A DNA stretch of 64,000 bases, taken from positions 2,210,248 to 2,274,247 of the forward strand of contig OY843751.1 of the NCBI GenBank assembly GCA_963693055.1, given 5' to 3'. Position numbers and translations under genes: made by a program. The notes under the pieces are model-generated. The model was not told where the DNA came from and searched no databases. It saw nothing but the letters and a program-made list of their open reading frames with translations. Below, one piece after another: positions 1 through 64,000 of the stretch. The first letter of the stretch is position 1; each line of letters begins with the position of its first letter. The stretch comes from a bacterium. Its GTDB lineage: Bacteria; Zhuqueibacterota; Zhuqueibacteria; Residuimicrobiales; Krinioviventaceae.

Positions 1-531
1 TTCATTTGAAAATGTATCCAGCCTCCAGACCGGATTGGTGGTGTTACTAGACGCATAAATACCCAACCCACCGCCACTATCTGTAGTTATCTTAAGCGCG
101 TCATTTGTTCCTTGAGAATAATCAGTCTGTACAATTTCGAATTTACCATTTGGTGCAATTGTACCAATACCTACCTTGCCCCAACATAAAGTCATTACGT
201 CAATTAAGTAACCACTTTTATTTGTTTGAAAGGACATACGATTTCCGCTACTATAGTCATTTTCATATGTTGTGTAAATTTTTCCTGAAATAGCAGCAAC
301 TGCAGCTGGATCCTGTATTATATTGTTTGTTTTAAAACTTATATCAGCAACTGCTCTTACGGTATTACTAGTTTTATATAATGTTAGCAATGCATCCGGA
401 GAACTTGTCCCTAAACCAATTTTTCCAAGGGTTGTTGTTTTAACTGTTGAATCATCCCAAACATTACTTTGAGCTGTTAGTATAGATGTAATTGATATTA
501 AAATAGCAAAAATAATTAATTTTAATTTCAT
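1..531 (-). CDS. tail-fibre-like secreted paralog, 5' part (gene runs off window start)
   Basis: rc ATG at 529-531 with GAGGG RBS; translation MKLKLIIFAILISITSILTAQSNVWDDSTVKTTT...GIGT = signal peptide + DDxW..TTT..GIGT motif shared with paralogs; absent from ORF track because it has no stop inside window. Confidence 0.55.
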   Translation of the reverse strand, partial: MKLKLIIFAILISITSILTAQSNVWDDSTVKTTTLGKIGLGTSSPDALLTLYKTSNTVRAVADISFKTNNIIQDPAAVAAISGKIYTTYENDYSSGNRMSFQTNKSGYLIDVMTLCWGKVGIGTIAPNGKFEIVQTDYSQGTNDALKITTDSGGGLGIYASSNTTNPVWRLDTFSNE

Positions 532-557
532 GTTTTTGCCCTCATTGGTTTGTTAAC

Positions 558-1808
558 TCATTGTCCATTGGATTTATCAAATACCAGTTTTTCAATTATT
601 TGATTCTGTTTTTTATTTTCTTTCTCAAGCTCAATTACATACAAAGTCAATTCTTCAATCTTTTGCAAGAGCTTGGTTTGCATTTCACTGACCTGTATGC
701 CGTTTTCCTGCATTTCTTTTACAGAGGGGATTTCCGGCAGGTGCTTGTTTGCTTTAACGAACTGTTCTACGTGGTAAAGAGAGGGGAGGGCATAATCCTT
801 TTCGAAAACAAAATCCGCTCCGGCGTCTGCTTTTATAGTAATGTCCCGCGCGCTGATCTTGCCGTTAATGGTTAATTTTGCGTCTGTATCCGGTGAACTT
901 GTGCCAATGCAGACTTTGCCGTCATTATCAATTGCAATGCCTTCATCATCACCATCCCCGGAAATGTAATTTGAATTCAATTTAATATTGTCTGAACCAT
1001 TTATATCTATTTCTTTATTGATCTTAATATTTTGAGTGAAATTTATTATGCCATCCTGTTTAATCTCATAAATTTGAATGTCATCACCTTCTAATGCTTC
1101 TGACCATAATTCAAGATCATTATTATTTCCAGAACCGGTCCCTTCATATTTCCAATAATAACCATAATCATCTGTATTAGTACCGATCTTTAAATAAATA
1201 TCTTGATTATCAGGTGTTTGAATATCAATAGCTGTCCCTATTCCACCGCTAATACTACTAATAAATTGTTTAGAGTATACATTTTTAAAAAATTTTGTCA
1301 AAGAACCAATATTATAATAAAAATTTGTATTAGGTAATAAATTTCCTTCAGAAGTTATGATAAATCTTGGAGCATTGTTTGTCCAAAATTGTAAATCCCA
1401 ATTTTCCCGTAGTCTGAAATAACCAATTTTTGTATTTGCGTCTGTTAATAGACCTATTGAAAAACCATCTTGAGCAGTGTGACCGGAAGAGTCTGCAGTG
1501 AAATGTACATATGGTAATGTAGAGTCAAATACATGTAATTTCCGCTGTGGAAAACCACCTACACCTAAAGCTCCACTGATTGTTACATTACCGCCATCGT
1601 CTACACGAACACCTTCATTGTCACCATCATTTGACAGATAAAAATCATTCAGTTCAATGTTTTCATTTATTACTTCGGTAGTAACATTTTTTTTATCTCC
1701 CGGATTTGGGGAAGTATCTGAGGGATTATCCGCAGCTGTTAAAAATGCAGTTCCAATAAAAAGAATGAACAGAGTAAATCGTATTTGTCGTAATGATACA
1801 GAATACAT
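558..1808 (-). CDS. tail-fibre-like secreted protein, paralog family member (conserved C-terminal coiled-coil module)
   Basis: ORF 416 aa; signal peptide; NDGDNEGV..DGG.V motifs; C-terminal ...ADFVFEKDYALPSL.HVEQFVKANKHLPEIPS..EMQENG..VSEMQTKLLQKIEELTLYVIEL; GGGAGG RBS before ATG. Confidence 0.8.
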   Translation of the reverse strand: MYSVSLRQIRFTLFILFIGTAFLTAADNPSDTSPNPGDKKNVTTEVINENIELNDFYLSNDGDNEGVRVDDGGNVTISGALGVGGFPQRKLHVFDSTLPYVHFTADSSGHTAQDGFSIGLLTDANTKIGYFRLRENWDLQFWTNNAPRFIITSEGNLLPNTNFYYNIGSLTKFFKNVYSKQFISSISGGIGTAIDIQTPDNQDIYLKIGTNTDDYGYYWKYEGTGSGNNNDLELWSEALEGDDIQIYEIKQDGIINFTQNIKINKEIDINGSDNIKLNSNYISGDGDDEGIAIDNDGKVCIGTSSPDTDAKLTINGKISARDITIKADAGADFVFEKDYALPSLYHVEQFVKANKHLPEIPSVKEMQENGIQVSEMQTKLLQKIEELTLYVIELEKENKKQNQIIEKLVFDKSNGQ

Positions 1809-1854
1809 GTACGCCTCCCGAAAGTTTTATGAAATTATATAAAATGATTAGAGA

Positions 1855-1884
1855 TATTATTTAATTATTTCCCCAAATAATCCC
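1855..1884 (-). promoter_or_regulatory. conserved leader inverted repeat (TTATTT-GGGG-AAATAA variant)
   Basis: shared motif upstream of transcription-unit first genes. Confidence 0.5.
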
Positions 1885-1947
1885 ACATATGAAACGTACG
1901 AAAAAAATGATTTTTAATCAAGGAATGATAACAGGGTTTATAAGAAA

Positions 1948-1976
1948 AAAAGGGGGAAATTATTATTTCCCCCTTT
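1948..1976 (-). terminator. rho-independent terminator of gene 1991..3469
   Basis: AAAGGGGGAAATTATTATTTCCCCCTTTG hairpin followed by T-rich run. Confidence 0.6.
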
Positions 1977-1990
1977 GTGTATGAGGATAA

Positions 1991-3469
1991 TTATTTAGAG
2001 TTGATGATTGTTCTTAATTCTTGATTTTCGTTTTTCAGTTCAGATATTTCTTTTTTCATATCTATCATATACAAGGTCATTTCTTCAATTTTCTGCAAGA
2101 GTTTAGTTTGCATTTCACTCACCTGCACGCCGTTTTCTTGCATTTCCTGAGCGGAGGGGATTTCCGGCAGGTGTTTGTTTTCTTTAACGAACTGTTCTAC
2201 GTGGTCAAGAGAGGGGAGGGCATAATCCTTTTCGAAAACAAAATCCGCTCCGGCGTCCGCTTTGATAGTAATGTCCTGTGCGGTGATCTTACCGGCGACA
2301 GTGAGTTTGGAATCATTTTCTGGTGAACTTGGACCGATACAGACTTTTCCGTCAAAGTTGATTGAAAGACATTTATGTTCTCTTGTAAAAAAAGACATTT
2401 CATCAATTTGATGATCATAGTAAATTCTACCTCTTGTAACACTTGTATTACTACCAAATAAAATACAGCCTTTACCAGTATTGGGACATAATAAGCTGAT
2501 TCCTGTATTATTATTTGTTTCTAAAACCAGGTCATCGCTTGCACTGTTTGCTGGCATAGCCCCGGAACTCCCCATTCGTGAATGGATAGGATATAACGGA
2601 GAGGTGTTAATTCCCAGTTTATCGCTTACCATTACGTCCCCATCATTTTCAACCTGTACGCCTTCATTACTACCATCGTTTGATATAAAGTTAGAATTTA
2701 ACTTTATATTTCCATTAAATTGTATATTTCCGGTACCTGCTGGAGTAAGTTGAATACTGTTATTGTTATATAGTGCTTTAATATCCATGTAACCTTCTGC
2801 GTTCCATCCATAGCGTGCTACATCAGTATTATTTGATTTTATTGTAATCTCTGAAGTTTGTGGTCCTGTACCGCTTTTATTAAGAGTTAACAGGCTGGTA
2901 GGAAAAATTCCTATACCTATTTTATGAGTTATTTTTACATCGCCATCATCTTCAACAATAATACCTTCATCGTCACCATCATTAGAAATGTAATTACTGT
3001 TTAAATTAATATTCGAATTATATAGTATTACTTTATTATCAACAATTTGCAATCTTCTTTCTTGATAGTTAGTATTACCAGACCAAACATTAAATCCCTG
3101 ATATGTACCTGTTCCGCCACTACAGATGAATTGTAATCCTCCTGCTGCAGCATCACTAAACTGATACCCAAGCCATACATTATCATCATAATTTTGACCT
3201 GCAAAAGTACCCCCTATACCTGTAAATAGAGCTCTGCTGTTTGGTTGAGAAATTTTACTTATTATTCCACTATTATCACCCGGGCTTTTTACTTCAAAGA
3301 AATAAGTGGGGGAAACCCCTATACCCACTTTGTCGTTTGTAGTAATTTTATCTGTACTATCATTCACCCAGTCATCGGCAGATGTATCTTGGGCCAAAAT
3401 AAAATTGAAACAACATAATACCAGAATTATCGAGAACGACAAGTTTTTCCATATGGAATTGTTTCTCAT
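1991..3469 (-). CDS. tail-fibre-like secreted protein, paralog family member
   Basis: ORF-track ORF extends to 3583 but the GGGAGG RBS + signal peptide MRNNSIWKNLSFSIILVLCCFNFILAQDTSADDWV start at rc-ATG 3467-3469; same C-terminal module. Confidence 0.75.
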   Translation of the reverse strand: MRNNSIWKNLSFSIILVLCCFNFILAQDTSADDWVNDSTDKITTNDKVGIGVSPTYFFEVKSPGDNSGIISKISQPNSRALFTGIGGTFAGQNYDDNVWLGYQFSDAAAGGLQFICSGGTGTYQGFNVWSGNTNYQERRLQIVDNKVILYNSNINLNSNYISNDGDDEGIIVEDDGDVKITHKIGIGIFPTSLLTLNKSGTGPQTSEITIKSNNTDVARYGWNAEGYMDIKALYNNNSIQLTPAGTGNIQFNGNIKLNSNFISNDGSNEGVQVENDGDVMVSDKLGINTSPLYPIHSRMGSSGAMPANSASDDLVLETNNNTGISLLCPNTGKGCILFGSNTSVTRGRIYYDHQIDEMSFFTREHKCLSINFDGKVCIGPSSPENDSKLTVAGKITAQDITIKADAGADFVFEKDYALPSLDHVEQFVKENKHLPEIPSAQEMQENGVQVSEMQTKLLQKIEEMTLYMIDMKKEISELKNENQELRTIINSK

Positions 3470-3516
3470 CAAAGCCTCCCTTGAGAAAATAAAATTGAAT
3501 GAATAAAACAGAAAAT

Positions 3517-3545
3517 GTTTATTTGATAGACAGCCCCAAATAAAC
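3517..3545 (-). promoter_or_regulatory. conserved leader inverted repeat GTTTATTTG-N11-CAAATAAAC
   Basis: read directly; 9-bp arms. Confidence 0.5.
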
Positions 3546-3606
3546 CCACGATGAAAAGTACAGAATTTGGACATGGAAATCAATGTGTAAATTGGAAAAG
3601 ATAAAA

Positions 3607-3634
3607 AAATGACAACAGATTTCTGTTGTCATTT
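3607..3634 (-). terminator. terminator hairpin after gene 3643..5115
   Basis: AATGACAACAGATTTCTGTTGTCATT. Confidence 0.5.
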
Positions 3635-3642
3635 AATGTATT

Positions 3643-5115
3643 TTATTGCTCAAGGTCAATGATGCGGGATTTTAATGAGAAGATTTCGTTTTTCATTTTA
3701 TTGTTTTCACTTATTATTGCCATATTTTCTTTTTTCATTTCAATCATGTAAAGCGTTAGTTCTTCAATTTTTTGCAAGAGTTTAGTTTGCATTTCACTCA
3801 CCTGTACTCCGTTTTCCTGCATTTCCTGAGCGGAGGGGATTTCCGGCAGGTGTTTGTTTTTTTTAACGAACTGTTCTACGTGGTCAAGAGAGGGGAGGGC
3901 ATAATCCTTTTCGAAAACAAAATCCGCACCTCCGGCATCTGCTTTGATAGTAATGTCCTGTGCGCTGATCTTGCCGGCGACGGTGAGTTTGGAATCAGAT
4001 TCCGGTGAGTTTGTACCAATACTGACTTTACCATCAGATTTAATTGTAACTCCTGAAGTAGTTGAACCTGCTGTACCGATATACATTTCATCAGTTGGAT
4101 TGTAATAGTGTATTATTCCTCTACTTATTTGATCTTTATCACCAATATGAATTCCACCTACACCCTGAATACCGGTACCGGATTCTCCGGCAATTATACC
4201 TAATATAGAGTTATTCGTTGTTTCAATATTATTTTGAAATAATGCTACATGTGATCCTACCGATGGCGTGGCACCTTCACCATTCGGCCCGATAACATGT
4301 AATCTTTTTAAAGGATTTAATGTACCAAGTCCCAAAAATCCGTTTGAACTTTTTATAAACATTGCTTCTTTATGCGATCCACCGGCTCCAATTGCCAAAC
4401 CGGTTACACCATCTCCTCCACTTCGTATTATCGGATAAATGGATTGTGTCCCATCTGCCTTGTAGCCAATAATTAAACCGGATTCTGATGTGTTTGTTCT
4501 TCCGAACCATGAAACACTGTAATCTGTAGAAGAAATACCCCCATTTGATCTCACTTCAAAATTATAATTGGGGCTTCCGTTAATTCCCAATTTATTGCTT
4601 ATTATTACATCTCCATCATCTTCGACTGAAATACCTTCATCATCGCCGTCCCCTGAAATATAATTAGAGTTTATTGTAATATTACTGCCAAAGGATACTT
4701 TTCCATCCGATTTAATTGTGACTCCTGAAGTGGTTGAACCTGCTGTACCAATGTACATCTCATCAGTTGGATTGTAATAATGTATTATACCTCTATTTAT
4801 TTGATCTTTATCACCTATTTGAATGCCACCGACACCCTGAATTCCGGTACCAGATTCACCAGCAATAATTCCTAATACTGCGTTATTTGTAGATTCTACA
4901 TTGTTTTGAAATATTGCTACCTGTGATCCCAGCGATGGTATAGAACCTTCACCATTTGGACCGATAACATGTAATCTTTTTAAGGGATTTATTGTGCCAA
5001 TACCAACATTTGTTGTTGTTGTTGTATTCGTACCATTTGTAACCCAGTCATCATCACTGGCTAAAAGGTTCATAATATAAATAAAGAACAACAGAAAGCA
5101 GAGTTTGCATTTCAT
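3643..5115 (-). CDS. tail-fibre-like secreted protein, paralog with internal ~105-aa tandem duplication
   Basis: 490 aa; SP MKCKLCFLLFFIYIMNLLASDDDWVTNGTNTTTTTNVGIGT; duplicated block LNPLKRLHVIGPNGEG...TIKSDGKVS; conserved C-terminal module. Confidence 0.8.
   Translation of the reverse strand: MKCKLCFLLFFIYIMNLLASDDDWVTNGTNTTTTTNVGIGTINPLKRLHVIGPNGEGSIPSLGSQVAIFQNNVESTNNAVLGIIAGESGTGIQGVGGIQIGDKDQINRGIIHYYNPTDEMYIGTAGSTTSGVTIKSDGKVSFGSNITINSNYISGDGDDEGISVEDDGDVIISNKLGINGSPNYNFEVRSNGGISSTDYSVSWFGRTNTSESGLIIGYKADGTQSIYPIIRSGGDGVTGLAIGAGGSHKEAMFIKSSNGFLGLGTLNPLKRLHVIGPNGEGATPSVGSHVALFQNNIETTNNSILGIIAGESGTGIQGVGGIHIGDKDQISRGIIHYYNPTDEMYIGTAGSTTSGVTIKSDGKVSIGTNSPESDSKLTVAGKISAQDITIKADAGGADFVFEKDYALPSLDHVEQFVKKNKHLPEIPSAQEMQENGVQVSEMQTKLLQKIEELTLYMIEMKKENMAIISENNKMKNEIFSLKSRIIDLEQ
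3999..4989 (-). repeat. intragenic tandem duplication (two ~315-bp copies, ~85 % nt identity) in gene 3643..5115
   Basis: copies approx 3999-4314 and 4674-4989. Confidence 0.7.
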
Positions 5116-5149
5116 TTCATTCTCCCTATGAATTCAATAAATTTGCTAA

Positions 5150-6115
5150 TTAATTATTCTCTTTAAGTATCTCGATTTCCTTTTTTAATTCAATTACATA
5201 CAAAGTCAATTCTTCAATCTTTTGCAAGAGCTTGGTTTGCATTTCACTGACCTGTATGCCGTTTTCCTGCATTTCTTTTACAGAGGGGATTTCCGGCAGG
5301 TGCTTGTTTGCTTTAACAAATTTTTCAACATGATCAAGAGAGGGGAGGTTATAATCTTTTTCGAAAACAAAATCAGCGCCACCGGCATCGGCCTTGATGG
5401 TAATGTCCTGTGCGCTGATCTTGCCAGCAACAGAGAGTTTGGATTCATTTTCTTGTGAACTTGTTCCGATATAGACTCCATCGCTTGCAATTATCATTCT
5501 GTTTTTATTTTCTGTGAAAAACCAAATTTCATCAGTAGGGTGATTATAATAAATTCTTCCAACAGTTGGGTTGCCTTCATCTGCGAAAAAAATTGAACAT
5601 TGTCCACTACTAGGACTTAATAAACTGATCCCTGTATTATTATTTGTTTCTAAGACCAAGTCATCGCTTGCACTACTTGCTGTGGCTCCGGAACTCCCTA
5701 GTCGTGAATGTATATTATATAAAGGAGAAGTATTAAAACCAATTTTATTTTTAATAATTACATCTTTATCATCTTCAATTTCAATTGCTTCATTATTATT
5801 TGTTCCAATACTGAATGAATTAGTTGAGTGATTGTACCTGATATAGCCTCTGGCATTGTCCCCGGGATCCGTACCATCGGCGAAATAGATGGAACCAATC
5901 CCGCTTGTATTAGATGCAATAGTTAATCCCCCATTACCGCTTTCATAAATAACCAAATTGTCTGCGTCCGAATGATATATAGTTGTAGTATTGATACCAA
6001 TTCCAACACTTCCGGTTGTTGTTGTTGAAACAGATGAGCCTTCCCAGGTGTTTTGAGCCCATACAAAGCTGCCGAATAAAATTAAACACAAGAATGTGAT
6101 AGTTAATTGTCTCAT
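5150..6115 (-). CDS. tail-fibre-like secreted protein, paralog family member
   Basis: 321 aa; SP; TTTTGSVGIGINT; conserved C-terminal module; AAAGGAA RBS. Confidence 0.8.
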   Translation of the reverse strand: MRQLTITFLCLILFGSFVWAQNTWEGSSVSTTTTGSVGIGINTTTIYHSDADNLVIYESGNGGLTIASNTSGIGSIYFADGTDPGDNARGYIRYNHSTNSFSIGTNNNEAIEIEDDKDVIIKNKIGFNTSPLYNIHSRLGSSGATASSASDDLVLETNNNTGISLLSPSSGQCSIFFADEGNPTVGRIYYNHPTDEIWFFTENKNRMIIASDGVYIGTSSQENESKLSVAGKISAQDITIKADAGGADFVFEKDYNLPSLDHVEKFVKANKHLPEIPSVKEMQENGIQVSEMQTKLLQKIEELTLYVIELKKEIEILKENN

Positions 6116-6163
6116 GCTGTATTTCCTTTCTGAATTGTCGATGAGTTGTGATTTACGTAAAGT

Positions 6164-7678
6164 TTAATGACGTTCCAATTTCGAGAGTCTTGATTCAAGT
6201 GCTTTAATTTTTTTATTTTGTTCAATAATGTACAATGTCAATTCTTCAATTTTTTGTAAATGAAGAATTTGCATTTCACTGACCTGTATGCCGTTTTCCT
6301 GCATTTCTTTTACAGAGGGGATTTCCGGCAGGTGCTTGTTTGCTTTAACAAATTTTTCAACATGATCAAGAGAGGGGAGGTTATAATCTTTTTCGAAAAC
6401 AAAATCAGCGCCACCGGCATCGGCCTTGATGGTAATGTCCTGTGCGCTGATCTTACCGGCGACAGTGAGTTTGGAATCATTTTCTGGTGAACTTGGACCG
6501 ATACAGACTTTTCCGTCAAAGTTGATTGAAAGACATTTATGTTCTCTTGTAAAAAAAGACATTTCATCAATTTGATGATCATAGTAAATTCTACCTCTTG
6601 TAACACTTGTATTACTACCAAATAAAATACAGCCTTTACCAGTATTGGGACATAATAAGCTGATTCCTGTATTATTATTTGTTTCTAAGACCAGGTCATC
6701 GCTTGCACTGTTTGCTGGCATAGCCCCGGAACTCCCCATTCGTGAATGGATAGGATATAACGGAGAGGTGTTAATTCCCAGTTTATCGCTTACCATTACA
6801 TTTCCATCATAATCAATTTGAATACCTTCATTGCCACCATCACCAGATATAAAATTTGAATTCGTTCTGATGTTACCATTACATTGAATATATCCCGTAC
6901 CGGATGGGGTGAGAAGAATATTGTTATTACTATAAAGAGCTCTTATATCCAGATAACCACTAGCATTCCATCCATAGCGTGCCACATCTGTATTGTTTGA
7001 TTTAATAGTAATCTCTGAAGTTTGTGCTCCTGTACCGCTTTTGTTAAGGGTTAACAGGCTGGTAGGAAAAATTCCTATACCAATTTTATTTGTTATTTTA
7101 ACATCACCATCATCTTCGATTTGAATTCCTTCATTATCACCGTCATTGGAAATATATTTGCTATTTAATTGAATGTTACCCAGGTTTAAACCAAGGTTAC
7201 CTGTTTCATCAATTTCAATTGTTTTTCTCCATACACCATTTATTCTTTGGAAAATTCCAAATTTAGTATCTTCAGAACCTGCAGTCAGGTCAATATATTG
7301 CATACCAATACCACCCATATGCGCAGTACTGCCGGATAAATTTCTTGCCCCAAATAAATAACCCGCATACGTATTATTTAGTTGACTGTCATTAAATGTC
7401 TCGAATCCCCATGAACTCCCATTAGCACCAAAATTTGTATCAGAATATGTAAATACTGCTCGTATTTCAGCCTCACCACTTGCACCTGTCCAGGTTCCGT
7501 TGTTCATTTCCAAGCCTCCATTAGAAATTTCAACATTCCCCGTTGTTGTTGTATTGCCACTTCCATCAGTTGTCCAGCTGTCGTCGGTAGTATCATCAGC
7601 CGCCGAAAGTTTTATCGGATTCATTGCGAAAACAATTATTACAATAACTAACAGAATGAAACAGGATTGCCTTTTCAT
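6164..7678 (-). CDS. tail-fibre-like secreted protein, mosaic paralog
   Basis: 504 aa; SP; DDSWTTDGSGNTTTTGNV; 3' third is a near-exact nucleotide mosaic of genes 5150..6115 and 1991..3469. Confidence 0.8.
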   Translation of the reverse strand: MKRQSCFILLVIVIIVFAMNPIKLSAADDTTDDSWTTDGSGNTTTTGNVEISNGGLEMNNGTWTGASGEAEIRAVFTYSDTNFGANGSSWGFETFNDSQLNNTYAGYLFGARNLSGSTAHMGGIGMQYIDLTAGSEDTKFGIFQRINGVWRKTIEIDETGNLGLNLGNIQLNSKYISNDGDNEGIQIEDDGDVKITNKIGIGIFPTSLLTLNKSGTGAQTSEITIKSNNTDVARYGWNASGYLDIRALYSNNNILLTPSGTGYIQCNGNIRTNSNFISGDGGNEGIQIDYDGNVMVSDKLGINTSPLYPIHSRMGSSGAMPANSASDDLVLETNNNTGISLLCPNTGKGCILFGSNTSVTRGRIYYDHQIDEMSFFTREHKCLSINFDGKVCIGPSSPENDSKLTVAGKISAQDITIKADAGGADFVFEKDYNLPSLDHVEKFVKANKHLPEIPSVKEMQENGIQVSEMQILHLQKIEELTLYIIEQNKKIKALESRLSKLERH

Positions 7679-7725
7679 GGAAAATCTCCCTCAAATTTAT
7701 GAATGTTTAAATGATTGAAAAGGTA

Positions 7726-7753
7726 TTATTTGATAACTTCCCCAAATAATCCC
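7726..7753 (-). promoter_or_regulatory. conserved leader inverted repeat
   Basis: TTATTTG-N10-CAAATAA; whole intergenic region about 95 % identical to 1855-1976. Confidence 0.5.
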
Positions 7754-7817
7754 ACATATAAAACGTACGAAAAAAAGGTTTTTTAATCAAGAAATGATAA
7801 TAGGAATTATAAGAAGA

Positions 7818-7845
7818 AAGGGGTAAATCATTATTTACCCCTTTT
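7818..7845 (-). terminator. rho-independent terminator of gene 7858..9206
   Basis: AAAGGGGTAAATcattATTTACCCCTTTT. Confidence 0.6.
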
Positions 7846-7857
7846 ACAGGAAGAAAA

Positions 7858-9206
7858 CTATTTAGAAGTGATAATTGCTTTTAATTCCTGATTTTCGTTT
7901 TTTAAGTCTGAAATGGTATTATTCTGTAATTCAATTTTTTTATTCATATCAATTACATACAATGTCAGTTCTTCGATTTTTTGCAAAAGTTTGGTTTGCA
8001 TTTCACTCACCTGCACACCGTTTTCCTGCATTTTCTGTGAGGAAGGTATTTCCGGCAGGTGTTTGTTTTGTTGTATAAATTGTTCAACATGCTGAAGAGA
8101 GGGAAGGGCATAATCCTTTTCGAAAATAAAATCCGCTCCGGCGTTTGCTTTGATAGTTATGTCTTGGGCACTGATTTTACCGGCAACGGTGAGTCTGGCA
8201 TTTACGTCAGAAGATGTGGTACCTATACATAAATTCCCGCCATTAAAATACGAATTTCCATTGGGATGAAGTTGTACTGTAATATTACCTTCATTGGTTG
8301 TACAGTTATACAGTCTCAACACATTGTTGGACAAAACCATTTGCGGTACCCAGCTAATTCCTCCTGAAGCATGACCCCATTTAAAGATTTCACCATCTCT
8401 AAAACCCCTGAACCGGAACTCTCCGGTACCCGCGTCTATATAATCAAGGAATAATCCAGGGTACAGATTATCATTTGTTGCACCAATGGCAGTATTTCCT
8501 CGTACATCCAGTTTAGAATCAGTATGATATACTGAAGTTGAACCGATTATTACGTTACCATCCGAGTCGATCCTCATTTTTTCCTGTCCCAATGTGTTGA
8601 ATGACATTGAATTGTCTGTATTATCATATCTGATTTGACCTTCCGAATCTTTTTCTTCATCACCAAACAGGATGCCAGCAACATCGTTAAGCTCAGTGCC
8701 GGTACTTACAAGACTGAGCCATGTATTTGCGCCATTTTGTATAACAAGTTTTCTGCCCGGATTGTTTGTTCCGATACCAACATTTCCACCGGTAAAATAA
8801 GTATTGCCGCTGGGATGAAGCTGTACGGTGATATTGCCTTCATTGGTTGTACTGTTATACAGTCTCAGCACATTGTTGGATAAAACCATTTGCGGTACCC
8901 AGCTAATTCCTCCTGAAGCATGACCCCATTTAAAGATTTCACCATCTCTTATGCCCCTGAACCGGAACTCTCCGGTACCCGCGTCTATATAATCAAGGAA
9001 TAATCCAGGGTACAGATTATCATTTGTTGTACCAATGGCACTATTTCCCCGCACATCCAGGATATACCCCGTGTAATTGGTAGATGTGCCTATACCCACA
9101 CTGCCGTTAGTACTGGTTTCTACAGATGAATTGTTCCAATAGTCCACTGCCAAAATAGTGTTCAAAAACCTGCAACCATTAAAATAATGAAGACCAATTT
9201 TTTCAT
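7858..9206 (-). CDS. tail-fibre-like paralog, frameshifted (signal peptide in -1 frame relative to body)
   Basis: body ORF (7858..9255) lacks a signal peptide; rc-ATG at 9204-9206 (overlapping upstream stop as ATGA) encodes MKKLVFIILMVAGF then hits TGA; a 1-nt slip at the T5 run (A5 at 9164-9168 on + strand) joins it to ...LNTILAVDYWNNSS..GSVGIGT. Confidence 0.6.
8217..9063 (-). repeat. intragenic duplication (two ~300-bp copies, ~95 % identity) in gene 7858..9206
   Basis: copies approx 8217-8517 and 8763-9063 (protein ...DVRGN.AIG.TNDNLYPGLFLDYIDAGTGEFRFRG... twice). Confidence 0.7.
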
Positions 9207-10912
9207 AGAGATTCCCTTCCAGTATTATTGAATTTAGTTGTTTTTTCGAGTTCATCAATTCTTGCTTCTAGTTTTTTATTATATTTATCCTGATTAATAA
9301 TATACAGGGTCAATTCTTCAATCTTTTGCAAAAGTTTGGTTTGCATTTCACTCACCTGCACACCGTTTTCCTGCATTTCCTGTGAGGAAGGTATTTCCGG
9401 CAGGTGTTTGTTTTGTTGTATAAATTGTTCAACATGCTGAAGAGAGGGAAGGGCATAATCCTTTTCGAAAACAAAATCCGCGCCACCAGCATCGGCCTTG
9501 ATGGTAATATCCTGAGCACTGATCTTGCCGGCAACAGTGAGTTTGGAACCTGATTCAGGATTGCTGCAGCCGAGAATCACTGAACCATCATAGAGTATCC
9601 TCATTCCTTCATTATTTGTACCAACTCCTAAAATTAATGAACCGTTTTCGGTTGACCTGCCTCTTAAAACAGTATCCCCTGCTTTGCTTCCATTAATGAA
9701 ATTATCATTACCAGTTGCTATTCCAAAGAAAGCCCTGTCAGAATCAATATTGTCAGTATTATTTGTGTTAAGCCGGATTTGAGGTGTGGTTGTTTTGGTT
9801 ATCAGAATTATTCCTTCATCCAAATGCATCTTTTGCAAAGGATTGGTAATACCGATCCCTAAATTCCCTCCAAACCTTTGTAGAATCAATGGTTTCACTC
9901 CAACTCCGTCGTGAGTAGCTTGTATAAATCCCTGATCATTTGTTATATCAAAGCCTATTTGCATTTCTTTAGCTGCGTTTGTTTGCCCTCCGATTATCAG
10001 TTGCGGATTGCTTGTTCCATTCCAATCGCCACGAATTGTCAGAACAGCATTTGACGATCCTGTTGCCTGAACTGTTCCTCCCAATACTACATCACCATTT
10101 ACATTTAATTTTGTGGTAGGAGAGGGCGTACCAATACCCAGATTCCCATTTTCATCCAGTACCATTCTGTTTATTTCAGCGTCAACATCTCTGAAAATCA
10201 GTTTGCCTGCTCCTGATGTAGCAACGTTTGCGGTACTACCAATCATATATGACTTACCGTTGGAATTGGGTTCCGCATTTAAATAAATCCCAGGTCCATA
10301 CCCATTACCTGCCCTGGTTACTTTTATATTTCCATCAACATTCAATCGTTCAGTTAAAGTTGTGGTGCCTATTCCAACATTACCCGTTATATTGGTGTCC
10401 CAGTTTAGATCTATTCCATAATCATCAATGATAATTGCATCATTATAATACCAATTATTTCCTGTTCCAAGTTTATCATAATATCTTCTTGTGCCTATAT
10501 ACATTCTGCCTGTTGCATTGCTATTATTGGTATTTGCTGGAGTAACCAGGATTCGCCCTTGTCCCCATTGTCCTGAACCGTCGGTTGATGAAGGTGCTGT
10601 AAACTCTAACATTGAACCTGATTCTGTAGTTCTTGAAGTATTATTGGCATGTATGATAAAAGCATTATTCTGATCTGTAACAGTGTTTATTGTAGTTGCT
10701 GATGTAAAAACGAACCGGGCACGTCCGCCGGAAAAGTCAAGTTTGTAAGTTGGAGTGATTCCAATACCTACATTAGTTGTCAAAGTAGTTGTACTGCTGC
10801 CGGATGTTTCCCAATCATCATTTGTTGTGTCTTGTGCAGCAAGGTTATAAAAGAAGCAACTAATAAAAAACAGGATATTGATTAATCCAAATAGCCATTG
10901 ATTCGTTTTCAT
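9203..10912 (-). CDS. tail-fibre-like secreted protein, paralog family member
   Basis: ORF to 10984 in track; GGAGGAAAGG RBS and SP MKTNQWLFGLINILFFISCFFYNLAAQDTTNDDWETS favour start 10912; conserved C-terminal module. Confidence 0.75.
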   Translation of the reverse strand: MKTNQWLFGLINILFFISCFFYNLAAQDTTNDDWETSGSSTTTLTTNVGIGITPTYKLDFSGGRARFVFTSATTINTVTDQNNAFIIHANNTSRTTESGSMLEFTAPSSTDGSGQWGQGRILVTPANTNNSNATGRMYIGTRRYYDKLGTGNNWYYNDAIIIDDYGIDLNWDTNITGNVGIGTTTLTERLNVDGNIKVTRAGNGYGPGIYLNAEPNSNGKSYMIGSTANVATSGAGKLIFRDVDAEINRMVLDENGNLGIGTPSPTTKLNVNGDVVLGGTVQATGSSNAVLTIRGDWNGTSNPQLIIGGQTNAAKEMQIGFDITNDQGFIQATHDGVGVKPLILQRFGGNLGIGITNPLQKMHLDEGIILITKTTTPQIRLNTNNTDNIDSDRAFFGIATGNDNFINGSKAGDTVLRGRSTENGSLILGVGTNNEGMRILYDGSVILGCSNPESGSKLTVAGKISAQDITIKADAGGADFVFEKDYALPSLQHVEQFIQQNKHLPEIPSSQEMQENGVQVSEMQTKLLQKIEELTLYIINQDKYNKKLEARIDELEKTTKFNNTGRESL

Positions 10913-10943
10913 CTTTCCTTTCCTCCAATGAGATAGAATTTGA

Positions 10944-12695
10944 TTAATTGTTTTGAATTGTTTTGATCCATTTTTTGATTTCACTGTTTTCTTTTTTTAT
11001 GGAATCATTTTCTTTTTTTAATTCAATGACGTATAATGTTAATTCTTCTATTTTTTGTAACAGATTTGCCTGGAACTCACCAATATCAATTCCCTTATTT
11101 GTTGCTTCATCTGCGGAAGGAATACCGGGCAGGTGTTTATTCTGGTGGATAAATGCTTCGGTTTCTTCTATAGACATGAGGTCATAATCATCTTTAAATA
11201 CATAATCAGGTAATGATTCCTGCTGTAACTGGATTTCCTGTGCTTTGATTTTATTGTTTACAACCAGTTCTTTATTTACAGTTACCTGGTTATCCGTATT
11301 TATTGACATTGATACATTATCAGATTCATCGAGAAAAATTATATTATTCCCTTTAATACCCACGGGAGTTGTCCAATCGTTACCGTTATATGCGTCCCAT
11401 AGCATCGTACTTAGTCCACTATTATAATATAATCGTCCTTTTAACAATCCATTACTATTTATACCAATCGAGCCATTAATATCCAGAGTATGGGTGGATT
11501 CCATATTGATACCCAATTTATTTATCTGTGTATAAGCATTTTCCAGATTTATATCAAAAATATTTACATAATTAGAACCACGGATAAATAAATGTTTTGA
11601 GGTTCCTGATTGCTCTTGAATATAAAAATTTCCATTTGCCACTGACATAGACCAATCCATATTTACATCATCTTCTGAAAACCATATAACCGGAGAAGCA
11701 CTTTTAATTTGAAATGAATAATCTGGAGATATTCCAATACCTATTTTGTTGGAAATAAATATATCTCCATCATTTTCCACTTTAATTCCTTCATCATCTC
11801 CATCACCTGATAAAAAATTGGAATTCAGTATGATTTTACCAGTAAGTAAATTCAGATCACCACCTGCATTAATATCAATTAACGGTGTTGAGAAATTTGT
11901 AAATCTAAAGAGAGGTCTGGCATTGACTGTAGTAAATGTTCCGTTTATGGGATCGCCACTGTGAAGTTGACCAATAAATGTTATTAGGGGAACATTTCCA
12001 ATGTCATATTCACTTGTAGTCATTCCCTGGAATATTAATGAATGCCTGGTACTGGATGGAGTTGTACCATAAAAAGCTGGTTCAAATATTCCGGTAGAAT
12101 ATGTAGAATTTTTAATTCCGAATTGATATCCGGTTGCATCACTTACTGTCGCTTTTATAATACTTTCACGGCTCGTTGATTCTGCTAAAGAAACAATATC
12201 AATGGTTGAATTAATATTTGTTGTATTAACGCCTAATTTTCCATTTTCATTAACCCTGAATAATTGTGAGTTTATGTCATTATTATGACTTATAATTAAT
12301 GCAGCATTTTCGTCATTTGTATCCGAATCCAGGTCGATAATGTAATTTCTTAAACCCGATGTCCAGGCATCCCTTGTATCTGTTAGTCGTGTACCGAATA
12401 TTGCATTATTGATTTTTATTTTGTCTAAACCATATGTAGTTCCAATTGTTAATTTTTCTGTTGGATTAATTCCGATTCCCAGTTTACTACTTGCGACTAC
12501 ATCGCCATCATTTTCAACAGTGATTCCTTCATTACCTCCATCATTGGACAGGTAATACCCATTGAGAGAAATGTTTTCGGTAAGCACTTCATCAATACTG
12601 TTACTTGAAGAATTCTCAACAGCAACCAAAAAATTTACCATTGAAAAAAAGAACAACAAAAACAGTTTACCTGTACACATTGTAAGGTTTTTCAT
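10944..12695 (-). CDS. tail-fibre-like secreted protein, divergent paralog
   Basis: SP MKNLTMCTGKLFLLFFFSMVNFLVAVENSSS at rc-ATG 12695 with AAGGTGGG RBS; divergent C-terminal module ...NKHLPGIPSADE..LLQKIEELTLYVIELKKEN. Confidence 0.75.
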   Translation of the reverse strand: MKNLTMCTGKLFLLFFFSMVNFLVAVENSSSNSIDEVLTENISLNGYYLSNDGGNEGITVENDGDVVASSKLGIGINPTEKLTIGTTYGLDKIKINNAIFGTRLTDTRDAWTSGLRNYIIDLDSDTNDENAALIISHNNDINSQLFRVNENGKLGVNTTNINSTIDIVSLAESTSRESIIKATVSDATGYQFGIKNSTYSTGIFEPAFYGTTPSSTRHSLIFQGMTTSEYDIGNVPLITFIGQLHSGDPINGTFTTVNARPLFRFTNFSTPLIDINAGGDLNLLTGKIILNSNFLSGDGDDEGIKVENDGDIFISNKIGIGISPDYSFQIKSASPVIWFSEDDVNMDWSMSVANGNFYIQEQSGTSKHLFIRGSNYVNIFDINLENAYTQINKLGINMESTHTLDINGSIGINSNGLLKGRLYYNSGLSTMLWDAYNGNDWTTPVGIKGNNIIFLDESDNVSMSINTDNQVTVNKELVVNNKIKAQEIQLQQESLPDYVFKDDYDLMSIEETEAFIHQNKHLPGIPSADEATNKGIDIGEFQANLLQKIEELTLYVIELKKENDSIKKENSEIKKWIKTIQNN

Positions 12696-12736
12696 AGACC
12701 CACCTTGATTTTTTGATATGATTAAATAATGAAAGT

Positions 12737-12765
12737 GTTTATTTGATTTGAATCCCCAAATAAAT
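12737..12765 (-). promoter_or_regulatory. conserved leader inverted repeat GTTTATTTG-N10-CAAATAAA
   Basis: read directly. Confidence 0.5.
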
Positions 12766-12826
12766 CCACAATTATTATACAAAAATGGACTCTATTATCC
12801 AATTACTAAATGACGATTTGCAAATA

Positions 12827-12859
12827 AAAAAGGGACAATTTATTAAAACTGTCCCTTTT
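12827..12859 (-). terminator. rho-independent terminator of gene 12889..14265
   Basis: AAAAGGGACAatttattaaaacTGTCCCTTTT. Confidence 0.6.
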
Positions 12860-12888
12860 AAAATCAGTAAATTATTGTGGATCAATAA

Positions 12889-14265
12889 TTATTTTGTTTT
12901 TAGTAAAATATTTTTTTCCAGTTTTTCAATTTTTTTATTCATCTCTATCATGTGCAACGTCAGTTCTTCAATCTTTTGTAAAAGTTTGATCTGCATTTCA
13001 CTCACCTGTACTCCGTTTTCCTGCATCTCTTTTGCAGAGGGGATTTCCGGCAGGTGCTTGTTTTCCAGAACATACTTTTCAACATGTGCAAGAGAAGGGA
13101 GGGCATAATCATTTTTGAAAACAAAATCCGCTCCGGCGTCCACTTTGATGGTAATATCCCGTGCGCTGATTTTGCCGGCAACTGTGAGTTTCGCATCAGC
13201 AACAGGAGATGTAGTTGATGTACCAATACAAACTTGTCCATTAGAATCGATTGAGATGCCTTCATCATCGCCATCACCTGAGATATAGTTGTTATTTGTA
13301 TTAATCGTTCCTTGTAGATTAATATTGCCAGCTGAGCCCGCAACCAACTTTAACATTCCTGGAGAAATTGCATGGTTTTCACCATAGCTTACAATATATG
13401 ACCCCCTGTTTGAACTGATCCCGCCTCCACCGGAAATAGCGACTGATTTTTCATCATTCCCTGTTGTTGTGTTTGTTCTTAAAGTTGTTGTTGATAGTCT
13501 TCCAATAAATGCACCGTTACATTCGATATTGCCTGAGAATGAAGCTATACCTGAATCTGATATTTGTAATCCTTCATCGTCACCATCATTTGAAATAAAA
13601 TTATTATTCATCTCAATATTTGTATTTGTAAACCTGAATGTTCCTTCATTTTCATCAAATCTTCCAACTTCAATGCCATTATTTACATGAAAAACAATAT
13701 CTGCTATATTCCCGGATGAAAAGCCCAAAGCACCTGATGAAGTCATTTTTACAGCAGAGCCTCCCCAACCATTGAAATTCAGTGAAGCTGAATTGTTTAA
13801 TTTAGAAAATTTAACATCCCCATCATTCCCTATTTGAATACCTTCATTATCCCCATCATTTGAAAGATAATTCGAATTTAATATTAAATTTCCATTATTA
13901 AGATGGATATTATCATTTTGATCAATTGATAATGAAATTCTTCCGGCAGTACTGTTAACTATTTGAAAGTAATCTAAACCTGTACCTGAACCGTTGACTC
14001 GCATTGTCCATTCTCTGGCGTCATTTTGTAAACGTAATGTTGCATTTTGGTTCAATGTTGTTGATTTAATTCTCAAGTCAGCCACAGATGTTTGAATGTC
14101 AAAATCATAATTAGGAGATAAACCAATACCCACATTGCCAGTTGTTGTTGTATTGCCATTTCCATCAGTTACCCAGTTATCATCTGATGCTTGTATAGTA
14201 CATGAATAAAAAATAGCAATAAAGATACTGATGAAAAATTTTTTTAACATGGATACAGATTTCAT
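12889..14265 (-). CDS. tail-fibre-like secreted protein, paralog family member
   Basis: 458 aa; SP; SDDNWVTDGNGNTTTTGNVGIG; GDGDDEGI repeats; conserved C-terminal module; GGGAGG RBS. Confidence 0.8.
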   Translation of the reverse strand: MKSVSMLKKFFISIFIAIFYSCTIQASDDNWVTDGNGNTTTTGNVGIGLSPNYDFDIQTSVADLRIKSTTLNQNATLRLQNDAREWTMRVNGSGTGLDYFQIVNSTAGRISLSIDQNDNIHLNNGNLILNSNYLSNDGDNEGIQIGNDGDVKFSKLNNSASLNFNGWGGSAVKMTSSGALGFSSGNIADIVFHVNNGIEVGRFDENEGTFRFTNTNIEMNNNFISNDGDDEGLQISDSGIASFSGNIECNGAFIGRLSTTTLRTNTTTGNDEKSVAISGGGGISSNRGSYIVSYGENHAISPGMLKLVAGSAGNINLQGTINTNNNYISGDGDDEGISIDSNGQVCIGTSTTSPVADAKLTVAGKISARDITIKVDAGADFVFKNDYALPSLAHVEKYVLENKHLPEIPSAKEMQENGVQVSEMQIKLLQKIEELTLHMIEMNKKIEKLEKNILLKTK

Positions 14266-14317
14266 GTTCGCCTCCCTAAATACATTAAAGAATTTGTGTA
14301 AATAGAATGATTAATGT

Positions 14318-14346
14318 GTTTATTTAATATACATCCCCAAATAAAT
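14318..14346 (-). promoter_or_regulatory. conserved leader inverted repeat
   Basis: GTTTATTTA-N11-CAAATAAA downstream of promoter 14356-14384. Confidence 0.5.
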
Positions 14347-14355
14347 CCTCGAAAG

Positions 14356-14384
14356 AATATAGATATATATTTTGAGTGAATCAA
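14356..14384 (-). promoter_or_regulatory. sigma70-like promoter for the unit 12889..14265
   Basis: minus strand TTGATT-17 nt-TATATT. Confidence 0.45.
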
Positions 14385-14400
14385 TGAATTGTTGAAAAGA

Positions 14401-14432
14401 AAAAGGGGAGACGTGGAATAATTTCTCCCCTT
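14401..14432 (-). terminator. rho-independent terminator of gene 14449..15444
   Basis: GGGGAGAcgtggaataatTTCTCCCC + TT. Confidence 0.55.
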
Positions 14433-14448
14433 AATAGTTAATAGGATT

Positions 14449-15444
14449 TTATTTTGCAGAAATCATTTCTTTTAAACGATGATTTTCTTTTTCAAGTGAA
14501 TCTACTTTTTTATTCACTTTTATCATGTGTATTGTCAGTTCTTCGATTTTTTGTAAAAGTTTGCTTTGCATTTCACTCACTTGCACACCGTTTTGCCGCA
14601 TTTCCTGTACTGAGGGGATTTCCGGCAAGTGCTTGTTTTTCTGTATAAACTGTTCAACGTATTCAAGTGAAGGGAGCGCGTAATCTTTTTCAAAAACAAA
14701 ATCCGCACCGGCGTCCACTTTGATGGTAATATCCCGTGCGCTGATTTTGCCGGCAACTGTGAGTTTCGCATCAGCATCAGGAGATGTAGTTGATGTTCCA
14801 ATACAAACTTGTCCATCAGAATTAATTGAAATGCCTTCATCGTCGCCATCATTTGATATATATTTTGTGTTAATCTTTAAATTTGCACCAAATGCAATAG
14901 CATCAGGTGTTGCTGAGTTTTGTTCAAACCAGAAAAAACTTTTTCTGTATGTGTAATCGTCATTCATTGCCTGAAAATACAGATTACCTAATGTTGTGTT
15001 AATTCTCCAATTCTTTTGGTTAGTTGCGACATCATTTTCTTCAAATAATAATTCTGGACTATCTCCATAGACATGTAATAATGATTGCGGATTGGTTGTA
15101 CCAATTCCAACTTGACCACTATTTTTTAGAAACAATGTGTTTTTTAAAATTCCATCTAGTTGTGTTCGAAATTGTAGATTCAAGTTTGTGGTTCCAGATT
15201 CATCTCGTGCTTGAATAAAGGCAGTTCCGGAAGTACCCTCACCATTATAAGAATACAAATAAATATGCCCTCTTCCGTAATAATCGCCATTTACATGTAA
15301 TGATTTTTTGGGATTTAATGTCCCTATCCCAACACTACCGTTTGTAGTCGTTTCAACTGTTGTTGAACCATTCCAGTAATCTTTACTCATAGATTTATTG
15401 CTAAATAAAAATAAAAATGCAAATATCATAATATGCTGTTTCAT
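14449..15444 (-). CDS. tail-fibre-like secreted protein, paralog family member
   Basis: 331 aa; SP; KDYWNGSTTVETTTNGSVGIGT; conserved C-terminal module; AAGGAG RBS. Confidence 0.8.
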   Translation of the reverse strand: MKQHIMIFAFLFLFSNKSMSKDYWNGSTTVETTTNGSVGIGTLNPKKSLHVNGDYYGRGHIYLYSYNGEGTSGTAFIQARDESGTTNLNLQFRTQLDGILKNTLFLKNSGQVGIGTTNPQSLLHVYGDSPELLFEENDVATNQKNWRINTTLGNLYFQAMNDDYTYRKSFFWFEQNSATPDAIAFGANLKINTKYISNDGDDEGISINSDGQVCIGTSTTSPDADAKLTVAGKISARDITIKVDAGADFVFEKDYALPSLEYVEQFIQKNKHLPEIPSVQEMRQNGVQVSEMQSKLLQKIEELTIHMIKVNKKVDSLEKENHRLKEMISAK

Positions 15445-15632
15445 TCATGTTCTCCTTATAAAATGAGATTTTTTATTTATTTTTTAAAAAAAATATGCAA
15501 TTTGTATGGGAATCCAATAAATTTTAAGGAAATAAACTTAACTTTTTAAGCTAATTTTTATAATTAATACGTGTTGACATTTTTTTCAAGAATGTAATAT
15601 TTTAATTAACTTTTAAACGAACAGTTGTTGCT

Positions 15633-15895
15633 TTATCCAATACTGAGTTTTCCGCTTATAAACACATCTCCATCATTTCTATTTGAGATCTTCATTATCT
15701 CCATCATTAAACAGGTAATCCTGTTGAGAGATATGTTATCATCGAGTATAAGCATATCTTCAGTATTGTTATAATTTTGGCTGTTAATCCTATTGCCGGT
15801 ATTTTTTGCATTTTTAACAGCAATGAACAAGTTTCCCAATAAAAAAAAATGAGCAACAAAAATAATCTGCCAGTAAGCATTGCCATGTTTTTCAT
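15633..15895 (-). pseudogene. 5' remnant of a tail-fibre-like paralog (signal peptide + first repeat, frameshifted, body deleted)
   Basis: two overlapping small ORFs MKNMAMLTGRLFLLLIFF... and ...ISNRNDGDVFISGKLSIG resemble the N-terminus of 10944..12695 (MKNLTMCTGKLFLLFFF...NDGGNEGITVENDGDVVASSKLGIG); preceded by a copy of the family leader motif. Confidence 0.6.
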
Positions 15896-15934
15896 TGTAC
15901 CGACTTAATTTTTTTATAATTGATTGAAGGAAAG

Positions 15935-15965
15935 TGTTTATTTGTTTTACAACACGAAATAAACC
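15935..15965 (-). promoter_or_regulatory. conserved leader inverted repeat upstream of paralog remnant
   Basis: GTTTATTTG-N12-(C)AAATAAAC. Confidence 0.4.
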
Positions 15966-16495
15966 AATAACGAAATATACAAAAATAGGATAAGTAAATC
16001 AATGTAGTAAGTTGGAATGATATTAAAAGGAAAACAGAATTTTATTGCCTTTAAATTCTGGGGGTGGTGCTATACATGAATATAAACTATAGGGTATAGG
16101 TTCCGAATGTACCTATGAAGGAATGAACCGATGTCTTCAATCAATAGTATCCAACTTGAGGTGTATTCTGCTAGCTAAAGGCTGTCATGCACTCCGCTAA
16201 GGGAGTTTTTCCTCTATCACTTTCCAATTTTAAATTGGATGAATTGTTAAAAGTACTTAAACGTCGAATTCACCAGTTTGTATAATACCCATACGTATAT
16301 GCTGATTTAGAACAAATCAATACAAGTTGGTAATTGGTATATTTCAATTCGTCCAAAAAAGAGGGCCCTAATGGAGAAACAGGCTAGAATCCCTACCTAA
16401 CAAAGTATAGAGGAGACTGTCGTATCGTAGGTGCGCACGATGCAATGAGAGGAGATGAGGCAGATAAATATCCTCCCTCATCTCTATCTCGATTA

Positions 16496-16798
16496 TTATA
16501 TCTCAAGAAGTGGGTTCTTCATCATATCCGATACATTAGAAAAGTCTGATAATTCCGGATGAGTATAAATATCCGTAGTTGAAATGGATGAATGTCCCAG
16601 AATCTCTTTGATCAAAATTGGATTTTTTGTAAGACGCATGGCGTTTGTTGCAAAACTGTGTCTAAACCATTTAGGAGAATAACGGGAGTCCAATCCACTT
16701 AGCTCTAAATATTTCTTGAATATTTTTGAGGGTCTTGAACGTTCATGTAATTTGTCATAATTAATTTGAGGAAAGACCCGTTCAGAAGTTTTGGGCAA
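16496..16798 (-). pseudogene. tyrosine recombinase/integrase, C-terminal catalytic fragment only
   Basis: ...WFRHSFATNAMRL...ILGHSSISTTDIYTH motifs (R-H-R-Y box II); only ~100 aa; N-terminal two-thirds missing; IS3 element immediately upstream. Confidence 0.6.
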
Positions 16799-16929
16799 GG
16801 ATTGGGGCGCTCCCCATTGTTTAGACAGTTTTAGGTATTATTTAAGGTGTGGAACATCTTTGGTGATAACTTCAGGAGCCCGTAGGGCGACTGGAGTTAT
16901 CACCAAAATAGCTAATTAATTTTCCACGT

Positions 16930-17760
16930 TCAAGTCATTTTTAAATAAATTTGTGCAGGTGTTTGGTATTCCAAACCCTGATGACGCCTTTCGTTGTTAA
17001 AAAAATCAAAGTACCATTCCAAACCCGAATAAAGGTCGAGTCCTGTTTCAGGCGCATTAATATAAACATATTCGTACTTGACGCAACGCCACAACCGCTC
17101 GATAAAAATGTTGTCAAATGCCCGACCCCGGCCATCCATGCTTATCTGGATTTTTTGAGTGTCAAGAACAGCAAGAAAATCTTTGCATGTAAACTGGACG
17201 CCTTGATCGGTGTTAAAAATTGTCGGATCACCATGCTTCTCGAGAGCGCATGTTAGTGCCTCAATGCAAAAAACGGCATCCAAACTGTTCGAGATTCGCC
17301 AGGCCAGAACATATCGGCTAAACCAGTCGATCACCGCAACTAAATACAAAAAACCGCTCGGCATCGGTATATAGGTTATATCTGTACTCCAGACTTGATT
17401 AGGTGCCGTAACTTTATAATCTTTCAGCAGATACGGGTATATTTTATGAACAGCACCATCGTTTTTGAACCGGGGCTTTGGGTAGATTGCCTCAAGCCCC
17501 ATTAAGCGATATAACCGTCTGATTCTTTTCACGTTAACCTTATATCCACGGCCAAGAATATACTGATGCATGCGCCTGGCACCGTAGAATGGTGTTTTCA
17601 TAAACTGAACATCCATAAGGCGCATCAGTTCGAGATTGAGCGCACTTTCCGGTTGTGGCTGATAATAATAACCGGACCGACTGATCCCTAAAAGCTCACA
17701 TTGTCGTCCAATAACGATGTGTTTATATGACGGATCAATCAGCGCACGTTTTTGATGGTG
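16930..17760 (-). CDS. IS3-family transposase OrfB (DDE integrase core), expressed by -1 frameshift from orfA
   Basis: open in -1 frame from 17760 (LTEHHQKRALIDPSYKHIVIGRQCELLGISRSGYYY...); rve-type motifs ...WSTDITYIP..., ...FNTDQGVQFT... Confidence 0.75.
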   Translation of the reverse strand, partial: HHQKRALIDPSYKHIVIGRQCELLGISRSGYYYQPQPESALNLELMRLMDVQFMKTPFYGARRMHQYILGRGYKVNVKRIRRLYRLMGLEAIYPKPRFKNDGAVHKIYPYLLKDYKVTAPNQVWSTDITYIPMPSGFLYLVAVIDWFSRYVLAWRISNSLDAVFCIEALTCALEKHGDPTIFNTDQGVQFTCKDFLAVLDTQKIQISMDGRGRAFDNIFIERLWRCVKYEYVYINAPETGLDLYSGLEWYFDFFNNERRHQGLEYQTPAQIYLKMT

Positions 17761-17761
17761 T

Positions 17762-18046
17762 TCAGTTAAGACACTTTTTTTTTAACCAGTCCAGCTCTAC
17801 TTTGAGTTGACCTATTTGTTTATACAGTTCTGCTTCCAGGTTTTCTTGTTCTTTTTCCTTGCGATCTCTTTTGTTGGAAAAAACGTTCTCAGCCTCAATC
17901 AATAACTGTTTTTTCCAAAGACTAATCTGATTGACGTGAACGCCATATTGGCTGGACAGTTCACTCATTGTTTTTTGTTCTTTGAGTGCCTCCAATGCAA
18001 CTTTTGATTTGAACTTTGCACTGTATCGTTTCCGTTTTGCTTGCAT
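17762..18046 (-). CDS. IS3-family transposase OrfA (HTH)
   Basis: MQAKRKRYSAKFKSKVALEALKEQ...; ends at A9 slippery run. Confidence 0.75.
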   Translation of the reverse strand: MQAKRKRYSAKFKSKVALEALKEQKTMSELSSQYGVHVNQISLWKKQLLIEAENVFSNKRDRKEKEQENLEAELYKQIGQLKVELDWLKKKCLN

Positions 18047-18106
18047 GGCTCCTCCTTTATTGGATAATAAGGTAATAATTCCACACCTTATTTCACTGTC
18101 CTAAAT

Positions 18107-18964
18107 TTGGGGAGCATTATAAGTAATGAGTTTAGTAATTTGTTTTGGTTAGATGATAATTCAATAGTTTATACACGATCAACCGGTAAGAATTGGGATC
18201 ATACACCTTTCACATTAAATCCGACTGATATATACTTGCTTGATCTTGAAAGCAAAATGGAACAACAGATCACACATATGGGAAATGTTGATGAAATTGT
18301 CAATTGCTATGAGAATAATACTATACTCTTCAAAACTCTCGGAAAACACACAGAGACATCTGTTGTTGATCAGCGAGTCAATGATATCTATTCCGTCAAT
18401 AAGGAATGCTCTTTACTTAATATTAACGATTTATCGATTAACGAAATAATTTTACCAGATGGACAAATTTCCCCTGGATTTGAAATGATACTTCAACAGG
18501 ATAATAAGAATATGAAAATAGTTGATCTTGAGTCAATGATGCTTTTGGACAAAATCACTATTCCTGTAACTTGTGAAGATCAATCAATTAAATGGCTTAC
18601 AGAGAATCTTATATTTATTGGTTGCCAGGATGAAAGTTTGTCCCCAATAATATATATATATGATTTGTCTACTCGTACATTGCAAGAAGATACGCTTTTG
18701 ACTGAAGAAAAAAATATTTTTAATAGTTTTTTTCAAATTGCACCGAATAAAAAATGGTACAGTGCATCAAAATTAATTAACAGAAATTATATACTTTACT
18801 ATCAATACGTTGATCACCAAAATATTTATTTAATTTCCAATGATAGTATGTATGGGATATGGTCACCAAATTCTAAAAATATCGCATATATTGAAAAACG
18901 AGTTGATAGTAATAGTAACATAATGGAACTTTTAAAAGTTGAAGAAATACCTTTCAATCTTTAG
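18107..18964 (+). CDS. hypothetical beta-propeller-like protein; possible orphan RHS immunity gene truncated at 5' end by the IS3
   Basis: starts immediately at IS boundary; followed by the same terminator + cassette junction repeat that follows the two bona fide immunity genes. Confidence 0.35.
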   Translation: MGSIISNEFSNLFWLDDNSIVYTRSTGKNWDHTPFTLNPTDIYLLDLESKMEQQITHMGNVDEIVNCYENNTILFKTLGKHTETSVVDQRVNDIYSVNKECSLLNINDLSINEIILPDGQISPGFEMILQQDNKNMKIVDLESMMLLDKITIPVTCEDQSIKWLTENLIFIGCQDESLSPIIYIYDLSTRTLQEDTLLTEEKNIFNSFFQIAPNKKWYSASKLINRNYILYYQYVDHQNIYLISNDSMYGIWSPNSKNIAYIEKRVDSNSNIMELLKVEEIPFNL

Positions 18965-19083
18965 TAATTGTATAATACCAAGAAGCCTTTGCCACTGTCA
19001 CTGGAAAAGAATTGTTTTGTACAATTATATATAGGAATTATTAAATCCAAACTAGTATATTTGGCACAAGTTTACAATTTCAA

Positions 19084-19125
19084 GCGCCGGCACACTGCTA
19101 ACTATACAGTGTTCGGCGCTTTTTT
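19084..19125 (+). terminator. rho-independent terminator
   Basis: GCGCCGgcacactgctaactatacagtgttCGGCGC + TTTTTTG; paralogous copies at 21184-21230 and 23578-23628. Confidence 0.55.
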
Positions 19126-19700
19126 GTCTGAATTATGATTCATAGGATTATAGGATTACAGGATTGAATGGACGTTGTAATTCTAATCATGGGGAGATTG
19201 TCTTCGTCACAACTTTGATTATATCTCTTAACTCTCATTTTGAATACTTTGGGTGATTTGCAGTTTCGCTCTATTTTATCAAGAGGTCCGCCTGCTAATG
19301 AAGATAAATGATGTGTCAAGTCGGGTCCTGCCGGGTCCGTCTGCGCCGGTCAAAAGAAATGAATTTCGTTCTACATGTAATCCCCTGAATAATCTCAGAG
19401 GCTTCTTGCGGGGCTGGTCCTGAGCTTTCAAATCCCGGAGGAAAAGTGCCGCGAGTTGAGGGAGCGTGATCCGTTACTTACGGGATGGGGACTGAATCAG
19501 ATTTGCAGTACACGACGCTTGAGCAACTCTGACATGACCCGCGATTATACCCCATTTGGTGAAACCCTGGTCGCTTCAGGGAACAACGATAATAATTACC
19601 AGTACTCGCAAAAAGAGCTTGATTCGGATATCGGACTTTATTATACTCCATAGGCGCACCTCCGCGTTGCTGCGGTTTTGGAGCAAGATACTATAATCCC
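19126..19700 (+). repeat. RHS-cassette junction repeat copy 1 (AGGATTA direct repeats, then rhs core 3' fragment ...NNYQYSQKELDSDIGLYYTP)
   Basis: ~90 % identical to 23629-23938; 3' part identical to 21395-21490. Confidence 0.6.
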
Positions 19701-19718
19701 GGCATTGGACGCTGGTTT

Positions 19719-20252
19719 GTGCCCGACCCCGCCGGACAGGGATTCAGCCCGTATGTGTATTGCGGTAATAATCCGTTGATTATGGTGGACCCGGATGGGG
19801 AATTTTGGCAATTTGTTTTTGGTGCAGCTATTAATGTCTTTACTCATTGGGATGAGGTTAAACATGGCAATTTTTGGGATTTTTTAGGATTTGCCTCTGT
19901 AGGTGCTTTAGGCACAGGTTTGAGTATGATTGGCAATCCATCAGCATGGTATGGATTTCAAAATATTATTACTGGTGCAGGACAGGGTGCATTAATAGGA
20001 GGATTAAATTCATCTTTAAGCGGTAATAAGTTTTCTCAAGGTTTAAAGGGAGGAAGTATTTCTGGTGCTGCATTTGGCTTAATATCAACTGAACAGTTTC
20101 AAAATACCTTACGTGGAAATCTTTGGAAATCTGATCAACAGGTATTTGAGCAATTTGCAAGTTCAGAGGATTTTCAAGGAGCTATTGATTATTTCGGAGG
20201 AGAAGGTGTTTATGATCCAAATAATCAAGTATTTCAAGATCATCCAAATTGA
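19719..20252 (+). CDS. orphan RHS C-terminal toxin cassette 1 (frame opens 19623, no ATG; GARYYNPGIGRWFVPDP...MVDPDGE motif); terminated by in-frame TGA
   Basis: RHS core-end signature followed by Gly-rich hydrophobic segment. Confidence 0.6.
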   Translation: MPDPAGQGFSPYVYCGNNPLIMVDPDGEFWQFVFGAAINVFTHWDEVKHGNFWDFLGFASVGALGTGLSMIGNPSAWYGFQNIITGAGQGALIGGLNSSLSGNKFSQGLKGGSISGAAFGLISTEQFQNTLRGNLWKSDQQVFEQFASSEDFQGAIDYFGGEGVYDPNNQVFQDHPN

Positions 20253-20585
20253 GAAGCAGCGACTACTGATAATCCAAATGTCCGAACAATTTATAGTGAT
20301 AATTCATTTGCTGATGTAAATACATTAAAAACTAATATTTTTCACGAAAGTATTCATCGAAATCAGTTTTTATCTCATGATTTTTCTACTGAAGGTGTTA
20401 ATAATATGACACAATTAGAGAGATTCGATTTTACTGCCGCAATAGAAACACCAGCTTGGATAGCTTCTTATAGAAATCAAGGTTTAAATGGGAAGTCCAT
20501 TTCTTCTTGGAATATTTCACATTTTATAGGTGAAGAATATCAAAAATGGTGGCATTTTATCTATAAAATGCCACGAAGGTATTAA
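20253..20585 (+). other. in-frame continuation of toxin 1 past TGA (HExxH metallopeptidase-like motif NIFHESIHRNQ)
   Basis: same frame open for 110 more codons to TAA 20583-20585; next gene opens 9 nt later exactly as in cassette 2. Confidence 0.5.
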
Positions 20586-20606
20586 TACTTTTATATGAGG
20601 ATCATA

Positions 20607-21113
20607 ATGAAAAGTAGATTATTGATTTATTTTATTTTGCTATTATCAACTACTAATATAAGATGTGGTAGTAATCGTCAAAATTCTCAGTTATATGTAA
20701 ATCCAATGTTGATTATGTCCATTGAAACAAATAATAGTCATTATATAAAAAATGATAGTTTATTTTTACATACTTGGATTGAAAATAAAACCAATAAGGA
20801 ATTAACATTTTTTTTTAATGAAATTTTATTCGAGTTATTTATAAGTAAAAATGACTCGATAATCGATTTTTACAATATTGATGCAGAACAGCATGGTTTT
20901 GGTAAAATGTATGATAATATTTATAAAATAAAACCAAATGATAAATTGAATTTAATGTTTCGAATTGACAATGTTATTCCAAAAAGTTTTACTGGGAGAT
21001 ATAATCTAATGTTATTATATAGATCCCAAATATCAAAAAGATATAATAAAGATGTATGGACCGGAAATTTATTATCAAATGAAATTGAGCTGTTTATTGA
21101 GGAGAAAGAATAA
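20607..21113 (+). CDS. putative secreted immunity protein for RHS toxin 1
   Basis: GAGGA RBS; SP MKSRLLIYFILLLSTTNIRCGS (ORF-track start 20595); position directly after toxin. Confidence 0.55.
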   Translation: MKSRLLIYFILLLSTTNIRCGSNRQNSQLYVNPMLIMSIETNNSHYIKNDSLFLHTWIENKTNKELTFFFNEILFELFISKNDSIIDFYNIDAEQHGFGKMYDNIYKIKPNDKLNLMFRIDNVIPKSFTGRYNLMLLYRSQISKRYNKDVWTGNLLSNEIELFIEEKE

Positions 21114-21183
21114 TAACGAAACGATATTTGTCGATTATACTGAATAGTCCGTTGCCCGCACCAATTGGTGCGGGTTTTTACTT

Positions 21184-21500
21184 TAAGCGCCGGCACACTG
21201 CTAACAATACAGTGACCGGAGCTTTTTTTGTCTGAATTATGATTCGTAGGATTAAAGGATTGAGTTGACGTTGTAAAACAGATCATAGGGTAGATTGTCT
21301 CTGTCACGGTTGAATTATACCTCTTTGCGCTCATTGCGAATGTTCTGAGAGCTTTGCGGTTTCTGACCTCCGGGCGGTCTTTACCCACCGGTTCTCGCCA
21401 AAAGAGCTTGACTCGGGTATTGGACTTTGTTATACTCCATAGGCGCACCTCCGCGTTGCTGCGGTTTTGGAGCAAGATACTATAATCCCGGTATTGGGCG
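21184..21500 (+). repeat. RHS-cassette junction repeat copy 2 (terminator + 5' conserved part + rhs 3' homology; middle deleted)
   Basis: alignment to copies 1 and 3. Confidence 0.55.
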
Positions 21501-22419
21501 CTGGTTTGTGCCAGACCCCGCCGGACAGGGATTCAGCCCGTATGTGTATTGCGGTAATAATCCGCTGATTATGGTTGATCCGGATGGAGAGTGGGCTTTT
21601 TTGATGCCAATTATAACAAGCGGCTTAATTCGAGCTTTTTCTGGCAATCCGTCTAATTTTGGCAAGAATTTTGGTATTGGAGCGGCGTTTGGAGCTCTGG
21701 GCGTATTATCAGCTGGCGGCATTAGTGCTTTTACCTCAACATCATTTTTACAAGGAGCAGGTACAGCAATGACTGTGCTTGGTGCGGAAACCGGATCAGG
21801 ATTATTATGGGATATGGCAAGAAATAATACGGGGTTTGGTAATATTATTGATAATCAGATGGGTTCAGTAATTGGCACCGCATTTAATTTTATTGGTCCT
21901 ACTATACTGGAAAGTGAGTTGTTTTTACGTTTTACAAAGCCACCTGACCATATTCAAACGTTTGCTGCTGAAACGCAGAAAGAAGAAGAAATTATACAAG
22001 AGTTATTGGTTCCCCAAAAAGGTGAAAGCTCCTTTGAATTTAAAAAGGGTCAAATCGGCAGGTATGCACATGAGGGAAATATGGCAAATGGCTCCTATTT
22101 TATAGTAAATACGAATGATATGAATGTTTCTATTGTACGATTTGGGAAAGGAAATCTTCATGGCGCAGTTGCTGCACGAAAAGGTTTATTTATGGCGTCA
22201 GAACGCCCTCCGTGGCAATATATCTCGCGGGATGTTTGCCTTCAACAAGGTGCAAGGTCAATAAGAAAAGCAGTCGGCGGTGCTTTCTTAGCAAACCAGT
22301 TGTTCGGGAATTCGGTGTTTACACGATTATCATCAGCCGTTTTTAGCGGTGGATATGGGCCTGCTGCAGGGCTTCAGTGGATGGGAACACAATATTATAA
22401 TTATCAAGAAAAATATTAG
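21427..22419 (+). CDS. orphan RHS C-terminal toxin cassette 2 (frame opens 21412, no ATG; ...GARYYNPGIGRWFVPDP..MVDPDGEW + novel CT)
   Basis: RHS end motif; Gly-rich hydrophobic region then unique C-terminus. Confidence 0.6.
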   Translation: MLYSIGAPPRCCGFGARYYNPGIGRWFVPDPAGQGFSPYVYCGNNPLIMVDPDGEWAFLMPIITSGLIRAFSGNPSNFGKNFGIGAAFGALGVLSAGGISAFTSTSFLQGAGTAMTVLGAETGSGLLWDMARNNTGFGNIIDNQMGSVIGTAFNFIGPTILESELFLRFTKPPDHIQTFAAETQKEEEIIQELLVPQKGESSFEFKKGQIGRYAHEGNMANGSYFIVNTNDMNVSIVRFGKGNLHGAVAARKGLFMASERPPWQYISRDVCLQQGARSIRKAVGGAFLANQLFGNSVFTRLSSAVFSGGYGPAAGLQWMGTQYYNYQEKY

Positions 22420-22428
22420 GGCAAATTA

Positions 22429-23481
22429 ATGAAAGCGAAAATGATTCTGTTTTTTATATTGTTTTCAAAGACCATAATGTCTGCTGAAACACCCTGGATG
22501 GTTTATATGGAACCCGCGGCAAATGACCAGAAAAGATTAGTAGTTTATGATATTGGTAACGATTCATTGGTAACAGATTTTTTTACACAATTATCAGGGT
22601 CTTTTCTGGTAATGAAGTTTTTTTCAAACACCGGACTCATTGGTTTTGCATCTGATAATCATTTATACAAGATTGATATTGAAAACAAAAAAATAGAAAA
22701 CCTTCCCGAATTAAATAGTTCGGCATTAAATTATGGGCAGGATATATGGATTATCTTATATGGTGATATTTTGAACGTGAATGTGCCAGGAAAATCGTTT
22801 TCAATGGATTTGAAAAGTATAATCAATCACAAATACCGTGAAATTGTCCGTTTTGAATGGGTATTGAAAAAAGAGGAAACAGTTTATATTGGCGTGTTGA
22901 CAATTGATGATAAAAATAAATATCACCGCGTATTGATCAAGAAAACCTTGAATGAAATAATATGCTGTAATATTGAAAACAAAACCGGATTATCGTTTTG
23001 GGATAGGAGCTGTATTGAAGAAAAGAGTAATCCTTTTAATGATTATGTTGGATTAATTTATGTTAATTCAAAAACATTTAAACGGGAATTGGTCTTTTTC
23101 GATTTGCGGAAAAATGAGCTCATTCATGCGGCGACAAATGTAGATGATTTTGTGTGGTTGAATGGTGATTCATTGGCGTTGTATTCGTATAATCGTGATG
23201 CAGGAGAATATCAGATTGATATGTTTGATTCTGTGACTAAAGAAAGGACTGAATTGTTTCAATATGATCATATTGGCCATAATCAAAATTTGTTTTACTT
23301 TGATAATTCTTTATATTTTAAACATTTTTCAAGACACATGGAAATTTTTACAAAAATTAAATTCAGAAAATATAATGTGTTAACAAATGATGTTACAGAT
23401 GTTCTTGAATTTAATAAAAGCCGAGATTCCTATTATAACATTTTTGATTGGGATATTAGAATTGTGAATCTTGAAGAGTAG
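22429..23481 (+). CDS. putative secreted immunity protein for RHS toxin 2
   Basis: 350 aa, SP MKAKMILFFILFSKTIMSAETPW; 9 nt after toxin stop. Confidence 0.55.
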   Translation: MKAKMILFFILFSKTIMSAETPWMVYMEPAANDQKRLVVYDIGNDSLVTDFFTQLSGSFLVMKFFSNTGLIGFASDNHLYKIDIENKKIENLPELNSSALNYGQDIWIILYGDILNVNVPGKSFSMDLKSIINHKYREIVRFEWVLKKEETVYIGVLTIDDKNKYHRVLIKKTLNEIICCNIENKTGLSFWDRSCIEEKSNPFNDYVGLIYVNSKTFKRELVFFDLRKNELIHAATNVDDFVWLNGDSLALYSYNRDAGEYQIDMFDSVTKERTELFQYDHIGHNQNLFYFDNSLYFKHFSRHMEIFTKIKFRKYNVLTNDVTDVLEFNKSRDSYYNIFDWDIRIVNLEE

Positions 23482-23577
23482 TTATTAACCTGGGCTTATA
23501 GCCCAGGTTTTTCTTATCCGGTATACATTCTGTTTTTACGAGTTTAGAATTACGAAATATACTAAACAATTTAGCAC

Positions 23578-23938
23578 CGTCTCACTGCAAACCATGCAGT
23601 GCCCGGCGTTTTTTTTGTCTGAATTATGATTTATAGGATAAAATATGACAGGATTGAATTGACGTTATGAAACTGTTCATGAGGGAGATTGTCTCCGTTA
23701 CAACTCTGATTATCCCTTTTAACTCTCATTTCGAATATACTCTGGGGGCTTTGCATTTTAATCCTATTTTATCATGAGGTCCGCCTGCGAATAAAGATAC
23801 ATGATGCGTCAAGTCGTGTCCTGCCTGCCGGGTCCGTCTGTACCGGGCAAGCGAAATAAATTTTGTTCTACATATAATCCCCTGAATAATCTCAGAGGCT
23901 TCTTGCGGGGCCGGTCCCGAAGTGAATTCAGAATGACC
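23578..23938 (+). repeat. RHS-cassette junction repeat copy 3, truncated before the GARYY region
   Basis: homology breaks at ~23938. Confidence 0.55.
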
Positions 23939-24135
23939 TCTAAATCATATCCCTTGAAACCAAAAAATCCCCAGAAAAATTCTGAGGCTTTTTGTGTTCT
24001 TACTTGAATATGTTATTCATGCCGCCTCGTGCTGCCTTATAAAGGCCCCTTGAGCGTACGTCCTAAACGCTGCATGCGCAAGTTTAAACAAGAAGTTTGA
24101 TATAGTTGCTCAAAATCCAACGTTTTTGAGACACT

Positions 24136-24168
24136 TTAAAAGCCTGAATTTTCAGGCTTTTTTTTATG
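24136..24168 (+). terminator. rho-independent terminator hairpin (AGCCTGAAttTTCAGGCT + T8) nested inside a 10-bp inverted repeat TTTGAGACAC/GTGTCTCAAA
   Basis: read directly. Confidence 0.5.
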
Positions 24169-24379
24169 CCTGATTGTGTCTCAAAAGTCGTCTCATATTC
24201 TAATTCTTAATTCCTCAACATTATACCCTTTTTGAGACTTTCCCAAAATCATCATATGATGAAATTAATCTATTTTTTTCATTTTTTTTCAAAAAAAATA
24301 CCAAAAAATTGAACTCTCCTTGTATTTATAAATGAGAGCCAATAGGACTCATAAATTTTTATTAAAATTAGGAGGTAAC

Positions 24380-25222
24380 ATGAAAGAAATGTTACTACCT
24401 GATGTAGTTAATCAAAACTTGCAGAGCATAGCTGATGCAAGACAAACCCCCTTACTCTCAATCATGTGCGGAAAGTCCGGCATCAATTGGCGTACGGTAG
24501 ATTCGATGTATAACAGTTTACATGGCATCGAACTAGCGAAACTTGATCTTTTAATCCAGGCAAATGACTCGGATTACGATGTAATTTCGCAGACACTTGA
24601 AATTCTGAAGAAATCAGTGGATGAATTACATGTAATTATACCAGCACCTCTTGTGAGATTGTCTGGCTTAATCGCATTATCATCAAGCTCTATTACCCTC
24701 GGAACATTTGGGTCAATTACTCCAATTACACCTGGCTATGATCCAAACACTCCTGAGAATAGTGAAAAAGCGATATCTCACTTTTCTGTAAATGGTTTCA
24801 ATGTTGTGAACAAATTGCAATTTGACGCCATCGAAACGTTACAGTGTAGAATCATCGATGCCAGCGGTGATAATGTATCTGTAAAGGATGCCTGGGACAT
24901 CGCAGCCAGTTTTGTATCTGAAACCAGCTATGAGAACATTGATGAGAAAACCGCTAATAACTATGATTCTGTTAACGCGACCATCGATGCTGTAAAAAGA
25001 GCACTGGACATAGGGAACTGTGTATCAGGGGAGAATGATGAAATCGCAAAGAAACTGGTCACCGGGTTTTCGAATCCGAACCAATTCATCAGATTCGATG
25101 AGTTAAAGGCGATGGGTTTTAATGTGAATCGTGCTGATGAAGATCTTGATTTCACTTTATACGAGTTATCAGCACAACCGGACTCTACAAAGTGGGCTGA
25201 TTTATTTAAATGGGTAATTTAA
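24380..25222 (+). CDS. hypothetical protein (no signal peptide, no recognisable domain)
   Basis: AGGAGG RBS 6 nt upstream of ATG 24380 (ORF-track start 24332). Confidence 0.6.
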   Translation: MKEMLLPDVVNQNLQSIADARQTPLLSIMCGKSGINWRTVDSMYNSLHGIELAKLDLLIQANDSDYDVISQTLEILKKSVDELHVIIPAPLVRLSGLIALSSSSITLGTFGSITPITPGYDPNTPENSEKAISHFSVNGFNVVNKLQFDAIETLQCRIIDASGDNVSVKDAWDIAASFVSETSYENIDEKTANNYDSVNATIDAVKRALDIGNCVSGENDEIAKKLVTGFSNPNQFIRFDELKAMGFNVNRADEDLDFTLYELSAQPDSTKWADLFKWVI

Positions 25223-25622
25223 ATTTTTTCGGATTTGAAAAAGCAGTTAAAATAGCAGGTTTTATTGCTTTGCTATATTCTTTTATCAATTTAGGGCCTA
25301 TAATTTATTTCTCGCAATTTTAGTATAGTTACATTAATTAAGAGGCAACGATTATTTTTAAAAATTGCATAGTTATTTTTTTGTGAGTTAATGTGCTATT
25401 TAGCAAAAAAACCTTGTTATGTTCTCCAGAATTTGTTAGTATAATATCTACTTTAGATGGTAATTGTACTGATACCTCCTCCGGGTGATATAATACATTT
25501 GGATTTTTTCTACAGGTTAGAAATAATAGGTTCTGGTTTGAGGTTAATAGATTAGGGTAGGTTTTTGATAAAATAATTTGAGACAAACTGACACCGATAA
25601 TTATTTCCAACTATTTTGAAAG

Positions 25623-26285
25623 ATGCTAATGACAAAAATACAAATTTTGCTAATTGAAGACAATGACCTTCTTCGGGAAGGCATTGCAGCTATGCTCAAT
25701 GATCATCATGAATTCAATGTCATTGCACGATCTGAAGATGGTAATATTCTGCAACAACTCAACAAGCTGGGGGAATTACCCAATATCGTCCTTTTAGACC
25801 TGGGATTGGAAAAAGTAAACAGTTTAATGTTGATGAAGCAACTTTTTGAAGAATTACCAACGGTCAAAATCATTGCCATGGACATCCTTCCCGATCACGT
25901 CGATATTGTCGAATTTGTTAAAGCCGGTGGCTCCGGTTTTATTCTTAAAAACGCCCCTTCGCAAGATTGGATCGAAACAATCAAATCCGTTGCTGTGGGC
26001 GCCAAAGTACTGCCCCCGGGTTTGACCCAATCACTGTTTACACAAATCATCGAAATGGCCCTCAAAAACAAAGATGGCATACCTGCCGACTCGGTCCGCT
26101 TTACGAACCGGGAACGTGAAGTTATCAACCTGATTACTGCAGGTCTGAGCAACAAAGAAATCGCGGAATCACTTCACATCTCCACTTATACCGTCAAGAG
26201 CCATGTGCACAATGTCCTGGAAAAGCTGGAACTCAGTAGCCGACTTCAGATTGCGGCACATATCCGCAATGAAGGCCAAATATAA
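25623..26285 (+). CDS. response regulator, NarL/FixJ (LuxR-type HTH) family
   Basis: REC domain (LLIEDND...D..L) + C-terminal LTNREREVINLITAGLSNKEIAESLHISTYTVKSHVHNVLEKL. Confidence 0.85.
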   Translation: MLMTKIQILLIEDNDLLREGIAAMLNDHHEFNVIARSEDGNILQQLNKLGELPNIVLLDLGLEKVNSLMLMKQLFEELPTVKIIAMDILPDHVDIVEFVKAGGSGFILKNAPSQDWIETIKSVAVGAKVLPPGLTQSLFTQIIEMALKNKDGIPADSVRFTNREREVINLITAGLSNKEIAESLHISTYTVKSHVHNVLEKLELSSRLQIAAHIRNEGQI

Positions 26286-26555
26286 TCGTCCCCATATACT
26301 GATTATCATTCACTCCATTATTAGCAATTATAACAACCTCCTGATACATACTAACTGCATAACAAATTCACAGTTTTCTTGAAATTTGATTTTTCCCTCA
26401 AATAGCTCTAGTCCTTTATCAAACTTGGGAATTAGTTCTAAATTCAATCTTTTGCCCGATTGTTATTATGGTTAATTTTGAGTAACTATAATAGTCTAAA
26501 ACTGTATCCAATGGAAAAGATTATGAAGAAATTTAGAAACAAAAGAGGTTAAGCA

Positions 26556-27269
26556 GTGCAATTGAGTATTCATTATTATGTCTTGTCATTGAGTGATCAA
26601 TTAAGCATTCTTTATGAAGCTTTTCGGGACAAACTTATTTCGATCCAAAACTCAAATTTCCCGTTTGAATCTTTTATTCACGCAGATCATTCTGATAATC
26701 AGGCATTTAGAAACTCCCAATTGAAAGAATTTTTCCGCCAGACAGACCAGCATTTTATTCATTATTATGATCAGGACCCGCTTTACCTTGTAGTTGTAGG
26801 CGAAAAAAACAACCTGTCCATTTTTGAAACCCTGATAACCCATCGGGACGCATTAATCGGACACATTGAAGGTAATTATATTATAACCTCTCCTCATGAT
26901 TTGGGAAAAATTGTCTGGCCAGTTATTAAAGAAGCCATATCCGGCTCAAATAATAATGCTTTACGTGAACTGACAAAGGCGGCAGAAGCGAGTAATGTCG
27001 TCTCCGGAATTGATGCAGTAGGGCAATCCGCTGAAACTGAAACAGGCCCCATGTTATATGTTGAAGAAGATTATCATGTAAAGGGTAGTCTTCGAAAAGT
27101 AGATCAAACAACAATTGTACGTTCAAAACATGTGGAATTATGGGATGTTATCGATGACGTGGTGGATATCATCATCGAAAAAGTACTTGAAATGGGTGGC
27201 ACTGTAATCTTTATGAAAAATGACTCATTGAAAAATCATGAGAGAATCGCTTTGGTCCCAAGTAGTTGA
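26556..27269 (+). CDS. hypothetical protein (GTG start)
   Basis: AAGAGG RBS then GTG; 237 aa. Confidence 0.5.
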   Translation: MQLSIHYYVLSLSDQLSILYEAFRDKLISIQNSNFPFESFIHADHSDNQAFRNSQLKEFFRQTDQHFIHYYDQDPLYLVVVGEKNNLSIFETLITHRDALIGHIEGNYIITSPHDLGKIVWPVIKEAISGSNNNALRELTKAAEASNVVSGIDAVGQSAETETGPMLYVEEDYHVKGSLRKVDQTTIVRSKHVELWDVIDDVVDIIIEKVLEMGGTVIFMKNDSLKNHERIALVPSS

Positions 27270-27323
27270 TCACCATGATAGAGTTAACAATAAAGAAAAT
27301 GTAGTAAACAAAAGGTATTGAAC

Positions 27324-27596
27324 ATGACAAATAGTGAAAAGCAGCTTTTTGAGGATTTGTCAATCGAGCATATGGATAGTTTATATACCAACGCGATTCG
27401 ATTGGCACGAAGTACCATAGGCGCTGAATATCTGGTGCAGAAAACCTATGCCTATGCTTTTTGTTTTTTTGATCAGTATGACAAAAACTCTAATTTCAAT
27501 AATTGGCTGAACGAGATTTTGATAATTATCTATACCAATGTTAACCCATATGTTCAAGCACCAATCTACACGAGTTTAGTTGAAATAGAAAAATAG
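27324..27596 (+). CDS. truncated ECF sigma-factor-like protein (sigma-2 region only)
   Basis: ...AEYLVQKTYAYAF.FDQYDKNSNFNNWLNEI resembles sigma70 region 2; no region 4. Confidence 0.4.
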   Translation: MTNSEKQLFEDLSIEHMDSLYTNAIRLARSTIGAEYLVQKTYAYAFCFFDQYDKNSNFNNWLNEILIIIYTNVNPYVQAPIYTSLVEIEK

Positions 27597-27611
27597 AAAA
27601 GGGAGCAAGTT

Positions 27612-27761
27612 ATGTTATGGATTGTCGCTGTTGTACTGATCATTTTGTGGCTTTTGGGACTGGTATCATCTTATACTATGGGCGGGTTCATCCACATTCT
27701 GCTGGTAATTGCCGTCATCGTAATTCTGGTTAAAATTATTCGCGGACGAAAAGTTATTTGA
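27612..27761 (+). CDS. small membrane protein, lmo0937-family-like (49 aa, two TM)
   Basis: GGGAG RBS; MLWIVAVVLIILWLLGLVSSYTMGGFIHILLVIAVIVILVKIIRGRKVI. Confidence 0.5.
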   Translation: MLWIVAVVLIILWLLGLVSSYTMGGFIHILLVIAVIVILVKIIRGRKVI

Positions 27762-27942
27762 TAATCATGCCGTGAGCTGGTTGGTTCCTTGCAGTTGTTA
27801 AGATGATTTCATCCAGCTTTGAAATGTTGGTTGTCTAACCATATACTACCGGAAAAGGACACCAAGCCTTACCAAATTTTATTTTAGATTCTCAAACTGT
27901 GTTGCATCTATTTTGATTATTAATCCAAATTGGAGGTTCCAA

Positions 27943-29523
27943 ATGAGACAAGTCATGTTTTATTTATTGCTGGGTATATTGCTTTTAGCCATTATACCAA
28001 GTTATGCACAATTCGACAATCCTAATATAGGATTTGGTTTTGCCGCTGGTGGCGCTGCTGGTGATAATAGCAATGCTGACAAATGGGTAGTTCAGTATCG
28101 TGGATATCTGCAATATAAAATAATCTCTCCTGTATTGCTGGGTCAACTCGGTGTGGGATACACCAAACTCAACGCTCCGAGCGTGTATGAAACAGAAACC
28201 GTCACGGCTGATATCAGGTTCCTGCTTGTTCCTTTTTCTTTGGAAAAGTTGAACCCATTCTTATATGGTGGTTTTGGTGTAGCCAAAGACATTGCTGAAA
28301 CAGGTTCAGATTACTTGCCAATGGTCCCAATGGGGGCCGGCATTCAGACACGGCTCGGCAGCCAAATGCTTTTGGAACTGAGTGGAGGATATAATCTGGT
28401 TATGTCAGACAAGCTCGATGGGCGTCAACGCACGAGCGCCAATTATAATAGTCTTACCAATAAGAAACATGATGGTTACTTTGGCTTTCTTATCGGACTT
28501 TTGTTTACCGGCACTTCCGGTGCGGATTCCGACGCTGACCATGATGGATTAACTAAAAAGGTTGAAAAAGAACTGGGGACTGATCCCAAGAATGCGGACA
28601 CAGATGGCGATGCTTTGAATGATGGCGCTGAAGTAAATTCATACAATACCTACCCCCTAAAGACAGATAGTGATGCAGACGGTTTGAGCGACGGCGTTGA
28701 AGTGAAAAAATATAAAACCGATCCACTCAATGAGGACAGCGATGAAGACGGTTTGAGTGACGGCGATGAAGTGAATAAATACAAAACCTATCCCCTCAAG
28801 AAAGATAGTGATGCAGACGGTTTGAGCGACGGCGATGAAGTGAAAAAATATAAAACTGATCCACTCAATGAGGACAGCGATGCAGACGGTCTGAATGATG
28901 GTGATGAAGTTAAATATAAATCCAAACCATTAAAAGAGGATTCCGATGGCGATGGTATTAATGATGGTGTGGAAGTAAATCAATACAAATCTGATCCGGC
29001 CAAAGCAGACACGGATGGCGATGGTCTGAGCGATGGCGATGAAGTAAATAAATATAAAACCAGTCCGATTAAAATCGACACGGATGGTGGTAGTGTAGCC
29101 GATGGCGCCGAGATCACAAATAAAACGAATCCGTTGGATAGTCAAGACGATATTAAAAAGCCAATGATTAAACTTGAAAAAGGCAAAAAAGTGGTCCTTA
29201 AAGGAGTTAATTTCGAATCCAATAAAGCGACTTTAACGGCAAACTCTGCAAGTATTCTGGAAAAGGCCTATAACGCACTTGTTGCCAATCCTGATGTGCA
29301 GATTGAAATTTCCGGTCACACAGACAGTCAGGGCAGCGATGAATATAATCAAGCGCTTTCGTTGCGCCGTGCCCAGGCCGTTAAAAATTGGCTGGCACAA
29401 AGAGGTATAGCAGGAAATCGTATGATGACAGTTGGTAAAGGTGAAATGGAACCCATTGCGAATAACAATACGAAAGAAGGCCGTGCGGAGAATCGTCGTA
29501 TTGAATTCTATGTTCAGCAATAG
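27943..29523 (+). CDS. OmpA-family outer-membrane protein with thrombospondin type-3 (Ca-binding D.DxDGxxDxxD) repeats
   Basis: GGAGG RBS; SP; about 10 DSDADGLSDGDEV repeats; C-terminal OmpA_C (...ISGHTDSQGSDEYNQALSLRRAQAV...). Confidence 0.85.
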   Translation: MRQVMFYLLLGILLLAIIPSYAQFDNPNIGFGFAAGGAAGDNSNADKWVVQYRGYLQYKIISPVLLGQLGVGYTKLNAPSVYETETVTADIRFLLVPFSLEKLNPFLYGGFGVAKDIAETGSDYLPMVPMGAGIQTRLGSQMLLELSGGYNLVMSDKLDGRQRTSANYNSLTNKKHDGYFGFLIGLLFTGTSGADSDADHDGLTKKVEKELGTDPKNADTDGDALNDGAEVNSYNTYPLKTDSDADGLSDGVEVKKYKTDPLNEDSDEDGLSDGDEVNKYKTYPLKKDSDADGLSDGDEVKKYKTDPLNEDSDADGLNDGDEVKYKSKPLKEDSDGDGINDGVEVNQYKSDPAKADTDGDGLSDGDEVNKYKTSPIKIDTDGGSVADGAEITNKTNPLDSQDDIKKPMIKLEKGKKVVLKGVNFESNKATLTANSASILEKAYNALVANPDVQIEISGHTDSQGSDEYNQALSLRRAQAVKNWLAQRGIAGNRMMTVGKGEMEPIANNNTKEGRAENRRIEFYVQQ

Positions 29524-29584
29524 ATTGTTTAAAATTCAAGTTTAATCAATCAAAAAGCTGGTTAATAAACAATAAAGAAACAAG

Positions 29585-29640
29585 AGAACGCAAGCCTTTG
29601 GCGGCATCGGCCATTAACCAAAAGCTTGCCCTTCTTTTTA
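29585..29640 (+). terminator. rho-independent terminator after ompA-like gene
   Basis: GCAAGCCTTTGG...CCAAAAGCTTGC + CTTCTTTTT. Confidence 0.5.
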
Positions 29641-29673
29641 CAATAATAGTTACACATGAAAAAGAGGTGTTTT

Positions 29674-29796
29674 GTGAAATTTAAAATGAACATTGGGGCC
29701 GCAGTGGCGCTTTGTGTTACGGCCGCTATTCTGATAGGGTGTAGCCTCAGTAACGCAATGAAAGAGGGCGGGACTTGGAAGAGCAGCTATTGTTGA
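29674..29796 (+). CDS. small lipoprotein (40 aa; entericidin-like size)
   Basis: AAAGAGG RBS; VKFKMNIGAAVALCVTAAILIGCS lipobox. Confidence 0.35.
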   Translation: MKFKMNIGAAVALCVTAAILIGCSLSNAMKEGGTWKSSYC

Positions 29797-30009
29797 AAAT
29801 CATTACTTTATCAGCAAATGGTGTATCTGCTTTCTTGTATCAATCGGGCTTCCCCAATGCGCGCATTGACGATCCGTCCGAGCAATCAATACTTGATGTG
29901 ATCAGGGAATCGTTACGATAAATTAATGCGTTGTTTTTGAAAAAATGTTTGATATTAAAAAAAAACAACGATTATTTTGTTCACTTTTTTAAATAAAAGA
30001 GGTCATAAC

Positions 30010-30135
30010 ATGGGTGACAAAGGTAAAAAAGATCATGAAAAGAAACAAAAACAAAAGTTGCTTCAGGAAAAGGCCAAGACTAAAAAGAAACAAGAAATGG
30101 ACCAAGAGGCAATTCAATGGAAAGACAAAAAATAG
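30010..30135 (+). CDS. small Lys-rich protein (41 aa)
   Basis: AAGAGG RBS; MGDKGKKDHEKKQKQKLLQEKAKTKKKQEMDQEAIQWKDKK. Confidence 0.3.
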   Translation: MGDKGKKDHEKKQKQKLLQEKAKTKKKQEMDQEAIQWKDKK

Positions 30136-30261
30136 TGTTCGTGTTTAGAGAAAACTGGTAATAATCTCTTTTTGGAATAAGATTTAATTTATTGATCAAA
30201 TCCAACTTTTTTTTTAGAAATGTATCAGATTTCGAACAAATCAGCAAGGATAGAGGTAATT

Positions 30262-30576
30262 ATGCAGAGCGATGGAAATATTATATTTGTTGGTATGAAA
30301 ATTAATGAAAGACTTCAAGAACATCTTGATGCCAGCAAGCCTTCTATGAAATCATTCTATGAGACTAATAATCCAGAATTTCTTCAGATCATGAATATTG
30401 ACCATGATGATTACATTGGTAAAGTTATTAAAAGTGGTTCCTCTATTGAGATTTTTAGCAACATACTTTTGAATGTGAAATCTATGCTTAAAATGATATG
30501 CCCCAGATTCATCTTTGCTGATAACACTTTTACGATTTTGGCACTTAACACAATGCCGTCTAGAACTTTTTACTAA
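30262..30576 (+). CDS. hypothetical protein
   Basis: ORF (track start 30220); GAGG RBS before internal ATG. Confidence 0.35.
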   Translation: MQSDGNIIFVGMKINERLQEHLDASKPSMKSFYETNNPEFLQIMNIDHDDYIGKVIKSGSSIEIFSNILLNVKSMLKMICPRFIFADNTFTILALNTMPSRTFY

Positions 30577-30647
30577 TAAGTATTGGATTGTATAGCGATT
30601 ATTAATCCAAAAAAGTTGTGAACATTTTAATCAAAAAGGAAATTACT

Positions 30648-30929
30648 ATGAATATTTATGTAGGTAATCTGTCATCTGACGTAACCGAAGATGATTTAAG
30701 AGAACCATTTGAAGCTTTTGGCAAGATTGATTCCGTTACCCTTGTCAAGGACAAATACAGTGGTGATTCAAAAGGCTTTGGATTTGTAGAGATGTCTTCT
30801 AAAAATGAAGCACATTCTGCTATCGATGGCTTAAATGGCAAGAACTTGAAAGGTAAAAGTATCACAGTTAATGAAGCTCGGCCTCGACCAGATAAAAATA
30901 AACGACATGGAGGAGGAAGACGTTTTTGA
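30648..30929 (+). CDS. RNA-binding protein (RRM domain, Gly/Arg-rich tail)
   Basis: RNP-2 IYVGNL, RNP-1 KGFGFVEM. Confidence 0.85.
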   Translation: MNIYVGNLSSDVTEDDLREPFEAFGKIDSVTLVKDKYSGDSKGFGFVEMSSKNEAHSAIDGLNGKNLKGKSITVNEARPRPDKNKRHGGGRRF

Positions 30930-31555
30930 AAAAACGATTCTATGAATAAACATTAAATATTATATCCCGAGCGCTTTACAGTTTTATCAAACCCAATTAC
31001 TCACAGTCTACCTCTCAATTAGATAAATTTATATGACTATTAATGAGATTAATTGTCCGGTTTAAAATTTTGTGAGTATAGACCTGATTAACTGATTGTA
31101 AAAAACAAGTTAGTGGGCTAACGTTTTCATAGGACATAATTCGCTAACAAGCAAATAAAGAGAAAGAAGATCAACAATATGTCGAATTCAGAAAACATCA
31201 GAGGCGGAACACGTTCTCCTGGTGGGCGGGTGAGAGATTTTTTTTACTGGTTGAGTGGACTTTGGTCGCCTAAATATACTCCCACAAGATCACGATATGG
31301 AGACAAAAAGAGGAAATTAATGTACCGGAATTCAGATTCTAGAGCTCAGTCACAAGAAAAAGATAAGAGTAAATGAAGGATATAACCTTCTGCGTTTTTA
31401 ATGCTTTATTAGCAACATTACTAATAAAAAAAATCAATTTACAGGATTGTTGTTGTAAATACTTGCCGGGAGTGTTTTTAACTTGCAGAAAAGAACAATT
31501 ACCGGAAATAACAACTTTTTTCTGTTGAAAGAAATATTAAATCAGGGAGAATAGC

Positions 31556-32446
31556 ATGATCTTTATTATAGCAGTACTTGTTTCCATTACAGCCTTTTTT
31601 ATATGGCGACATGCCAGGCAGATGGTAAAGCAGAAAAATGTAGCATATCAGACTGTAAAAAACGGAAGCCTTTTGGCTTTAGTGATATTTGGGGTTTTTG
31701 CAATGATTCAATGTTTTACACAGGTCCCGGCAGGGCACGTTGGAGTTGTTGATTTTTTTGGTATTGTGTCAGAAAGAACGCTTCCTTCTGGTATCAACTT
31801 GGTGAATCCATTTGCACGTGTAATCAAATTTTCCATTCAGACCAAAGAACACAAGGAAACCATGGAAGTGCTCTCGCGTGAAGGGCTAACTATTGGTTTA
31901 GAGATAAGCGCACTTTACCGGCTAAATCCAGACTCTTCGGCACGCGTTTACAAGACTGTTGCCGGAGGCGACTATGAAACCATTATTCTAATCCCGCAAT
32001 TTCGTTCCATCAGCCGCGCCGTTACGGCAAGTTTTCAGGCTAGCGCCCTCTATTCAACCGAACGTGACCAGCTTGGCATGGCCATTCAGGAAGAGCTTGC
32101 CAAAGTTGTTTCGCCGCGCGGTGTCATTATAGAGACAACTCCATTGCGTAATGTAGCGCTGCCGGTTCAGCTAACCGAAGCGATTGAGCAAAAACAAAAA
32201 GCCGATCAGGAGAGCCAGCGGATGGAATTTATACTGACGAAAGAGAAACAGGAAGCTGACAGAAAACGGATAGAAGCAAAGGGTATTGCCGATTTTCAGA
32301 CTATTGTGGCAGCAGGTATCAGCGAGCAATTGCTGCGTTGGAAGGGAATAGAAGCCACGGAAAAACTCGCAAGCTCTCAAAACACCAAAGTGATCATTGT
32401 CGGCGCTGGGAAAGACGGATTGCCGATAATCTTGGATACAAATTAG
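31556..32446 (+). CDS. SPFH/band-7 (prohibitin/HflK-like) membrane protein
   Basis: N-terminal TM, SPFH core, coiled-coil EQKQKADQESQRMEF. Confidence 0.7.
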   Translation: MIFIIAVLVSITAFFIWRHARQMVKQKNVAYQTVKNGSLLALVIFGVFAMIQCFTQVPAGHVGVVDFFGIVSERTLPSGINLVNPFARVIKFSIQTKEHKETMEVLSREGLTIGLEISALYRLNPDSSARVYKTVAGGDYETIILIPQFRSISRAVTASFQASALYSTERDQLGMAIQEELAKVVSPRGVIIETTPLRNVALPVQLTEAIEQKQKADQESQRMEFILTKEKQEADRKRIEAKGIADFQTIVAAGISEQLLRWKGIEATEKLASSQNTKVIIVGAGKDGLPIILDTN

Positions 32447-32948
32447 GATGTCTCTATTGATTCGATTTATTGAATCCCAACATATTGTTTTTTCTTGGTG
32501 AACGGAGTTATGTTATTGTTTATCAAACATTTTTCACAAAAAAAAGTTAATTGAACAATATATGAAAAAAACAAAGTTTCAAAACAATAAAGAGTCCAAT
32601 ACTTATAAAAAACTCGCGTTGCCATTTCAACGTCGTCTTTATCGAACAGCGCTTATTTTGACAAAAAGTTCAAATTTGGCAGAAACGCTGGTTGTCGAGA
32701 CTAATATTAAAGCCAGAAAACTATATCATCAACAAAAATTAGATAAAAATTTTAACATTGGCGTCTTGTTATTTCAGTTTTTATTAAAAAATTTCAAGTC
32801 AGATTAGGAAAAATTAGGATTGATATGATATTTTGTACTTTATTATTTGCCTTTATAAGTATAATGATCATTCAATACTTGCAATACAATCCATTTTTGA
32901 AACACACAAATTTTACAACTAATATAACAAAGTAAAATGGAGACTTTA

Positions 32949-33413
32949 ATGTATGTTGAGAAGAATAGAGTGGTCACACTTTATTATACACTGAGTTTGG
33001 ATTCAGGGGAAATAATAGATTCAACGCCCCTACAAAAACCGTTGCATATTCTTGTTGGGTATCATCACATTCTTCCAGGATTGGAAAATGCAATAATTGG
33101 AATGAAAAGTGGTGATAAAAAAAGTGGTACAATTGAACCCAAAGATGCATATGGACTTGTTGATGAAAAACTTTTTAAAGAATATCCGCGAGATCTTTTC
33201 CCCGTGAACATTACTTTACAAAATGGCCAAAGATTAAACAAACTAATGAAAAATGGTCAGCAGATTAAAGTGGTTGTAAAATCATTTAATGCAACTAGAG
33301 TCGTTCTCGATTCAAATCATCCTCTTGCCGGGCAAGAATTGAAATTTAAAACCAAGATTGTAAATATCAGGAAAGCTACTCTTGAAGAACTGAAATCTGG
33401 AATACAAAATTGA
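32949..33413 (+). CDS. FKBP-type peptidyl-prolyl cis-trans isomerase (SlyD-like)
   Basis: MYVEKNRVVTLYYTL...PLHILVGYHHILPGLENAIIGMKSGDKKSGTIEPKDAYG. Confidence 0.75.
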   Translation: MYVEKNRVVTLYYTLSLDSGEIIDSTPLQKPLHILVGYHHILPGLENAIIGMKSGDKKSGTIEPKDAYGLVDEKLFKEYPRDLFPVNITLQNGQRLNKLMKNGQQIKVVVKSFNATRVVLDSNHPLAGQELKFKTKIVNIRKATLEELKSGIQN

Positions 33414-33580
33414 TGGATTAAAGATATGTGTTTACTTTTTCTTGAAAATAGATAGTCTGGATTGAAAAGAACAGTAACATTATTTTTACTGGTGAATTTG
33501 CTACTTTTTTAATTTTTAGCTTAACAAAAGTAAACCAGATGTTTATCAAATTTATAATGATATAATTGAAAGGCTTGTGT

Positions 33581-35266
33581 ATGAAAAATTTATTGGAAAA
33601 AGGAACCCGGTGCCTCATAATACAGTCTGAATTTTCAGAATATAGTTACTGGAATTACACTGATATATGTAAGCTTTTGGGAGCAAAATATCCTGCCGCG
33701 CCCCTGGGCTTGATGACTGTAGCTGCTTTGTTACCACAGCAGTGGAAATTCAAGTTGATTGATAAAAATGTTGAACCTTTACTGGATGAGCACTTTGAGT
33801 GGGCAGATATTGTTTGTATTGGAGGTATGCTTCCTCAGCAAAAAAGTATGATATCTATCATTAATAAAGCACATCAATATGGTCTTCCCGTTGTTATCGG
33901 CGGACCGGACCCAACGTTGCAACCCCAAATGTATCAATCAGCAGATTACCTTGTACTTGGTGAAGGCGAGGTCACCATTCCCATGTTCATACAAGATTTG
34001 GAAAAAGGCAGTAAGAGAGGTGAATACAGGTCAGATGAGAGAGCAGATATGACCCGAGCTGTGGTCCCAAGGTTCGATTTAATTCGTTTCAAAGATTATA
34101 TCCAGGTGGGGATACAGTATTCCCGCGGTTGTCCCTTTAATTGTGAATTTTGTGATATTATAGAACTCAATGGCCGGAAATCGCGGACCAAAACCGAAGC
34201 GCAGGTCATAAAAGAACTCCAAAAGCTTTATGATCTTGGCTATCGGGGGCATATTGACTTTGTGGATGATAATTTTATTGGTAACAAATATAATGTTAGA
34301 AAAGTACTGCCCGTAATTAAGGAGTGGTCTATTGAACACCATTATCCCTTTTATTTTTCAACAGAAGCTTCATTAAATTTGGCCGATGATGAGGAGCTTT
34401 TACAAATGATGCAAGATGTGGATTTCAGGTTTGTATTTATTGGCATTGAGACGCCGGATAATGCAATATTAAAACAGACAAACAAGACCGCAAATATCAA
34501 CATTTCCATTGATAAGGCGATAAGCAAGATTTACGCTTATGGCATGATTGTCAATGCAGGTTTTATCATTGGTTTTGATAATGAAACCGATCAAACCGCT
34601 GAAAACATGATCAGCTGTATTCAGGATTCAGGGATATGCATGGCAATGCTGGGAACGTTGTATGCACTTCCAAATACGCAATTATCCCGGCGTTTGCAAA
34701 GTGAGGGTCGATTGATAGAAGAGGGATCTGAACTTAGGAAGGACATGTCCTTAATAGATCAAATGACCAGCGGCTTAAACTTTATCACTTTAAGACCCAG
34801 GATTGATGTTTTGAAAGACTATGTCCAGGTTATTAAATATATCTATGAGCCAAAACGCTATTATGAGAGAGCCATCCATATGGGCCTTCAGTTGAAACCA
34901 GATTATAAATACAGACCGACTTTGAGAAAAAAATTCAAGTTAGCAAAAGCATTCCTAAAACTTGGTATAAAAGCAGGATTTAATAACATAACAGGATGGC
35001 ACTATTGGAGGATGCTTACCACAATTGCATTTAAAAATCCAAAAGCACTTGAAGCGATGGTAAATTTAGCGGCCATGTATATACATTTTCAAAAGATGTC
35101 AAAATTTATTATTGACCTTACAACCATAGATATCCAAAAATTAGAGCATGGTGAAAAAGAGGTCTCAATTCAATTCTTGTTTCAAAACGAAAAATTTATA
35201 CAGATCCACTCCTTACAAAAAGAGATTGTGGCAAACAGAGCTGCACCGCTTGTCACTTTTAAATAG
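33581..35266 (+). CDS. B12-binding-domain radical SAM protein (class B)
   Basis: CPFNCEFCD CxxxCxxC motif; N-terminal B12-binding-like domain. Confidence 0.8.
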   Translation: MKNLLEKGTRCLIIQSEFSEYSYWNYTDICKLLGAKYPAAPLGLMTVAALLPQQWKFKLIDKNVEPLLDEHFEWADIVCIGGMLPQQKSMISIINKAHQYGLPVVIGGPDPTLQPQMYQSADYLVLGEGEVTIPMFIQDLEKGSKRGEYRSDERADMTRAVVPRFDLIRFKDYIQVGIQYSRGCPFNCEFCDIIELNGRKSRTKTEAQVIKELQKLYDLGYRGHIDFVDDNFIGNKYNVRKVLPVIKEWSIEHHYPFYFSTEASLNLADDEELLQMMQDVDFRFVFIGIETPDNAILKQTNKTANINISIDKAISKIYAYGMIVNAGFIIGFDNETDQTAENMISCIQDSGICMAMLGTLYALPNTQLSRRLQSEGRLIEEGSELRKDMSLIDQMTSGLNFITLRPRIDVLKDYVQVIKYIYEPKRYYERAIHMGLQLKPDYKYRPTLRKKFKLAKAFLKLGIKAGFNNITGWHYWRMLTTIAFKNPKALEAMVNLAAMYIHFQKMSKFIIDLTTIDIQKLEHGEKEVSIQFLFQNEKFIQIHSLQKEIVANRAAPLVTFK

Positions 35267-35325
35267 ATTTGTTTAAATCAAACCATTTTCTTTCTTGGTT
35301 AAAAAAAAACACAAAGAGAACCACT

Positions 35326-37620
35326 ATGATAGATGAATTTAAAGGTCCCATAATAAAACGCATTGCTTTTATTGGTAACTATTTGCCCCGCCAATGTGGA
35401 ATTGCCACATTTACTACTGATTTGTGTGAAGCCATTGCTGCCGAATACAGCGATACAACATGCATTGCATTACCCGTAAATGACAAAGAAACCGGATACG
35501 TTTATCCACCCCGTGTACGTTTTGAATTGACAGAAAAGGACATCGACTCGTATCGCCGTGCCGCTGACTTTATAAACATCAATAATGTTGACCTCACATG
35601 TCTTCAATTCGAATATGGTATCTTTGGTGGACGAGCTGGCAGTCACATCCTGGCGCTCTTGCGCGAGCTGTGCATGCCTGTTGTCACAACTTTGCACACG
35701 ATTTTACGCGATCCCAGTCCTGAACAACGTCGTGTTTTGGAAAAAGTCGCAGCGCTATCCGATCGGTTGGTTGTTATGAGTGAACGGGGTGTAGAATTTT
35801 TAAAAAAAGTCTATAAAGTGTCACCAAATAAGATAGATTTTATTCCTCACGGAATTCCTGACGTGCCTTTTGTCGACCCGAGCTTTCACAAAGATCTGTT
35901 TGGTGTTGAGGGCAAAACCGTTTTACTGAGCTTTGGCCTGCTCTCTGCGAATAAAGGCATCGAGACTGTTATTTCGGCACTTCCTGCCATTGTCGCCCGT
36001 TATCCTGACTTGGTATACATCATCCTTGGCGCCACTCACCCACATGTCATTCAACACGAAGGTGAAGCTTATCGTTTATCCCTACAATTGCTGACTCAGG
36101 AGAAAGGTGTGGAGAACCATGTTGTTTTCTACAACCAGTTTGTCAGTTTAGATGAACTTGTGCAGTTCATTGGGGCGGCAGATATTTACATTACACCTTA
36201 TCTCAATGCAGCGCAGATCACCTCTGGTACACTGGCCTATACTCTGGGTGCAGGTAAAGCCATTATTTCGACACCGTATTGGTATGCAGAAGAAATACTG
36301 GCCAAAGGAAGAGGGGTTTTGGTTCCTTTTCAGGATCCGAACGCAATGGCCAGTCAGGTGATTAACCTTTTAGATAACGAATCCCAGCGCCACGCCATGC
36401 GAAAGCGAGCCTATGTATTTGGACGTGATATGATTTGGCCGCAAGTGGCACGACGTTATATGGAAAGCTTTGAACGCGCAAGCGCCGATCGCAGGCATTT
36501 CATTTCGGCCGGTTTAGTGATCAAACCGCTCAAACAACGTTCAAGTGTCTTGCCGTCAATCAAACTCGATCACCTGCATCATATGACGGACGATACCGGT
36601 GTGTTACAACACGCTTCTTTTATAATACCCAACTATTACGAGGGATACAGCATTGACGATAATGCCCGTGCTCTAATAGTGAGCACCTTTCTTGCAGAAT
36701 TGGAACCGGGTAACAGAGAAGCCTTGGACCTGGCTTCTTGTTATCTCGCATTTATCGGCTATGCATTCAATACTGAAACCGGCCGTTTTCGTAACTTTAT
36801 GAATTATCAGCGAAACTGGCTAGAGAAAAGTGGTTCGGAGGACAGTCATGGCCGCACATTGTGGGCGTTGGGAACTGTTTTGGGCCGTTCCAGCAACCCG
36901 GCCCTGCAAAGCATGACCGGCAGTCTGTTTGAACAAGCCTTGCCATCTATTCTCAACACAACCAGCCCACGGGCCTGGGCCTTTACCCTCATTGGTATAC
37001 ACGAATATCTGCGACGTTTTGATGGCGATCGCCAGGCCAGTCAAATTCGCGATAATTTAGCTGAACGTTTACTAAAGTTGTATCATAGTAATCGATTTGA
37101 TGATTGGCTCTGGTTTGAAGCAGGATTAACGTATTGTAACGCTGTACTGTCACAGGCCATGCTGATGTGCGGTCAATGGATCCCGAACAAGGCTATGACT
37201 GAGGCCGGACTGGAATCGCTCGGTTGGCTGGCTGAAATACAAAGAGCAGAAACAATGGGTGGGCATTTTGTACCTATCGGCTCTAACGGATTTTTCGAAC
37301 GTGGGGGTGAACAGTCTAGATTTGATCAACAACCGGTAGAGGCCCAAACTATGGCTTCCGCCTGTCTTGAAGCTTTCCGCAACACAGGTGACGAACGCTG
37401 GCTTAAAGAAGCACGGCGTGCCTTTGATTGGTTTTTGGGGCGTAATGACTTGAACCTGCCTGTTTATGATCCAACAACAGGGGGATGCCGGGACGGCCTA
37501 CATCCTGACCGCCCAAATGAAAATCAAGGTGCCGAGTCAACACTTGCGTTTCTACAGACTTTGTTAGAGTTGCGCCTGTCTGAGAATTTTTCACTATCAA
37601 TGGAGACACAAACAAAATGA
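35326..37620 (+). CDS. glycosyltransferase family 4 (GT1-fold) fused to C-terminal (alpha/alpha)6 glycoside-hydrolase-like domain
   Basis: RIAFIGNYLPRQCGIATFTTDL..; C-terminal six-hairpin-like region. Confidence 0.7.
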   Translation: MIDEFKGPIIKRIAFIGNYLPRQCGIATFTTDLCEAIAAEYSDTTCIALPVNDKETGYVYPPRVRFELTEKDIDSYRRAADFININNVDLTCLQFEYGIFGGRAGSHILALLRELCMPVVTTLHTILRDPSPEQRRVLEKVAALSDRLVVMSERGVEFLKKVYKVSPNKIDFIPHGIPDVPFVDPSFHKDLFGVEGKTVLLSFGLLSANKGIETVISALPAIVARYPDLVYIILGATHPHVIQHEGEAYRLSLQLLTQEKGVENHVVFYNQFVSLDELVQFIGAADIYITPYLNAAQITSGTLAYTLGAGKAIISTPYWYAEEILAKGRGVLVPFQDPNAMASQVINLLDNESQRHAMRKRAYVFGRDMIWPQVARRYMESFERASADRRHFISAGLVIKPLKQRSSVLPSIKLDHLHHMTDDTGVLQHASFIIPNYYEGYSIDDNARALIVSTFLAELEPGNREALDLASCYLAFIGYAFNTETGRFRNFMNYQRNWLEKSGSEDSHGRTLWALGTVLGRSSNPALQSMTGSLFEQALPSILNTTSPRAWAFTLIGIHEYLRRFDGDRQASQIRDNLAERLLKLYHSNRFDDWLWFEAGLTYCNAVLSQAMLMCGQWIPNKAMTEAGLESLGWLAEIQRAETMGGHFVPIGSNGFFERGGEQSRFDQQPVEAQTMASACLEAFRNTGDERWLKEARRAFDWFLGRNDLNLPVYDPTTGGCRDGLHPDRPNENQGAESTLAFLQTLLELRLSENFSLSMETQTK

Positions 37621-38558
37621 ATCTAAAATATTCCGAACTTTTTCACCGTTACCAGTTGAATCCTATTTTGACTGCTGCCGATTGGCCTTATCCGGTTCAT
37701 ACGGTATTTAATCCTGCTGCAACACTGTTACCCAATGGTATGACTTTGCTTTTGTGTCGGGTTGAGGATCGCCGCGGGCATTCCCATTTATGTGCTGCGC
37801 GTTCCGTCAATGGAATGAATGATTGGCAGATTGATCCCCAACCCACTTTCCTGCCCGATCCTGAAAACTATCCGGAAGAATTGTGGGGTGTTGAAGATCC
37901 ACGTATAACCTTTGTTAGCGAACTAAACAAGTATGCTGTCGTTTATACTGCCTACACACGCGATGGTCCTGGTGTCTCTCTGGCCCTGACAGAAGATTTT
38001 CACCATTTTGAGCGCTATGGTTTGATTATGCAGCCGGAAGACAAAGATGCTGTACTTTTACCGCATCGCATTGATGGGAATTGGGCATTGATACATCGCC
38101 CGGTTAGTTCGCCAGGCGCACATATGTGGATGTCCTTTTCAGCCGATCTAAGACATTGGGGCAGCCACAAGCTGATACTGGAAGCGCGGCGTGGTGGGTG
38201 GTGGGATGCAAATAAAATTGGTCTTTCACCTCCCCCTATAAAAACTTTAAAAGGCTGGCTGGTGATCTACCATGGAGTGCGACAAAATGCAGCAGGTGCC
38301 ATTTATCGGCTTGGTTTGGCCTTGTTTGATTTACATGCACCGCATATTTGCCTTAAACGTTGTAACGAATGGATTTTTGGTCCTGATGAACCTTTTGAGC
38401 AACGTGGCGATGTAGACAACGTTGTCTTTCCCTGCGGCTACACTATCGCTTCCGATGGAGACACAATCCAATTGTATTACGGCGCGGCAGATACGTGCAT
38501 TGCTCTCGCCACAGCTAGTATAAATTCCCTGTTAGAGTGGTTGGATCAACAAAATTGA
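37617..38558 (+). CDS. glycoside hydrolase family 130 (beta-mannoside phosphorylase/hydrolase-like)
   Basis: ATGA overlap with upstream gene; NPILTAADWP..VFNPAATLL..GVEDPRITFV. Confidence 0.75.
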   Translation: MNLKYSELFHRYQLNPILTAADWPYPVHTVFNPAATLLPNGMTLLLCRVEDRRGHSHLCAARSVNGMNDWQIDPQPTFLPDPENYPEELWGVEDPRITFVSELNKYAVVYTAYTRDGPGVSLALTEDFHHFERYGLIMQPEDKDAVLLPHRIDGNWALIHRPVSSPGAHMWMSFSADLRHWGSHKLILEARRGGWWDANKIGLSPPPIKTLKGWLVIYHGVRQNAAGAIYRLGLALFDLHAPHICLKRCNEWIFGPDEPFEQRGDVDNVVFPCGYTIASDGDTIQLYYGAADTCIALATASINSLLEWLDQQN

Positions 38559-38830
38559 TATAGGACTTTTCTATTTTACACGATCTGGTTGGTAATTACC
38601 GAATCAAGGAATCTTTTTATCCTTACAAAACCCAATAAATAGTAACCATGGCTGTGATGTGTGGCTTTAATACCGTTTTGCCGGATTGGAGGTCAAAGAC
38701 GTCCAGGAGCTTTTCGGCCATTCTGACATAGATACAACAATCGTAGTGTTTCCGTATAAAGTTTAAGAATAAAATATTTTTAGTTTAGTGCATGGATTAT
38801 TATCTTGTAAAAGAAAGGAGCATAAAATCC

Positions 38831-39118
38831 ATGCCAAAACAAAAGTATACATCAGAGTTCAAGGTCCGCACAGTGTTAGAAGGTCTCAAGTCACCAGACG
38901 GGATTGCCGCCTATTGTCGCCAAAAAGGGATTAGTGAGGTTCAATTTTATGGTTGGCAGAGACAGATGATCGAGAATGCGGATTCGGTATTCCACAAGAT
39001 GTCCAAAGCTCAGGAACGCAAGGTTTCGCAAATGGAAGCAGATCTGAAACGCAAGGATGAAATCATAGCGGTGGTTACTGAAGAAGCGTTAGAGCTCAAA
39101 AAAAAACTGCGCAAATAA
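38831..39118 (+). CDS. IS3-family transposase OrfA
   Basis: AAGGAG RBS; MPKQKYTSEFKVRTVLEGL... Confidence 0.7.
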   Translation: MPKQKYTSEFKVRTVLEGLKSPDGIAAYCRQKGISEVQFYGWQRQMIENADSVFHKMSKAQERKVSQMEADLKRKDEIIAVVTEEALELKKKLRK

Positions 39119-40103
39119 AGCGTTACCGCCATCTGGATATTGCAACGCGAATGGATCTGTTAGGGATGCTGGAGCGCTATGCCAATACGGATGGAGTAAA
39201 GAATCAATATGCCGGAAATGGGGCCTCAGCCTCAATTCATTTTACTCATTCAATCCGGCTCCAAAAGGAAAAGCAGGTTCGTTGAAAATCCAGATAAACA
39301 AGATCACTGACGAAGAAAAGACCAAAGTCATATCTTATGCTCTTTCCCATACGGACCTGAACCATAGAGAAATGGCGTATCGCATGATTGATGAGAATAT
39401 TGTTTTTATGAGTTCATCGAGCGTGTATCGCATCCTTAGAGAAAACAATCTGTTAGTACGTCGCCAGCCGAGACCAAAGCGAGATTATTGGAATGCTCAT
39501 ACTATGTTAACAGGCCCCGATAAAGTCTGGCAAACCGATCTGATGGTGGTCCGGTATAAAAATCGGGATTATTATCTATTGTCTTACATGGATGTGTTTT
39601 CACGATGTATTGTATATTACAAACTTTGCAGCAGCATGACAGGTGACACAGTTAAGGAGGCAACCCTGGAAGCATTTGCGGTAACAAATAAAAAGCCGGA
39701 GGTTATCCAATCCGATAATGGCAGCTGTTATATTAGCAGTGAGTACAAAAAGTGCTTTGCCAACTGCCCAATGGAACACCGTTTTATACATCCACACTGT
39801 CCGAACGAAAATGCCGAAATCGAACGATATCACCGGACACTGCGGGAAATGATAGATCCGTACGATGCCAGAGATTTTAATCAACTGTGCGAACTTGTCA
39901 AAGAACAGATAGAATATTATAATCATAAACGCTATCATTCCGGTATAGGATTTGTACCGCCCTGGCTGAAATATACTGGTAAGGCGGATTCACTGATCAA
40001 GTCCAGAAAACAAAAGTTACAAATAGCCAAACAGAAACGTATGAAACAAAACTGGACAAATTATCAAAGTGCAATTCAAACAATCAAACAAAAAGCAGCA
40101 TAA
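39093..40103 (+). CDS. IS3-family transposase OrfB (rve/DDE), -1 frame
   Basis: frame open from 39093; ...WQTDLMVV...; ORF-track portion 39282..40103. Confidence 0.7.
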   Translation, partial: SSKKNCANKALPPSGYCNANGSVRDAGALCQYGWSKESICRKWGLSLNSFYSFNPAPKGKAGSLKIQINKITDEEKTKVISYALSHTDLNHREMAYRMIDENIVFMSSSSVYRILRENNLLVRRQPRPKRDYWNAHTMLTGPDKVWQTDLMVVRYKNRDYYLLSYMDVFSRCIVYYKLCSSMTGDTVKEATLEAFAVTNKKPEVIQSDNGSCYISSEYKKCFANCPMEHRFIHPHCPNENAEIERYHRTLREMIDPYDARDFNQLCELVKEQIEYYNHKRYHSGIGFVPPWLKYTGKADSLIKSRKQKLQIAKQKRMKQNWTNYQSAIQTIKQKAA

Positions 40104-40422
40104 TGTACTAAACTAAAATTTTTCCATTTTTAATCATTATGTGTGAAACAATTAGAAAGTACTCTATTATGTGATAATTACCCTTTATTTTGTAGTAATA
40201 TACAAATGTTAATACTGTTAAAAACATTATTTAACAGTTATTATCTGGATATTTGCTTTATTTATTAATACTATACTAAAGATTAATAATTGTTATGAAT
40301 TATTTTGATCTTGTTATTTTGTTATATATGTAGAAAAAGATAACTGATTTTGATGTAACATATTTTTATCCATTTTTATCTTCCAGAATTATCAGAATTT
40401 TATGCGATTGGAGGTTATAACA

Positions 40423-43314
40423 ATGCGATGGTTGCAATATCTTTTCATTACTTTAGGGGTACAATTAACACTCACCTTATCTGTCTATTCTGCAGTTATT
40501 CAAGGTAAAATTACAGACAAGTCTACGGGAGATCCTTTACCTGGGGCTAATGTACTCATTCAAGGTACTGCAATTGGTGCTGCTACGAATTTAGACGGAA
40601 AGTATTACATCTCCAAGGTTCCACCTGGTAATTATACCCTGAACGTTACTTTTATCGGATATAAATCAAGCTCAAGTAATGTGATTGTAAATGCCAACAA
40701 ACCTGCTGTCGTAGATTTTACTCTGGTTTACGATGTGGTTGAAGGAGAAACAGTAACAATTACTGCACAGGCTGAAGGGCAAATAGCTGCTATTAATCAA
40801 CAATTGCGGTCTAATACAATAAAAAATGTTGTTTCTTCTGAAAGAATATTGGAATTACCTGATGCGAATGCTGCTGAATCTGTAGGAAGGTTACCCGGTA
40901 TTTCTATCAAACGTAGTGGTGGTGAAGGTAATCAAATTGTAATACGTGGATTATCACCTACTTATAATACCATTACCGTTGGAGGTGAAAAAGTACCGGC
41001 AACGGATCTGGATACCCGTAGCGTTGATTTGAACATGATCTCACCGGAAATATTAGATGGAATTGAAGTCACAAAGGCGCTTACACCCGATATGGATGCA
41101 GATGCTTTTGGTGGTGTTGTTAATTTCAAACTTGCTGAAGCACCATCGGGTTTCCGATCAAATATGCGATTCCAACAAGGATACAACCAACAACGTGATG
41201 AACTGGGTCAATATAAAGGCAGTGTTACTTTGAGTAATCGTTATATAAGTGATAAATTGGGTATAATGGTTACAGGAAATGTGGAAAGAGCACAACGTGG
41301 TTCGGATCAATATGAAGCCAGTTATGGAATTGTACGTGAAAAACGTGAAGGTGAAGAATATGCTCCAGTATCCGTAGGGCAGGTTAACCTAATATATGTA
41401 GATGAAATTCGTGAACGTCTGGGTTTCAGCCTTCTTTCTGATTACAAGCTAAAGTATGGAAAAATTATGTTTTCAAATTTCTTTAGCCGGTTAAATCGAG
41501 ATGAATTTAATTTACAAAATTCTTACAATGATGGCAGCAATTGGCATGAATATAGATCTACCGATCGTCAACGTCAAATAGATATTATGACCAATTCATT
41601 TTCGGGTGAACACAGTTTGTATTTTGGTATGATCGATTGGCGTCTTTCACGTACTGCTTCTATGACTCGGCACCCTTATGACAGCAGATTTCGTTTTCAA
41701 GAAAAAAGTGCTTTTGATCAATCCATGTTGCCACAATATGCAACTGCTGATCAGTTGATAGCAGCAGCAGTTAATGATCTGGACAAAACATTCTTGTATC
41801 AGGGCAATTATTATGAAGAAAAAGCATTTGAACGTGATTATAATGCCCAGTTTAATGTTGAAATTCCCTATATGATTATAAATAATATTGCAGGAAAGTT
41901 GAAATTCGGAGCAAAGTATACCAGCAAGAGTAAAATTCGAGATCGTTTACATGCAAACAAACGATTAGATTCCAGCAGTGAAGCTTTTGAGCGTCATCAT
42001 TCTAAATATGGAGACCCGGATTTTGAATTTCAGAGAATTGCTGGAACACATTTTCCATCAATTTATAATTATGTTGATCCTGATTTTGATGCAGGCAACT
42101 TTTTAAGTGGAGATTATGATTTCCCCATTGGCTTGGACCGTAAAGAACTGGACTATTTTCTAAGTTCGTACCTGATAGATTCAACTTATGTTTTTTCATC
42201 ACTGGCTGATATGGATGATTACGAAACTTCTGAAAATGTTGGTGCTGGATATATAATGACCGAGATTAATTTGGGAAGATCATTAATGTTTATGCCAGGT
42301 GTACGGTATGAGCATACATTTAATGATATGACCGGACGAAAAGGAAGTATAGCAGAAGAGTTTTACGAACCTGATCTTAATGATCCTTTTGTTTCTGATA
42401 CAACTGCGACAAACAAGTATGGTCGATGGTTTCCAATGATTCATCTCAGGTATAAACCGTCAAGTTGGTTTGATATTCGGGTTGCATATACTCGAACTTT
42501 ATCTCGTCCTCGATTGTCATGGATGCTTCCCAAACGTAAAATTCATGGCTCCGCGCAAACGGTAGAGTTTGGTCGTCCGGATTTATTACCCCAGATTGCT
42601 ACAAATTATGATATCTTTTTGTCATTTTACAGTAACAGAATTGGATTGTTTACTTTGGGTGGGTTTTCTAAAGATATTGATGATCTGATATTTGAGAGGG
42701 AAGGGCATAAAATTCTCGATCCTGAAGCTGAAGGATTTACAAGTGACCTTAAAGGCCTCTGGCTCGACCGTCCTGAGAATAATCCATACAAGACTAAAAT
42801 TCGTGGGCTAGAGATGGAATGGCAAACCAATCTTAATTGGCTGCCCAAGCCTTTTAATGGGTTTGTTATTAATGTAAATTATTCACATATTTGGTCAGAA
42901 ACGCGTTTTCCACGTTCTTATGTGGTTTCGGACAAAATTCCTGTCTTTCCTTTTGTGGTTACAACGGTTGTTGATACATTTCGTGTAGGTGATATGCCAG
43001 ATCAGCCGGATGATATTGCAAATATTGCACTTGGTTATGATAATGGTCCTTTGTCAGCCAGGTTGTCCATGTTGTACCAGGGTAAGACTTTATCATCTGT
43101 TGGTGAACGGGAAGAGTTGGATGGATTTACCGCTGATTTATTAAGATGGGATTTATCCGTCAAATATCGTTTCAATCGACAAATTGGGCTTTTTGTTAAT
43201 TTAACAAATATTAGTAATGAAGCGGATGAATCTTTCATGTTAAACCAAAAGTATCTGACTTTGAGAGAATATTATGGTTGGACTGTTGATCTCGGTATTG
43301 CTTATTCATTATAA
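40423..43314 (+). CDS. TonB-dependent receptor with N-terminal carboxypeptidase-regulatory-like domain (no SusD partner)
   Basis: GGAGG RBS; SP; CarbopepD_reg, plug, beta-barrel. Confidence 0.8.
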   Translation: MRWLQYLFITLGVQLTLTLSVYSAVIQGKITDKSTGDPLPGANVLIQGTAIGAATNLDGKYYISKVPPGNYTLNVTFIGYKSSSSNVIVNANKPAVVDFTLVYDVVEGETVTITAQAEGQIAAINQQLRSNTIKNVVSSERILELPDANAAESVGRLPGISIKRSGGEGNQIVIRGLSPTYNTITVGGEKVPATDLDTRSVDLNMISPEILDGIEVTKALTPDMDADAFGGVVNFKLAEAPSGFRSNMRFQQGYNQQRDELGQYKGSVTLSNRYISDKLGIMVTGNVERAQRGSDQYEASYGIVREKREGEEYAPVSVGQVNLIYVDEIRERLGFSLLSDYKLKYGKIMFSNFFSRLNRDEFNLQNSYNDGSNWHEYRSTDRQRQIDIMTNSFSGEHSLYFGMIDWRLSRTASMTRHPYDSRFRFQEKSAFDQSMLPQYATADQLIAAAVNDLDKTFLYQGNYYEEKAFERDYNAQFNVEIPYMIINNIAGKLKFGAKYTSKSKIRDRLHANKRLDSSSEAFERHHSKYGDPDFEFQRIAGTHFPSIYNYVDPDFDAGNFLSGDYDFPIGLDRKELDYFLSSYLIDSTYVFSSLADMDDYETSENVGAGYIMTEINLGRSLMFMPGVRYEHTFNDMTGRKGSIAEEFYEPDLNDPFVSDTTATNKYGRWFPMIHLRYKPSSWFDIRVAYTRTLSRPRLSWMLPKRKIHGSAQTVEFGRPDLLPQIATNYDIFLSFYSNRIGLFTLGGFSKDIDDLIFEREGHKILDPEAEGFTSDLKGLWLDRPENNPYKTKIRGLEMEWQTNLNWLPKPFNGFVINVNYSHIWSETRFPRSYVVSDKIPVFPFVVTTVVDTFRVGDMPDQPDDIANIALGYDNGPLSARLSMLYQGKTLSSVGEREELDGFTADLLRWDLSVKYRFNRQIGLFVNLTNISNEADESFMLNQKYLTLREYYGWTVDLGIAYSL

Positions 43315-43469
43315 ATAATTTGTATTGTTGTCCAGCTAGTGAATTTGAATATGATTATAATTAGATTTATCTAGTTAATTCATTTTAAAACTTTGACAAG
43401 GAGGTGATTGAGTACAATAATTTTTATTAATTCAATTAATTCGTTAAAACTTATCATCGGAGGTTTTGT

Positions 43470-45116
43470 ATGAAAGTTCTATTTACAATTTTGTTATCAA
43501 CAACTTTTTGTTGTTTATTGGTTATGCCAGCAGTAGCCCAAGATTACTTGGATGTTGAACCGGGTTATGAAACATTGAACCTTGCCATTGAAGGTGATAC
43601 AACTGCCGCAGGTGAGCCGGTAAGCCAGAATAGGGTTTATCGACTGCAACGTGGCGGATATTATCTTTTGAATGGTTCTATACAAAACTCGAAAGACATG
43701 CCACTGGTAATTGTAGCCGCGGAAGGCGATGGCGCATTACCCATAATTATTCCTGCAACAGATGAAACCGGTGCTTCTTCCAGAGCATTTGCTTTGCCCG
43801 CTGATTGTACGTTGAGGAATTTATATGTTTCCGGAATTGATAACCTGGGAAATCAGGCATCAAAGAACATGTTCCGTTTGGAAAAAACAGGTGGCCGTTA
43901 TATTGTTGATGGCTGTTTTTTTGATCACGATGCACAAGCCTTTGTAAGGATGAATGCTGATGACCAAAAATTATACATCTATGACTCTATCTTTCGTAAT
44001 TCAATACTCCTTGCAGGTCCTGGAAATGGTCGTTTTATAGATACACGTGGTAATACTGTCGATACCATGATGGTTCAAAACTCTACTTTTTACATGTGTT
44101 CAAGCAGCATGGTAAGAGATGGTGGCGGAATTATTCAAAATGTATTGTTTGACCATGTTACAGTATACCAGGGAAATGGTAATTTTGCATTTAATAAAGT
44201 ATTGAATGGACATTTCAATGACTGTCTTATTATTGATGCACGTTGGGAAGGTGATGTTGAGCCTACTGATCCTGCTGCAGCATTAGCTGATAGTCTGGAA
44301 ACAGATATCATATCAATTGATTCTTTGAATGCACCTGACCTGATGTCTGAAGGTGAACGTGCTTTTCAGCTCAAGAATAATATCTATGGCTGGACACCAG
44401 AAGTCACTGAATTTATTGCCGGCATAGATTCATTGCAAAAGGCTGTTTTGTTTAATGCACGTGCCCAACGTTACTTTGATGTGTTTGATGGTTTTGTAGA
44501 CGAAAATAATGTTGAAGATACTGTTGTTTTTAGTGATGCTCCAGCTCCTGCCAATGTTATTACTTTTGCTCAATATCGTATTGATACTGGTTTCAGTGAT
44601 GAGAATAATCCTGATCCACGAGCAGATCGTAATGGTTTGGCTGCTTTGTCTGAAGATCCAGAAAGCATTGGACCGGCTCCGGATGAATATGATTTTGACT
44701 ACAATACCGATGCTCAAGCTTATACGCATGCAGCAGGTGGATTCCCTGTTGGTGACTTGAACTGGTTCCCTGATAAAAAAGCAGAATGGGAAACCTGGGT
44801 AACAACAGATATTACTGAAAATAATGCTACTCCGTCAACTTTTAGCATGAAACAAAATTACCCCAATCCATTTAATCCTACAACTACTATTGATTTTGCG
44901 TTAAACAAATCTTCTCAAGTTGAATTAATAGTTTATAATGCATTGGGACAAAAAATAAGAACATTAATGGATGGTAAAATTCAGGCTGCAGGCACCCATA
45001 GTATAAATTGGGATGGTCGCAATGATAATGGTACCAAGGTTGCCAGTGGTATTTATATGTATCAGATCAAAGCTGGTAATCAGGTCGAAACTAAAAAGAT
45101 GGTTTTAATGAAATAA
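43470..45116 (+). CDS. secreted right-handed beta-helix protein with T9SS C-terminal sorting domain
   Basis: SP; C-terminal NYPNPFNPTTTIDFAL...GIYMYQIKAGN..KKMVLMK. Confidence 0.7.
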   Translation: MKVLFTILLSTTFCCLLVMPAVAQDYLDVEPGYETLNLAIEGDTTAAGEPVSQNRVYRLQRGGYYLLNGSIQNSKDMPLVIVAAEGDGALPIIIPATDETGASSRAFALPADCTLRNLYVSGIDNLGNQASKNMFRLEKTGGRYIVDGCFFDHDAQAFVRMNADDQKLYIYDSIFRNSILLAGPGNGRFIDTRGNTVDTMMVQNSTFYMCSSSMVRDGGGIIQNVLFDHVTVYQGNGNFAFNKVLNGHFNDCLIIDARWEGDVEPTDPAAALADSLETDIISIDSLNAPDLMSEGERAFQLKNNIYGWTPEVTEFIAGIDSLQKAVLFNARAQRYFDVFDGFVDENNVEDTVVFSDAPAPANVITFAQYRIDTGFSDENNPDPRADRNGLAALSEDPESIGPAPDEYDFDYNTDAQAYTHAAGGFPVGDLNWFPDKKAEWETWVTTDITENNATPSTFSMKQNYPNPFNPTTTIDFALNKSSQVELIVYNALGQKIRTLMDGKIQAAGTHSINWDGRNDNGTKVASGIYMYQIKAGNQVETKKMVLMK

Positions 45117-45250
45117 TTCAGTTTGCCGGTTTGATTGATTAATTTTAAAAACCGGATTGGATATTCTTTCAGGTTGCAGCAGGTTCAATGCTACACCTGC
45201 TGCAACTTTTGATAATAATAATTCCTGAATTTTCATGAAAGGACCTGAAC

Positions 45251-46051
45251 ATGAAACATATTCTTATGTTTTTGCTCGTGTTTATTTTCACATCTGTTGG
45301 GAGTTTGATTGCCCAGGAGAATAATGATATATCTTTACATTTGTATGGTACATTTTCACTTCCTACTGGTGATTATGGTAAAGATATTACTGACAATTCA
45401 ATTCCCACTCGTCGTTTCGGATTCAGTATTGGTGATAAAATCGGGTTGGCAACAACAGGTTTTGGCGCAGGTGCTGAATTGACATCCGCTGTGTGGTTTA
45501 AAGGATTACAATGGATGTTTAGTGTTAATTATATTCTCAATCCTGCAGAAAATTCAGCTCTGGAATCTGTTTATAATGACATGCTTTCAGATACATCAAA
45601 AAGTGTATCCGTAGATTTAGAACTGGGGCAATGGATCAATGTCCCGATATTTAGTGGATTTCAGTACAACTATGATCTTTCTTCCGATTTTAGGGTTTAT
45701 GGAATATTGCAGGGCGGTATGAATTTTTCTAGACGTCCTTCTCAAAAAGCTGTTGTACAAATTGTTCCAAGTGAAGGCAGCACAGTAGTTGCACGTTCTG
45801 ATCTTGTTGCAGAAGATACCAGTTATGAATTTGCACGTGATTTTGGATTCGGTACAGGTTTGGGTATTGTTTTTAAACAGCGTATTAATCTTGGTGTAAG
45901 ATATTTCAATCTCAACCAACCCAAGTATGAAGGTACCCGCCAATTATCTGAAAAAGTTTTCCCGGAAATATATGCCAGAGAAAATTACATCCTCGGTGAA
46001 GAACGCTCTATTTCCATGTTACTGGTTACACTTGGTATAGTATTATTCTAA
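45251..46051 (+). CDS. outer-membrane beta-barrel protein
   Basis: SP; alternating hydrophobic strands; C-terminal F. Confidence 0.5.
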   Translation: MKHILMFLLVFIFTSVGSLIAQENNDISLHLYGTFSLPTGDYGKDITDNSIPTRRFGFSIGDKIGLATTGFGAGAELTSAVWFKGLQWMFSVNYILNPAENSALESVYNDMLSDTSKSVSVDLELGQWINVPIFSGFQYNYDLSSDFRVYGILQGGMNFSRRPSQKAVVQIVPSEGSTVVARSDLVAEDTSYEFARDFGFGTGLGIVFKQRINLGVRYFNLNQPKYEGTRQLSEKVFPEIYARENYILGEERSISMLLVTLGIVLF

Positions 46052-46061
46052 AGATGCCCAT

Positions 46062-47108
46062 ATGAAAAAGAACTTGATTGTATCTATCCCTGTTTATTTG
46101 CTCTTTACAATGATTTTTTTTCATTCTTGTGAGCAAACAAGTATAAAAAAACCGATCAGATCAATATCCAAAATTGTATTTTTGTCTAATCGGGATTCTG
46201 CACCAAGGCAATTTGATGTTTTTACAATGAATCTTGATGGCAGCAAACAAATCAATTTAACGCGTGATTTAAATACTATTCAAACAAATTCAAAACCTTT
46301 ATTTTCTCCTGATCAGAATAAAGTGGCTTTTACAGCATTTGAAAAAACAGGTCCGGTTTTAAAATTGTATGATTTACAAGATAGTACTTTGGTTACGCTT
46401 TGTCTCTTGACACATGATGCACCTCATGCTGAATTTTCTCCTGATGGCAAATCCATTGTCTTTGTTCAAAAAGTAGCTGACCGTCGGCAAATTTATTTGA
46501 TTAACACTGATGGATCCGATGAAAAGAATATTTCAAACAATTCTTTTGATGAATATAATCCATCTTTTTCCAGTAATGGAAAACACGTTGTTTTTGTATC
46601 AGATCGACATAATTCCTATATGTTACGTATTATTGATCTTGAAACTTTCAAGATAGATGATATAAATTTAGATTGCGGTAAACCTGCTAATCCGAAATTT
46701 TCTCAAGACAATTCAATGATTGTATTTTCAGCTGAGCAAAAAGGTGTGTCAGATATATATATTATGAAATCTAATGGAACGCGATTACAAAACCTGACCC
46801 TTGGTCGATACCGCAATACTTTTCCACAATTTACACCAGATGGTTCAACTATTGTGTTTTTATCAAATGAGCGAGGCATGAAATATCAGGATATTTGCAC
46901 AATAGATGTTAAAGGAAAATTGTTTACAAATCTTACTCGTGATTTAAATTACATTAATCAGCATTTTATTATTACACCAGGTGGCCGGTTTATTATTTTT
47001 GATTCTGTCAAGTTTAATGATTGTGAAATTTTTCAAGTTGAAATTAAATCAGGTGAATTGGTCAATCTTTCTAATCATCCCAAATGGGACCAGTCACCAA
47101 ATATTTAA
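46062..47108 (+). CDS. TolB-like PD40 beta-propeller lipoprotein
   Basis: FHSC lipobox; repeated FSPDG../FS.DG..VF. Confidence 0.6.
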   Translation: MKKNLIVSIPVYLLFTMIFFHSCEQTSIKKPIRSISKIVFLSNRDSAPRQFDVFTMNLDGSKQINLTRDLNTIQTNSKPLFSPDQNKVAFTAFEKTGPVLKLYDLQDSTLVTLCLLTHDAPHAEFSPDGKSIVFVQKVADRRQIYLINTDGSDEKNISNNSFDEYNPSFSSNGKHVVFVSDRHNSYMLRIIDLETFKIDDINLDCGKPANPKFSQDNSMIVFSAEQKGVSDIYIMKSNGTRLQNLTLGRYRNTFPQFTPDGSTIVFLSNERGMKYQDICTIDVKGKLFTNLTRDLNYINQHFIITPGGRFIIFDSVKFNDCEIFQVEIKSGELVNLSNHPKWDQSPNI

Positions 47109-47218
47109 AATAAAATTTAGAAACAAAGAGTTGGCTTTGTTGAATTATTTCACCAAAAGGTGAAATAAAGTGTGAATGATATTGATAGATTTACACTTTT
47201 CAGTAAATGGAGGTCCAA

Positions 47219-50113
47219 ATGAGATCTTGGCATATACTTTTAATGCTGGCAGTTTTGTTGTCTTATAATTTTGAGGCTTTTGGAGCAACTGGTCAAATTC
47301 AAGGAAAAATATCAGACCAGGTTACGGGAGATCCTCTACCAGGTGCTAACATTATCCTGGAAGGAACAGCTATAGGTGCCGCTACAGATTCCAAAGGTGA
47401 ATATAGAATAACTAAAATTCCACCAGGAAGTTTTAATCTCAAAGTCACCTTTATTGGTTATAAAACGGCTACCTCTTTTGTTCAGGTAACTGCGGGAAGA
47501 TCTACTACTGTGAATTTAGATCTTGTTTATGATGTAGTAGAAGGTGAAACTGTTACTATTACTGCTCAGGCAGAAGGTCAAATTGCAGCTATTAACCAGC
47601 AATTACGGTCCAATACAATCAAAAATGTTGTTTCTGCAGAGCGCATCATGGAGTTGCCGGATGCGAATGCAGCTGAATCTGTAGGAAGATTACCCGGGGT
47701 TTCAATAAAAAGAAGTGGTGGAGAGGGGAATAGAGTGGTAATCCGTGGATTGTCTCCAACTTATAATAACATTACAATTGGTGGTGAAAAAGTACCTGCG
47801 ACTGATCTTGATGATAGAAGTGTTGATTTGAATATGATTTCTCCTGAAATACTTGGAGGTATTGAGGTAACCAAAGCCCTTACCCCGGATATGGATGCTG
47901 ATGCATTTGGCGGTACAGTAAATTTTAAACTTGCAGATGCTCCATCAGGATTTCAAAGTAAATTCAGATTTCAGGAAGGTTATAATCAACACCGCGATCA
48001 ATTTGGATTATACAAGGCGAGTTTAACTCTCAGTAATCGTTACCTTGAAGAAAAATTTGGAATTATGATTACGGGTAACATGGAAAAAGCGCAAAGAGGA
48101 TCTGATCAGTTTAATGCTAGCTATTCAATTGTTCGTGAAAAACGCGAAGGTGAAGAATTTGCACCTGTTACAGTTGGAAGTGTGAATTTGGAATATTCTG
48201 ATGAAATACGTGAAAGAATGGGATTTAGTGTTTTATCTGATTATCGTTTAAAGAATGGTAAAATATTATTTTCAAATTTCTTTAGTCGTCTTGATCGTGA
48301 TGAATATATTACCAGCAGCGATTATTCAGTGGAAAGCAATGCTCATGATTATAATTTCTCTGACTTGCAGCGCCAGATTGATGTAATGACCAACTCTCTA
48401 TCCGGTGAACATAGTCTTTATTTTGGTACGGTTGATTGGAAGTTCTCTAGAACCTCATCTTCAACACGTCACCCATTTAACAATGAAATTGGAATGAAAG
48501 AGTTGAGTGCGTTTGATCAATCTCTTTTATCACAGTTTAATACTGCAGATGATTTAATTGCATCTGCTGTTAATAATTTGGATAATACTTTTCTCTATAC
48601 AGGTCACTTTAGACAGGAAAAATCCTGGGAACGGGATTATAATACTCAGATAAATCTTGAAATTCCCTACACATTAACGAATAGAATGGCTGGTTATATT
48701 AAAATGGGATTCAAGTATACAGATAAAGAAAAGAATCGTGACCGTTTTCATATGAATCATAGATTAGACGACTGGCATGATGCGTATATTCGTTATCATA
48801 CCCAATCTGGTGATCCCAATTTTGAATTCCAAAAAATTGCAGGTACTGGGTATGCATCTATCCGGAATTATATTGACGAATCAGTTGATATAAGTAATTT
48901 TTTGGATGGACAATATGATTTGGGGGTAGCCCTTGATCGGGATGAACTTAATAATTTATTTAACCAATATTTATTAGATTCTCTCTATATTTATTCTTCA
49001 CTTGAAGAATTAGATGATTATGAAACAAACGAAGAGACAGCAGCTGGCTATATCATGAGTGAAATTAATTTTGGACGATTTTTCATGCTGTTGCCAGGTG
49101 TTCGTTATGAAAAGACCTCTAACGATATGACAGGGCGCATTGGTAGTGTACCTTCAGATCATATTGAACCGGAACTTGACAGTCCTTATGTTGCAGATAC
49201 TTCAGCGACTGCATCCTATAGTAACTGGTTTCCAATGATTCATGCACGGGTAAGGCCCACTAATTGGTTTGATATTAGATTGGCTTATACGGAATCAATA
49301 TCAAAACCTCGACTTGACTGGATGCTACCAAAGAAAAAAGTTAGAGGAAACAGACAATCTGTCGAGTATGGTAGTCCACATTTGAGACCGCAATTAGCAA
49401 CCAACTATGATGTGTTTTTATCCTTTTATGGAAACCGCCTAGGTTTATTAACTCTGGGTGGATTTTATAAAGAAATTAAAGATTTGATATTTAAACGTAA
49501 TGGACACAAAATACTGGATGCTGAAGGTGAAGGATATCCACAAAATTTGCAGGGATTTTGGCTAGACCAACCCGAAAATAATCCGTTTACAACAGAAGTC
49601 AAGGGATTTGAAATTGAATGGCAAACCAATTTCAACTGGCTACCTAAACCATTTGACGGATTTGTTATAAATGCAAATTATACGCATTTGAATTCAGATA
49701 CCCGGTTTCCGCGTTCATTTGTAGTTTCTGAAAAAATACCGGTTTTTCCTTTTGTAAAAACCACTGCTATTGATACATTTCGTGTAGGTAACATGCCTGA
49801 CCAGGCTGATGATATAGCAAACCTTGCCATTGGTTATGACAAGGGGCCGTTTTCTGCAAGATTGTCTATGCTGTACCAGGGTAAGACTTTAACATCTGTT
49901 GGCGAAAGACCCGAGCAGGATGGCTATACGGCAGATTTGCTTCGATGGGACATGTCTGTTAAATACAGAGTGAACCGTCAAATTGGTCTCTTTTTAAATT
50001 TTGCCAATATAACCAATGAACCTGATGAATCGTTTATGCTTGATCAAAAATATTTAACAGCACGTGAGTTTTATGGCTGGACCCTTGATTTGGGAGTAGG
50101 ATACGAATTCTAA
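47219..50113 (+). CDS. TonB-dependent receptor, paralog of 40423..43314 (~75-80 % aa identity)
   Basis: GGAGG RBS; same architecture; C-terminal F. Confidence 0.8.
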   Translation: MRSWHILLMLAVLLSYNFEAFGATGQIQGKISDQVTGDPLPGANIILEGTAIGAATDSKGEYRITKIPPGSFNLKVTFIGYKTATSFVQVTAGRSTTVNLDLVYDVVEGETVTITAQAEGQIAAINQQLRSNTIKNVVSAERIMELPDANAAESVGRLPGVSIKRSGGEGNRVVIRGLSPTYNNITIGGEKVPATDLDDRSVDLNMISPEILGGIEVTKALTPDMDADAFGGTVNFKLADAPSGFQSKFRFQEGYNQHRDQFGLYKASLTLSNRYLEEKFGIMITGNMEKAQRGSDQFNASYSIVREKREGEEFAPVTVGSVNLEYSDEIRERMGFSVLSDYRLKNGKILFSNFFSRLDRDEYITSSDYSVESNAHDYNFSDLQRQIDVMTNSLSGEHSLYFGTVDWKFSRTSSSTRHPFNNEIGMKELSAFDQSLLSQFNTADDLIASAVNNLDNTFLYTGHFRQEKSWERDYNTQINLEIPYTLTNRMAGYIKMGFKYTDKEKNRDRFHMNHRLDDWHDAYIRYHTQSGDPNFEFQKIAGTGYASIRNYIDESVDISNFLDGQYDLGVALDRDELNNLFNQYLLDSLYIYSSLEELDDYETNEETAAGYIMSEINFGRFFMLLPGVRYEKTSNDMTGRIGSVPSDHIEPELDSPYVADTSATASYSNWFPMIHARVRPTNWFDIRLAYTESISKPRLDWMLPKKKVRGNRQSVEYGSPHLRPQLATNYDVFLSFYGNRLGLLTLGGFYKEIKDLIFKRNGHKILDAEGEGYPQNLQGFWLDQPENNPFTTEVKGFEIEWQTNFNWLPKPFDGFVINANYTHLNSDTRFPRSFVVSEKIPVFPFVKTTAIDTFRVGNMPDQADDIANLAIGYDKGPFSARLSMLYQGKTLTSVGERPEQDGYTADLLRWDMSVKYRVNRQIGLFLNFANITNEPDESFMLDQKYLTAREFYGWTLDLGVGYEF

Positions 50114-50647
50114 TTATTACACAGCAATTCAGGATATATTTAATTTTCCTGAGTTGCTGTTAAGTTTTATTTAGGATCGGAGATTTGGTTTTTTAGTTCC
50201 TGAATTGATTTGTTATAGTCTGTAATAAAATAGATTTGGTTTTTTTTGTTATCCGAGATTATAGAATGCTTTCTTTAAAACATCATATCCAGTTGAAAAT
50301 GCTTTTCAATGAATCTGTAGCAGGTTTTGATGCATTAAGCATCGGTATTTTAATTTTATTTTCAATTCTCAAAATAATTCATACATCTTGCCACAAAACA
50401 TTATTTACTCTTATAAATGTCTCAAAGTATTCTATAACATATCATTAATAAATGATTAACGTTTGATCAACAGTCTTTTATTCTTAAAAATTCAAATTTA
50501 ATATTCTGGACAATACATCTTTTTTTAGTTTTTTTAAGTGTTTTTGATTTGCAATACCATATCGTCAGCATTCATGAAATGTAATAATAGCTTTTTTAAG
50601 CATTGTTAGATTCGAAAATAAGGATTCTAAATGAAGAGAGTTTTGAA

Positions 50648-53146
50648 TTGAAAAATATTAACAGTATAAAGATCTATCTCTTTCTGTTTTTGATTGTTTC
50701 TTTGCATACCCGTGTTTTTTCTCTGGATCATCCATATATGATTGTGCAGGAACAAGATTTTTCATCTTTACACGAAAAGGCAGAAATTTGGCCCTGGTCT
50801 GTTATGAAAACCAAGGCAATTTCCACTGCAAAAAGTATGAATTACAATTCTACCTGGACACTGGATAAAAAGTGTTCAAGAATACATGAAATGGCCAGTG
50901 CTATTTCCCTGGCTTTTATATTAGATCAGGAATCCAGGTCAGTTTATATAAACAAAGTTGAAACTCAAATAGCTCTGGGGATCCATTCTATTCGGCTTTT
51001 AAAAGGTACAGATGCTGATCATGCTTATAATGTTGCTCCGGCACATGCAGCCTTTATGGTTTATCTTTTACTGGATATCATGTATAATGATCTGTCTGTT
51101 GATGTCAGGCAAGCTATTGAAGATGATTGTGATTATATAGCATCTAATCATGTTCATTCATGGTTTGCCAGTGAATATTCAATAAAAGGTATGTTAGAAT
51201 TGTATCATAATGGCAATACTAATGCATTTAAAGCCTGGAAAGATTTATACAAAAATCATATTCTGGATCTAACAAGCTCAGAGGGTGTCTATTCTGCCGG
51301 CCCTGGTTACACCAAGAGTCGTCTTTTTATGGACAACCGTATGCAAAAGAAAATATTTATGGATATTTGTGAATATCAGGGATATACAGAGTTTTACAAC
51401 AATCCCAAATTGCAGTTGCTGTACGAATGGGTTATGGGCTATATAGTAACTCCTTTTAACCGATCCTATACCTTTGGAGATACTCCACCAACAAAAGATT
51501 TGGATTACTGGACTGTTGCTGCTATGCGAGTCGAAAAGTTTTCAGAGTTGGCCGCAGGCTATGCGGCATGGAGATTAGGCCCCTTAAAAGACGATGATAT
51601 TATTGGCGGGTTATTACATTTTTTGATTTATAAATCTATATCGGTTCAGCCCATTAAACCCCAAAGCCGAATCTTTCATAACGGTGGAACATGGTTTCTG
51701 GAAGATTCGGAATCTAAAAAATCACTTGCGGCTGCCTTGTGGAATATCAATACGGTTAAAGATAGTCACAGACATTTTGATATTAATGCAGTACATATTG
51801 CCGGGTACGGTGCACATATCCTTCGTAATTCCGGGTATGATGGTTCCGGGGCACCTGATCCTGTTACCTGGGATTGGATTAAATATACTGCCGAGTCTTC
51901 AAATACCTTGATGATGAATAATCAGAATCATGCTATGGTTCATGGTTCAGGTATTGATGAGGGCCTGATTGGTGGCAGCTTTGAATATGCGTGTGGTAAT
52001 TCAGGTTCTGCTTTGCCTTTGGGAATCCATAAAAGAAATATGATATTTGTTAGACCTGAAAACGATAATGTTAATGGATATTTTATTTTTTTAGACCAAT
52101 TACGTACCATCTTTCAATGGGATGCAACTGCTCTTGTTAACATTGCCTGGCACCCCAATTCTTTTCATTCACCAAGTGTTTCAGAAAATGGTTGTGAGTT
52201 TTGCTGGCAAATTGACGGATGTGACTATGGGGGGGATGGAGTAGGTGTTTCAATTCATACTGTTACTCCTGCAATTAATTATGAGATTAGAGATGGCTAT
52301 TTGGCATCATATAACGAATGTAGCCGTTTTATTGGTAAATATCTTTATAATACCTATCAGTGCAGTAGTGGCCTTGCCAGTATAATGACAATTATTTATC
52401 CATTTGACGCAGATCATACAGTTGCACAAATGAAAGCGCTCAAGATAACAGGAGGTGATGGTTATGAAATTACCCATAATGATTCTGTTGTTGACTATGC
52501 CCTGGTATCGCAGGATTCTAGTGTCAGCTATGAAAGCGTTTCGTTTACCGGAACAGGTGTTGTATGGCGTGAGTATAATGGTGCCTTGTCTAACCTGTTA
52601 GCGATCAAGAGCACAGAATTTATTGATAATGATTCTAAAATTGGTTTCAAAAGCAAAGCTGAAATATCCATTCAATTGGATGATAATGCAGGAGAATTGA
52701 TTACAAAAGGTGGAGAGATAACTTTTTTTAAGCATGGAATAGAACAAATTAAAATTGATGGAGCCATATTACCTGTATTAGCATCCGGTGACAATTGGAT
52801 GACAGTTTCTGTTGATTCAGGACAGCATGATATTGTTTTTAAAACTGTCTCAACCCATGTTGATGACGCAACAATTATGATGAATCATTCCAATGTGCTG
52901 TTGCAAAACTATCCCAATCCGTTTAACAACTCTACGGTGATTAGTTTCAGTATCGATTCTGTTGAAAATGTTGAATTATCAATCTATAATATTAAAGGTC
53001 AGTTGGTTGATCAATTGATGAATGAGCCAAGGTCCGCCGGGAGCTATCGTGTAAACTGGGATGCCCAAGGTTTGTCGCGAGGTATTTATTTTGTGCGGAT
53101 CAGGACTGGTGAATTTAAACAGGTAAAGAAAATTATTCTTCAATAA
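50648..53146 (+). CDS. heparinase II/III-like (alginate-lyase-fold) polysaccharide lyase with T9SS C-terminal sorting domain
   Basis: no ATG before the signal peptide; TTG start at 50648 (low confidence, ORF opens 50603); C-terminal ...NYPNPFNNSTVISFSI...GIYFVRIRTG. Confidence 0.55.
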   Translation: MKNINSIKIYLFLFLIVSLHTRVFSLDHPYMIVQEQDFSSLHEKAEIWPWSVMKTKAISTAKSMNYNSTWTLDKKCSRIHEMASAISLAFILDQESRSVYINKVETQIALGIHSIRLLKGTDADHAYNVAPAHAAFMVYLLLDIMYNDLSVDVRQAIEDDCDYIASNHVHSWFASEYSIKGMLELYHNGNTNAFKAWKDLYKNHILDLTSSEGVYSAGPGYTKSRLFMDNRMQKKIFMDICEYQGYTEFYNNPKLQLLYEWVMGYIVTPFNRSYTFGDTPPTKDLDYWTVAAMRVEKFSELAAGYAAWRLGPLKDDDIIGGLLHFLIYKSISVQPIKPQSRIFHNGGTWFLEDSESKKSLAAALWNINTVKDSHRHFDINAVHIAGYGAHILRNSGYDGSGAPDPVTWDWIKYTAESSNTLMMNNQNHAMVHGSGIDEGLIGGSFEYACGNSGSALPLGIHKRNMIFVRPENDNVNGYFIFLDQLRTIFQWDATALVNIAWHPNSFHSPSVSENGCEFCWQIDGCDYGGDGVGVSIHTVTPAINYEIRDGYLASYNECSRFIGKYLYNTYQCSSGLASIMTIIYPFDADHTVAQMKALKITGGDGYEITHNDSVVDYALVSQDSSVSYESVSFTGTGVVWREYNGALSNLLAIKSTEFIDNDSKIGFKSKAEISIQLDDNAGELITKGGEITFFKHGIEQIKIDGAILPVLASGDNWMTVSVDSGQHDIVFKTVSTHVDDATIMMNHSNVLLQNYPNPFNNSTVISFSIDSVENVELSIYNIKGQLVDQLMNEPRSAGSYRVNWDAQGLSRGIYFVRIRTGEFKQVKKIILQ

Positions 53147-53183
53147 CGCGGTTGTTATGTGGACACTGAAATTTGAGTTGAAT

Positions 53184-54605
53184 ATGAAAGCTGGTTTAAA
53201 ATATAAATTATATATACATATATTTTTTGGGGTTTTAATCATGCTGTGTATTCCACAGGATGGTTGTACGGAGACAATTCAAACCATTTATATTTCACAA
53301 CAAGACGGAACGGATATTGATAATATTGGTAATGACAAAAACAAACCCATTCGTACATTGGCAAGGGCCAGAATTATTGCATTATCGAATTGGAGAAATG
53401 TGGATGGTTTTGAGATACTTTTTAAGGGGGGCGAACAATTTGACGAGTTTATACCCATTACAAATCAGGTTCTAAAAGATTATGATCCATTACGCAATTC
53501 GTTTGCATTTGTCTGGGATATTGACAGGTCTTTGAAAATTTCTACTTTTGGATCTCAAGAAAAAGCCATCATGTATTCAGACAAATATACGCATGAAGGA
53601 GGCCCGCAGACAGCAATAGCTGTTACAACTCCCAGTAGCCGGAATGTTATTGTTGAAAATATTCATTTCAAACATTGGCAGGTTTGCGCTTTTTTTGCGT
53701 ACAAGACCCGTAACATTCAATTTTTGAACAATATTGTTGAAGAAATTGGAACCCTTTATTTCCCTGATGAAAAAACACCGGGGATTTATGGAGCGGGTGC
53801 CATATATCCCAAAAACTCTTCCAATGTATTCATTAAAGGAAACTATATTCTCAATATTCATAATCAGTTTGATATGCTCGACAAGATGCATGTTTTTTAT
53901 TTAACCCGGTTGAACAATTCTGAGATATGTGATAATATTATAATAAACGCAAGCGGACCACCGTTAAAGTTTCGTCGTTCTCAGACCAATAATGTTTATG
54001 TGCATGATAATGAATTTTACTATACCGGACCCTCACAATCCTTAAATCAGGTTCAGGAAGGCTGGGTGAGGTATAGCGGAGATGCTGATGATGGCTGCCC
54101 CTATGCAATAGTCATAGAACACAATTTGTTTTATTATCCATATTGTTGGGAAGGCACGCAAGCTTGTGATAATGCTTTGGCTGTAAAATACAGTATAAGC
54201 AATACAAGCGTTTGTGGTACGGAGGCTTGCGAGGATGATGAAAAGGTAAAGTGGATTGATAACGACTATCGTTATGAATGGGAATCCTATACTGTACCAG
54301 ATATACCTACCCGTGTTGAAAATACAATAGCCAGTGATGTCGGAACATTTGAATTGTTTGAAAACTATCCCAATCCATTTAATCCGGTAACAGAGATTTG
54401 TTTCCGAATACCAACCCGTAATCAAACCCGGTTAAACATATACAATGAATTAGGTGAAATTGTACGTAATCTTGTTGACAAAAGTTTAGAACCCGGATAT
54501 CATCATTTCACTTTTAATGCCAGTGAATTACCATCCGGAATTTATTTTTACAGACTTGAAAGTGGAGAATTGAACAAAACAAACAAGATGGTACTGATAA
54601 AATAA
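53184..54605 (+). CDS. secreted beta-helix protein with T9SS C-terminal sorting domain
   Basis: SP MKAGLKYKLYIHIFFGVLIMLC; C-terminal ENYPNPFNPVTEICFRI...GIYFYRLESG. Confidence 0.65.
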   Translation: MKAGLKYKLYIHIFFGVLIMLCIPQDGCTETIQTIYISQQDGTDIDNIGNDKNKPIRTLARARIIALSNWRNVDGFEILFKGGEQFDEFIPITNQVLKDYDPLRNSFAFVWDIDRSLKISTFGSQEKAIMYSDKYTHEGGPQTAIAVTTPSSRNVIVENIHFKHWQVCAFFAYKTRNIQFLNNIVEEIGTLYFPDEKTPGIYGAGAIYPKNSSNVFIKGNYILNIHNQFDMLDKMHVFYLTRLNNSEICDNIIINASGPPLKFRRSQTNNVYVHDNEFYYTGPSQSLNQVQEGWVRYSGDADDGCPYAIVIEHNLFYYPYCWEGTQACDNALAVKYSISNTSVCGTEACEDDEKVKWIDNDYRYEWESYTVPDIPTRVENTIASDVGTFELFENYPNPFNPVTEICFRIPTRNQTRLNIYNELGEIVRNLVDKSLEPGYHHFTFNASELPSGIYFYRLESGELNKTNKMVLIK

Positions 54606-54710
54606 GGAAAATTTTCCGGTAGGTTTTGGAAAAAAGGCGGTTATTTCATATAGTATTTACTAGAAGTAACCGGAAGTCAAACAAAGATTTTAAAACTTAC
54701 CGGAGGACAA

Positions 54711-55538
54711 ATGTACAATACTCGTAGTAGTTTGTATGACAGGATATTAGAAAAAACACCCGAGCAAGTATTCATCAATTCTTTACGAAAAGAATTTGAA
54801 TTATCACCGGCAGAAAGTAAAGGGATATTGGATTTAGCCAAGCAGTGTTTATTTGGCGAGGTTCCCCAGACAGTTGGTAAAATAAAATATATCTGCGCAT
54901 CCACCAAGGCAAAACATGGCAAGCCCCTGGGTGAGCAGGAATTGAAAGAAGTAGAGTTAACACTGGATGCCGGTGTAGAAGATTTAAATGTATTAAAAGA
55001 AAGCGGTCCCAAGGCACTGCGCCAGTTAAAGGTCTTACGATTGACCGAAGAAGCCTGGGATCAGGAAGGTTCTTTGACACAAGAGGATTTGGCCCGGATC
55101 CTCCAGGTTACGAGTCGCACTGTACGCCAGGATATAAAGTCTTTGCAGACTGATGGCAACTTTATTCACACGCGCGGAACAGACCATGACATCGGTCGGA
55201 GCTTGTCACACAAAAGCCACATTATTGAACTGTATTTGCAGGGAGACACATACGATGCAATTATTCGTAAAAGTCGTCATAGCGCGTTTTCAATAAAACG
55301 ATATGTGTGCAGCTTTGGCAGGCTGTTGTTATTACTGAATCATGGTATGCAGGATATCAAAGAGATCAGTCGGTTATTAGGCCAAAGTGAGCGTTTGACC
55401 CGTGAGTACCTGGATATTTTTGAGCATCATAAACAGGGTGACAAATGGCCGCCGATCTATGTAGAGTTATTGGAGCAATTAAAGGTGTTATACCCCTCGA
55501 AAAAAAAACAAACCAAGGAGGGGACCGATGAAGACTAA
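54711..55538 (+). CDS. multi-HTH protein A (DUF1670-like?), first of an overlapping paralogous pair
   Basis: GGAGG RBS; HTH-like LTQEDLARILQVTSRTVRQDI, IIELYLQGDTYDAIIRKSRHSAFSIKRYV, IKEISRLLGQSERLTREYL. Confidence 0.6.
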   Translation: MYNTRSSLYDRILEKTPEQVFINSLRKEFELSPAESKGILDLAKQCLFGEVPQTVGKIKYICASTKAKHGKPLGEQELKEVELTLDAGVEDLNVLKESGPKALRQLKVLRLTEEAWDQEGSLTQEDLARILQVTSRTVRQDIKSLQTDGNFIHTRGTDHDIGRSLSHKSHIIELYLQGDTYDAIIRKSRHSAFSIKRYVCSFGRLLLLLNHGMQDIKEISRLLGQSERLTREYLDIFEHHKQGDKWPPIYVELLEQLKVLYPSKKKQTKEGTDED

Positions 55539-56343
55539 GCCTTTAAATCGTTATGAATCAATAGCTAAGCGTAGCTTTCAAAATGCGATTATTCGATTAC
55601 TGGAAGAAAATTATAAAATGCTGGGAAGCCACAAAGTCATCCGGATGATTGCAGAAGATATTGTCGCATTGCAAAATGAATTTTATCCAGAGCTGGAAAA
55701 GAAAAGTTTTGGTCAGATTATCTGGCGGACAACCAAAGCGACAAACCGAAAGCCAAGCTATGGCACAAAAGCGGAAGATTATGAGGTTCAGACAGTTGTG
55801 CTACCGTTGGTAACAGATGCGGATATTGACAATCGTATCAAAAGCCATTATTCTTATCCCCCAAAAGATGGCAGTGCTAATTATGAAAAACAAACAGAAC
55901 GGGATATTAAAGTAATGGCGCGGTTATGCAAGAGTGCGGCAGAACAGGGCGGCTGGTTGACAGGTGCAGAACTCAGTGTATTGTTGAATCGCTCATTAAA
56001 CACTATTGGTCGGTATATGACAATTTATCATGAAACGCATGATGATATATTGCCGACTAAAGGAATGATGCTGGATCAGGGCAGTAAGCCGACGCATAAA
56101 GCCGCAATTATAGATTTGTACGAGCAGGGATATCCCGAACCGGATATCGCCCGGATTACAAATCACACAATTGAATCAACGAGTCGGTATTTAAAGAGTT
56201 ACAAGAACGTAAAATCATTATTGGAAAAAGGTTTTAATTTAATGGAAATGGTAAGAATAACCGGATTAGGACGGAGTACAATATTACAATACCGTGATCT
56301 GGTTTATCATTATCATTCAGATTTAATACAAAAGAAAACTTGA
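55528..56343 (+). CDS. multi-HTH protein B, paralog of 54711..55538 (11-nt overlap)
   Basis: AAGGAGGGG RBS inside upstream gene; LTGAELSVLLNRSLNTIGRYM, AAIIDLYEQGYPEPDIARITNHTIESTSRYL, EMVRITGLGRSTILQY. Confidence 0.6.
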   Translation: MKTKPLNRYESIAKRSFQNAIIRLLEENYKMLGSHKVIRMIAEDIVALQNEFYPELEKKSFGQIIWRTTKATNRKPSYGTKAEDYEVQTVVLPLVTDADIDNRIKSHYSYPPKDGSANYEKQTERDIKVMARLCKSAAEQGGWLTGAELSVLLNRSLNTIGRYMTIYHETHDDILPTKGMMLDQGSKPTHKAAIIDLYEQGYPEPDIARITNHTIESTSRYLKSYKNVKSLLEKGFNLMEMVRITGLGRSTILQYRDLVYHYHSDLIQKKT

Positions 56344-56384
56344 AAATTTGAAAAGGAATTAATAGGTTAGGTTGTCATTGTTTT

Positions 56385-56427
56385 TCAGCTAACTCCAGTC
56401 GCCCTACGAGCTCCTTTCGTTAGCTGA
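56385..56427 (+). repeat. hairpin element sharing a 24-nt core (AACTCCAGTCGCCCTACGRGCTCC) with 16865-16908 inside IS3 #1
   Basis: read directly; may also be the terminator of 55528..56343. Confidence 0.45.
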
Positions 56428-56512
56428 AAAAATGAATAAATGTTCTAATCTTAAAAACAACCTACCGGAAATATTTCCTAAACGTAAGTAGGAAAACTAT
56501 TAATTAAAGGAT

Positions 56513-58078
56513 ATGGATATGTTTTGGTTAAAAAAAATATTTAAAACTTTTTTATGTCTTATTATAATCTCTACAGTTTTACCTGCGGCAGAGGTTAATT
56601 TCAATGTGTTGGATTATGGTGCAGTGCCTGATGGAAAAACATTGTGCACAACCGAGATTCAAAAAACCATTGATGCCTGTAATGAAGCCGGGGGAGGTTA
56701 TGTTGTTTTTCCAAAAGGTGAGTTTTTAACCGGTACAATTGAGCTAAAAAATAATGTATTTATGCAAATCCATCCTGCTGCAACATTGTTGGGTAGTAAG
56801 AACATTGCTGATTATGATCCCGGTTTTTTGATATATGCTGAAGGAATTTCTCATGCGGGGATACTTGGTAATGGTACGATTAATGGACAAGGAGATTCTT
56901 TCTGGAAAGGCAAAGAACGTCCATTTAACAGACCCGGACGAACTATAAAGTTTTTAGATTGCAGGGATATTGTTTTTAAAGATTTTCATTTGATCAATTC
57001 TGCAAGCTGGTGTATTGATGTTGAAGGTTGCGATCGAGTCACTTTAACAGGGCTTTCAATTATTAATGATCGTGATGCTCCCAATACAGATGGTATTGAT
57101 CCTGTTTCTTCATCAAATGTGTTTATTTCAGATTGCTATATTGATACAGGTGATGACTGTATCTGCCCCAAATCCAATGATATTAACAAACCCTGTGAAA
57201 ATCTGGTTGTTACGAATTGTGTGCTCATTAGTGATGATTCCGCAATAAAATGTGGAACCCGATCTAATGGAGCAATACGAAATTGCACATTTAGTAATAT
57301 TGTCATTCGTAATGCCAAATACGGCATTGGATTTTATATGAAAGATGGTGGCAGCTATGAGGATATCCAGTTTTCTAATATATCTATTGAAACAATCATC
57401 CCTGCTGATTTGGAAAATTCAAAATGTACAAACAGTTTTGCAATTTTTATGGATATTGAGAGCAGAGATGAACAAACCCCATTAGGTACAATTCGTAATA
57501 TCATGTTTAATGATATTAACATACTTTCCTATGATGGGAATTGTCTGTTTGCCGGCATGCCGGAACAGAATATTAAAGATTTAACCTTGAGCAATGTACG
57601 GATGAAAGTGTTGAGACGCACTGATTTGACAAAAAGGAGAAAACCCAGAGGTACCCGCACCTTGAAAAATATTGCTGTTAATGATCGTGCAGGAATTCAA
57701 TCGTATTTTACTTTTGTAAACATTGATGGATTAACTATAAATAATCTGTTTATTGATGACGAATCTGTTACAAATACTGTTAAAAGTTATTTCCTCTGGG
57801 GACAAAATATCAAGAATGTTACACTTGAAGGATTTCAAAATCGTCAGTCAGTTAGCAATGAAAATTTTCCATTGGTTCTATTTGAAAACATTTCGAATCT
57901 TTTTGTTAGTCGCTGTCAACCGGTTTCGGCAACAACACCATTTTTATCACTCCAGGATGCTCAATCTTCCGATATAACTTTGTTGAATAATAATTTTTCA
58001 AGAGTTTGTAAACCCGTTTCAGTGGGGCCGAACGTTGATTCAAAACAGGTTTATATGGATAATAATCGATTGCAATAA
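56513..58078 (+). CDS. glycoside hydrolase family 28 (polygalacturonase-like)
   Basis: SP; NTDGID, DTGDDCI, beta-helix repeats. Confidence 0.8.
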   Translation: MDMFWLKKIFKTFLCLIIISTVLPAAEVNFNVLDYGAVPDGKTLCTTEIQKTIDACNEAGGGYVVFPKGEFLTGTIELKNNVFMQIHPAATLLGSKNIADYDPGFLIYAEGISHAGILGNGTINGQGDSFWKGKERPFNRPGRTIKFLDCRDIVFKDFHLINSASWCIDVEGCDRVTLTGLSIINDRDAPNTDGIDPVSSSNVFISDCYIDTGDDCICPKSNDINKPCENLVVTNCVLISDDSAIKCGTRSNGAIRNCTFSNIVIRNAKYGIGFYMKDGGSYEDIQFSNISIETIIPADLENSKCTNSFAIFMDIESRDEQTPLGTIRNIMFNDINILSYDGNCLFAGMPEQNIKDLTLSNVRMKVLRRTDLTKRRKPRGTRTLKNIAVNDRAGIQSYFTFVNIDGLTINNLFIDDESVTNTVKSYFLWGQNIKNVTLEGFQNRQSVSNENFPLVLFENISNLFVSRCQPVSATTPFLSLQDAQSSDITLLNNNFSRVCKPVSVGPNVDSKQVYMDNNRLQ

Positions 58079-58095
58079 ATAGGAAATTTAAGAGT

Positions 58096-60645
58096 ATGAA
58101 GAATTTATTTAAAATTATCTTTCTTTTATTAATATTTAATGCTCTTGGATATTCAATAATGTTGAATAAAACATATTACTGTTTTGATGCAGGAGGAGAT
58201 AATTCTAAAATAATTGATGGGGCAATTCAACTTGACGTTACGGATTCTTTTTCGGATGATATCGGATATGGTTGGACTGTATCCCCAAACAAGTCATTTG
58301 AAAGAGAAAAATTATCTAACAGTCGTGATGCATTTGATATTGATGGTGTTATTGCCAAAAACATTGGATTCAAATCCAACTTGCCCAATGGACGCTGGTG
58401 GATTTCACTTTTTATGGAATCCGGATTGGAAGATTCCGCAACAACAAAGATTATACTAAATGGAGATTTGCAAAATCCGGAATGGCAAAGTTTTAGACCG
58501 AATGCAGAAGGTAGAATTAATTGGGCGGATGATTACCGTGTTTTTCACACCCCGGTCCATGTCGAAAATCAGGAACTGTTGTTGGAAGTGTTGGGTGTAC
58601 AGGATTCGGTCAGGATTATTGGGATCAAGTTATATCGGGATCCTCAACCCGTTTCTGAAACAGATAAACGATTTTTAACTCAAATAAAGGCTGTTGGAAA
58701 ATTTGCTAGTGCAATTCCATTGGATAGTCTCAATGCGGGACTACCGGAATTAATAGATAAATTAAAACAGGTAATTGATAAAGATCCAGAGAATGCATTT
58801 TTCAATTACTGGTATGATCAGTTATCCTTGTTGTATAAAGCTGAAAATTATATAAAGATGATGGGGTGGGAGTGGGAAACAGATAGAACCGGATTAAATA
58901 TTTTTGACAGATATACAGCAGCAGTAATGCTTCTTGATGGTTTGTTGAACCAGCCAGACCCGGAAAATAATCCATTATATGAGCGGGCACTCTGGCAGCG
59001 TAGCCGGGTGTTGTTTTGGCTGGATATGGAACGCCATGGCAAATATGAACGACAAACTGCACTCAGGGATTTATCTATTTTATTTATCAAGTATCCTGAT
59101 AATAAATTGCTAGCCATGTACAACGGGAACAAGATAGAAACCGATATCTGTCATTTAAAAACAAGCCCCAATGCACCCAAATGGTCTGTTGCACAGCTAC
59201 AGGTACTATGTCATTTAAGGTCTATTGTGCATTGGTGGGTTATGGAAAGACAGGCAGATAATGGCGAGTTTGGTGGTAAATTGGGAGACGATGTTGAATT
59301 ACTGCGTGCATTTCCACCTCTGGTATTGTCTGGTGATACTTTGGCATTCAAAGGTTGGCAAAAGCTGGCAGACCGGGTTTGGAACAGTGAGCAGATATTC
59401 AAGGGATATGCACGTATTGCCAGTGATGTTGAACACGCATCTGAACTGGTTTCTGATGTAGCGCCTGAAATGGTAATGTATACTGATGATCCGGAATATG
59501 CAAAAAGACTTGAATGGTCTGCGAATTATTTCAGGGATTTATGGACTGGGAAAACCAAATCCGGATTGCGTTATTTCAAGTCATCCTGGTTCAGTTCAAC
59601 ATCAGTTAGAACTGATCCGCCTCGGGACCGTGATGTTGAAATGAATTCACGAGCTGTTAAAGCTGTTCGATATTTGGCATGGAAATCCAGAGATCCAATA
59701 GTTATTGAAACGCTTCATGAATGGTCTTTAGCCTGGGTAAAAGCCGCGCTGAGAACGGATAAAGGAAAGCCGGCGGGTATAATTCCCGCATCAATTCGAT
59801 TTGTGGACGAATCAATAAATGGTGATGGCCCCAATTGGTACAATGCAGATATGTATTGGGATTATTATAACTGGAGTCATAATGCCGGTTCAATGATTCT
59901 TGACCAATTGTTATTTACATATACCTTGACACATGATGAAAAACTTTTAGAACCTTTGATAAAAACATTGACGTTGATTCAAAACTCAAATGCATCAAGC
60001 TCAGAGTTGATTGATGTTGAGCCAGGTTCTGAAATGTGGACTGTAAAAATATTAATTTCAAAATCCGGTTTTTGGAATGTAGTAGAGCAATGGAGACTGT
60101 ATACCGGTGATCAGCGTTTTGATGATTTAATACTCAAATATGGTACACCTTATATTCGGTACCGCTTAGCAGGAGATGAATCATATCTTGTAGATGGGCT
60201 TGAAAATAATTTAGAGAAAATTAAATATAATTTTCCACTTTTGACCCGTGAAGTATTACATACAGACCGGGTATATCTTAGGGGCGGTTCTGCCAATTTG
60301 GGCACTTTTCATTTAAATGCAATGCTTACTGGTAGTGGATTACAAACGTCTCCATATAATGCAATTAGCTGGGAAAATACAAATCCCATGTTTACTGCTT
60401 TGATAAAAGATTCCGGAGAAAATAAACTGAGTGTAGATGTTTTTAATCATTCTAAAAATAAAACAAATGTAACCCTTCGGCTTTGGCAATTTAAACCCGG
60501 AAAATATAATGTGTATTCTGTTATAGATGGCAACAAACATGATGAATCTATTATGAACTTGAAAAAAACAGGTGATCGTATTTTACTTGAATTACCGGGC
60601 GAAAAGTTGATTAATTATGTTTTTTATTCTGTTGATCCAAAATAA
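58096..60645 (+). CDS. large secreted hypothetical protein, probable carbohydrate-active (beta-sandwich + alpha-helical toroid) enzyme
   Basis: SP; 849 aa; context between GH28 and PL22. Confidence 0.4.
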   Translation: MKNLFKIIFLLLIFNALGYSIMLNKTYYCFDAGGDNSKIIDGAIQLDVTDSFSDDIGYGWTVSPNKSFEREKLSNSRDAFDIDGVIAKNIGFKSNLPNGRWWISLFMESGLEDSATTKIILNGDLQNPEWQSFRPNAEGRINWADDYRVFHTPVHVENQELLLEVLGVQDSVRIIGIKLYRDPQPVSETDKRFLTQIKAVGKFASAIPLDSLNAGLPELIDKLKQVIDKDPENAFFNYWYDQLSLLYKAENYIKMMGWEWETDRTGLNIFDRYTAAVMLLDGLLNQPDPENNPLYERALWQRSRVLFWLDMERHGKYERQTALRDLSILFIKYPDNKLLAMYNGNKIETDICHLKTSPNAPKWSVAQLQVLCHLRSIVHWWVMERQADNGEFGGKLGDDVELLRAFPPLVLSGDTLAFKGWQKLADRVWNSEQIFKGYARIASDVEHASELVSDVAPEMVMYTDDPEYAKRLEWSANYFRDLWTGKTKSGLRYFKSSWFSSTSVRTDPPRDRDVEMNSRAVKAVRYLAWKSRDPIVIETLHEWSLAWVKAALRTDKGKPAGIIPASIRFVDESINGDGPNWYNADMYWDYYNWSHNAGSMILDQLLFTYTLTHDEKLLEPLIKTLTLIQNSNASSSELIDVEPGSEMWTVKILISKSGFWNVVEQWRLYTGDQRFDDLILKYGTPYIRYRLAGDESYLVDGLENNLEKIKYNFPLLTREVLHTDRVYLRGGSANLGTFHLNAMLTGSGLQTSPYNAISWENTNPMFTALIKDSGENKLSVDVFNHSKNKTNVTLRLWQFKPGKYNVYSVIDGNKHDESIMNLKKTGDRILLELPGEKLINYVFYSVDPK

Positions 60646-60664
60646 TTTATGAAAGGTGTGTATA

Positions 60665-61804
60665 ATGCGAAATATAATAGTTTTGTTATTCCTGGTTATA
60701 ACTGTAATGTCTGCGGCTCAGACTGATGCTGTAATTGAATGGAAAAAAAGGCCTGATCTTGTTACAGAGCGGATTGTATGGCAGATAACCAGCCATGATT
60801 CTGCAAGTGAAGCTGTTTATTTTGAGCAACAACCCTTTACCTCTGATGATAGATATCTGGTTTTCAAGTCTAAGAGAACAGGTGACTGGTTAATTTATCG
60901 TGCGGATCTGCAAACCGGTGAAATCATGCTGGTATCGAAAGAAATAAATCCGGGTACAATTTCCATTGGTCCGGATGGACAACATGTATGGTATACAAGT
61001 GATAACAAATTGTTTAAAACAGATGTTGCCACACTGGAAGAAAAAATAGCATTTGATTTTAAAGACAGCTTTAAAGATCAGCATATAAGCTTTTCAGGGT
61101 CTCTCAGTGCAGATGGCGTTTATACGCTTGTCCGAACATCTAATGAAACATCACGATCAATATATCGTGTAAGTCTGGAAACGGGCAAGGTAGAGCATGC
61201 ATTGACAGTGAATAAATCAGAGGGTACATTTTCTCATCCTCTTATCAATCCCATGTACCCGCATTTAATCAGCTATGTGCCGGGACCAGACACGCAAAAT
61301 GATATGACACTGCCCATGGAAAAAAGGGCCAGAACCTGGATCATCAATATGAAAACCGGGGAGAACAAGCAATTTCTGACCATGCCTTATGGATTTAGAG
61401 CAACTCACGAGAAATGGTCTGCAGATGGTGAATTGTTTACATTTTTTAGAAAAACCGTACCAGGGTGGACTCCTGTAAGTATATGTTCAATTAATAAAGA
61501 TGGATCAAATTTTCAGGTATATTATTCTCATAACAATATCAGGCTTGGTCATGGTTTATCATCCGATGATGGGAAATGGTTTGTCTCAGATGGCCAGGAT
61601 CCCCATTATAATCCTATTATTTTGATAAATATGGAGACAGGACTCGCAACAACACTTTGCTGGCCCAATTCAAGTATATATGGCGGATTAGGTACAACCG
61701 GCCATGTTCATCCATCTATAAGTAAAAGTGGGCGTTTTGTTTGTTACAGCTCTGACCTTAGCGGTGTTCCGCAGGTTTATGTTGTGCCAACAGGGATTGA
61801 ATGA
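60665..61804 (+). CDS. oligogalacturonate lyase (PL22 family)
   Basis: SP; ...FTSDDRYLVFKSKRTGDWLIYRADLQTGEIMLVS... beta-propeller Ogl-like. Confidence 0.7.
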   Translation: MRNIIVLLFLVITVMSAAQTDAVIEWKKRPDLVTERIVWQITSHDSASEAVYFEQQPFTSDDRYLVFKSKRTGDWLIYRADLQTGEIMLVSKEINPGTISIGPDGQHVWYTSDNKLFKTDVATLEEKIAFDFKDSFKDQHISFSGSLSADGVYTLVRTSNETSRSIYRVSLETGKVEHALTVNKSEGTFSHPLINPMYPHLISYVPGPDTQNDMTLPMEKRARTWIINMKTGENKQFLTMPYGFRATHEKWSADGELFTFFRKTVPGWTPVSICSINKDGSNFQVYYSHNNIRLGHGLSSDDGKWFVSDGQDPHYNPIILINMETGLATTLCWPNSSIYGGLGTTGHVHPSISKSGRFVCYSSDLSGVPQVYVVPTGIE

Positions 61805-61925
61805 TTTTTTTTTTAGTATTGATTACAAGCAGTTAGAATCTACCCAGCATAATAAAAATAATATACAAGATTGGTGAGTATGTTCTAACTGCTATTTTTT
61901 TGAATTGATACGTGCTGAAATTATA

Positions 61926-63200
61926 TCAATCATGAAGTTTTACCAAGTCGATATTTGGAGAGATGGGGAATGATGCTATCAGTTTGGTGCTGAAACCAAT
62001 TCGGCTTATTGTGTTTACTTCCAAAGCCAGTTCATAATATTCAGGAATTACCCCATGTTTTTCTCTCAATTGCGCTTCAAGTTGTTTTAGAGATTCTTTT
62101 TCAGTTAATGCATTAACTGCTTCGTAAACGCCTGCCAAATCAGTACAAGTTATAATCATGATACTGTTTTTTTTGTTCGGCCCGGGTAATTTGCTAACCA
62201 TAACATAATCTTTTCGGGGGCCTGAACCTTGTATACCTTTGGGAGAAAAAGTTTGAACTGAATCAGGAGAATGATTTACAATGAGCTGATGCGGAAAGAC
62301 TTTATATTGAATATGAAGCTTGGATAATAATGGATTTAGTATACCCAGTGTTTTGGTTATGCCAATGAAAATAATGTTATAGTTTTGTAAATCAGATCCA
62401 TTCAACTCTGATGCAAGCTTCATTTCAAAATTGTCATTATAAAAGTCAAGAATGGGATATAACGAACGAAACGACCACAAGATTTCTTTTTCAATGATTG
62501 CAGGTTTATAAGGCTTGAACGAAACAAGTGATGTATCTGCCTCTATCATTGTTGAATAATTATTCAAATCATCAATAGAATTGATTCTACTGAATCTCAT
62601 GATTTTCATTCCAACGAGTTCATGAATATTGTTTGGGTTGTTATTGCTTTCAATAAAAAAGAATTGGTCACCTACTACAAATAATACAGGTTGATCATTT
62701 GTAATTGAATTATTCCAAATTGGACTTTTATGAATATATGACAACTCTCTTGAATGTCTTGGATTTGTGTAATTGTAGTAAATCCATTGCAGCAATAACA
62801 GTATACTAGGTATAATAATTAAAATATATTTTAATTTTTTAATATTGAAAAAAAATGAACCGGATTTTTTCTTAACATTATTTGTGATGAATTTTAAATT
62901 GTATCCACCTTTGGGTATCTCTATTTTAATTTCATCATCTTTGCCTTCAGACAGATAATAGGTGTAAAGTTTTTTTCTGAGGTTGTGGGTGTGAACTCTA
63001 ACAATAGAGTCTTCAGCAGGATTAAAGTAAGAGTTTTTTGAAAAGACTTCATTCGCTATTGTTGTTTCATTTAGCGGTTCTTTATTAAAAGTGTTTTTGA
63101 ATAAATATAAAAGTAGCTTTTTTTCAGTTTTACATGATTCAAATTCTTTACTATTTAGAATCTTTTCAATTTGTTTTGAATATATCTGCATGTTGTTCAT
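61926..63200 (-). CDS. ToxR/CadC-like membrane-anchored transcriptional regulator (N-terminal OmpR-type winged helix, one TM, periplasmic domain)
   Basis: ...IANEVFSKNSYFNPAEDSIVRVHTHNLRKKLYTYY... then TM LKYILIIIPSILLLLQWIYY. Confidence 0.6.
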   Translation of the reverse strand: MNNMQIYSKQIEKILNSKEFESCKTEKKLLLYLFKNTFNKEPLNETTIANEVFSKNSYFNPAEDSIVRVHTHNLRKKLYTYYLSEGKDDEIKIEIPKGGYNLKFITNNVKKKSGSFFFNIKKLKYILIIIPSILLLLQWIYYNYTNPRHSRELSYIHKSPIWNNSITNDQPVLFVVGDQFFFIESNNNPNNIHELVGMKIMRFSRINSIDDLNNYSTMIEADTSLVSFKPYKPAIIEKEILWSFRSLYPILDFYNDNFEMKLASELNGSDLQNYNIIFIGITKTLGILNPLLSKLHIQYKVFPHQLIVNHSPDSVQTFSPKGIQGSGPRKDYVMVSKLPGPNKKNSIMIITCTDLAGVYEAVNALTEKESLKQLEAQLREKHGVIPEYYELALEVNTISRIGFSTKLIASFPISPNIDLVKLHD

Positions 63201-63705
63201 AGTCTTTTTAATTCATGTATTAATTAGTTTTTACAGATGTAATCAACAAGAACGTTTTTAAAGTAATAGTATAATATTTAAAATGCAATAGTATTGTTAA
63301 GCATGTTAAAAACAAAAATTAACAGTTATTATCTGGCAATTTGGGATAAATATTAATACCATAAAAAAACATTTCTTATCAATATCTTTACTGTTTAATG
63401 GGTTTTGATATTTTATATAACATTATAAAGCTTTAAAAACATACACTTGATGCAAAGATTTTTTAGCATAATTGTTTTGTAAAAATTGTTAATTAAATTG
63501 AAAAAAATATTGTGTTTAAATATTTATGATGACTTTTTAAATCAAATATCTGCTGCTTTTCATTATTTTGATATGTTATATGATAAATTATATTTTTCAC
63601 CATGGCTCTCTAATGCCTCACCAAAGGAACTACGGTTTGCGATATAATCCATAGCAATTAATAAGGATACATTATTAATTAAAACAATACAGGTCAAAGG
63701 AAGAT

Positions 63706-64000
63706 ATGAAGCTCGGAGTTTGGGATTATATAATACTTGTAGCATACTTGATGATTGCCCTTGTTTTGGTAGGTCTTTATTTTAAACGTGCAAGCAAAGG
63801 GGTAGAAGAGTATTTTGCAGCCGGGCGTTCTTTGCCTTGGTGGCTTTTGGGCACATCTATGGTTGCCACTACCTTTAGTACCGATACGCCAAATCTTGTT
63901 GCAAATCTGGTTCGTGAAAATGGCGTGTCTGGTAATTGGGTGTGGTGGTCTTTTCTGGTTACCGGAATGCTGACCGTGTTTTTTTATGCACGACTATGGC
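63706..64000 (+). CDS. sodium:solute symporter family transporter, N-terminal part (continues beyond window)
   Basis: MKLGVWDYIILVAYLMIALVLVGLYFKRASKGVEEYFAAGRSLPWWLLGTSMVATTFSTDTPN. Confidence 0.55.
   Translation, partial: MKLGVWDYIILVAYLMIALVLVGLYFKRASKGVEEYFAAGRSLPWWLLGTSMVATTFSTDTPNLVANLVRENGVSGNWVWWSFLVTGMLTVFFYARLW

What the first reader, a model, noticed from the sequence alone, without database searches (positions are those of the whole stretch)
1..15965. 16-kb tandem array of at least 12 rapidly diversifying secreted 'tail-fibre-like' paralogs sharing one C-terminal module
Eleven intact or partial genes plus one 5' remnant sit on the minus strand. Each has a signal peptide, a D(D)xW..(T)4..GNVGIGT N-terminal motif, variable numbers of NSNYISGDGDDEGI..DGDV..KLGIG modules and a conserved ~110-aa C-terminus. 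That C-terminus reads ..GKISAQDITIKADAGADFVFEKDYALPSL.HVEQFVK.NKHLPEIPS..EMQENG.QVSEMQTKLLQKIEELTLY.IE.. and is followed by a heptad coiled coil. The architecture resembles phage tail fibres/receptor-binding proteins with a C-terminal trimerisation/intramolecular-chaperone-like domain. However, no phage, tailocin or contractile-injection structural genes are nearby, so the fibres appear to be free-standing, sec-exported proteins. There is no T9SS C-terminal sorting domain, although the genome clearly uses T9SS elsewhere. The copy number, tandem arrangement and mosaicism suggest a cell-surface adhesin or receptor-binding protein repertoire under diversifying selection. This may be an undescribed cassette system.
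Basis: partly seen in the sequence, partly recalled or inferred. Interest (0 to 1): 0.8.

Follow-up and report, generated by a model that had tools for sequence, protein, structure and literature searches.

The report
Tandem array of exported tail-fibre-like proteins
A Bacteroidota genome carries a row of at least twelve genes for exported proteins built like phage tail fibres, all ending in one conserved tail module; the family is widespread, uncharacterised, shared with marine phages, and often sits next to toxin and secretion genes.

Summary
The minus strand of 1-15,895 carries ten complete paralogs, one gene cut by the window edge and one decayed 5' remnant. All share a C-terminal module of about 76 aa plus a coiled coil.

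The shafts are homologous to the trimeric beta-helix of Bdellovibrio MAT fibres and to phage tail fibres. The C-module has no Pfam or NCBIfam model. It shows no sequence or fold similarity to the Peptidase_S74 chaperone.

The module is not unique to this genome:
- It occurs in thousands of Bacteroidota proteins.
- 37 of 80 related loci are tandem arrays, with up to 17 genes.
- It also caps tail-fibre-like proteins, without signal peptides, in uncultured marine myophages.

Arrays are often followed by Rhs/YD-shell toxin genes. In some Flavobacteriia and Sphingobacteriia they are interleaved with the Bacteroidota T2SS-like gene cluster.

The paralogs are old (dS about 1) and the module is under strong purifying selection (dN/dS about 0.08). 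Diversity comes from module shuffling. Positive selection was not demonstrated.

Best reading: a repertoire of Sec-exported, MAT-like binding fibres that share one C-terminal assembly or docking cap. Export route, oligomeric state and ligands are inferred, not shown. I rate it a new variant of a known kind.

The parts
1..531 (-). F0: 5' part (177 codons) of a further paralog. It has a signal peptide and GxxGxGT rungs and runs off the window start.
558..1808 (-). F1, 416 aa: signal peptide, two YxSxDGDxEG modules, C-module and coiled coil.
1991..3469 (-). F2, about 492 aa from the signal-peptide ATG at 3469 (the ORF extends to 3583). It shares a 241-aa block at 90% identity with F5.
3643..5115 (-). 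F3, 490 aa, with an internal duplication of about 115 aa.
5150..6115 (-). F4, 321 aa. It starts 48 nt after the F5 stop.
6164..7678 (-). F5, 504 aa.
7858..9206 (-). F6. The ATG at 9206 overlaps the F7 stop (ATGA). The signal peptide is out of frame at a T5 run (9168-9164). The body contains an internal duplication.
9203..10912 (-). F7, 569 aa from the signal-peptide ATG at 10912.
   Evidence: (P0140, 569 aa)
10944..12695 (-). F8, about 583 aa from the signal-peptide ATG. Its C-module is divergent, about 50% identical to the others.
12889..14265 (-). F9, 458 aa, with three YxSxDGDxEG modules.
14449..15444 (-). F10, 331 aa. It has three GxVGIGT rungs around an approximately 82-aa beta unit. This protein was modelled and matches MAT fibres.
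15633..15895 (-). Decayed 5' remnant of an F8-like gene, with frameshifts and truncation after 'KLSIG'.
1871..1884 (-). Conserved upstream motif GGDTTWATTTGGGG. Copies lie at 1871-1884, 3534-3547, 7740-7753, 12754-12767 and 14335-14348, each 60-75 nt before F1, F2, F5, F8 and F9. It occurs only in the array.
1949..1976 (-). Terminator-like hairpins in the long spacers, after the F2, F3, F6 and F9 stops: 1976-1949, 3634-3607, 7844-7817 and 12859-12828.
16496..18046 (-). Flank of the array: a fragment read by eye as the C-terminus of a tyrosine recombinase (16496-16798), and an IS3-type element. IS3 orfB is at 16930-17625 and orfA, assigned by eye, at 17762-18046.
19456..22419 (+). Orphan Rhs core-end and toxin-tip cassettes (19456-20252 and 21427-22419) with small downstream ORFs. 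They match the HMM built from the Rhs proteins that follow fibre arrays in related loci.

Best explanation
The array encodes a repertoire of Sec-exported fibre proteins derived from, or shared with, phage tail fibres. They are the Bacteroidota counterpart of the Bdellovibrio MAT fibres.

Each protein has four parts:
- a signal peptide;
- one to three 'GxVGIGT..P..KLxV' beta-helix rungs;
- between the rungs, variable and shuffled beta-rich modules, which I take to be the ligand-binding part;
- after the last rung, a conserved C-terminal cap: a small helical domain with the motifs ADFVF..DY.L.SL, NKHLPxIPS and LLQKIEELTLYxI, followed by a coiled coil of 2-8 heptads.

The cap sits exactly where MAT fibres and phage spikes carry their S74 chaperone or tip domain. 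I infer that it nucleates and registers oligomerisation of the fibre from the C-terminus, and/or docks all paralogs to one common partner or export route. The variable part would provide different binding specificities.

In the window the genes fall into about six transcription-unit-like blocks with a private upstream motif. In related genomes such arrays lie inside the Bacteroidota T2SS-like (type IV filament) cluster and directly upstream of Rhs/YD-shell toxin genes. The likeliest role is therefore surface or secreted binding fibres used in cell-cell or cell-substrate contact, possibly connected with antagonism.

Shown: the gene anatomy, homology of the shaft, conservation and spread of the cap, its presence in phages, and the gene linkage.
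Inferred: trimer formation, passage across the outer membrane, ligand binding, and any link to toxin delivery.
For: Anatomy and paralogy.

Shaft homology:
- phmmer against PDB hits Bd2133 at E 4e-6.
- The profile hits Bd2133 at 1e-12, Bd1334 at 6e-8, Bd2439 at 5e-5 and Bd3182 at 7e-4. Each match is at the rung. In Bd2133 it lies just upstream of the linker to the tip domain described in PMC10769870.
- Foldseek of the F10 model returns only MAT fibres above threshold, then T4 gp34.
- PHROG tail-fibre families match at E about 1e-10.

The cap:
- It is always at the extreme C-terminus in the 120 homologues examined.
- Its polar residues D38, K89, E91, E92 and T94 are invariant, and N60 and H62 nearly so.
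- dN/dS is about 0.08 at dS about 1.
- The AF2 model has pLDDT 87.5 and is mainly helical.

Spread: at least 1220 and 2454 proteins in two searches, and at least 595 sites in GTDB species representatives.

Arrays: 37 of 80 loci are tandem arrays of up to 17 genes. The nearest related genome has 4 tandem fibre genes followed by an SpvB/RHS giant.

Phage copies: the cap ends proteins next to a baseplate wedge gene, or on contigs with major head and tail sheath genes.

Gene linkage:
- Fibre genes are interleaved with genes for a prepilin-like protein, prepilin peptidase, GspE/PilB ATPase, secretin and GspF. This cluster has been described in Bacteroidetes (PMC5553014).
- Rhs or the unknown giant 'c1' lies downstream of 10-11 of 25-29 arrays that have room downstream.

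Related shaft: a Saprospiraceae protein with the same shaft carries a T9SS sorting domain instead of the cap, which argues for an extracellular location of this kind of shaft.
Against: - No experiment bears on location, oligomeric state or ligands.
- The coiled-coil core has a = I/N/V and d = L. That is the pattern of dimeric leucine zippers, not the usual trimer pattern.
- The AF2 models are monomers. The full-length model is mediocre (pLDDT 72.9, TM-scores about 0.2 to the interleaved MAT chains).
- T2SS-like genes are seen near arrays in only about 8 of 80 loci, and not in the 48 kb to the right of this array.
- The Rhs link in the window consists of orphan toxin tips on the opposite strand, beyond an IS element.
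- Polarity is the reverse of MAT fibres. Here the C-terminus is conserved and the N-terminal side varies, so which end is distal is unknown.
- Signal peptides were judged by eye and regex only.
Confidence: 0.55

Rival explanations
1. The fibres are cargo or surface appendages of the Bacteroidota T2SS-like machine. They act as targeting fibres for the adjacent Rhs/YD-shell toxins, so the whole would be a contact-dependent antagonism system. The cap would be the common recognition or docking element.
For: - Fibre genes sit between the ATPase, secretin and platform genes in L018, L024 and L026.
- Rhs proteins with DUF6443 and the Rhs core (TIGR03696), or SpvB/YD-shell giants, follow arrays in about 40% of loci with room downstream, and in the nearest related genome.
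- Orphan Rhs tips lie beside the window array.
- Sec signal peptides fit two-step secretion.
Against: - The evidence is gene linkage only.
- Most loci show neither partner within 10 kb.
- Variable islands may simply collect such genes.
- No T2SS gene is present in the window.
- The phage copies need no such machine.
Confidence: 0.18
2. The cap is a self-cleaving intramolecular chaperone, analogous or distantly related to Peptidase_S74. It would be removed after assembly, so mature fibres would lack it.
For: - It occupies the same position as S74 after the same rung motif (PMC10769870).
- It ends in a helix, as the endoNF chaperone domain does.
- It is conserved across cell and phage fibres.
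- It has invariant or nearly invariant polar residues D38, N60, H62, K89 and T94.
Against: - No PF13884 hit at E <= 1.
- hhalign probability 0.45% against the endoNF chaperone domain.
- BFVD matches to S74 proteins are short alignments that mostly cover only the rung.
- No invariant Ser for a Ser-Lys dyad.
Confidence: 0.12
3. The proteins are periplasmic and tethered to peptidoglycan through a C-terminal lysine on a coiled coil, in the manner of Braun's lipoprotein. They would not be surface fibres.
For: - The last residue is Lys in 115 of 211 family ORFs, against 100 of 630 neighbouring ORFs (Fisher p 2e-26). In the window it is Lys in 4 of 10.
- The tail is a coiled coil.
- A Sec signal alone delivers a protein only to the periplasm.
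Against: - The phage copies share the Lys-rich ending without any peptidoglycan context.
- 45% of members do not end in Lys.
- No lipobox is present.
- The shaft is homologous to extracellular fibres.
- A sister architecture carries a T9SS sorting domain.
Confidence: 0.07
4. These are ordinary prophage or tailocin tail fibres, or silent cassettes that recombine into one expressed locus.
For: - PHROG tail-fibre hits.
- Some sources name relatives 'tail fiber protein'.
- The paralogs are mosaic.
- An IS element and a recombinase fragment lie next to the array.
Against: - No phage structural genes were found among the ORFs scanned in 48 kb.
- Every intact copy has a start codon, and all but F6 an in-frame signal peptide. 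Most are preceded by a GGGAGG-like sequence, and there are terminators and a shared upstream motif.
- dS of about 1 argues against recent cassette exchange.
- No inverted repeats suggest an invertible switch.
- The cap has no match in 50,697 deposited GenBank phage records.
Confidence: 0.04

Closest known systems
Bdellovibrio bacteriovorus MAT (mosaic adhesive trimer) fibres: Bd2133, Bd1334, Bd2439, Bd3182 (PMC10769870; PDB 8OND, 8OML, 8OL4, 8OJN)
   Same: Both are cell-encoded rather than virion proteins with a phage-tail-fibre-like architecture. Both are multi-paralog, mosaic families. The beta-helix rung 'GNVGIGT..P..KLxVxG' is homologous. In both, a terminal module follows the last rung.
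   Different: MAT fibres have an invariable N-terminal anchor and a variable C-terminal tip or S74 domain. Here the C-terminus is the invariable part and no N-terminal domain is conserved. The proteins here are much shorter (320-570 aa against about 1000). The genes are in tight tandem arrays. The host is Bacteroidota, not a Bdellovibrio predator. The cap is not found in the solved MAT structures.
Phage tail fibres (T4 gp34/gp36 type; PHROG 9942 and 18345) and uncultured marine myophage fibres (IMG/VR loci L098, L102)
   Same: They share rung motifs. The marine myophage proteins carry the same C-terminal cap.
   Different: The window proteins carry Sec signal peptides and lie in no phage context. 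The cap is absent from the 50,697 deposited GenBank phage records searched.
Peptidase_S74 / intramolecular chaperone auto-processing domain (endosialidase CIMCD, T5 pb1, MYRF)
   Same: It holds the same place in the architecture, at the C-terminus directly after the same rung. It also ends in a helix.
   Different: No sequence, profile or fold similarity was detected, and there is no conserved Ser-Lys dyad. Cleavage is unknown.
Trimeric autotransporter adhesins
   Same: The design logic is the same: a Sec signal, variable mosaic head and stalk modules, a coiled coil, and a family-defining conserved C-terminus.
   Different: There is no YadA-type beta-barrel anchor (no Pfam hit). The C-terminus here is a charged helix that is not membrane-embedded.
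Bacteroidetes T2SS-like cluster (CHU_3191-3201, Fjoh_0614-0622, Phep_1102-1112; PMC5553014)
   Same: The same set of components (secretin, GspE, GspF, prepilin peptidase, pseudopilins) surrounds fibre genes in L018, L024 and L026.
   Different: In the passages of that paper that I searched, fibre genes are not mentioned. No such cluster is visible in this window.

Membership tests
Bdellovibrio MAT fibres | Trimeric beta-helix shaft built from GxVGIGT..KLxV rungs | tested here: met
   Sequence and profile hits to 8OND, 8OML, 8OL4 and 8OJN. Foldseek probability 1.0. Trimer state itself was not tested.
Bdellovibrio MAT fibres | Invariable N-terminal anchoring domain | tested here: not met
   After the signal peptide the proteins begin with a rung or a YxSxDGDxEG module. 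N-terminal parts are 25-35% identical and no shared domain is present.
Bdellovibrio MAT fibres | Variable C-terminal tip domain or S74 domain | tested here: not met
   The C-terminus is the most conserved part, at 74-95% identity. No S74 domain is present.
Peptidase_S74 intramolecular chaperone | Match to PF13884 or to a solved chaperone domain | tested here: not met
Peptidase_S74 intramolecular chaperone | Conserved Ser-Lys catalytic dyad at the cleavage site | tested here: not met
   The invariant columns contain no Ser.
Peptidase_S74 intramolecular chaperone | C-terminal position directly after the triple beta-helix | tested here: met
   The cap follows the last rung, the motif that aligns to the rung of the MAT fibres. 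It is always at the protein end.
Virion tail fibre (prophage or tailocin) | Encoded among baseplate, tail or head genes, with no signal peptide | tested here: not met
   No phage genes in 16-64 kb. Signal peptides are present. The criterion is met by the IMG/VR homologues L098 and L102.
T9SS cargo | C-terminal Por_Secre_tail / CHU_C sorting domain | tested here: not met
   None in the 10 fibres. Present in three other window proteins and in the shaft homologue P0128.
Trimeric autotransporter adhesin | YadA-type C-terminal beta-barrel anchor | tested here: not met
   No Pfam hit. The C-terminus is modelled as a charged helix.
Substrate or component of the Bacteroidota T2SS-like system | Gene linkage with secretin, GspE and GspF genes; secretion dependent on them | tested here: inconclusive
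   Linkage is seen in about 8 of 80 related loci but not in this window. Dependence of secretion on these genes cannot be tested here.
Braun-lipoprotein-like peptidoglycan tether | Lipobox plus a C-terminal Lys on a trimeric coiled coil | tested here: inconclusive
   No lipobox. Terminal Lys is enriched, at 55% against 16%, but is present in only 4 of 10 window genes. The phage copies share the Lys-rich ending.

The most novel reading that the evidence does not exclude
The cap-bearing fibres are the missing cargo or appendage of the orphan Bacteroidota T2SS-like (type IV filament) machine. They would serve as exchangeable targeting fibres for the Rhs/YD-shell toxins encoded just downstream. 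This would be a previously unrecognised contact-dependent antagonism or adhesion apparatus assembled from domesticated phage-fibre parts. The large arrays would be its specificity repertoire.
Probability: 0.15. Interest if true: 0.85.

Novelty: new variant of a known kind. Interest (0 to 1): 0.6.

Why it matters
Cell-encoded relatives of phage tail fibres have so far been characterised mainly in Bdellovibrio, where they recognise prey. This finding points to a much larger, unannotated family across Bacteroidota, including gut, soil and marine lineages. The family has its own conserved C-terminal cap, which it shares with marine phages, and it expands into arrays of up to 17 genes.

It would matter for three reasons.

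First, it nominates concrete candidate substrates for the poorly understood Bacteroidota T2SS-like system.

Second, it suggests a partner for DUF6443-type Rhs toxins. My searches found no description of how these toxins are exported or targeted.

Third, it defines a new fibre-capping module that could be tested as a folding or trimerisation tag, and for which a Pfam or NCBIfam model could be built.

Tried and rejected
- Pfam and NCBIfam scans of all ten proteins gave only sub-threshold noise: bZIP, T4 gp36 at 21 bits against a cutoff of 26, and others.
- Rfam found nothing in the window.
- tblastn of the cap against 50,697 GenBank phage records gave no match.
- hhalign against the K1F endoNF chaperone domain gave probability 0.45%.
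- Foldseek against BFVD found one likely homologue. The matches to S74 proteins were weak and mostly short alignments over the rung.
- Attempts to fetch the source contig beyond the window start failed. The exact-product look-up had no record for F1, F3, F4 or P0133. The source species was not among the returned GTDB hits. What lies downstream of the array, to the left of the window, is therefore unknown.
- A search for an invertible promoter or inverted repeats near the recombinase fragment found nothing convincing.
- The Bacteroidetes -7 consensus TAnnTTTG was found before only one gene, F5.
- The sigma-70 promoter scan gave no more hits than shuffled sequence.
- The array-specific upstream motif is absent from all 110 other loci.
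- The profile search of 1.84 billion representatives was swamped by giant multi-rung proteins, so it gives no clean count for the cap.
- Literature searches for DUF6443, for Bacteroidota tail-fibre-like arrays and for T2SS/Rhs links found no description of this family. The 2012 survey of polymorphic toxins uses 'T2SS' only as an export-pathway label in its tables, in the passages I read.
- Pairwise dN/dS gave no sign of positive selection. Site-wise tests were not run.

Full report
**1. What is in the sequence**

The minus strand of 558-15444 holds ten complete ORFs of 416, 530, 490, 321, 504, 466, 593, 612, 458 and 331 aa. I call them F1 to F10.
- An eleventh gene, F0, begins at 531 and runs off the window start.
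- A frameshifted 5' remnant resembling F8 lies at 15633-15895.
- Using the first Met followed by a signal-peptide-like segment, the true starts of F2, F7 and F8 are at 3469, 10912 and 12695.
- F6 has its signal peptide (MKKLVFIILMVAGF) in another frame. One extra T in the T5 run at 9168-9164 would restore it. This is either a pseudogene, a homopolymer sequencing error or a slippage site.

The C-terminal 76-aa core is 74-95% identical among nine paralogs and about 50% in F8. The N-terminal parts are mostly 25-35% identical, with shared blocks:
- F2 and F5 share 241 aa at 90% identity.
- F4 shares 55-60% identity with both.
- F3 and F6 carry internal duplications.

**2. Organisation of the array**

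Gaps between genes are either short (overlap to 48 nt) or long (173-193 nt). Each long spacer contains three elements:
- a terminator-like hairpin just after the upstream stop;
- a conserved motif, GGDTTWATTTGGGG, found five times against 0.3 expected, only in the array and in none of the 110 other loci;
- a GGGAGG sequence before the ATG.

This suggests units F10 | F9 | F8-F7-F6 | F5-F4-F3 | F2 | F1-F0. These are expressed genes, not silent cassettes.

**3. Age and selection**

In the cap, the median dS is about 1.0 and dN/dS about 0.08. The paralogs are therefore old, and the cap is kept by purifying selection on the protein rather than by recent gene conversion. F4/F5 and F2/F3 are younger pairs. 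Shared variable blocks give dN/dS of 0.14-0.39. 'Rapid diversification under positive selection' is not shown. Diversity arises from old divergence plus duplication and shuffling of modules.

**4. What the proteins are**

No Pfam or NCBIfam model reaches its cutoff. The shaft nevertheless has clear relatives:
- PHROG tail-fibre families 9942 and 18345 match the N-terminal and middle parts at E 1e-8 to 1e-11.
- Against PDB sequences the only significant hits are the Bdellovibrio MAT fibres.
- A profile of the cap region plus its preceding rung hits Bd2133 (1e-12), Bd1334, Bd2439 and Bd3182 at the 'GNVGIGT..P..KLxVxG' rung. In Bd2133 the aligned stretch lies just upstream of the linker to the tip domain described in PMC10769870.
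- An AF2 model of F10 (pLDDT 72.9) retrieves only MAT fibres at E <= 1e-3 with probability 1.0, then T4 gp34.

Per PMC10769870, MAT fibres are cell-surface, trimeric, mosaic adhesins with an invariable N-terminal anchor and a variable tip or an S74 chaperone at the C-terminus.

**5. The C-terminal cap**

- It always ends the protein, with 17-81 residues of coiled coil after 'EELT'.
- Invariant or nearly invariant residues include D38, F41, Y45, N60, H62, L63, P64, K89, E91, E92, T94 and Y96.
- AF2 gives pLDDT 87.5: two short strands, two short helices and a long helix of about 50 residues.
- hhalign against the endoNF S74 chaperone domain gives probability 0.45%.
- Pfam S74 does not match.
- The cap is therefore not an S74 domain, although it stands in the same architectural position.
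- The heptad core is a = I/N/V and d = L. This looks like a leucine zipper, which explains the weak bZIP hits and some database names. It is a caveat for a trimer.
- The last residue is Lys in 55% of family members against 16% of neighbouring ORFs (p 2e-26).

**6. Spread of the family**

- The cap finds at least 1220 proteins. Full-length F10 finds 2454.
- The source genome alone contributes at least 16 paralogs to the top hits, more than the window holds.
- In GTDB species representatives at least 595 sites were found. Nearly all are Bacteroidota (Flavobacteriales, Cytophagales, Sphingobacteriales, Chitinophagales, Bacteroidales). A few are Desulfobacterota and Balneolales MAGs.
- Of the 80 loci returned, 37 are same-strand tandem arrays. 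The largest are 17 genes in Sphingobacterium spiritivorum ATCC 33861, 12 in Pedobacter vanadiisoli and 11 in Flavobacterium seoulense.
- Sources name these proteins 'hypothetical', 'tail fiber protein' or 'bZIP transcription factor'.
- The cap also terminates giant multi-rung proteins.

**7. Phage connection**

The cap has no match in 50,697 GenBank phage records. IMG/VR, however, holds 29 loci. Some of these are true myophage contigs:
- In L098 an 878-aa protein without a signal peptide ends in the cap. It follows a baseplate wedge gene (phrog_219, E 5e-26).
- In L102 a 612-aa cap protein lies on a contig with a major head gene (2e-73) and two tail sheath genes (2e-80).

The cap is thus a module shared between phage fibres and cellular exported fibres. 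It stays constant while shafts vary, so it is more likely an assembly or docking element than a receptor-binding tip.

**8. Genomic company**

In the window, the side upstream of the array holds:
- a fragment read by eye as a tyrosine recombinase C-terminus;
- an IS3 element;
- on the other strand, two orphan Rhs core-end and toxin-tip cassettes with small ORFs and repeated spacers.

The remaining 40 kb is ordinary: TonB-dependent receptors, T9SS cargo, glycoside hydrolases and regulators.

In related loci the neighbours recur:
- A 1000-1270-aa unknown protein ('c1') and a DUF6443 plus Rhs-core giant follow the array. This holds in 10-11 of the 25-29 arrays that have room downstream, against 3 of 25-32 single genes.
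- The nearest related genome has four fibre genes, a small protein with a T9SS sorting domain, and then an SpvB/FG-GAP/RHS/YD-shell protein of at least 1984 aa.
- In Flavobacterium, Algibacter, Arcticibacter, Balneola and a Bacteroidota MAG the fibre genes are interleaved with genes for a prepilin-like protein, prepilin peptidase, GspE/PilB ATPase, secretin, PilM/O-like proteins and GspF. This is the 'Bacteroidetes T2SS' cluster described for Cytophaga hutchinsonii, F. johnsoniae and Pedobacter heparinus. In the passages of that paper I searched, no substrate is identified (PMC5553014).
- A Saprospiraceae protein has the same 82-aa shaft repeat and a coiled coil, but a T9SS sorting domain in place of the cap.

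**9. Interpretation**

The best-supported reading is a repertoire of Sec-exported, MAT-like fibres. Their variable beta-rich parts provide binding diversity. Their common cap nucleates oligomerisation and/or docks them to one partner or export route.

Export by the T2SS-like machine, and a role alongside Rhs toxins, are attractive but rest on gene linkage in a minority of loci.

Rivals considered:
- a self-cleaving chaperone analogous to S74;
- an Lpp-like peptidoglycan tether;
- prophage fibres or silent cassettes, which the evidence largely excludes.

**10. Novelty**

Four literature searches found no description of this family, its cap, its arrays or its linkage. It is best filed as a new variant of the cell-encoded phage-fibre-like adhesins exemplified by the Bdellovibrio MAT proteins. 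It fails two of the MAT family's defining features, the N-terminal anchor and the variable C-terminal tip. It should therefore not be called a MAT member.

Noticed in passing
window 1871-1884, 3534-3547, 7740-7753, 12754-12767, 14335-14348 (minus strand): A conserved motif, GGDTTWATTTGGGG, sits inside a longer conserved stretch (TTTTTGTAC..TTT.ATATGTGGG.TTATTTGGGGA....AT.AAATAA) 60-75 nt upstream of F1, F2, F5, F8 and F9. It gives 5 hits against 0.3 expected, none elsewhere in the window and none in the 110 other loci. It does not fit the Bacteroidetes TAnnTTTG promoter consensus. It may be a private promoter or regulator site.
   Followed up: partly
window 9164-9168 (T5 run) within 9130-9206: The signal peptide of F6 is in a different frame from the body of the gene. 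One extra T would restore the frame. The cause could be a homopolymer sequencing error, a pseudogene or slipped-strand switching. The F6 ATG overlaps the F7 stop (ATGA).
   Followed up: partly
window 19080-24007: There are two orphan Rhs core-end and toxin-tip cassettes (19456-20252 and 21427-22419; the 204-nt core-end repeat is 93% identical). Each is followed by small ORFs that could be immunity genes. They are separated by three copies of a repeated non-coding element of up to about 350 nt (19080-19423, 21183-21290, 23570-23920). Rfam has no match.
   Followed up: partly
window 1-15444, just upstream of the fibre-gene start codons: A strong GGGAGG/GGAGG sequence resembling a Shine-Dalgarno site precedes most fibre genes by a few nucleotides. 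From my own knowledge, Shine-Dalgarno use is generally weak in Bacteroidota, so this would be unusual.
   Followed up: no
family-wide (loci L001-L080, L111); window F2, F6, F9, F10: The last residue is Lys in 55% of family members against 16% of neighbouring ORFs (Fisher p 2e-26). All four fibres in L111 end in Lys. The reason is unknown.
   Followed up: partly
L016 6016-9201, L054 10382-13726, L080 11506-14478 and others: An unknown protein of 1000-1270 aa ('c1') recurs between fibre arrays and the DUF6443/Rhs gene in about 13-15 loci. It has no NCBIfam hit. Only one member was scanned against Pfam, and it showed only a PKD domain.
   Followed up: partly
window 25623-27269: A LuxR-type response regulator is followed by a baeRF_family3 protein (bacterial archaeo-eukaryotic release-factor-like).
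   Followed up: no
window 16930-18046 and 39282-40103: Two IS3-family transposase copies (rve domain). The first, together with a recombinase-like fragment at 16496-16798, separates the fibre array from the Rhs cassettes. This hints at a rearrangement.
   Followed up: no
P0127 (438 aa, ENA metagenome): A homologue made of four near-identical tandem copies of the 82-aa rung-plus-beta unit found in F10, followed by the cap. This shows that the shaft grows by unit duplication.
   Followed up: no
window 54711-56343: Two adjacent DUF1670 genes with helix-turn-helix domains lie between genes for T9SS cargo and a pectin-degradation gene (GH28).
   Followed up: no

Follow-up and report, generated by a model that had tools for sequence, protein, structure and literature searches.

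The window, a stretch of 64,000 nucleotides free of N and drawn from a contig of 6,535,007 bp, opens with a family of paralogous genes that occupies positions 1-15990. The copies form a tandem array in direct orientation, all on the minus strand: ten are complete, one is cut by the start of the window, and one persists as a pseudogene fragment; the first-pass annotation, which counted 11 paralogs, was about right. The truncated gene, g0, is represented by its 5′ part (1-531), and the minus-strand translation of 1-600 opens with MKLKLIIFAILISITSILTAQSNVWDD, identical to P0022 (488 aa). The complete reading frames are g1 (558-1808, 416 aa, P0007, confirmed by translation), g2 (1991-3469, 492 aa, P0002), g3 (3643-5115, 490 aa), g4 (5150-6115, 321 aa, P0003), g5 (6164-7678, 504 aa), g6 (7858-9255, 465 aa), g7 (9203-10912, 569 aa, P0015), g8 (10944-12695, 583 aa), g9 (12889-14265, 458 aa, P0004), and g10 (14449-15444, 331 aa, P0016); for g2, g4, and g5 the ORF list agrees with the limits assigned at first pass. 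Internal duplications are present in g3 (4025-4328 and 4697-5000, 86% identical) and in g6 (8219-8511 and 8768-9060, 90%), and g8 is the most diverged member of the array.

Nine of the ten complete ORFs begin with signal peptides, identified by eye. The exception is g6, in which no signal peptide is recognizable and whose first 53 nt coincide with the 3′ end of g7. An upstream motif is common to six genes of the array, and terminator-like hairpins lie 3′ of g2, g3, g6, and g9. The pseudogene fragment (15480-15990, minus strand) is frameshifted; it retains a signal peptide and the first NISLN..DGDV.ISGKL.IG motif and lies behind a separate copy of the upstream motif. Beyond it the array is bordered by the remnant of a tyrosine recombinase (16496-16798, minus strand; Pfam PF00589), not intact and reduced to its C-terminal 100 aa, which cover profile positions 93-168 of 172. 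Adjoining the remnant is an IS3-family transposase (16930-18046, minus strand; Pfam rve and HTH_21), with orfA at 17762-18046 and orfB at 16930-17625. Six more paralogs, located elsewhere on the same 6.5-Mb contig, also share modules with the array.

The products have a common layout, in which variable N-terminal and central shaft modules lead to a C-terminal domain that is helical, conserved, and about 80 codons long, with a variable coiled-coil tail behind it. To judge from these sequences they are putative Sec-secreted fibre proteins that resemble phage tail fibres and the mosaic adhesive trimer (MAT) fibres of Bdellovibrio. The N-terminal regions display 30-45% identity, and the best partner differs from copy to copy. 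The C-terminal domain has no Pfam model but is very widespread: about 37,000 clusters (50% identity) match it. It also ends tail-associated proteins on two contigs of uncultured phages, L007, with tail-protein and endolysin genes alongside, and L019, with genes for an adaptor and a sheath. Searches of GenBank phages returned no match to the domain, and the window contains no phage structural genes. Assignment as a Peptidase S74 domain, an auto-processing intramolecular chaperone with a Ser-Lys dyad, was considered and rejected: S74 gives no Pfam match even at E ≤ 10, no S74 chain occurs among the PDB matches of the C-terminal profile, and the family consensus S-R-E-V-K is replaced by S-A-Q-D-I in the window copies. 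The UniRef name of one homologue, P0118, is "Peptidase S74 domain-containing", which serves as a lead only.

Exact-match enumeration and stringent local alignment locate tracts of near-perfect identity between particular pairs of paralogs. The most extensive joins g5 to g2 (6448-6799 and 2284-2635): 352 nt comprising exact matches of 241 nt (6448-6688 and 2284-2524) and 110 nt (6690-6799 and 2526-2635), separated by a single synonymous mismatch at 6689/2525. Its product is the final shaft module, which runs from VMVSDKLGINTSP to KLTVAGKI. A tract with one mismatch had been noted here at first pass, at 6461-6795 and 2287-2632; its true extent is slightly longer. In the second tract, which falls inside the block coding for the conserved C-terminal domain, g5 and g4 are identical over 187 nt (6268-6454 and 5236-5422); the earlier limits, 6270-6461 and 5228-5420, were nearly right for g5 and are off by 2-8 nt for g4. 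The third, an exact match of 128 nt between g1 and g4 (631-758 and 5190-5317), lies just where it had been placed. Sequences g1 and g5 also share an identical 82 nt (677-758 and 6268-6349), and this segment is exactly the intersection of the g5/g4 and g1/g4 tracts, as two sequential transfers would be expected to produce.

Exact matches and a three-way comparison establish that g5 is a mosaic, bearing out its description as a patchwork. Read in the direction of transcription, it is unique from 7678 to 7180, about 80-90% like g2 from 7177 to 6800, equal to g2 from 6799 to 6448, equal to g4 from 6454 to 6268, and unique again in its coiled-coil tail from 6267 to 6164. The switch from g2 identity to g4 identity is confined to a 7-nt interval, 6448-6454. 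In 50-nt bins the flanks of the tracts show identities of 54-90%, typically near 80%, as had been estimated; for g4-g5 and g1-g4, divergence is seen to either side of the tract. Reading frames remain open across all tract boundaries. The ends of the tracts vary by pair and share no common site.

That the paralogs are old is evident at silent sites. In the conserved block pS (synonymous differences per synonymous site) is 0.45-0.6 for most pairs, so that identity at silent positions lies beyond the reach of protein-level constraint; within the three tracts of 128-352 nt there are 0-1 differences, whereas other paralogs differ by 15-25% in the same columns. A GENECONV-type comparison of the paralogs, proposed in the first-pass annotation, rejects chance for five pairs in the block and for g2-g5. 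For the block, a permutation test of the Sawyer type on 149 polymorphic sites of 256 nt, corrected for all 45 pairs, yields global p values of <0.0002 for g4-g5, 0.0004 for g1-g4, 0.007 for g6-g7, 0.022 for g1-g5, and 0.025 for g9-g10. The longest run of identical codons in g2-g5 is 80, against a mean maximum of 12 and a largest value of 35 in 100,000 permutations (p ≤ 1e-5); with synonymous differences alone the value is 84, against a permutation maximum of 57.

Older tracts are found in other pairs: g6 and g7 (7979-8136 and 9324-9481, 158 nt with 2 mismatches), g2 and g3 (2081-2248 and 3760-3927, 168 nt with 5 mismatches), and g9 and g10 (13118-13276 and 14693-14851, 159 nt with 8 mismatches). 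In local alignments the identities form a series, from 100% for g1-g4 and g4-g5 through 99.5% for g2-g5, 98.7% for g6-g7, and 97% for g2-g3 to 95-96% for g9-g10 and g1-g2. The graded tracts of 95-99% indicate that the process is recurrent, and from this age series it is reasonable to infer that conversion is ongoing. No tracts involve g8.

The conserved block also carries a compositional footprint. GC3 (GC content at third codon positions) is about 0.2-0.25 outside the block and doubles within it, rising to 0.42-0.57 in three of its four 20-codon bins, the fourth being at 0.30; the value for the block is lowest in g8. A similar rise is seen in L004, an independent array of ten copies, and the rise is weak in arrays of two to four copies and in single-copy genes. 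The contrast is based on two large arrays, and since copies within one array are not independent, the Mann-Whitney p overstates the evidence. Such a pattern is predicted by GC-biased gene conversion, whose occurrence in bacteria is still debated (PMC4450053), and a GC3 peak over the recombining block fits that process.

Taken together, the array displays the features by which ectopic gene conversion is recognized: tracts longer than chance would give, a patch structure, and paralogs much older than the tracts. We consider it very probable, from the pattern of sequence identity, that the tracts arose by repeated, recent, non-reciprocal homologous recombination between old tandem paralogs. The first-pass annotation had favored recent recombination over simple old duplication, and this distinction holds: the paralogs are old, the patches have diverged flanks, and the sequence closest to g5 changes from g2 to g4 in a space of 7 nt. 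Homology for strand exchange would be supplied by the conserved 3′ block, about 80-90% identical between copies, and by shorter linker motifs between shaft modules; exchange would follow the general RecA pathway, and heteroduplex repair or a double crossover would then replace a segment of 130-370 nt in one copy with that of another. Three such events, g1↔g4, g4↔g5, and g2↔g5, account for the tracts first noticed. The expected outcome is a C-terminal domain homogenised in patches, while shaft modules, C-terminal-domain alleles, and tails are brought together in new ways. The dependence on RecA, the direction of each transfer, and the selective value of shuffling, if any, we infer from the DNA alone.

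Shared exact tracts in the same block also occur in independent assemblies of other taxa, reaching 110 nt in L001 and 77 nt in L004. In the related array L004 the tract test reaches nominal significance only (pairwise p 0.002-0.01, global p ≥ 0.34), and generality of conversion across the family is only suggested.

Unequal reciprocal crossing-over of misaligned tandem copies, followed by duplication or deletion, would leave crossover joints that might be taken for tracts. The tandem, direct arrangement is suited to such events, and some of their likely traces are visible: a recurring unit of 3′ tail, terminator, and intergenic spacer (1842-2313 and 7709-8201, 80% identical), a g6 that lacks a signal peptide and abuts g7, and a pseudogene fragment at the edge of the array. 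A single crossover, however, keeps one flank similar, and the g4-g5 and g1-g4 tracts are diverged on both sides, which requires a conversion patch or two crossovers. Unequal crossing-over has probably shaped the copy number of the array without explaining the tracts, and as their source it is unlikely.

It is less likely still that collapse of paralogs during assembly, or mis-mapping of short reads during polishing, manufactured the identical tracts, although three of them are perfect or nearly so and the first-pass annotation had itself raised the possibility. They lie in a contig of several megabases with no N in the window and every frame open, and with surroundings about 80% identical, reads of 130-370 nt would not mis-map there. 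Collapse would not give the graded tracts of 95-99% in other pairs, and from the GC3 footprint it follows that exchange has long been at work in precisely this block. The exact tracts in the same block of L001 and L004 come from independent assemblies of other taxa.

Nor does a dedicated machine, whether a shufflon-like recombinase, a system of silent cassettes and an expression site, or a diversity-generating retroelement (DGR), seem a credible source. The recombinase remnant at the array border and the surface-fibre character of the products, one homologue of which (P0093) is elsewhere annotated as a shufflon PilV adhesin, might bring a shufflon to mind, but what is left of that recombinase is its last 100 aa beside an IS3 element, inversion is unavailable to copies that all lie on one strand, and the tract ends share no site. 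The earlier phrase "cassette exchange" is apt if taken loosely, for the shuffling of modules. It does not extend to a programmed silent-cassette system of the pilE/pilS, vlsE, tprK, or msp2 type, in which a single expression site draws on truncated, promoterless donors: all ten ORFs of the array are complete, signal peptides are present in nine, six genes have the upstream motif and four have terminators, and the copies are not promoterless. No reverse transcriptase domain was found in window ORFs of at least 120 aa, and the substitution spectra of the repeats have no adenine specificity, which argues against a DGR. Selection on the nucleotide sequence itself, exerted for instance through an RNA or regulatory site embedded in the genes or through an antisense ORF, can be virtually dismissed, for although antisense ORFs of about 100 aa overlie the block at 561-875, 2021-2326, and 12785-13108, only three of ten copies have one of at least 100 aa, Rfam returns no match, and the identity is specific to pairs, the other paralogs being diverged in the same columns.

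That tandem gene families of bacteria undergo conversion is textbook knowledge, and the mechanism is not new; it is the fibre family that is new and uncharacterised. The array is nevertheless a very clean case from a single genome, with sharp breakpoints, three nested events, and a series of tract ages. Visible shuffling of fibre modules makes it a good entry point for asking what these Bacteroidota-type fibres bind, and the GC3 peak, confined to the recombining block, offers a simple mark by which GC-biased conversion among bacterial paralogs can be tested. We suggest tentatively, as a minority reading, that the C-terminal block may have a dual role, serving in the protein as a module for fibre assembly or registration, one that phage tail proteins share, and in the DNA as a handle for the recombination that shuffles a large repertoire of secreted fibres. 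Such a role would liken the repertoire to the MAT set of a predator or of an adhesin. If it were true, the doubled GC3 of the block, which in two unrelated lineages seems to grow with the size of the array, would represent a rare instance of GC-biased conversion at the level of bacterial paralogs.

Exchange of this kind has counterparts in several known systems. In the opa genes of Neisseria and the babA/babB genes of Helicobacter pylori, full-length expressible paralogs swap short segments by homologous recombination and generate mosaic alleles without a dedicated recombinase; the loci are dispersed, in host-adapted pathogens under immune selection. Complete paralogs and short segments are common to those systems and to this one, but the present copies stand in tandem, and the organism is an uncultured bacterium of the FCB group. 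Mosaics of phage tail fibres arise by exchange at conserved motifs that border variable modules. The breaks in the array are likewise at conserved motifs beside variable modules, and its C-terminal domain ends phage tail proteins, but it is chromosomal paralogs of one bacterium that recombine.

Among the closest known systems are the MAT fibres of Bdellovibrio bacteriovorus (PMC10769870), which also comprise a large within-genome set of signal-peptide-bearing, phage-tail-fibre-like proteins with modular "mosaic" domains. The family profile A1 matches PDB entries 8OND (Bd2133, E = 2.5e-21), 8OML (8.8e-12), 8OL4 (1e-6), 8ON4 (1.9e-6), and 8OJN (1e-5), and the shaft repeat G-N-V-G-I-G-T..P..K-L-x-V-x-G, a predicted and putatively trimeric β-prism, is homologous. 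All MATs have a conserved, β-rich N-terminal domain of about 130 aa directly after the signal peptide and a C-terminal tip that varies; here, in contrast, the conserved domain is C-terminal and the N-terminal and central parts vary. An S74 domain, present in 13 of 21 MATs, was not detected in the window paralogs, and conversion tracts at the nucleotide level do not figure in the passages of that account consulted.

[quoted passage not shown] The conserved stretch is central in lpl and near the 3′ end here, the products of this array are fibre-like proteins and not lipoproteins, and short patches in one genome take the place of rearrangements revealed by comparison of strains. The 3′-part and intergenic unit shared by non-adjacent positions of this array, a single pair in a single genome, recalls the lpl unit but ends before the coding region of the next ORF. 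In both families, complete paralogs stand in tandem on one strand, and a highly conserved stretch within each ORF provides the site, in this array the probable site, of homologous recombination by which the variable parts are shuffled.

A tandem array of fibre-protein paralogs occupies positions 1–15990 of the window, with every copy on the minus strand. Numbered upward, the copies are g0 (1–531, the 5′ part of a gene that runs past the window start and encodes the family member P0022), g1 (558–1808), g2 (1991–3469), g3 (3643–5115), g4 (5150–6115), the mosaic gene g5 (6164–7678), g6 (7858–9255), g7 (9203–10912), the most diverged copy g8 (10944–12695), g9 (12889–14265) and g10 (14449–15444). 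At the array edge lies a frameshifted piece of one more paralog (15480–15990), which retains the signal peptide and first repeat motif and has its own upstream motif. The border also holds a tyrosine recombinase remnant (last 100 aa only, 16496–16798) that adjoins an IS3-family element (16930–18046; orfA 17762–18046, orfB 16930–17625). Six further paralogs, compared as proteins only, are encoded outside the window on the same 6,535,007-bp contig; one of them, P0008, combines a g1-like N-terminus, a centre like that of the family member P0018, and a g7-like tail. Intragenic duplications of a shaft module of about 300 nt are present in g6 (8219–8511 and 8768–9060, 90% identity) and g3 (4025–4328 and 4697–5000, 86% identity).

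The identical tracts between paralogs reported in the first-pass annotation were all recovered by exact-match enumeration. In the pair g2 and g5, 2284–2524 equals 6448–6688 (241 nt) and 2526–2635 equals 6690–6799 (110 nt), so that the combined 352 nt contain a single mismatch, which is synonymous. Exact identity also joins g4 and g5 (5236–5422 and 6268–6454, 187 nt), g1 and g4 (631–758 and 5190–5317, 128 nt), and g1 and g5 (677–758 and 6268–6349, 82 nt). The coordinates first proposed lie within a few bases of these, except on the g4 side of the g4–g5 tract, where they are 2–8 nt off. Beyond the tracts, identity in the same gene pairs is 54–90% per 50-nt bin and typically about 80%, as had been claimed for the flanks. 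A three-way display shows g5 identical to g4 over 6268–6454 and to g2 from 6448 upward; the partner therefore changes within 7 nt. The 82-nt g1–g5 tract coincides exactly with the stretch where the g1–g4 and g4–g5 tracts overlap, and two sequential transfers would explain these three identities, with a third for g2–g5. Stringent local alignment revealed older tracts in g6–g7 (7979–8136/9324–9481, 158 nt, 2 mismatches), g2–g3 (2081–2248/3760–3927, 168 nt, 5 mismatches), g9–g10 (13118–13276/14693–14851, 159 nt, 8 mismatches) and g1–g2 (724–846/2154–2276, 123 nt, 5 mismatches). Tract partners are mostly neighbours or no more than 5 kb apart. Such a gradation of identity, from 100% to 95%, reads as the trace expected of a recurrent process.

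To assess chance and constraint, the final ~160 codons of each of the 10 complete genes were placed in a codon alignment. A Sawyer/GENECONV-type test, which the first-pass annotation had suggested as a check on its reading, was applied to the 256-nt ungapped part of the conserved block, the 3′ coding stretch common to all copies that encodes the C-terminal domain. With the order of its 149 polymorphic sites permuted and a correction made for the full set of 45 pairs, five pairs gave significant global p values: g4–g5 (<0.0002), g1–g4 (0.0004), g6–g7 (0.007), g1–g5 (0.022) and g9–g10 (0.025). The g2–g5 tract lies mostly outside these 256 nt and was tested separately by runs of identical codons. 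Its longest run is 80 codons, against a mean maximum of 12 and a largest value of 35 in 100,000 permutations; when only synonymous differences at amino-acid-identical codons were counted, the run was 84 against a permutation maximum of 57. Within the conserved block, most pairs show a proportion of synonymous differences of 0.45–0.6, and comparisons with g8 give 0.66–0.9. Thus the paralogs are old, and because silent divergence is this high in most pairs, identity at silent sites is not explicable by selection on the protein. The identity is moreover pair-specific, the remaining copies differing by 15–25% over the same columns. The mosaic pattern is therefore confirmed, and its attribution to recent recombination between paralogs, as opposed to old duplication alone, is supported by the agreement of permutation tests, silent-site divergence and the sharp switch of partner.

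Base composition in the conserved block may carry a further mark of this history. Third-codon-position GC content (GC3) over ~79 codons per paralog (e.g., 6218–6478 in g5) is 0.42–0.54 in nine copies, about twice the 0.19–0.35 found elsewhere in the same genes, and drops to ~0.2 on either side. Relative to the DFVF motif, mean GC3 is 0.19–0.33 across the upstream bins (codons −200 to −21), 0.57 at −20 to −1, 0.30 at 0 to 19, 0.54 at 20 to 39, 0.42 at 40 to 59, and 0.18 in the tail (60 to 79). The diverged copy g8 has no shared tracts and the lowest block GC3 (0.32). A ten-copy array on contig L004 (6826–16339) displays a stronger contrast than the window, 0.51–0.66 versus 0.24–0.31; in two- to four-copy Flavobacterium arrays and in the single-copy genes of viral contigs the block exceeds the rest by only 0.06 to 0.07 on average. 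The nominal p value for the contrast, 4e-8, rests on only two large arrays and overstates the case, because copies within one array are not independent. GC-biased gene conversion has been proposed for bacteria (PMC4450053), and it is possible that the GC3 peak is its footprint.

Most probably the tracts arose through general homologous recombination, with tandem copies misaligned or looped. Exchange would be initiated in the conserved 3′ block; in g2–g5 it would have ended at the edge of the last shaft module, where a conserved linker motif lies (..DG.V.VSDKLGIN..). The outcome would be non-reciprocal patches of 130–370 nt, which could homogenise the C-terminal domain piecemeal and generate new combinations of shaft modules, C-terminal-domain alleles and tails. 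When the out-of-window paralogs are compared as proteins, they display this modularity too, P0008 being an example.

Unequal crossing-over has probably shaped the array as well. The product of g6 has no signal peptide, although its nearest paralog, P0017, has one (..FVNIVFAVDYWNN vs ..RFLNTILAVDYWNN), and the gene directly abuts g7, starting within the last 53 nt of that gene (9203–9255); recombination or deletion seems to have removed the head of this copy. A 3′-tail-plus-spacer unit is present at both 1842–2313 and 7709–8201, a recurrence reminiscent of the lpl cluster of S. aureus (PMC2568036). Crossing-over does not, however, account for patches with diverged sequence on both sides, for which gene conversion is the preferred reading. 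An assembly or polishing artefact could in principle create identical tracts, but this is unlikely: their surroundings are only ~80% identical, reading frames remain open, identity is graded among the other tracts, and the GC3 footprint implies that the conserved block has long been subject to exchange. In independent assemblies, too, copies share exact tracts within this block (110 nt on contig L001, 77 nt on L004). The pair-specific identity, together with an empty Rfam scan, contradicts an embedded RNA or an antisense gene; Rfam and tRNA scans were empty over the whole window. Plus-strand antisense ORFs of ~100 aa (561–875, 2021–2326 and 12785–13108) overlap the block in g1, g2 and g9 only and are probably a by-product of its composition. 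A shufflon, a diversity-generating retroelement and a cassette system each fail the defining features tested, and no reverse transcriptase was found in the window.

Silent cassettes are ruled out by the arrangement of complete genes in several transcription units, which follows from terminator-like hairpins 3′ of g2, g3, g6 and g9 together with motifs upstream. A palindromic motif, GTGGrTTTATTTGGGG-N8-10-AAATAAaCAC, lies ~60–70 nt upstream of start codons on the minus strand, before g1 (1860–1895), g2 (3505–3547), g5 (7730–7765), g8 (12725–12767), g9 (14306–14348) and the pseudogene fragment (15924–15966). This putative element may bind a regulator common to these genes or form part of a promoter. 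It is missing upstream of g3, g4, g6 and g7, which look operonic. A sigma-70 promoter scan was uninformative (76 sites versus 75 expected).

Nine of the ten complete products begin with a signal peptide. The paralogs have no match in Pfam or NCBIfam and only weak tail-fibre matches in PHROGs; a literature search on the family in Bacteroidota returned nothing specific. Their common C-terminal stretch of about 80 aa, located in the last ~95 aa (e.g., 5150–5440) and with the consensus ..KLTVAGKIsAqDItIKadaGaDFVFEKDYaLPSL.hVEqFvk.NKHLPEIPS..EMQENGvQVSEMQtKLLQKIEELTLY.I, is followed by a variable coiled-coil tail. The domain itself has no match in Pfam or NCBIfam, and its profile found no meaningful match among PDB sequences and none in GenBank phages; by sequence it does not qualify as an S74 chaperone domain. 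Its predicted structure contains three helices (pLDDT 76–91 from about residue 28), and a Foldseek search of the PDB with this model gave no match (lowest E 2.9). The AlphaFold model of the g4 monomer was poor (pLDDT 62) and for that reason was left out of the fold search. The domain profile matched 37,407 clusters at 50% identity, which looks like a large family that Pfam does not model. Two or three copies may occur in one protein, as in the family member P0012. Tail-associated proteins on uncultured phage contigs also terminate in the domain: on L007 (7635–8300) it neighbours an endolysin and a tail protein of 1326 aa, and on L019 (57–8315) it closes a protein of 2752 aa encoded beside a head–tail adaptor and tail sheath. 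Since the domain stays constant among fibres that otherwise vary, we take it, with moderate confidence, to be a fibre assembly or registration module and not a binding tip.

At least 10 tandem copies of the family occur on L004 (6154–16396), from an unrelated Bacteroidetes MAG, where two C-terminal-domain types alternate along the array. Eight copies of the first type are 85–95% identical in the block; the two of the second are 85% identical to each other and ~65% to the other eight. Conversion tracts there reach nominal significance only (global p ≥0.34), so that conversion across the whole family is only suggested, and we do not claim it as family-wide.

Beyond the array the window is ordinary chromosomal sequence of a probably Bacteroidota-like bacterium of the FCB group, encoding TonB-dependent receptors, glycoside hydrolases and proteins that carry C-terminal sorting domains for type IX secretion; no phage structural genes were found in it. 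A housekeeping-like radical SAM protein has best matches at 81–83% identity, with mixed FCB-group MAGs ranking next. A second rve-type transposase ORF lies at 39282–40103. The ORF at 19456–20252 (+) opens with an Rhs-core-like motif (..DPAGQGFSPYVYCGNNPLIMVDPDGEF), continues into an unassigned tail of ~150 aa and follows a short ORF that resembles an Rhs repeat (..YQYSQKELDSDIGLYYTP); with no Pfam match, it looks from its sequence like an orphan polymorphic-toxin tip. Five ORFs at 18107–25222 likewise have no Pfam match. A bacterial aeRF1-like protein of baeRF family 3 (26556–27269, +; E=3e-28) is encoded beside a LuxR-type response regulator (25623–26285, +). Genes for type-IX-secreted proteins and for pectin degradation (GH28, oligogalacturonate-lyase-like) flank a pair of adjacent HTH-containing DUF1670 proteins (54711–56343, +).

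Gene conversion, the mechanism proposed for this array, is already known; the interest of the case lies in the clarity of the example, in an uncharacterised and very widespread fibre family, and in the GC3 footprint. Searched against the PDB, the family profile matched mosaic adhesive trimer (MAT) fibres of Bdellovibrio bacteriovorus over the shaft repeat G-N-V-G-I-G-T..P..K-L-x-V-x-G (8OND, Bd2133, E=2.5e-21; 8OML, 8.8e-12; also 8OL4, 8ON4 and 8OJN). MATs are phage-tail-fibre-like trimers, displayed at the surface and diverse in their tips (PMC10769870). The stretch common to all paralogs is a different part, at the C-terminus.

Follow-up and report, generated by a model that had tools for sequence, protein, structure and literature searches.

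Stem-loops at the 5' terminus that prolong the lifetime of an mRNA are established for ompA, papA and aprE, and a Shine-Dalgarno-like stabiliser near the 5' end for cryIIIA, as far as the reference list of PMC3997798 indicates. At the DNA level, the CIRCE element of heat-shock promoters is an inverted repeat of 9 bp to which a dimeric repressor binds (PMC7760821). In Mycoplasma agalactiae the vpma locus contains a tyrosine recombinase gene, xer1, and the recombination sites proposed for it fall within 5' untranslated regions that are conserved among the surface-protein paralogues (PMC2268961).

In the window, by which we mean the whole stretch of 64,000 nucleotides analysed here, an array of genes for tail-fibre-like surface proteins carries a short inverted repeat in its leaders. 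Similar to the E. coli ompA and papA and the B. subtilis aprE leaders, which belong to abundant secreted or surface-protein mRNAs, the array leaders have a hairpin that is predicted to lie a few nucleotides from the 5' end, after which come an unstructured stretch of leader and a strong ribosome-binding site. A G-rich, Shine-Dalgarno-like tract near the predicted 5' end resembles the STAB-SD of cryIIIA. Unlike in these four systems, the stem in the array consists of A-U pairs only and is weak, the sequence itself is conserved beyond the pairing, and the element is common to six units of one paralogue array, belongs to an uncultivated FCB-group bacterium and is known here from sequence alone.

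At least 11 paralogues make up the array (Table 1); they belong to a “tail fiber protein” family that is Bacteroidota-wide, and are mosaic among themselves. All ten complete paralogues end in the “tail fiber protein” C-terminal domain of about 100 aa (...ADFVFE.DY.L.SL...F...NKHLP.IPSA.E....G....E...KLLQKIEELTLY). No match to the array paralogues was found among the Pfam and NCBIfam models. The search for relatives in bacterial genomes yielded 558 tblastn-confirmed matches, the best 80 of which were mostly from Bacteroidota and 48-65% identical; the source annotations of the relatives include ‘tail fiber protein’. The host genome is that of an uncultivated, KSB1-like member of the FCB group.

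Table 1. Units, leader elements, promoter-like sites and terminators of the array (positions in the window; promoter-like sites and start positions are predicted).
Feature	Coordinates	Strand	Details
Unit u1	1..1808	-	paralogue 558-1808 (416 aa) and eleventh paralogue from 531 off the left window end (= P0019, 488 aa)
Unit u2	1991..3469	-	single paralogue, 492 aa
Unit u3	3643..7678	-	three paralogues: 6164-7678, 5150-6115, 3643-5115; gaps 48 and 34 nt
Unit u4	7858..12698	-	three paralogues: 10944-12698, 9203-10912, 7858-9255
Unit u5	12889..14265	-	single paralogue, 458 aa (= P0001)
Paralogue without own element	14449..15444	-	331 aa, behind u6 fragment
Fragment behind element u6	15630..15894	-	frameshifted 5' part of a paralogue resembling gene 10944-12698; three-frame translation
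Element u1	1856..1881	-	ATTATTTG - GGGAAATAAT - TAAATAAT; covariance-model match 1850-1888, 50.6 bits; RNA fold -5.7 kcal/mol
Element u2	3517..3545	-	GTTTATTTG - GGGCTGTCTAT - CAAATAAAC; covariance-model match 3512-3551, 57.4 bits; RNA fold -7.8 kcal/mol
Element u3	7725..7750	-	ATTATTTG - GGGAAGTTAT - CAAATAAT; covariance-model match 7719-7757, 55.4 bits; RNA fold -9.3 kcal/mol
Element u4	12738..12764	-	TTTATTTG - GGGATTCAAAT - CAAATAAA; covariance-model match 12732-12771, 59 bits; RNA fold -6.4 kcal/mol
Element u5	14319..14345	-	TTTATTTG - GGGATGTATAT - TAAATAAA; covariance-model match 14313-14352, 55.8 bits; RNA fold -3.7 kcal/mol
Element u6	15937..15963	-	TTTATTTC - GTGTTGTAAAA - CAAATAAA; covariance model 51.2 bits; only copy without GGGG, C-C closing mismatch
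Promoter-like site u1	1893..1921	-	TTGATT-17-TACGTT; predicted start G at 1886
Promoter-like site u2	3555..3583	-	TTGATT-17-TACTTT; predicted start G at 3549
Promoter-like site u3	7762..7790	-	TTGATT-17-TACGTT; predicted start G at 7755
Promoter-like site u4	12774..12802	-	TTGGAT-17-TATAAT; predicted start G at 12767
Promoter-like site u5	14356..14384	-	TTGATT-17-TATATT; predicted start A at 14349
Promoter-like site u6	15974..16002	-	TTGATT-17-TATATT; predicted start A at 15968
Intrinsic terminator	1945..1976	-	after gene 1991-3469, just upstream of u1 promoter
Intrinsic terminator	3603..3630	-	after gene 3643-5115, upstream of u2 promoter
Intrinsic terminator	7811..7841	-	after gene 7858-9258, upstream of u3 promoter
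Intrinsic terminator	12826..12855	-	after gene 12889-14265, upstream of u4 promoter
Terminator-like hairpin and T-run	14400..14430	-	after gene 14449-15444, upstream of u5 promoter; sequence reading

All six copies of the inverted repeat were recovered where the original prediction had placed them, on the minus (sense) strand, with the consensus GG(G/A)(A/T)TTATTTGGGG-N7-(C/T)AAATAA(A/T) (n=6). The strict pattern TTTATTTG-N6-16-CAAATAAA has two matches in the 64 kb (3518-3544 and 12738-12764; 0.00 expected), and the remaining four of the six copies deviate from it by one base in an arm. For the looser pattern TTATTT-N10-14-AAATAA nine matches were obtained in the 64 kb against 0.43 expected, six of them being the elements. 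A covariance model built from the six copies recovered exactly these at 50.6-59 bits, the runner-up in the 64 kb scoring 15.9 bits; the element is thus specific to the array family within the window, as had been proposed. It heads units u1 to u5; the original claim that it marks every transcription unit was slightly too broad, since the sixth copy heads a frameshifted fragment and gene 14449-15444 has no copy; this gene may be transcribed either by read-through from u6 or from a promoter of its own. Genes 3643-5115, 5150-6115, 7858-9258, 9203-10912 and the eleventh gene from 531 have no element of their own either, which is expected because they are operon-internal.

Pairwise identity between the copies is 75% in the element and 55-61% in the flanks, the latter being near random. 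The conservation is confined to the near-invariant arms and the GGGG; identity in the -35/-10 spacer, in the loop and in the leader further downstream is no higher than random. The loop between the arms measures 10-11 nt in all six copies. The G4-containing spacer that had been described applies to five of them, in which GGGG follows the left arm, but not to u6, which reads CGTG. The inner flanks are conserved, yet asymmetric (GGG left, AT right). Near-invariant arms beside saturated flanks go beyond pairing alone and would fit sequence-specific recognition, equally of DNA.

The position just downstream of a sigma70-like promoter, part of the original prediction as well, is borne out at all six sites by a predicted promoter of fixed geometry: a -35 hexamer TTGATT (TTGGAT in u4), exactly 17 nt, TAnnnT and a purine 6-7 nt further on, with the left arm beginning 3-5 nt past this predicted start. 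In this AT-rich sequence, matches to sigma-70-like hexamers are about as frequent as in shuffles (76 versus 74.3); the promoters were assigned by conservation and fixed spacing, not by the hexamer scan. From the end of the right arm to the ATG the distance is 38-52 nt in all six copies, with a strong ribosome-binding site in between; the element thus lies upstream of its gene as predicted, at 38-52 nt instead of the ~40-100 nt given before. Furthermore, five of the six promoter-element copies are preceded by the intrinsic terminator of the gene before them, the one at 14400..14430 being read by eye because its loop exceeds the range of the terminator scanner. The element itself was rejected as an intrinsic terminator or attenuator: its stems are A-U-only and followed by ACAC or AUAU without a T-run, and the terminators found by the scanner precede the promoters.

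The eight arm pairs are intact in all six copies, and 90.7% of the cells of the tested 9-pair structure pair, compared with 31-54% after sliding the 3' partner by 1-3 columns. One pair is compensatory, being U-A in four copies and A-U in u1 and u3. The closing pair is G-C in three copies and G-U in two, the latter arising from two independent C-to-T changes in two unrelated copies. Such G-U closing pairs are tolerated only in sense-strand RNA. At the asymmetric inner flanks, G16-U26 forms a pair as RNA and a mismatch as DNA. RNAalifold applied to the whole leaders returned the hairpin as the sole consensus structure. Individual copies fold at -3.7 to -9.3 kcal/mol; the stems, all A-U, are weak, with z-scores against shuffles of just -0.6 to -2.1. 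The covariation is effectively one event in two closely related copies of six related ones, and 17 of 500 shuffles reach the observed score. Since the six copies are paralogous, part of their similarity is due to descent or gene conversion. The frameshifted pseudogene lies behind u6, the sole copy that has lost both the GGGG and the closing pair, and the confinement of this loss to the pseudogene copy suggests that the element is under constraint in the five intact units.

We tentatively favour the interpretation that the element forms a 5'-terminal stem-loop of each array mRNA, whose role would be 5'-end protection, the binding of a shared factor, or both. Transcription would start from the conserved sigma-70-type promoter TTGATT-17-TAnnnT at the purine 3-5 nt before the left arm, and a transcript starting there would therefore open with G(U/A)GG(G/A)(U/A)UUAUUUGGGG...(C/U)AAAUAA(A/U). 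It would presumably fold immediately into a 5'-terminal stem-loop of eight A-U pairs, a G-C or G-U closing pair and a further G-U pair, enclosing a folded loop of 8-9 nt that starts with GG. The remaining ~40-50 nt of the leader, which are A/U-rich, would stay unstructured up to the strong Shine-Dalgarno sequence GGGAGG. As a shared post-transcriptional module, the hairpin may shield the 5' end from 5'-end-dependent decay, and its invariant stem and G-rich loop would probably also dock one common factor, placing all fibre-protein units under the same control.

Of the two alternatives originally offered, a dedicated operator or a leader RNA element, the evidence leans to the leader RNA on account of the compensatory pair, the G-U wobbles, the 10/11-nt loop and the unmirrored flanks, with the operator staying as the main rival. 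The accompanying idea of a choice among paralogues found no support, as each unit comes with a promoter-like site of its own and the copies are all co-oriented.

An operator would involve a dimeric transcription factor that binds both arms, each of 8-9 bp and separated by 10-11 bp, at +4 to +30, and represses or activates the units jointly, possibly in a dual DNA/RNA role of the kind discussed for CIRCE. It is in line with arms that are near-invariant in sequence and not merely complementary, with the fixed distance to the -10 hexamer and with the confinement of the element to one gene family; CIRCE and its dimeric repressor provide the precedent (PMC7760821). Similar to CIRCE, the element is an inverted repeat of about 9 bp with a spacer of about one helical turn, located at or just past the predicted transcription start and repeated at every operon of one functional group. 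However, its sequence is unrelated, its spacer is 10-11 instead of 9 nt, its inner flanks are asymmetric, the genes encode fibre-like surface proteins and not chaperones, and no HrcA-like regulator was identified. The CIRCE/HrcA operator itself (TTAGCACTC-N9-GAGTGCTAA, chaperone genes) was thus rejected, the arms here being (G)TTTATTTG and CAAATAAA(C) with a 10-11 nt spacer, in front of fibre-like genes. As for a generic symmetric homodimer operator, the arms are mirrored, but the dyad symmetry is broken by the conserved inner flanks (GGG versus AT) and the arm spacing varies by 1 bp (10 or 11 nt). Moreover, the half-sites are non-identical in two copies (G versus T), which is harmless only as G-U in RNA, and the half-site change in u1 and u3 recurs in mirror image in the other arm, although a fixed protein would have no need of this. 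The array has no regulator gene next to it in the window; the closest gene for a DNA-binding protein, 10 kb away, encodes a LuxR-type response regulator. We regard an operator as less likely than the stem-loop.

The likeness of the copies could also be a relic of duplication, promoter and leader having been copied along with the genes, so that inherited or gene-converted similarity would have no function beyond the promoter. The units are indeed paralogous and the paralogues mosaic, and between u1 and u3 the 3' end of the upstream gene, the terminator, the promoter and the element are 74-89% identical (promoters 89%). Furthermore, the element is missing in all other scanned lineages with the gene family: it was found neither in the family arrays of the relatives (about 1.36 Mb of loci) nor in scans of viral and metagenome sequence, and no independent lineage with the element was found among those scanned. 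A mere relic nevertheless seems improbable, since the conservation is focal (arms and GGGG) while spacer, loop and downstream leader are at the random level, the pairing has been maintained through a double change, and the single copy deviating from GGGG heads a pseudogene.

Sigma-dependent pausing at -10-like elements occurs at lambdoid late promoters, and TATTTG and GGG at about +8 to +16 could likewise be taken as a -10-like element with a G-rich discriminator at which sigma makes the polymerase pause close to the promoter. In another version, a Bacteroidota-type -7 box would be formed by the left arm, the host belonging to the FCB group. The block TTATTTGGGG is indeed strand-asymmetric and at a fixed distance from the -10 hexamer. 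However, TAnnTTTG is unmatched, since the TA is missing where it would be needed, the TT(T/C)G upstream is 15-17 nt instead of 19-21 nt away, and neither version explains the equally conserved right arm and the compensatory change, so that such an initiation element is highly improbable. Two defined promoter classes were rejected on reading the sequence. For the Bacteroidota type (-33 TTTG / -7 TAnnTTTG), the left arm (T/A)TTATTTG has no TA at positions 1-2 and the upstream TT(T/C)G is 15-17 nt away where 19-21 bp are required. For a Sigma-54 promoter (GG-N10-GC, TGGCAC-N5-TTGC), TGG...TTTGG puts the TTG two bases too near and lacks the GC.

Like the Mycoplasma vsp, vpma and vsa loci, the array is a tandem variable surface-protein family with conserved 5' leaders and, at its border, a gene for a tyrosine recombinase, and as in the vpma promoter (PMC2268961) a T-run lies just upstream of the -10 hexamer. 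The palindromes could accordingly be core sites of a tyrosine recombinase at which units are excised, inserted and reshuffled, as at the vsp/vpma 5'-UTR sites or in integron cassettes. This would draw on the vpma precedent (PMC2268961) and on a Phage_integrase-family recombinase of which 100 C-terminal aa remain at 16496-16798, beside an IS3 element and 530 nt upstream of u6. Unlike in the Mycoplasma loci, however, genes and sites are co-oriented, each unit has a promoter, the recombinase is a 100-aa remnant and the spacers differ. Inversion is impossible because all six sites point one way on the minus strand; together with the truncated recombinase and the six promoter-like sites, this led us to reject vsp/vpma-type switching. 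Similarly, a core site of the lox/FRT/dif or attC type, with an identical crossover of 6-8 bp, was rejected, as the spacers of 10-11 nt are alike only in the leading GGG and strand exchange normally needs a short identical crossover. The similarity break points between units, moreover, lie near the -35 hexamer or the start codon, outside the element. We consider such core sites very unlikely. Even fainter is the chance that the palindromes are targets of a dedicated site-specific recombination system of which 16496-16798 is a local remnant and the intact recombinase is encoded elsewhere, promoter-bearing cassettes being excised, captured and re-ordered. If true, this would represent integron-like or vsp-like variation in an FCB-group bacterium, in which the placement of the sites between promoter and gene re-pairs promoters with genes.

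Rfam gave no match at the gathering score in the whole window, and at the six sites (searched in positions 1-17000) none even at E <= 5. Most likely the element is a cis-acting control element of an ordinary kind, of which it represents a new sequence version. The GGA arrangement of the array leader recalls the CsrA-type two-site leader of the B. subtilis filament-protein gene hag, as four of the six copies have GGA in the loop of the predicted 5' hairpin, and 45-55 nt downstream the Shine-Dalgarno sequence contains GGA once more. Unlike in CsrA-type leaders, however, the conserved feature is GGGG and not GGA, the intact unit u2 has GGGGC, and no csrA gene was seen.

If the 5'-terminal hairpin works as proposed, it would offer a handle on the co-regulation of a large mosaic fibre-like family in a KSB1-like bacterium, the family being widespread in Bacteroidota yet without a Pfam or NCBIfam model. 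It would also provide a compact portable 5' module (promoter, hairpin, A/U-rich leader and strong Shine-Dalgarno sequence) from a phylum without genetic tools; beyond that, the element opens no long-standing question. In the relatives, 10-20 genes of the same family are packed tightly into arrays that have few gaps and lack such a leader, whereas the present array is split into self-contained units, a contrast which may inform how the expression of these arrays evolved.

The tandem array of tail fibre-like paralogues is accompanied by an AT-rich palindrome, six copies of which (u1 to u6, each heading the transcription unit of the same name) had been proposed in the original prediction as marks of every unit. 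All six are present in the window, and a covariance model built from them recovers exactly these sites. With filters off, the copies scored 50.6-59 bits and the next site in the window 15.9 bits. The consensus on the sense strand of all copies is GG(G/A)(A/T)TTATTTGGGG-N7-(C/T)AAATAA(A/T)(C/A), with a loop of 11 nt except in u1 and u3 (10 nt). The strict pattern initially proposed matched two copies (0.00 expected), and a 6+6 pattern gave nine matches in 64 kb compared to 0.43 expected, six of the nine being the elements. Other AT-rich intergenic palindromes were also observed in the window, and the palindrome TTATTTCACC-AAAA-GGTGAAATAA lies 40 nt upstream of the TonB-dependent receptor gene 47207; with model scores of about 9-10 bits these are unrelated to the array element.

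Coordinates of features in the window and of a conserved gene set in loci of other organisms
Feature	Position	Strand	Remark
Element u1	~1856-1881	minus	
Element u2	~3517-3545	minus	
Element u3	~7725-7750	minus	
Element u4	12738-12764	minus	
Element u5	14319-14345	minus	
Element u6	15937-15963	minus	
Promoter spacers with simple runs	1899-1915, 7768-7784, 12780-12796, 14362-14378, 15980-15996	minus	
Second leader motif, examples	1843-1849, 7706-7713, 14306-14312		
Complete paralogues (n=10)	558-1808, 1991-3469, 3643-5115, 5150-6115, 6164-7678, 7858-9255, 9203-10912, 10944-12698, 12889-14265, 14449-15444	minus	
Eleventh paralogue, P0019	starts 531	minus	488 aa; extends past left end of window
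Decayed paralogue fragment	15630-15894	minus	behind u6
Segment duplicated at u1/u3	1945-2050 vs 7811-7900		
Tyrosine recombinase fragment, 100-aa ORF	16496-16798	minus	Phage_integrase 1.5e-12; RHSFAT...LGH...Y; catalytic part
IS3-family element	16930-18046	minus	orfA 17762-18046, orfB 16930-17625
Second IS3-like element	38792-40103	plus	
Other AT-rich palindromes	47145-47168 (plus), 50356-50377, 29972-29996		
RRM_1 RNA-binding protein	30618-30929	plus	103 aa
LuxR-type response regulator and baeRF family 3 protein	25623-27269	plus	
Gene set downstream of family arrays, other organisms	L137 15939-19623; L144 13263-16977; L143 9076-9558; L145 7435-7917		

Each copy is preceded by a predicted promoter on the minus strand consisting of TTGATT (TTGGAT in u4), a spacer of exactly 17 nt and TAnnnT. 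Sigma-70-like hexamer pairs as such are not enriched (76 compared to 74.3 in shuffles), and the promoter assignment is based on the invariant TTG...17...TA amid diverged sequence. A purine, taken as the predicted transcription start (1886, 3549, 7755, 12767 and 14349 for u1 to u5), was found 6-7 nt past TAnnnT in all six cases, followed after a further 3-5 nt by the left arm, and 38-52 nt separate the end of the right arm from the ATG, which is preceded by a GGGAGG-like Shine-Dalgarno sequence. Since five of the promoters lie downstream of an intrinsic terminator that belongs to the preceding gene, the array is divided into units that are self-contained and comprise one to three genes each. 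The claim that every transcription unit is marked is slightly overstated: u6 heads a gene fragment alone, and the gene 14449-15444 behind this fragment lacks a copy, with a covariance-model score of no more than 9 bits there. The fragment is the decayed 5' part of a paralogue similar to gene 10944-12698 and carries several frameshifts; it encodes a signal peptide along with the first NDGDNEG repeat.

The spacers between the -35 and -10 hexamers contain simple runs, namely T7 in u1 and u3, T5 in u4 and u6 and (AT)4 in u5. In Mycoplasma, simple runs in promoter spacers give rise to slipped-strand phase variation of surface-protein families; the runs in the array are short. Most leaders also carry a second short motif, (TC)AATCA(T/A)T, 5-15 nt 3' of the hairpin.

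The similarity between the units is focal. Pairwise identity amounts to 75% over the 40-nt element, the loop being variable, and to 61% over the 45-nt promoter stretch. It is 55-56% upstream of this stretch, in the leader downstream of the element and over the first 30 codons, which is about the level expected from a gapped alignment of unrelated AT-rich sequence. The conserved spots are the TTG of the -35 and the TA of the -10 hexamer, the arms with GGGG and the Shine-Dalgarno sequence. Only u1 and u3 represent a recent duplicate pair with promoters 89% identical, and TTTGGGG is altered (to TTTCGTG) solely in u6, the copy heading the pseudogene. The segment duplicated at u1 and u3 comprises the 3' end of a gene, its terminator and the next promoter and element; moreover, the paralogues are mosaic, with the genes 1991-3469 and 6164-7678 (minus strand) having a long near-identical central and C-terminal block in common. 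Both features suggest that a recent segmental duplication or gene conversion took place.

The original prediction had offered a leader RNA element or an operator, which proved to be the right frame. The best explanation, which we put forward tentatively and at slightly less than even confidence, is a 5'-terminal stem-loop common to all units that would shield the 5' end of the mRNA and would probably dock a common factor. Folding the RNA from the predicted start gave the same hairpin in each copy (-3.7 to -9.3 kcal/mol); with the complete leaders as input, extending from there to codon 6, RNAalifold predicted this hairpin as the sole structure and left the Shine-Dalgarno sequence unpaired. Pairing is complete at the eight arm positions in every copy, and one of these pairs is A-U in u1 and u3 and U-A in the other four. 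The closing pair is G-C in three copies, G-U in two which are not sister copies (u1 and u5) and C-C in u6. When the partner strand was slid by 1-3 columns, pairing dropped from 90.7% to 31-54%. The weak stems (z-scores of -0.6 to -2.1) and the covariation, a single event with a score reached by 17 of 500 shuffles, count against this reading or are neutral.

The near-invariant sequence of the arms implies sequence-specific recognition, which could equally be directed at double-stranded DNA, as is the case for HrcA at its operator CIRCE, which occurs at heat-shock promoters as an inverted repeat of 9 bp (PMC7760821). A CIRCE-like DNA operator ranks second to the stem-loop and is regarded as rather unlikely. 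The inner flanks are conserved yet non-mirrored (GGG 3' of the left arm, AT 5' of the right arm), and their G-U pairing, possible in RNA, would leave an imperfect dyad in DNA. Together with the fold, the pairing and the loop of 10 or 11 nt, these flanks favour an RNA hairpin on the sense strand. An alternative in which the -10-like sequence and GGG act as a pause signal would account for the left block and leaves the right arm unexplained.

Further candidates were rejected. In frame, xxx-AT(C/T)-AAA-TAA can be read through the loops and right arm, but a leader peptide is contradicted by inconsistent start codons. A G-quadruplex is incompatible with a single G-run per element, and an anti-Shine-Dalgarno or thermometer function with the lack of a C-rich or U4 partner and the unpaired Shine-Dalgarno sequence. 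A Bacteroidota-type -7 box, a sigma-54 promoter and an attenuator or terminator were ruled out from the sequence.

The element might also be a recombination site, as a C-terminal fragment of a tyrosine recombinase (100 aa) was detected at the array's upstream edge, 530 nt ahead of u6. The fragment adjoins an IS3-family element that seems to have truncated it, and the N-terminal part was not encountered beyond this IS3 element. In the vsp/vpma loci of Mycoplasma the recombinase gene resides within the locus, and the conserved 5' untranslated regions of the surface-protein paralogues have been proposed to contain its sites (PMC2268961). The array resembles these loci in combining a nearby recombinase with surface-protein paralogues that have conserved leaders, but lacks their defining features. 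Its sites are all co-oriented, each has its own promoter and their spacer sequences differ; the recombinase is truncated, and the similarity between units breaks off near the -35 hexamer or the start codon rather than within the element. Taken together, a role in recombination seems highly improbable.

The exact element was absent from 80 family-bearing genome loci, and the covariance model gave no score exceeding 22 bits either in 1.27 Mb of family loci of other organisms or in 86 kb from eight more loci. An exact-pattern scan of viral contigs returned 50 single matches, which lack both the GG prefix and a downstream family gene and are chance matches. The combined promoter and element pattern gave five matches in metagenome contigs, all unrelated, and the element sites matched no Rfam family even at E <= 5. 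In other organisms the family occurs in tightly packed arrays of 10-20 genes with few intergenic gaps, and inspection by eye of these gaps in five related arrays (L136, L137, L142-L144) revealed neither an analogous palindrome nor a Shine-Dalgarno sequence. Hence, the division into promoter, hairpin, gene and terminator is a feature of this lineage. The element is a lineage-specific, new sequence version of a known kind of cis-element; as a 5'-terminal stem-loop it would be comparable in kind to the ompA, papA and aprE leaders and to STAB-SD (references listed in PMC3997798).

The paralogues of the array are encoded throughout on the minus strand. P0019 starts 27 nt after gene 558-1808 without an element between the two, and the array continues to the left of the window; at least six paralogues (P0007, P0009, P0010, P0011, P0015, P0098) are located outside the window on the same 6.5-Mb contig. 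The proteins combine variable, repeat-rich N-terminal parts with a common C-terminal domain, ~100 residues in length (...KLTVAGKISAQDITIKADAGADFVFEKDYALPSL.HVEQFV..NKHLPEIPS..EMQENG..VSEMQ.KLLQKIEELTLY...). They match no Pfam or NCBIfam model, and a search of solved structures yielded nothing related to the C-terminal domain. In one paralogue, the N-terminal repeats match phage tail-fibre PHROGs (2.7e-11). The structure predicted for paralogue 14449-15444 (mean pLDDT 60.7) was too poor for a fold search and showed a long C-terminal helix alone. The C-terminal domain has 558 tblastn-confirmed matches in bacterial genomes, the best 80 of which share 48-65% identity. It is frequent in Bacteroidota and occurs in only four viral contigs, and "tail fiber protein" is a frequent source name among the family matches.

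The remaining genes of the window encode TonB-dependent receptors, type IX secretion cargo and glycoside hydrolases. Among them is an OmpA-family gene, whose nearest named relatives belong to "candidate division KSB1" (73%) and Calditrichota (70%). The use of Shine-Dalgarno sequences is mixed, with strong GGGAGG sites in the array genes and none at many neighbours, such as the TonB-dependent receptor genes 40402 and 47207; their absence is a trait of Bacteroidota. A second IS3-like element, a small RRM_1 RNA-binding protein and a LuxR-type response regulator beside a release factor-like baeRF family 3 protein are encoded elsewhere in the window. In other organisms, long family arrays are followed by a conserved set of genes; those for proteins of ~160, 425 and 115 aa come first, ahead of the genes for a prepilin-type N_methyl protein and a T2SSF platform protein, an arrangement which hints that the fibre-like proteins may be linked to type II secretion or type IV pilus-like machinery.

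Follow-up and report, generated by a model that had tools for sequence, protein, structure and literature searches.

Orphan Rhs tips are a known means by which bacteria store and swap toxins and retain immunity against their neighbours. In the Enterobacteriaceae, orphan rhs-CT/rhsI modules combine a core-end fragment, a variable tip and a cognate immunity gene in tandem order, with a block of homology before each tip (Jackson et al. 2009, PMC2935791; Koskiniemi et al. 2014, PMC3967940). These orphans retain some core sequence but no signals for translation initiation, and it is recombination with the main gene that revives them (PMC3967940; PMC2935791). Other lineages, including the Ignavibacteria (L053) and Calditrichales (L037), commonly have 5-6 tips in tandem, each behind a repeated 5' block, and another genome, L132, has the classical layout of a main Rhs gene followed by an orphan. 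A further class of arrays, the rAID-1 clusters of Bacteroidales (Ross et al., 10.1101/471110), consists mainly of lone immunity genes with skewed G+C content, adjoined by an Xer-family recombinase gene and separated by repetitive intergenic sequences.

The locus described here lies in a 64-kb window (the whole stretch of DNA analysed, 64,000 nucleotides) and shares with the enterobacterial orphans the core-end fragments, variable tips, immunity genes, tandem order, homology blocks and missing initiation signals. It differs from them in having no main rhs gene upstream, in its very short core fragments (~14-70 codons), in a frame-breaking insert within the core-end domain, and in a conserved non-coding trailer after each immunity gene. 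With the arrays of FCB-group and related MAGs (L053, L037, L132) it has in common the period of 1.3-2.4 kb, one repeated 5' block per tip and the type of core end (...PDPAGQG.SPY...DP.GE); however, the block in those arrays is 500-600 nt of in-frame core with every junction contiguous, whereas here it is 204 nt long, interrupted, and preceded by a non-coding repeat. The likeness to rAID-1 extends to an adjoining Xer-family recombinase gene, repetitive intergenic sequences and immunity genes of skewed G+C, but here the recombinase is truncated, on the other strand and behind an insertion sequence, the units pair a toxin with an immunity gene and carry an Rhs core end, and the organism, judged by its nearest matches, is outside Bacteroidales. 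The locus is quite probably what remains of a tandem series of displaced Rhs C-terminal tips (orphan rhs-CT/rhsI modules) that has decayed and lost its head. Its type is thus ordinary and known, and one detail is without explanation: the recurrent insert at one codon boundary. The two cassettes comprise the following features.

19432..19644 (+): Rhs core-end fragment, N-half of TIGR03696 (...STRRLSNSDMTRDYTPFGETLVASGNNDNNYQYSQKELDSDIGLYY), in frame a; upstream part decayed, no start codon
19645..19676 (+): 32-nt insert, copy 1 (ACTCCATAGGCGCACCTCCGCGTTGCTGCGGT), 66% G+C; a TAG enters frame a and the downstream frame is shifted
19677..19802 (+): core-end C-half of cassette 1 (FGARYYNPGIGRWFVPDPAGQGFSPYVYCGNNPLIMVDPDGE), in frame c
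19803..20585 (+): toxin region 1, a Gly-rich hydrophobic segment followed by a unique domain; HESIH motif at 20343-20357
20595..21113 (+): candidate immunity gene 1, 172 aa, N-terminal signal-like sequence with Cys24; 22.7% G+C
21387..21433 (+): short remnant of the core-end N-half, cassette 2 (SPKELDSGIGLCY)
21434..21465 (+): 32-nt insert, copy 2
21466..22419 (+): core-end C-half (21466-21591) and toxin region 2, an intact 317-codon frame
22429..23481 (+): candidate immunity gene 2, 350 aa, with signal peptide; 30% G+C

In both cassettes an Rhs core end (TIGR03696) leads into a Gly-rich segment and a unique C-terminal domain, with a signal-peptide gene behind; both lack a start codon, the N-terminal part and the YD-repeat core. 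A previous sequence-only reading had recognized rhs core ends joined to toxin and immunity modules without start codons, and the orphan Rhs C-terminal identity is supported. The same reading described the two cassettes as complete, with core-end motifs (...YQYSQKELDSDIGLYY; GARYYNPGIGRWFVPDP...MVDPDGE) at their start. The start codons are indeed absent and both motifs are present, but the two halves lie in different frames, the insert splits the domain, and toxin 1 contains a TGA. The frames that it placed at 19623 and 21412 do open there, as frame c, after TGA codons.

In the DNA as it stands, the TIGR03696 domain is split across two frames. The insert-free construct matches TIGR03696 (Rhs_assc_core) over positions 1-75 of 76 (E 3.5e-23); for cassette 2, the model is matched by the spliced sequence (E 6.1e-18) and by the C-half alone (E 1.9e-12). 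The core-end fragment at 19432..19644 is 86.6% identical in nucleotides to positions 10011-10159 of the locus in a sister genome (L001). The block shared by the two cassettes spans 204 nt (19598-19801 and 21387-21590) and is 93% identical, with 40/47 nt matching in the N-half segment to which cassette 2 is reduced, 32/32 in the insert and 118/125 downstream of it, and a sharp drop outside. Both cassettes contain NPLIMVDPDGE, a DPxG-type motif of the kind that marks the start of the variable C-terminus, here with E as the last residue in place of the usual L. Just 3' of this motif, identity between the cassettes falls to 16/60 nt.

The two tips are of different states of preservation. Toxin region 1 is interrupted by an in-frame TGA at 20250-20252, a codon with its usual stop function in this DNA, where 10 of 38 long ORFs end on it; the region has no Pfam or PDB sequence match, and its AF2 model is unusable (pLDDT 40). 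Toxin region 2 is 48% identical in amino acids to P0002 of the sister genome, and its domain has only 2 representatives in a set of 1.84 billion; its AF2 model is likewise unusable (pLDDT 31). Neither toxin could be assigned to a family, PDB entry or fold, the HESIH of toxin 1 being the sole motif seen, and the locus adds two toxin domains without detectable relatives. As read earlier, secreted candidate immunity genes with N-terminal signal-like sequences open 9 nt past the toxin stops, at 20595 and 22429. Both are G+C-poor and followed by terminators (21154-21175 and 23487-23509, respectively). Candidate immunity gene 1 gave no family match, and the product of gene 2 is 36% identical over its full length to that of the gene after P0002 (E 8e-72); the toxin-2/immunity-2 pair is conserved as an uninterrupted pair in the sister genome.

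In the present state, neither toxin can be produced as an Rhs protein, because start codon and core are both missing, the frame is broken by the 32-nt insert, and toxin 1 carries a nonsense codon. Since both immunity genes are intact, the locus most likely now serves as a pair of orphan immunity genes. In each unit a short Rhs core-end piece is joined to a toxin region, behind which come the gene of an exported immunity protein and the conserved trailer; such an array may have grown as a new tip with core homology recombined into an rhs gene and the old tip was displaced downstream. Revival of a toxin would be expected only through a crossover in the 125 nt 3' of the insert with an intact rhs gene elsewhere.

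The earlier claim that these are silent tips available for recombination does not hold in that form: they are not intact, with an insert inside the homology block and a nonsense codon in toxin 1. A version of it would be an active reservoir of silent cassettes: through the 204-nt block, homologous recombination or gene conversion would pass the stored tips to a main rhs gene at another site in the genome. The 93% identity of this block is consistent with such exchange, as are the intact state of toxin 2 and immunity 2 with their conservation in the sister genome, the presence of at least one further copy of the leader and core fragment elsewhere in the genome (P0032), and the experimental revival of an orphan by recombination in Salmonella (PMC3967940). 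Nevertheless, a crossover would yield an open frame only if it fell within the 125 nt that follow the insert, P0032 is broken alike, toxin 1 has its nonsense codon, and a reciprocal exchange between distant loci would bring about a chromosomal rearrangement. Nor was a partner gene found. The window contains no full-length rhs core, as had been stated before, and no Rhs core sequence elsewhere in its 64 kb: in tblastn against the window, the full-length Rhs of L132 matched only the two core ends, the L002 query had no match, and L053_791 matched TonB-receptor genes only. In the source genome, no protein longer than 763 aa occurred among the best 120 matches of the profile search or in the full lists of two other searches, a coverage that is not exhaustive. 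The orphans of the sister genome are likewise not adjacent to a main rhs gene, and the missing main gene counts against the displaced-tip reading as well. On this balance, an active reservoir is unlikely.

The insert cuts the core-end domain between GLYY and FGARYY, at the same place in both cassettes. It is absent at the homologous junction of the sister genome (L001:10150-10165). A different cassette of that genome carries a 23-nt insert at the same codon boundary, and the TIGR03696 match is restored when it is removed (E 4.4e-22). The two inserts have no detectable similarity to each other; their lengths, 32 and 23 nt, are both 3n+2, and hence a single frame change would mend both. In a survey of about 128 junctions in total, the 123 other clearly paired ones were contiguous, save two in-frame or alignment-artefact cases. 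P0032, from the genome that holds the window, likewise stops right after ...GLYYTP. Ordinary decay leaves unexplained how two unrelated inserts came to lie at one exact boundary in two cassette families.

One conceivable explanation is programmed recoding, by which the ribosome would pass the 3n+2 insert through a -1/+2 shift or a short hop, or the insert would be removed from the RNA, so that the toxin is regulated rather than abolished; in the hop variant, the ribosome would move from CCA-TAG to the CCU/CCG codons 11-14 nt downstream. The repair of both independent inserts by one frame change would fit such a scheme, as would the order of a Pro codon and TAG followed by Pro codons in the target frame in the window, and the ATG start ahead of the core fragment in the sister cassette. 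Against it, no slippery heptamer was seen by reading in the overlap region of either locus, the sister insert contains neither a stop codon nor a matched pair of take-off and landing codons, which confines a possible Pro-to-Pro hop to the window insert, and RNA folding around both inserts is no better than in shuffled sequences (z +0.8 and +1.6). Moreover, the window cassettes have no upstream start codon or core, leaving nothing for recoding to act on, and we regard this explanation as extremely unlikely.

Alternatively, the short G+C-rich 3n+2 inserts would be no random lesions but traces of a site-specific process dedicated to Rhs tips, for instance an exchange joint or a reversible off-switch. 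We consider this rather improbable; the Xer-like recombinase and the conserved trailer described below would be possible partners in it. A programmed insert would suggest that toxin tips can be silenced or exchanged by a site-specific mechanism; to our knowledge, only homologous recombination has been shown so far for Rhs tips.

Each cassette of the decayed array is preceded by a conserved repeat, which also follows the second cassette.

19084..19431 (+): junction repeat copy 1 (J1); hairpin at 19084-19119 with T-run, head TGTCTGAATTATGATTCATAGGATTATAGGATTACAGGATT, lineage-specific interior
21183..21386 (+): junction repeat copy 2, partial; hairpin, head and ~100 nt of interior, 77% identical to copy 1 over 191 nt
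23570..23949 (+): junction repeat copy 3 (J3); no cassette after it, marking the right end of the array

The repeat is a composite of a terminator-like hairpin, a ~40-nt TGTCTGAATT/AGGATT head and a lineage-specific interior. J1 and J3 are 82% identical over 358 nt; the J1 hairpin folds at -22.4 kcal/mol (z -5.1), and for a 21-nt junction motif 0.02 occurrences are expected, whereas exactly 3 were counted. Of the three copies of ~350 bp previously proposed, all three exist, but copy 2 extends over just about 190-200 nt. The terminator proposed before each cassette has to be corrected as well: the first cassette has no separate one, and the hairpin within the repeat is itself the terminator-like element. 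In two genomes, immunity genes are followed by this hairpin and head, and 6/6 copies in 85 kb are adjacent to cassettes. Comparison of the copies in the window and the sister genome revealed no compensatory changes in the hairpin.

The most conspicuous part of the repeat, its head, is not specific to Rhs. The AGGATT-repeat head was found in 52 metagenome loci of unrelated contexts, none of which (0/52) has an Rhs end, and in 11 of the 52 it lies next to PDDEXK_3 genes. This wide spread would suit a selfish, MITE-like short repeat with inverted ends, inserted after terminators or carried along, with no role in the cassettes. The short form in the sister genome is a ~100-nt palindrome with clear 19-nt inverted ends, and in J1 the head (19127-19150) has a weak inverted match ~250 nt downstream (19378-19399), which is reached by 19 of 1000 shuffles and is also paired in folding. 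Inverted ends in the short form of the head, internal AGGATT iterons and occurrence on many unrelated contigs are shared with the REP/MITE class. The repeat differs from that class in that no transposase or RAYT partner was identified, no target-site duplication was seen, and in two genomes it is found at cassette borders only (the 64-kb window and the 21-kb sister locus); the inverted match in J3 is weak. For the junction repeat taken by itself, a purely selfish element is a substantial possibility, though not the favoured one. It is best read as a cassette trailer, that is, a terminator-like hairpin plus a copy from a short-repeat family, spread or copied together with the cassettes.

To the left, the array is bounded by an insertion sequence and a recombinase fragment.

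16496..16798 (-): Xer-like tyrosine recombinase, C-terminal half (PF00589 positions 93-168 of 172, E 1.5e-12)
16809..18115 (-): IS3-family insertion sequence, left boundary of the array (NF033516 transpos_IS3, E 4.6e-67; Pfam rve and HTH_21)
18116..18964 (+): ORF open to the IS3 end, 285 aa from a TTG at 18107; 29.7% G+C

The IS3 element contains orfA (17762-18046) and orfB (16930-17625) between terminal inverted repeats (16809-16829 and 18095-18115). No target-site duplication was seen by reading, and the flanks differ (GGGC versus ATTA). The recombinase fragment lacks its N-terminal half and abuts the IS3 end; because only ~80 aa remain, its best NCBIfam matches, XerA, XerC and XerD, all fall far below the cut-off. 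Since the left edge of the array abuts the IS3 element that also truncates the recombinase, the array has probably been cut off from its upstream part, which, possibly with the main gene, may have been lost or moved by rearrangement at this element; no main rhs gene lies upstream of the orphans in the 64 kb. Junction copy 1 stands downstream of the ORF from 18107 in the way that the other two copies stand downstream of immunity genes 1 and 2, and on this positional ground the ORF may be the immunity gene left from a beheaded 'cassette 0'; it has no family match and no homologue among the sequences searched. The upstream fibre array had been taken to form one island with the cassettes, a link that is not supported: the IS3 element and the truncated recombinase separate the two, and none of the upstream ORFs could be assigned to a family.

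The recombinase fragment beside the array raises a further alternative, an integron-like or rAID-like array in which an Xer-family recombinase moves trailer-bounded units and the inserts between GLYY and FGARYY are exchange joints. A conserved repeat does separate successive cassettes, with three copies in the window and related trailers in the sister genome; its regular position after immunity genes, the two different inserts at one exact position, and the recombinase-associated immunity arrays with repetitive intergenic sequences described in Bacteroidales (10.1101/471110) would all accord with such movement. On the other hand, no intact tyrosine recombinase linked to the array was found: the fragment is a C-terminal half on the opposite strand, behind an IS3 element with unlike flanks, and its adjacency may be secondary. 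The sister genome has no called recombinase-family gene within 10 kb, the head recurs in 52 metagenome loci away from Rhs ends and often beside PDDEXK_3 genes, and neither a resemblance between the inserts nor compensatory changes in the hairpin were detected. A recombinase-driven array is therefore very improbable, and the beheaded array of displaced tips is preferred.

The analysis extends the picture of orphan Rhs tips to a poorly studied low-G+C lineage. In contrast to the enterobacterial hosts, the bacterium is G+C-poor and carries T9SS-type cargo genes, and the closest Rhs ends in the genome collection belong to candidate division KSB1.

The region 19084-23949 of the window contains two tandem orphan Rhs units, cassette 1 and cassette 2, which share a common strand and a common layout: a Rhs core-end piece is followed by a Gly-rich hydrophobic stretch, a unique C-terminal region and an ORF with a signal-like N-terminus. 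The latter ORFs, the candidate immunity genes imm1 (20595-21113) and imm2 (22429-23481), begin 9 nt past the respective toxin stop. The locus is best interpreted as an array of displaced Rhs tips that has decayed. Such arrays were described in Enterobacteriaceae (PMC2935791; PMC3967940), the array in the window is of the same kind, and they are evidently common in other phyla. The main features are the following.

16809-18115, IS3-family element with clear inverted ends and unlike flanking bases
19084-19431, junction repeat copy J1, before cassette 1; 82% identity to J3 over 358 nt
19645-19676 (+), 32-nt insert of cassette 1
21434-21465 (+), 32-nt insert of cassette 2, identical to that of cassette 1
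23570-23949, junction repeat copy J3, after cassette 2; 82% identity to J1 over 358 nt

The sequence-only reading correctly placed the toxin frames (frame c, opening at 19623 and 21412) and noted that they lack start codons; none is usefully placed upstream of either. It also described the cassettes as complete, which does not hold, as it missed that the two halves of each core end are non-contiguous. The 32-nt insert ACTCCATAGGCGCACCTCCGCGTTGCTGCGGT (66% G+C) separates ...GLYY from FGARYY..., so that a TAG enters the upstream frame and the downstream part is shifted into another frame. When the halves of cassette 1 were joined in a construct, they matched positions 1-75 of the 76 in the NCBIfam profile TIGR03696 (Rhs_assc_core; E 3.5e-23), and the C-half of cassette 2 matches this profile by itself (E 1.9e-12). 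The inserts lie within a 204-nt block (19598-19801 and 21387-21590, 93% identity), outside of which identity between the cassettes is sharply lost on both sides. Within it, the insert and the following 24 nt are identical in both cassettes (19645-19700 and 21434-21489), and the flanks of the insert, 47 and 125 nt long, have 7 mismatches each; the identical tract may reflect recent gene conversion or constraint, the numbers being too small to tell.

In toxin 1, an in-frame TGA (20250-20252) precedes the HESIH motif. Of the window's 38 long ORFs, 10 end in TGA, which marks it as a normal stop codon in this DNA. Given the frame-breaking insert and the TGA of toxin 1, neither toxin can be made from the DNA as it stands; both are silent, and there is partial damage. 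Programmed recoding at the insert, which would restore the reading frame, is a minority explanation: a Pro-to-Pro hop over the TAG is conceivable, for the window insert only, but no slippery site was found. The possibility that the insert creates a sigma-70-like promoter (TTGATT-17-TATACT) was rejected, because the uninterrupted junction in L001, a locus of the sister genome, reads TTGATT-17-TATTTT and the element was thus judged intrinsic to the coding sequence.

Interruptions of this kind are rare. N-half and C-half matches were paired at 128 Rhs core-end junctions from about 80 loci of many phyla; 123 of these are contiguous, two show in-frame differences or alignment artefacts, and out-of-frame gaps were found only in the window (two) and in L001 (one). 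All junctions are contiguous in L132 and L133, the closest relatives of this core-end type among the loci retrieved, as are the 158 retrieved Rhs proteins except P0032. This protein of the window's genome is a further copy of the leader and core fragment whose C-terminal end is likewise ...GLYYTP*, and the 32-nt insert is therefore present in at least three places of that genome. The L001 gap is a 23-nt insert, CCGCCAGGGGTCGGACCTGCAGC, in a second, unrelated orphan and at exactly the same boundary between codons; its removal restores the TIGR03696 match (positions 1-75 of 76, E 4.4e-22). Both inserts are of length 3n+2, their mutual similarity is not significant (p about 0.15), and neither is the RNA structure around them. 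An insert repeat family was rejected, with no further copy in the window, L001, 79 loci or viral contigs. Chance would hardly account for two small insertions that arose independently at precisely one position.

The three-copy junction repeat proposed from sequence alone is real, with a 21-nt motif occurring three times against 0.02 expected, but the proposed length of ~350 bp is untrue of J2, a partial copy of ~190 nt between the cassettes. The repeat is a composite of three parts. The first comprises a conserved hairpin (-15 to -22 kcal/mol, z -3 to -5) and the T-run behind it, the fold being present in J1, J2, J3 and two L001 copies. The second consists of a head, TGTCTGAATTWWGATTYRTAGGAT, and AGGATT iterons; J1 also holds a weak inverted match of its own head ~250 nt downstream. 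The third, the interior, is so far seen only in the window's genome. An exact degenerate search located the head in 52 metagenome loci, none of them with a Rhs end, and the AGGATTA-repeat part is therefore a member of a widespread short repeat family, which in L001 is represented by a ~100-nt palindrome. In 11 of the 52 loci the head adjoins PDDEXK_3 (GxxExxY) nuclease-family genes. The TGTCTGAATT/AGGATT short repeat is found across L080-L131 (for example L087:3081-3488 and L089:8580-8990), and its position beside PDDEXK_3 genes points to a small unit that is mobile or hitch-hikes.

Across the window and L001 (85 kb), all six repeat copies lie at cassette borders. As the copies follow imm1, imm2 and orf18107 (an ORF upstream of J1), the repeat is better regarded as a cassette trailer than as a leader. 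Integron-like or rAID-like mobilisation (10.1101/471110) of cassettes bordered in this way is a minority reading. Only two features, the 3n+2 insert that recurs and the trailer tied to the cassettes, might go beyond the known kind of array. A decayed Rhs core as the origin of the junction was rejected, as tblastn with one full-length Rhs and a set of 158 Rhs proteins returned only the paralogue P0032. Rfam gave no match at the gathering threshold in the whole window and two chance-level matches at E up to 1 in 18900-24400, and a tRNA scan found none.

On the left, the array is bounded by the IS3-family element. To its left, the minus strand encodes a Xer-like tyrosine recombinase of which only the C-terminal half is present; to its right, orf18107 (18116-18964, 29.7% G+C) is open right to the IS end and is followed by J1. 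We infer that orf18107 is a candidate immunity gene belonging to a cassette 0 that has been beheaded; it has no similarity to immunity 2. An IS3-mediated rearrangement may have removed the upstream part, possibly including the main, full-length rhs gene. The same boundary evidence weakens the membership of the recombinase in the array, as well as the earlier proposal that the cassettes and a putative upstream 'fibre array' form one island. This upstream block comprises ten consecutive ORFs on a common strand (558-15444, minus; 321-612 aa), in which no Pfam family was found at E up to 0.001, barring two sub-threshold hits, T4 gp36 (Phage_T4_gp36) in 14449-15444 and TEP1_CUB2 in 12889-14265.

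That the window lacks a full-length rhs gene was borne out: the L132 full-length Rhs query matches the two core ends only, and the ORFs scanned within the window contain no RHS-repeat family. Three protein searches for the main rhs gave short proteins only, none exceeding 763 aa among the best 120 hits of the profile search and the complete hit lists of the other two, and a genome-collection scan yielded only distant relatives at most 57% identical. A recombination reservoir, as envisaged in the sequence-only reading, is possible for toxin 2, but it would need a crossover within the 125 nt 3' of the insert and a rhs partner. Both immunity genes of the decayed array have remained intact; they are G+C-poor and predicted to be exported, and the locus would probably still protect against neighbours with these toxins.

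The toxins and immunity proteins gave nothing in Pfam, NCBIfam and PDB sequence searches, and the AlphaFold2 models, with pLDDT 31 for the toxin-2 domain and 40 for the C-terminal part of toxin 1, were too poor to be used in a fold search. No match to toxin 1 was obtained by BLASTP among the retrieved HExxH-bearing Rhs tips. The toxin-2 ORF, listed in the protein database as P0001 on a single contig of 6,535,007 bp, has a sole relative, P0002 (48% identity), on a contig of 2,449,404 bp (ENA ERZ21869602 ctg94811l). The housekeeping-type proteins of the latter contig group with those of the window at no less than 90% identity. When the toxin-2 C-terminal domain (21901-22416, plus strand) was searched with HMMER against 1.84 billion cluster representatives, only P0001 itself and P0002 matched; the domain is so far a putative toxin domain confined to the window's lineage. 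P0002 is an orphan in L001 with GLYYFGARYY uninterrupted, followed 3' by a 342-aa immunity 2 homologue (36% identity, E 8e-72). Upstream of it, L001:9180-9980 contains another G+C-rich hairpin repeat of three tandem units, with a Gmx_para_CXXCG family gene (L001:8473-9177) directly 5' of this repeat field. The same interval holds a 76-nt element with a second copy at 16097-16172, ahead of the second orphan; by eye, the 3' part of this element is similar to the window junction repeat at its 3' end.

Elsewhere in the window, a LuxR-type response regulator (25623-26285, plus) lies just 5' of a bacterial archaeo-eukaryotic release-factor-like gene of baeRF family 3 (26556-27269, plus; PF18845, E 3e-28). 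The second rve-type transposase gene of the window is at 39282-40103 (plus), and two DUF1670 HTH proteins are encoded in tandem at 54711-56343 (plus).
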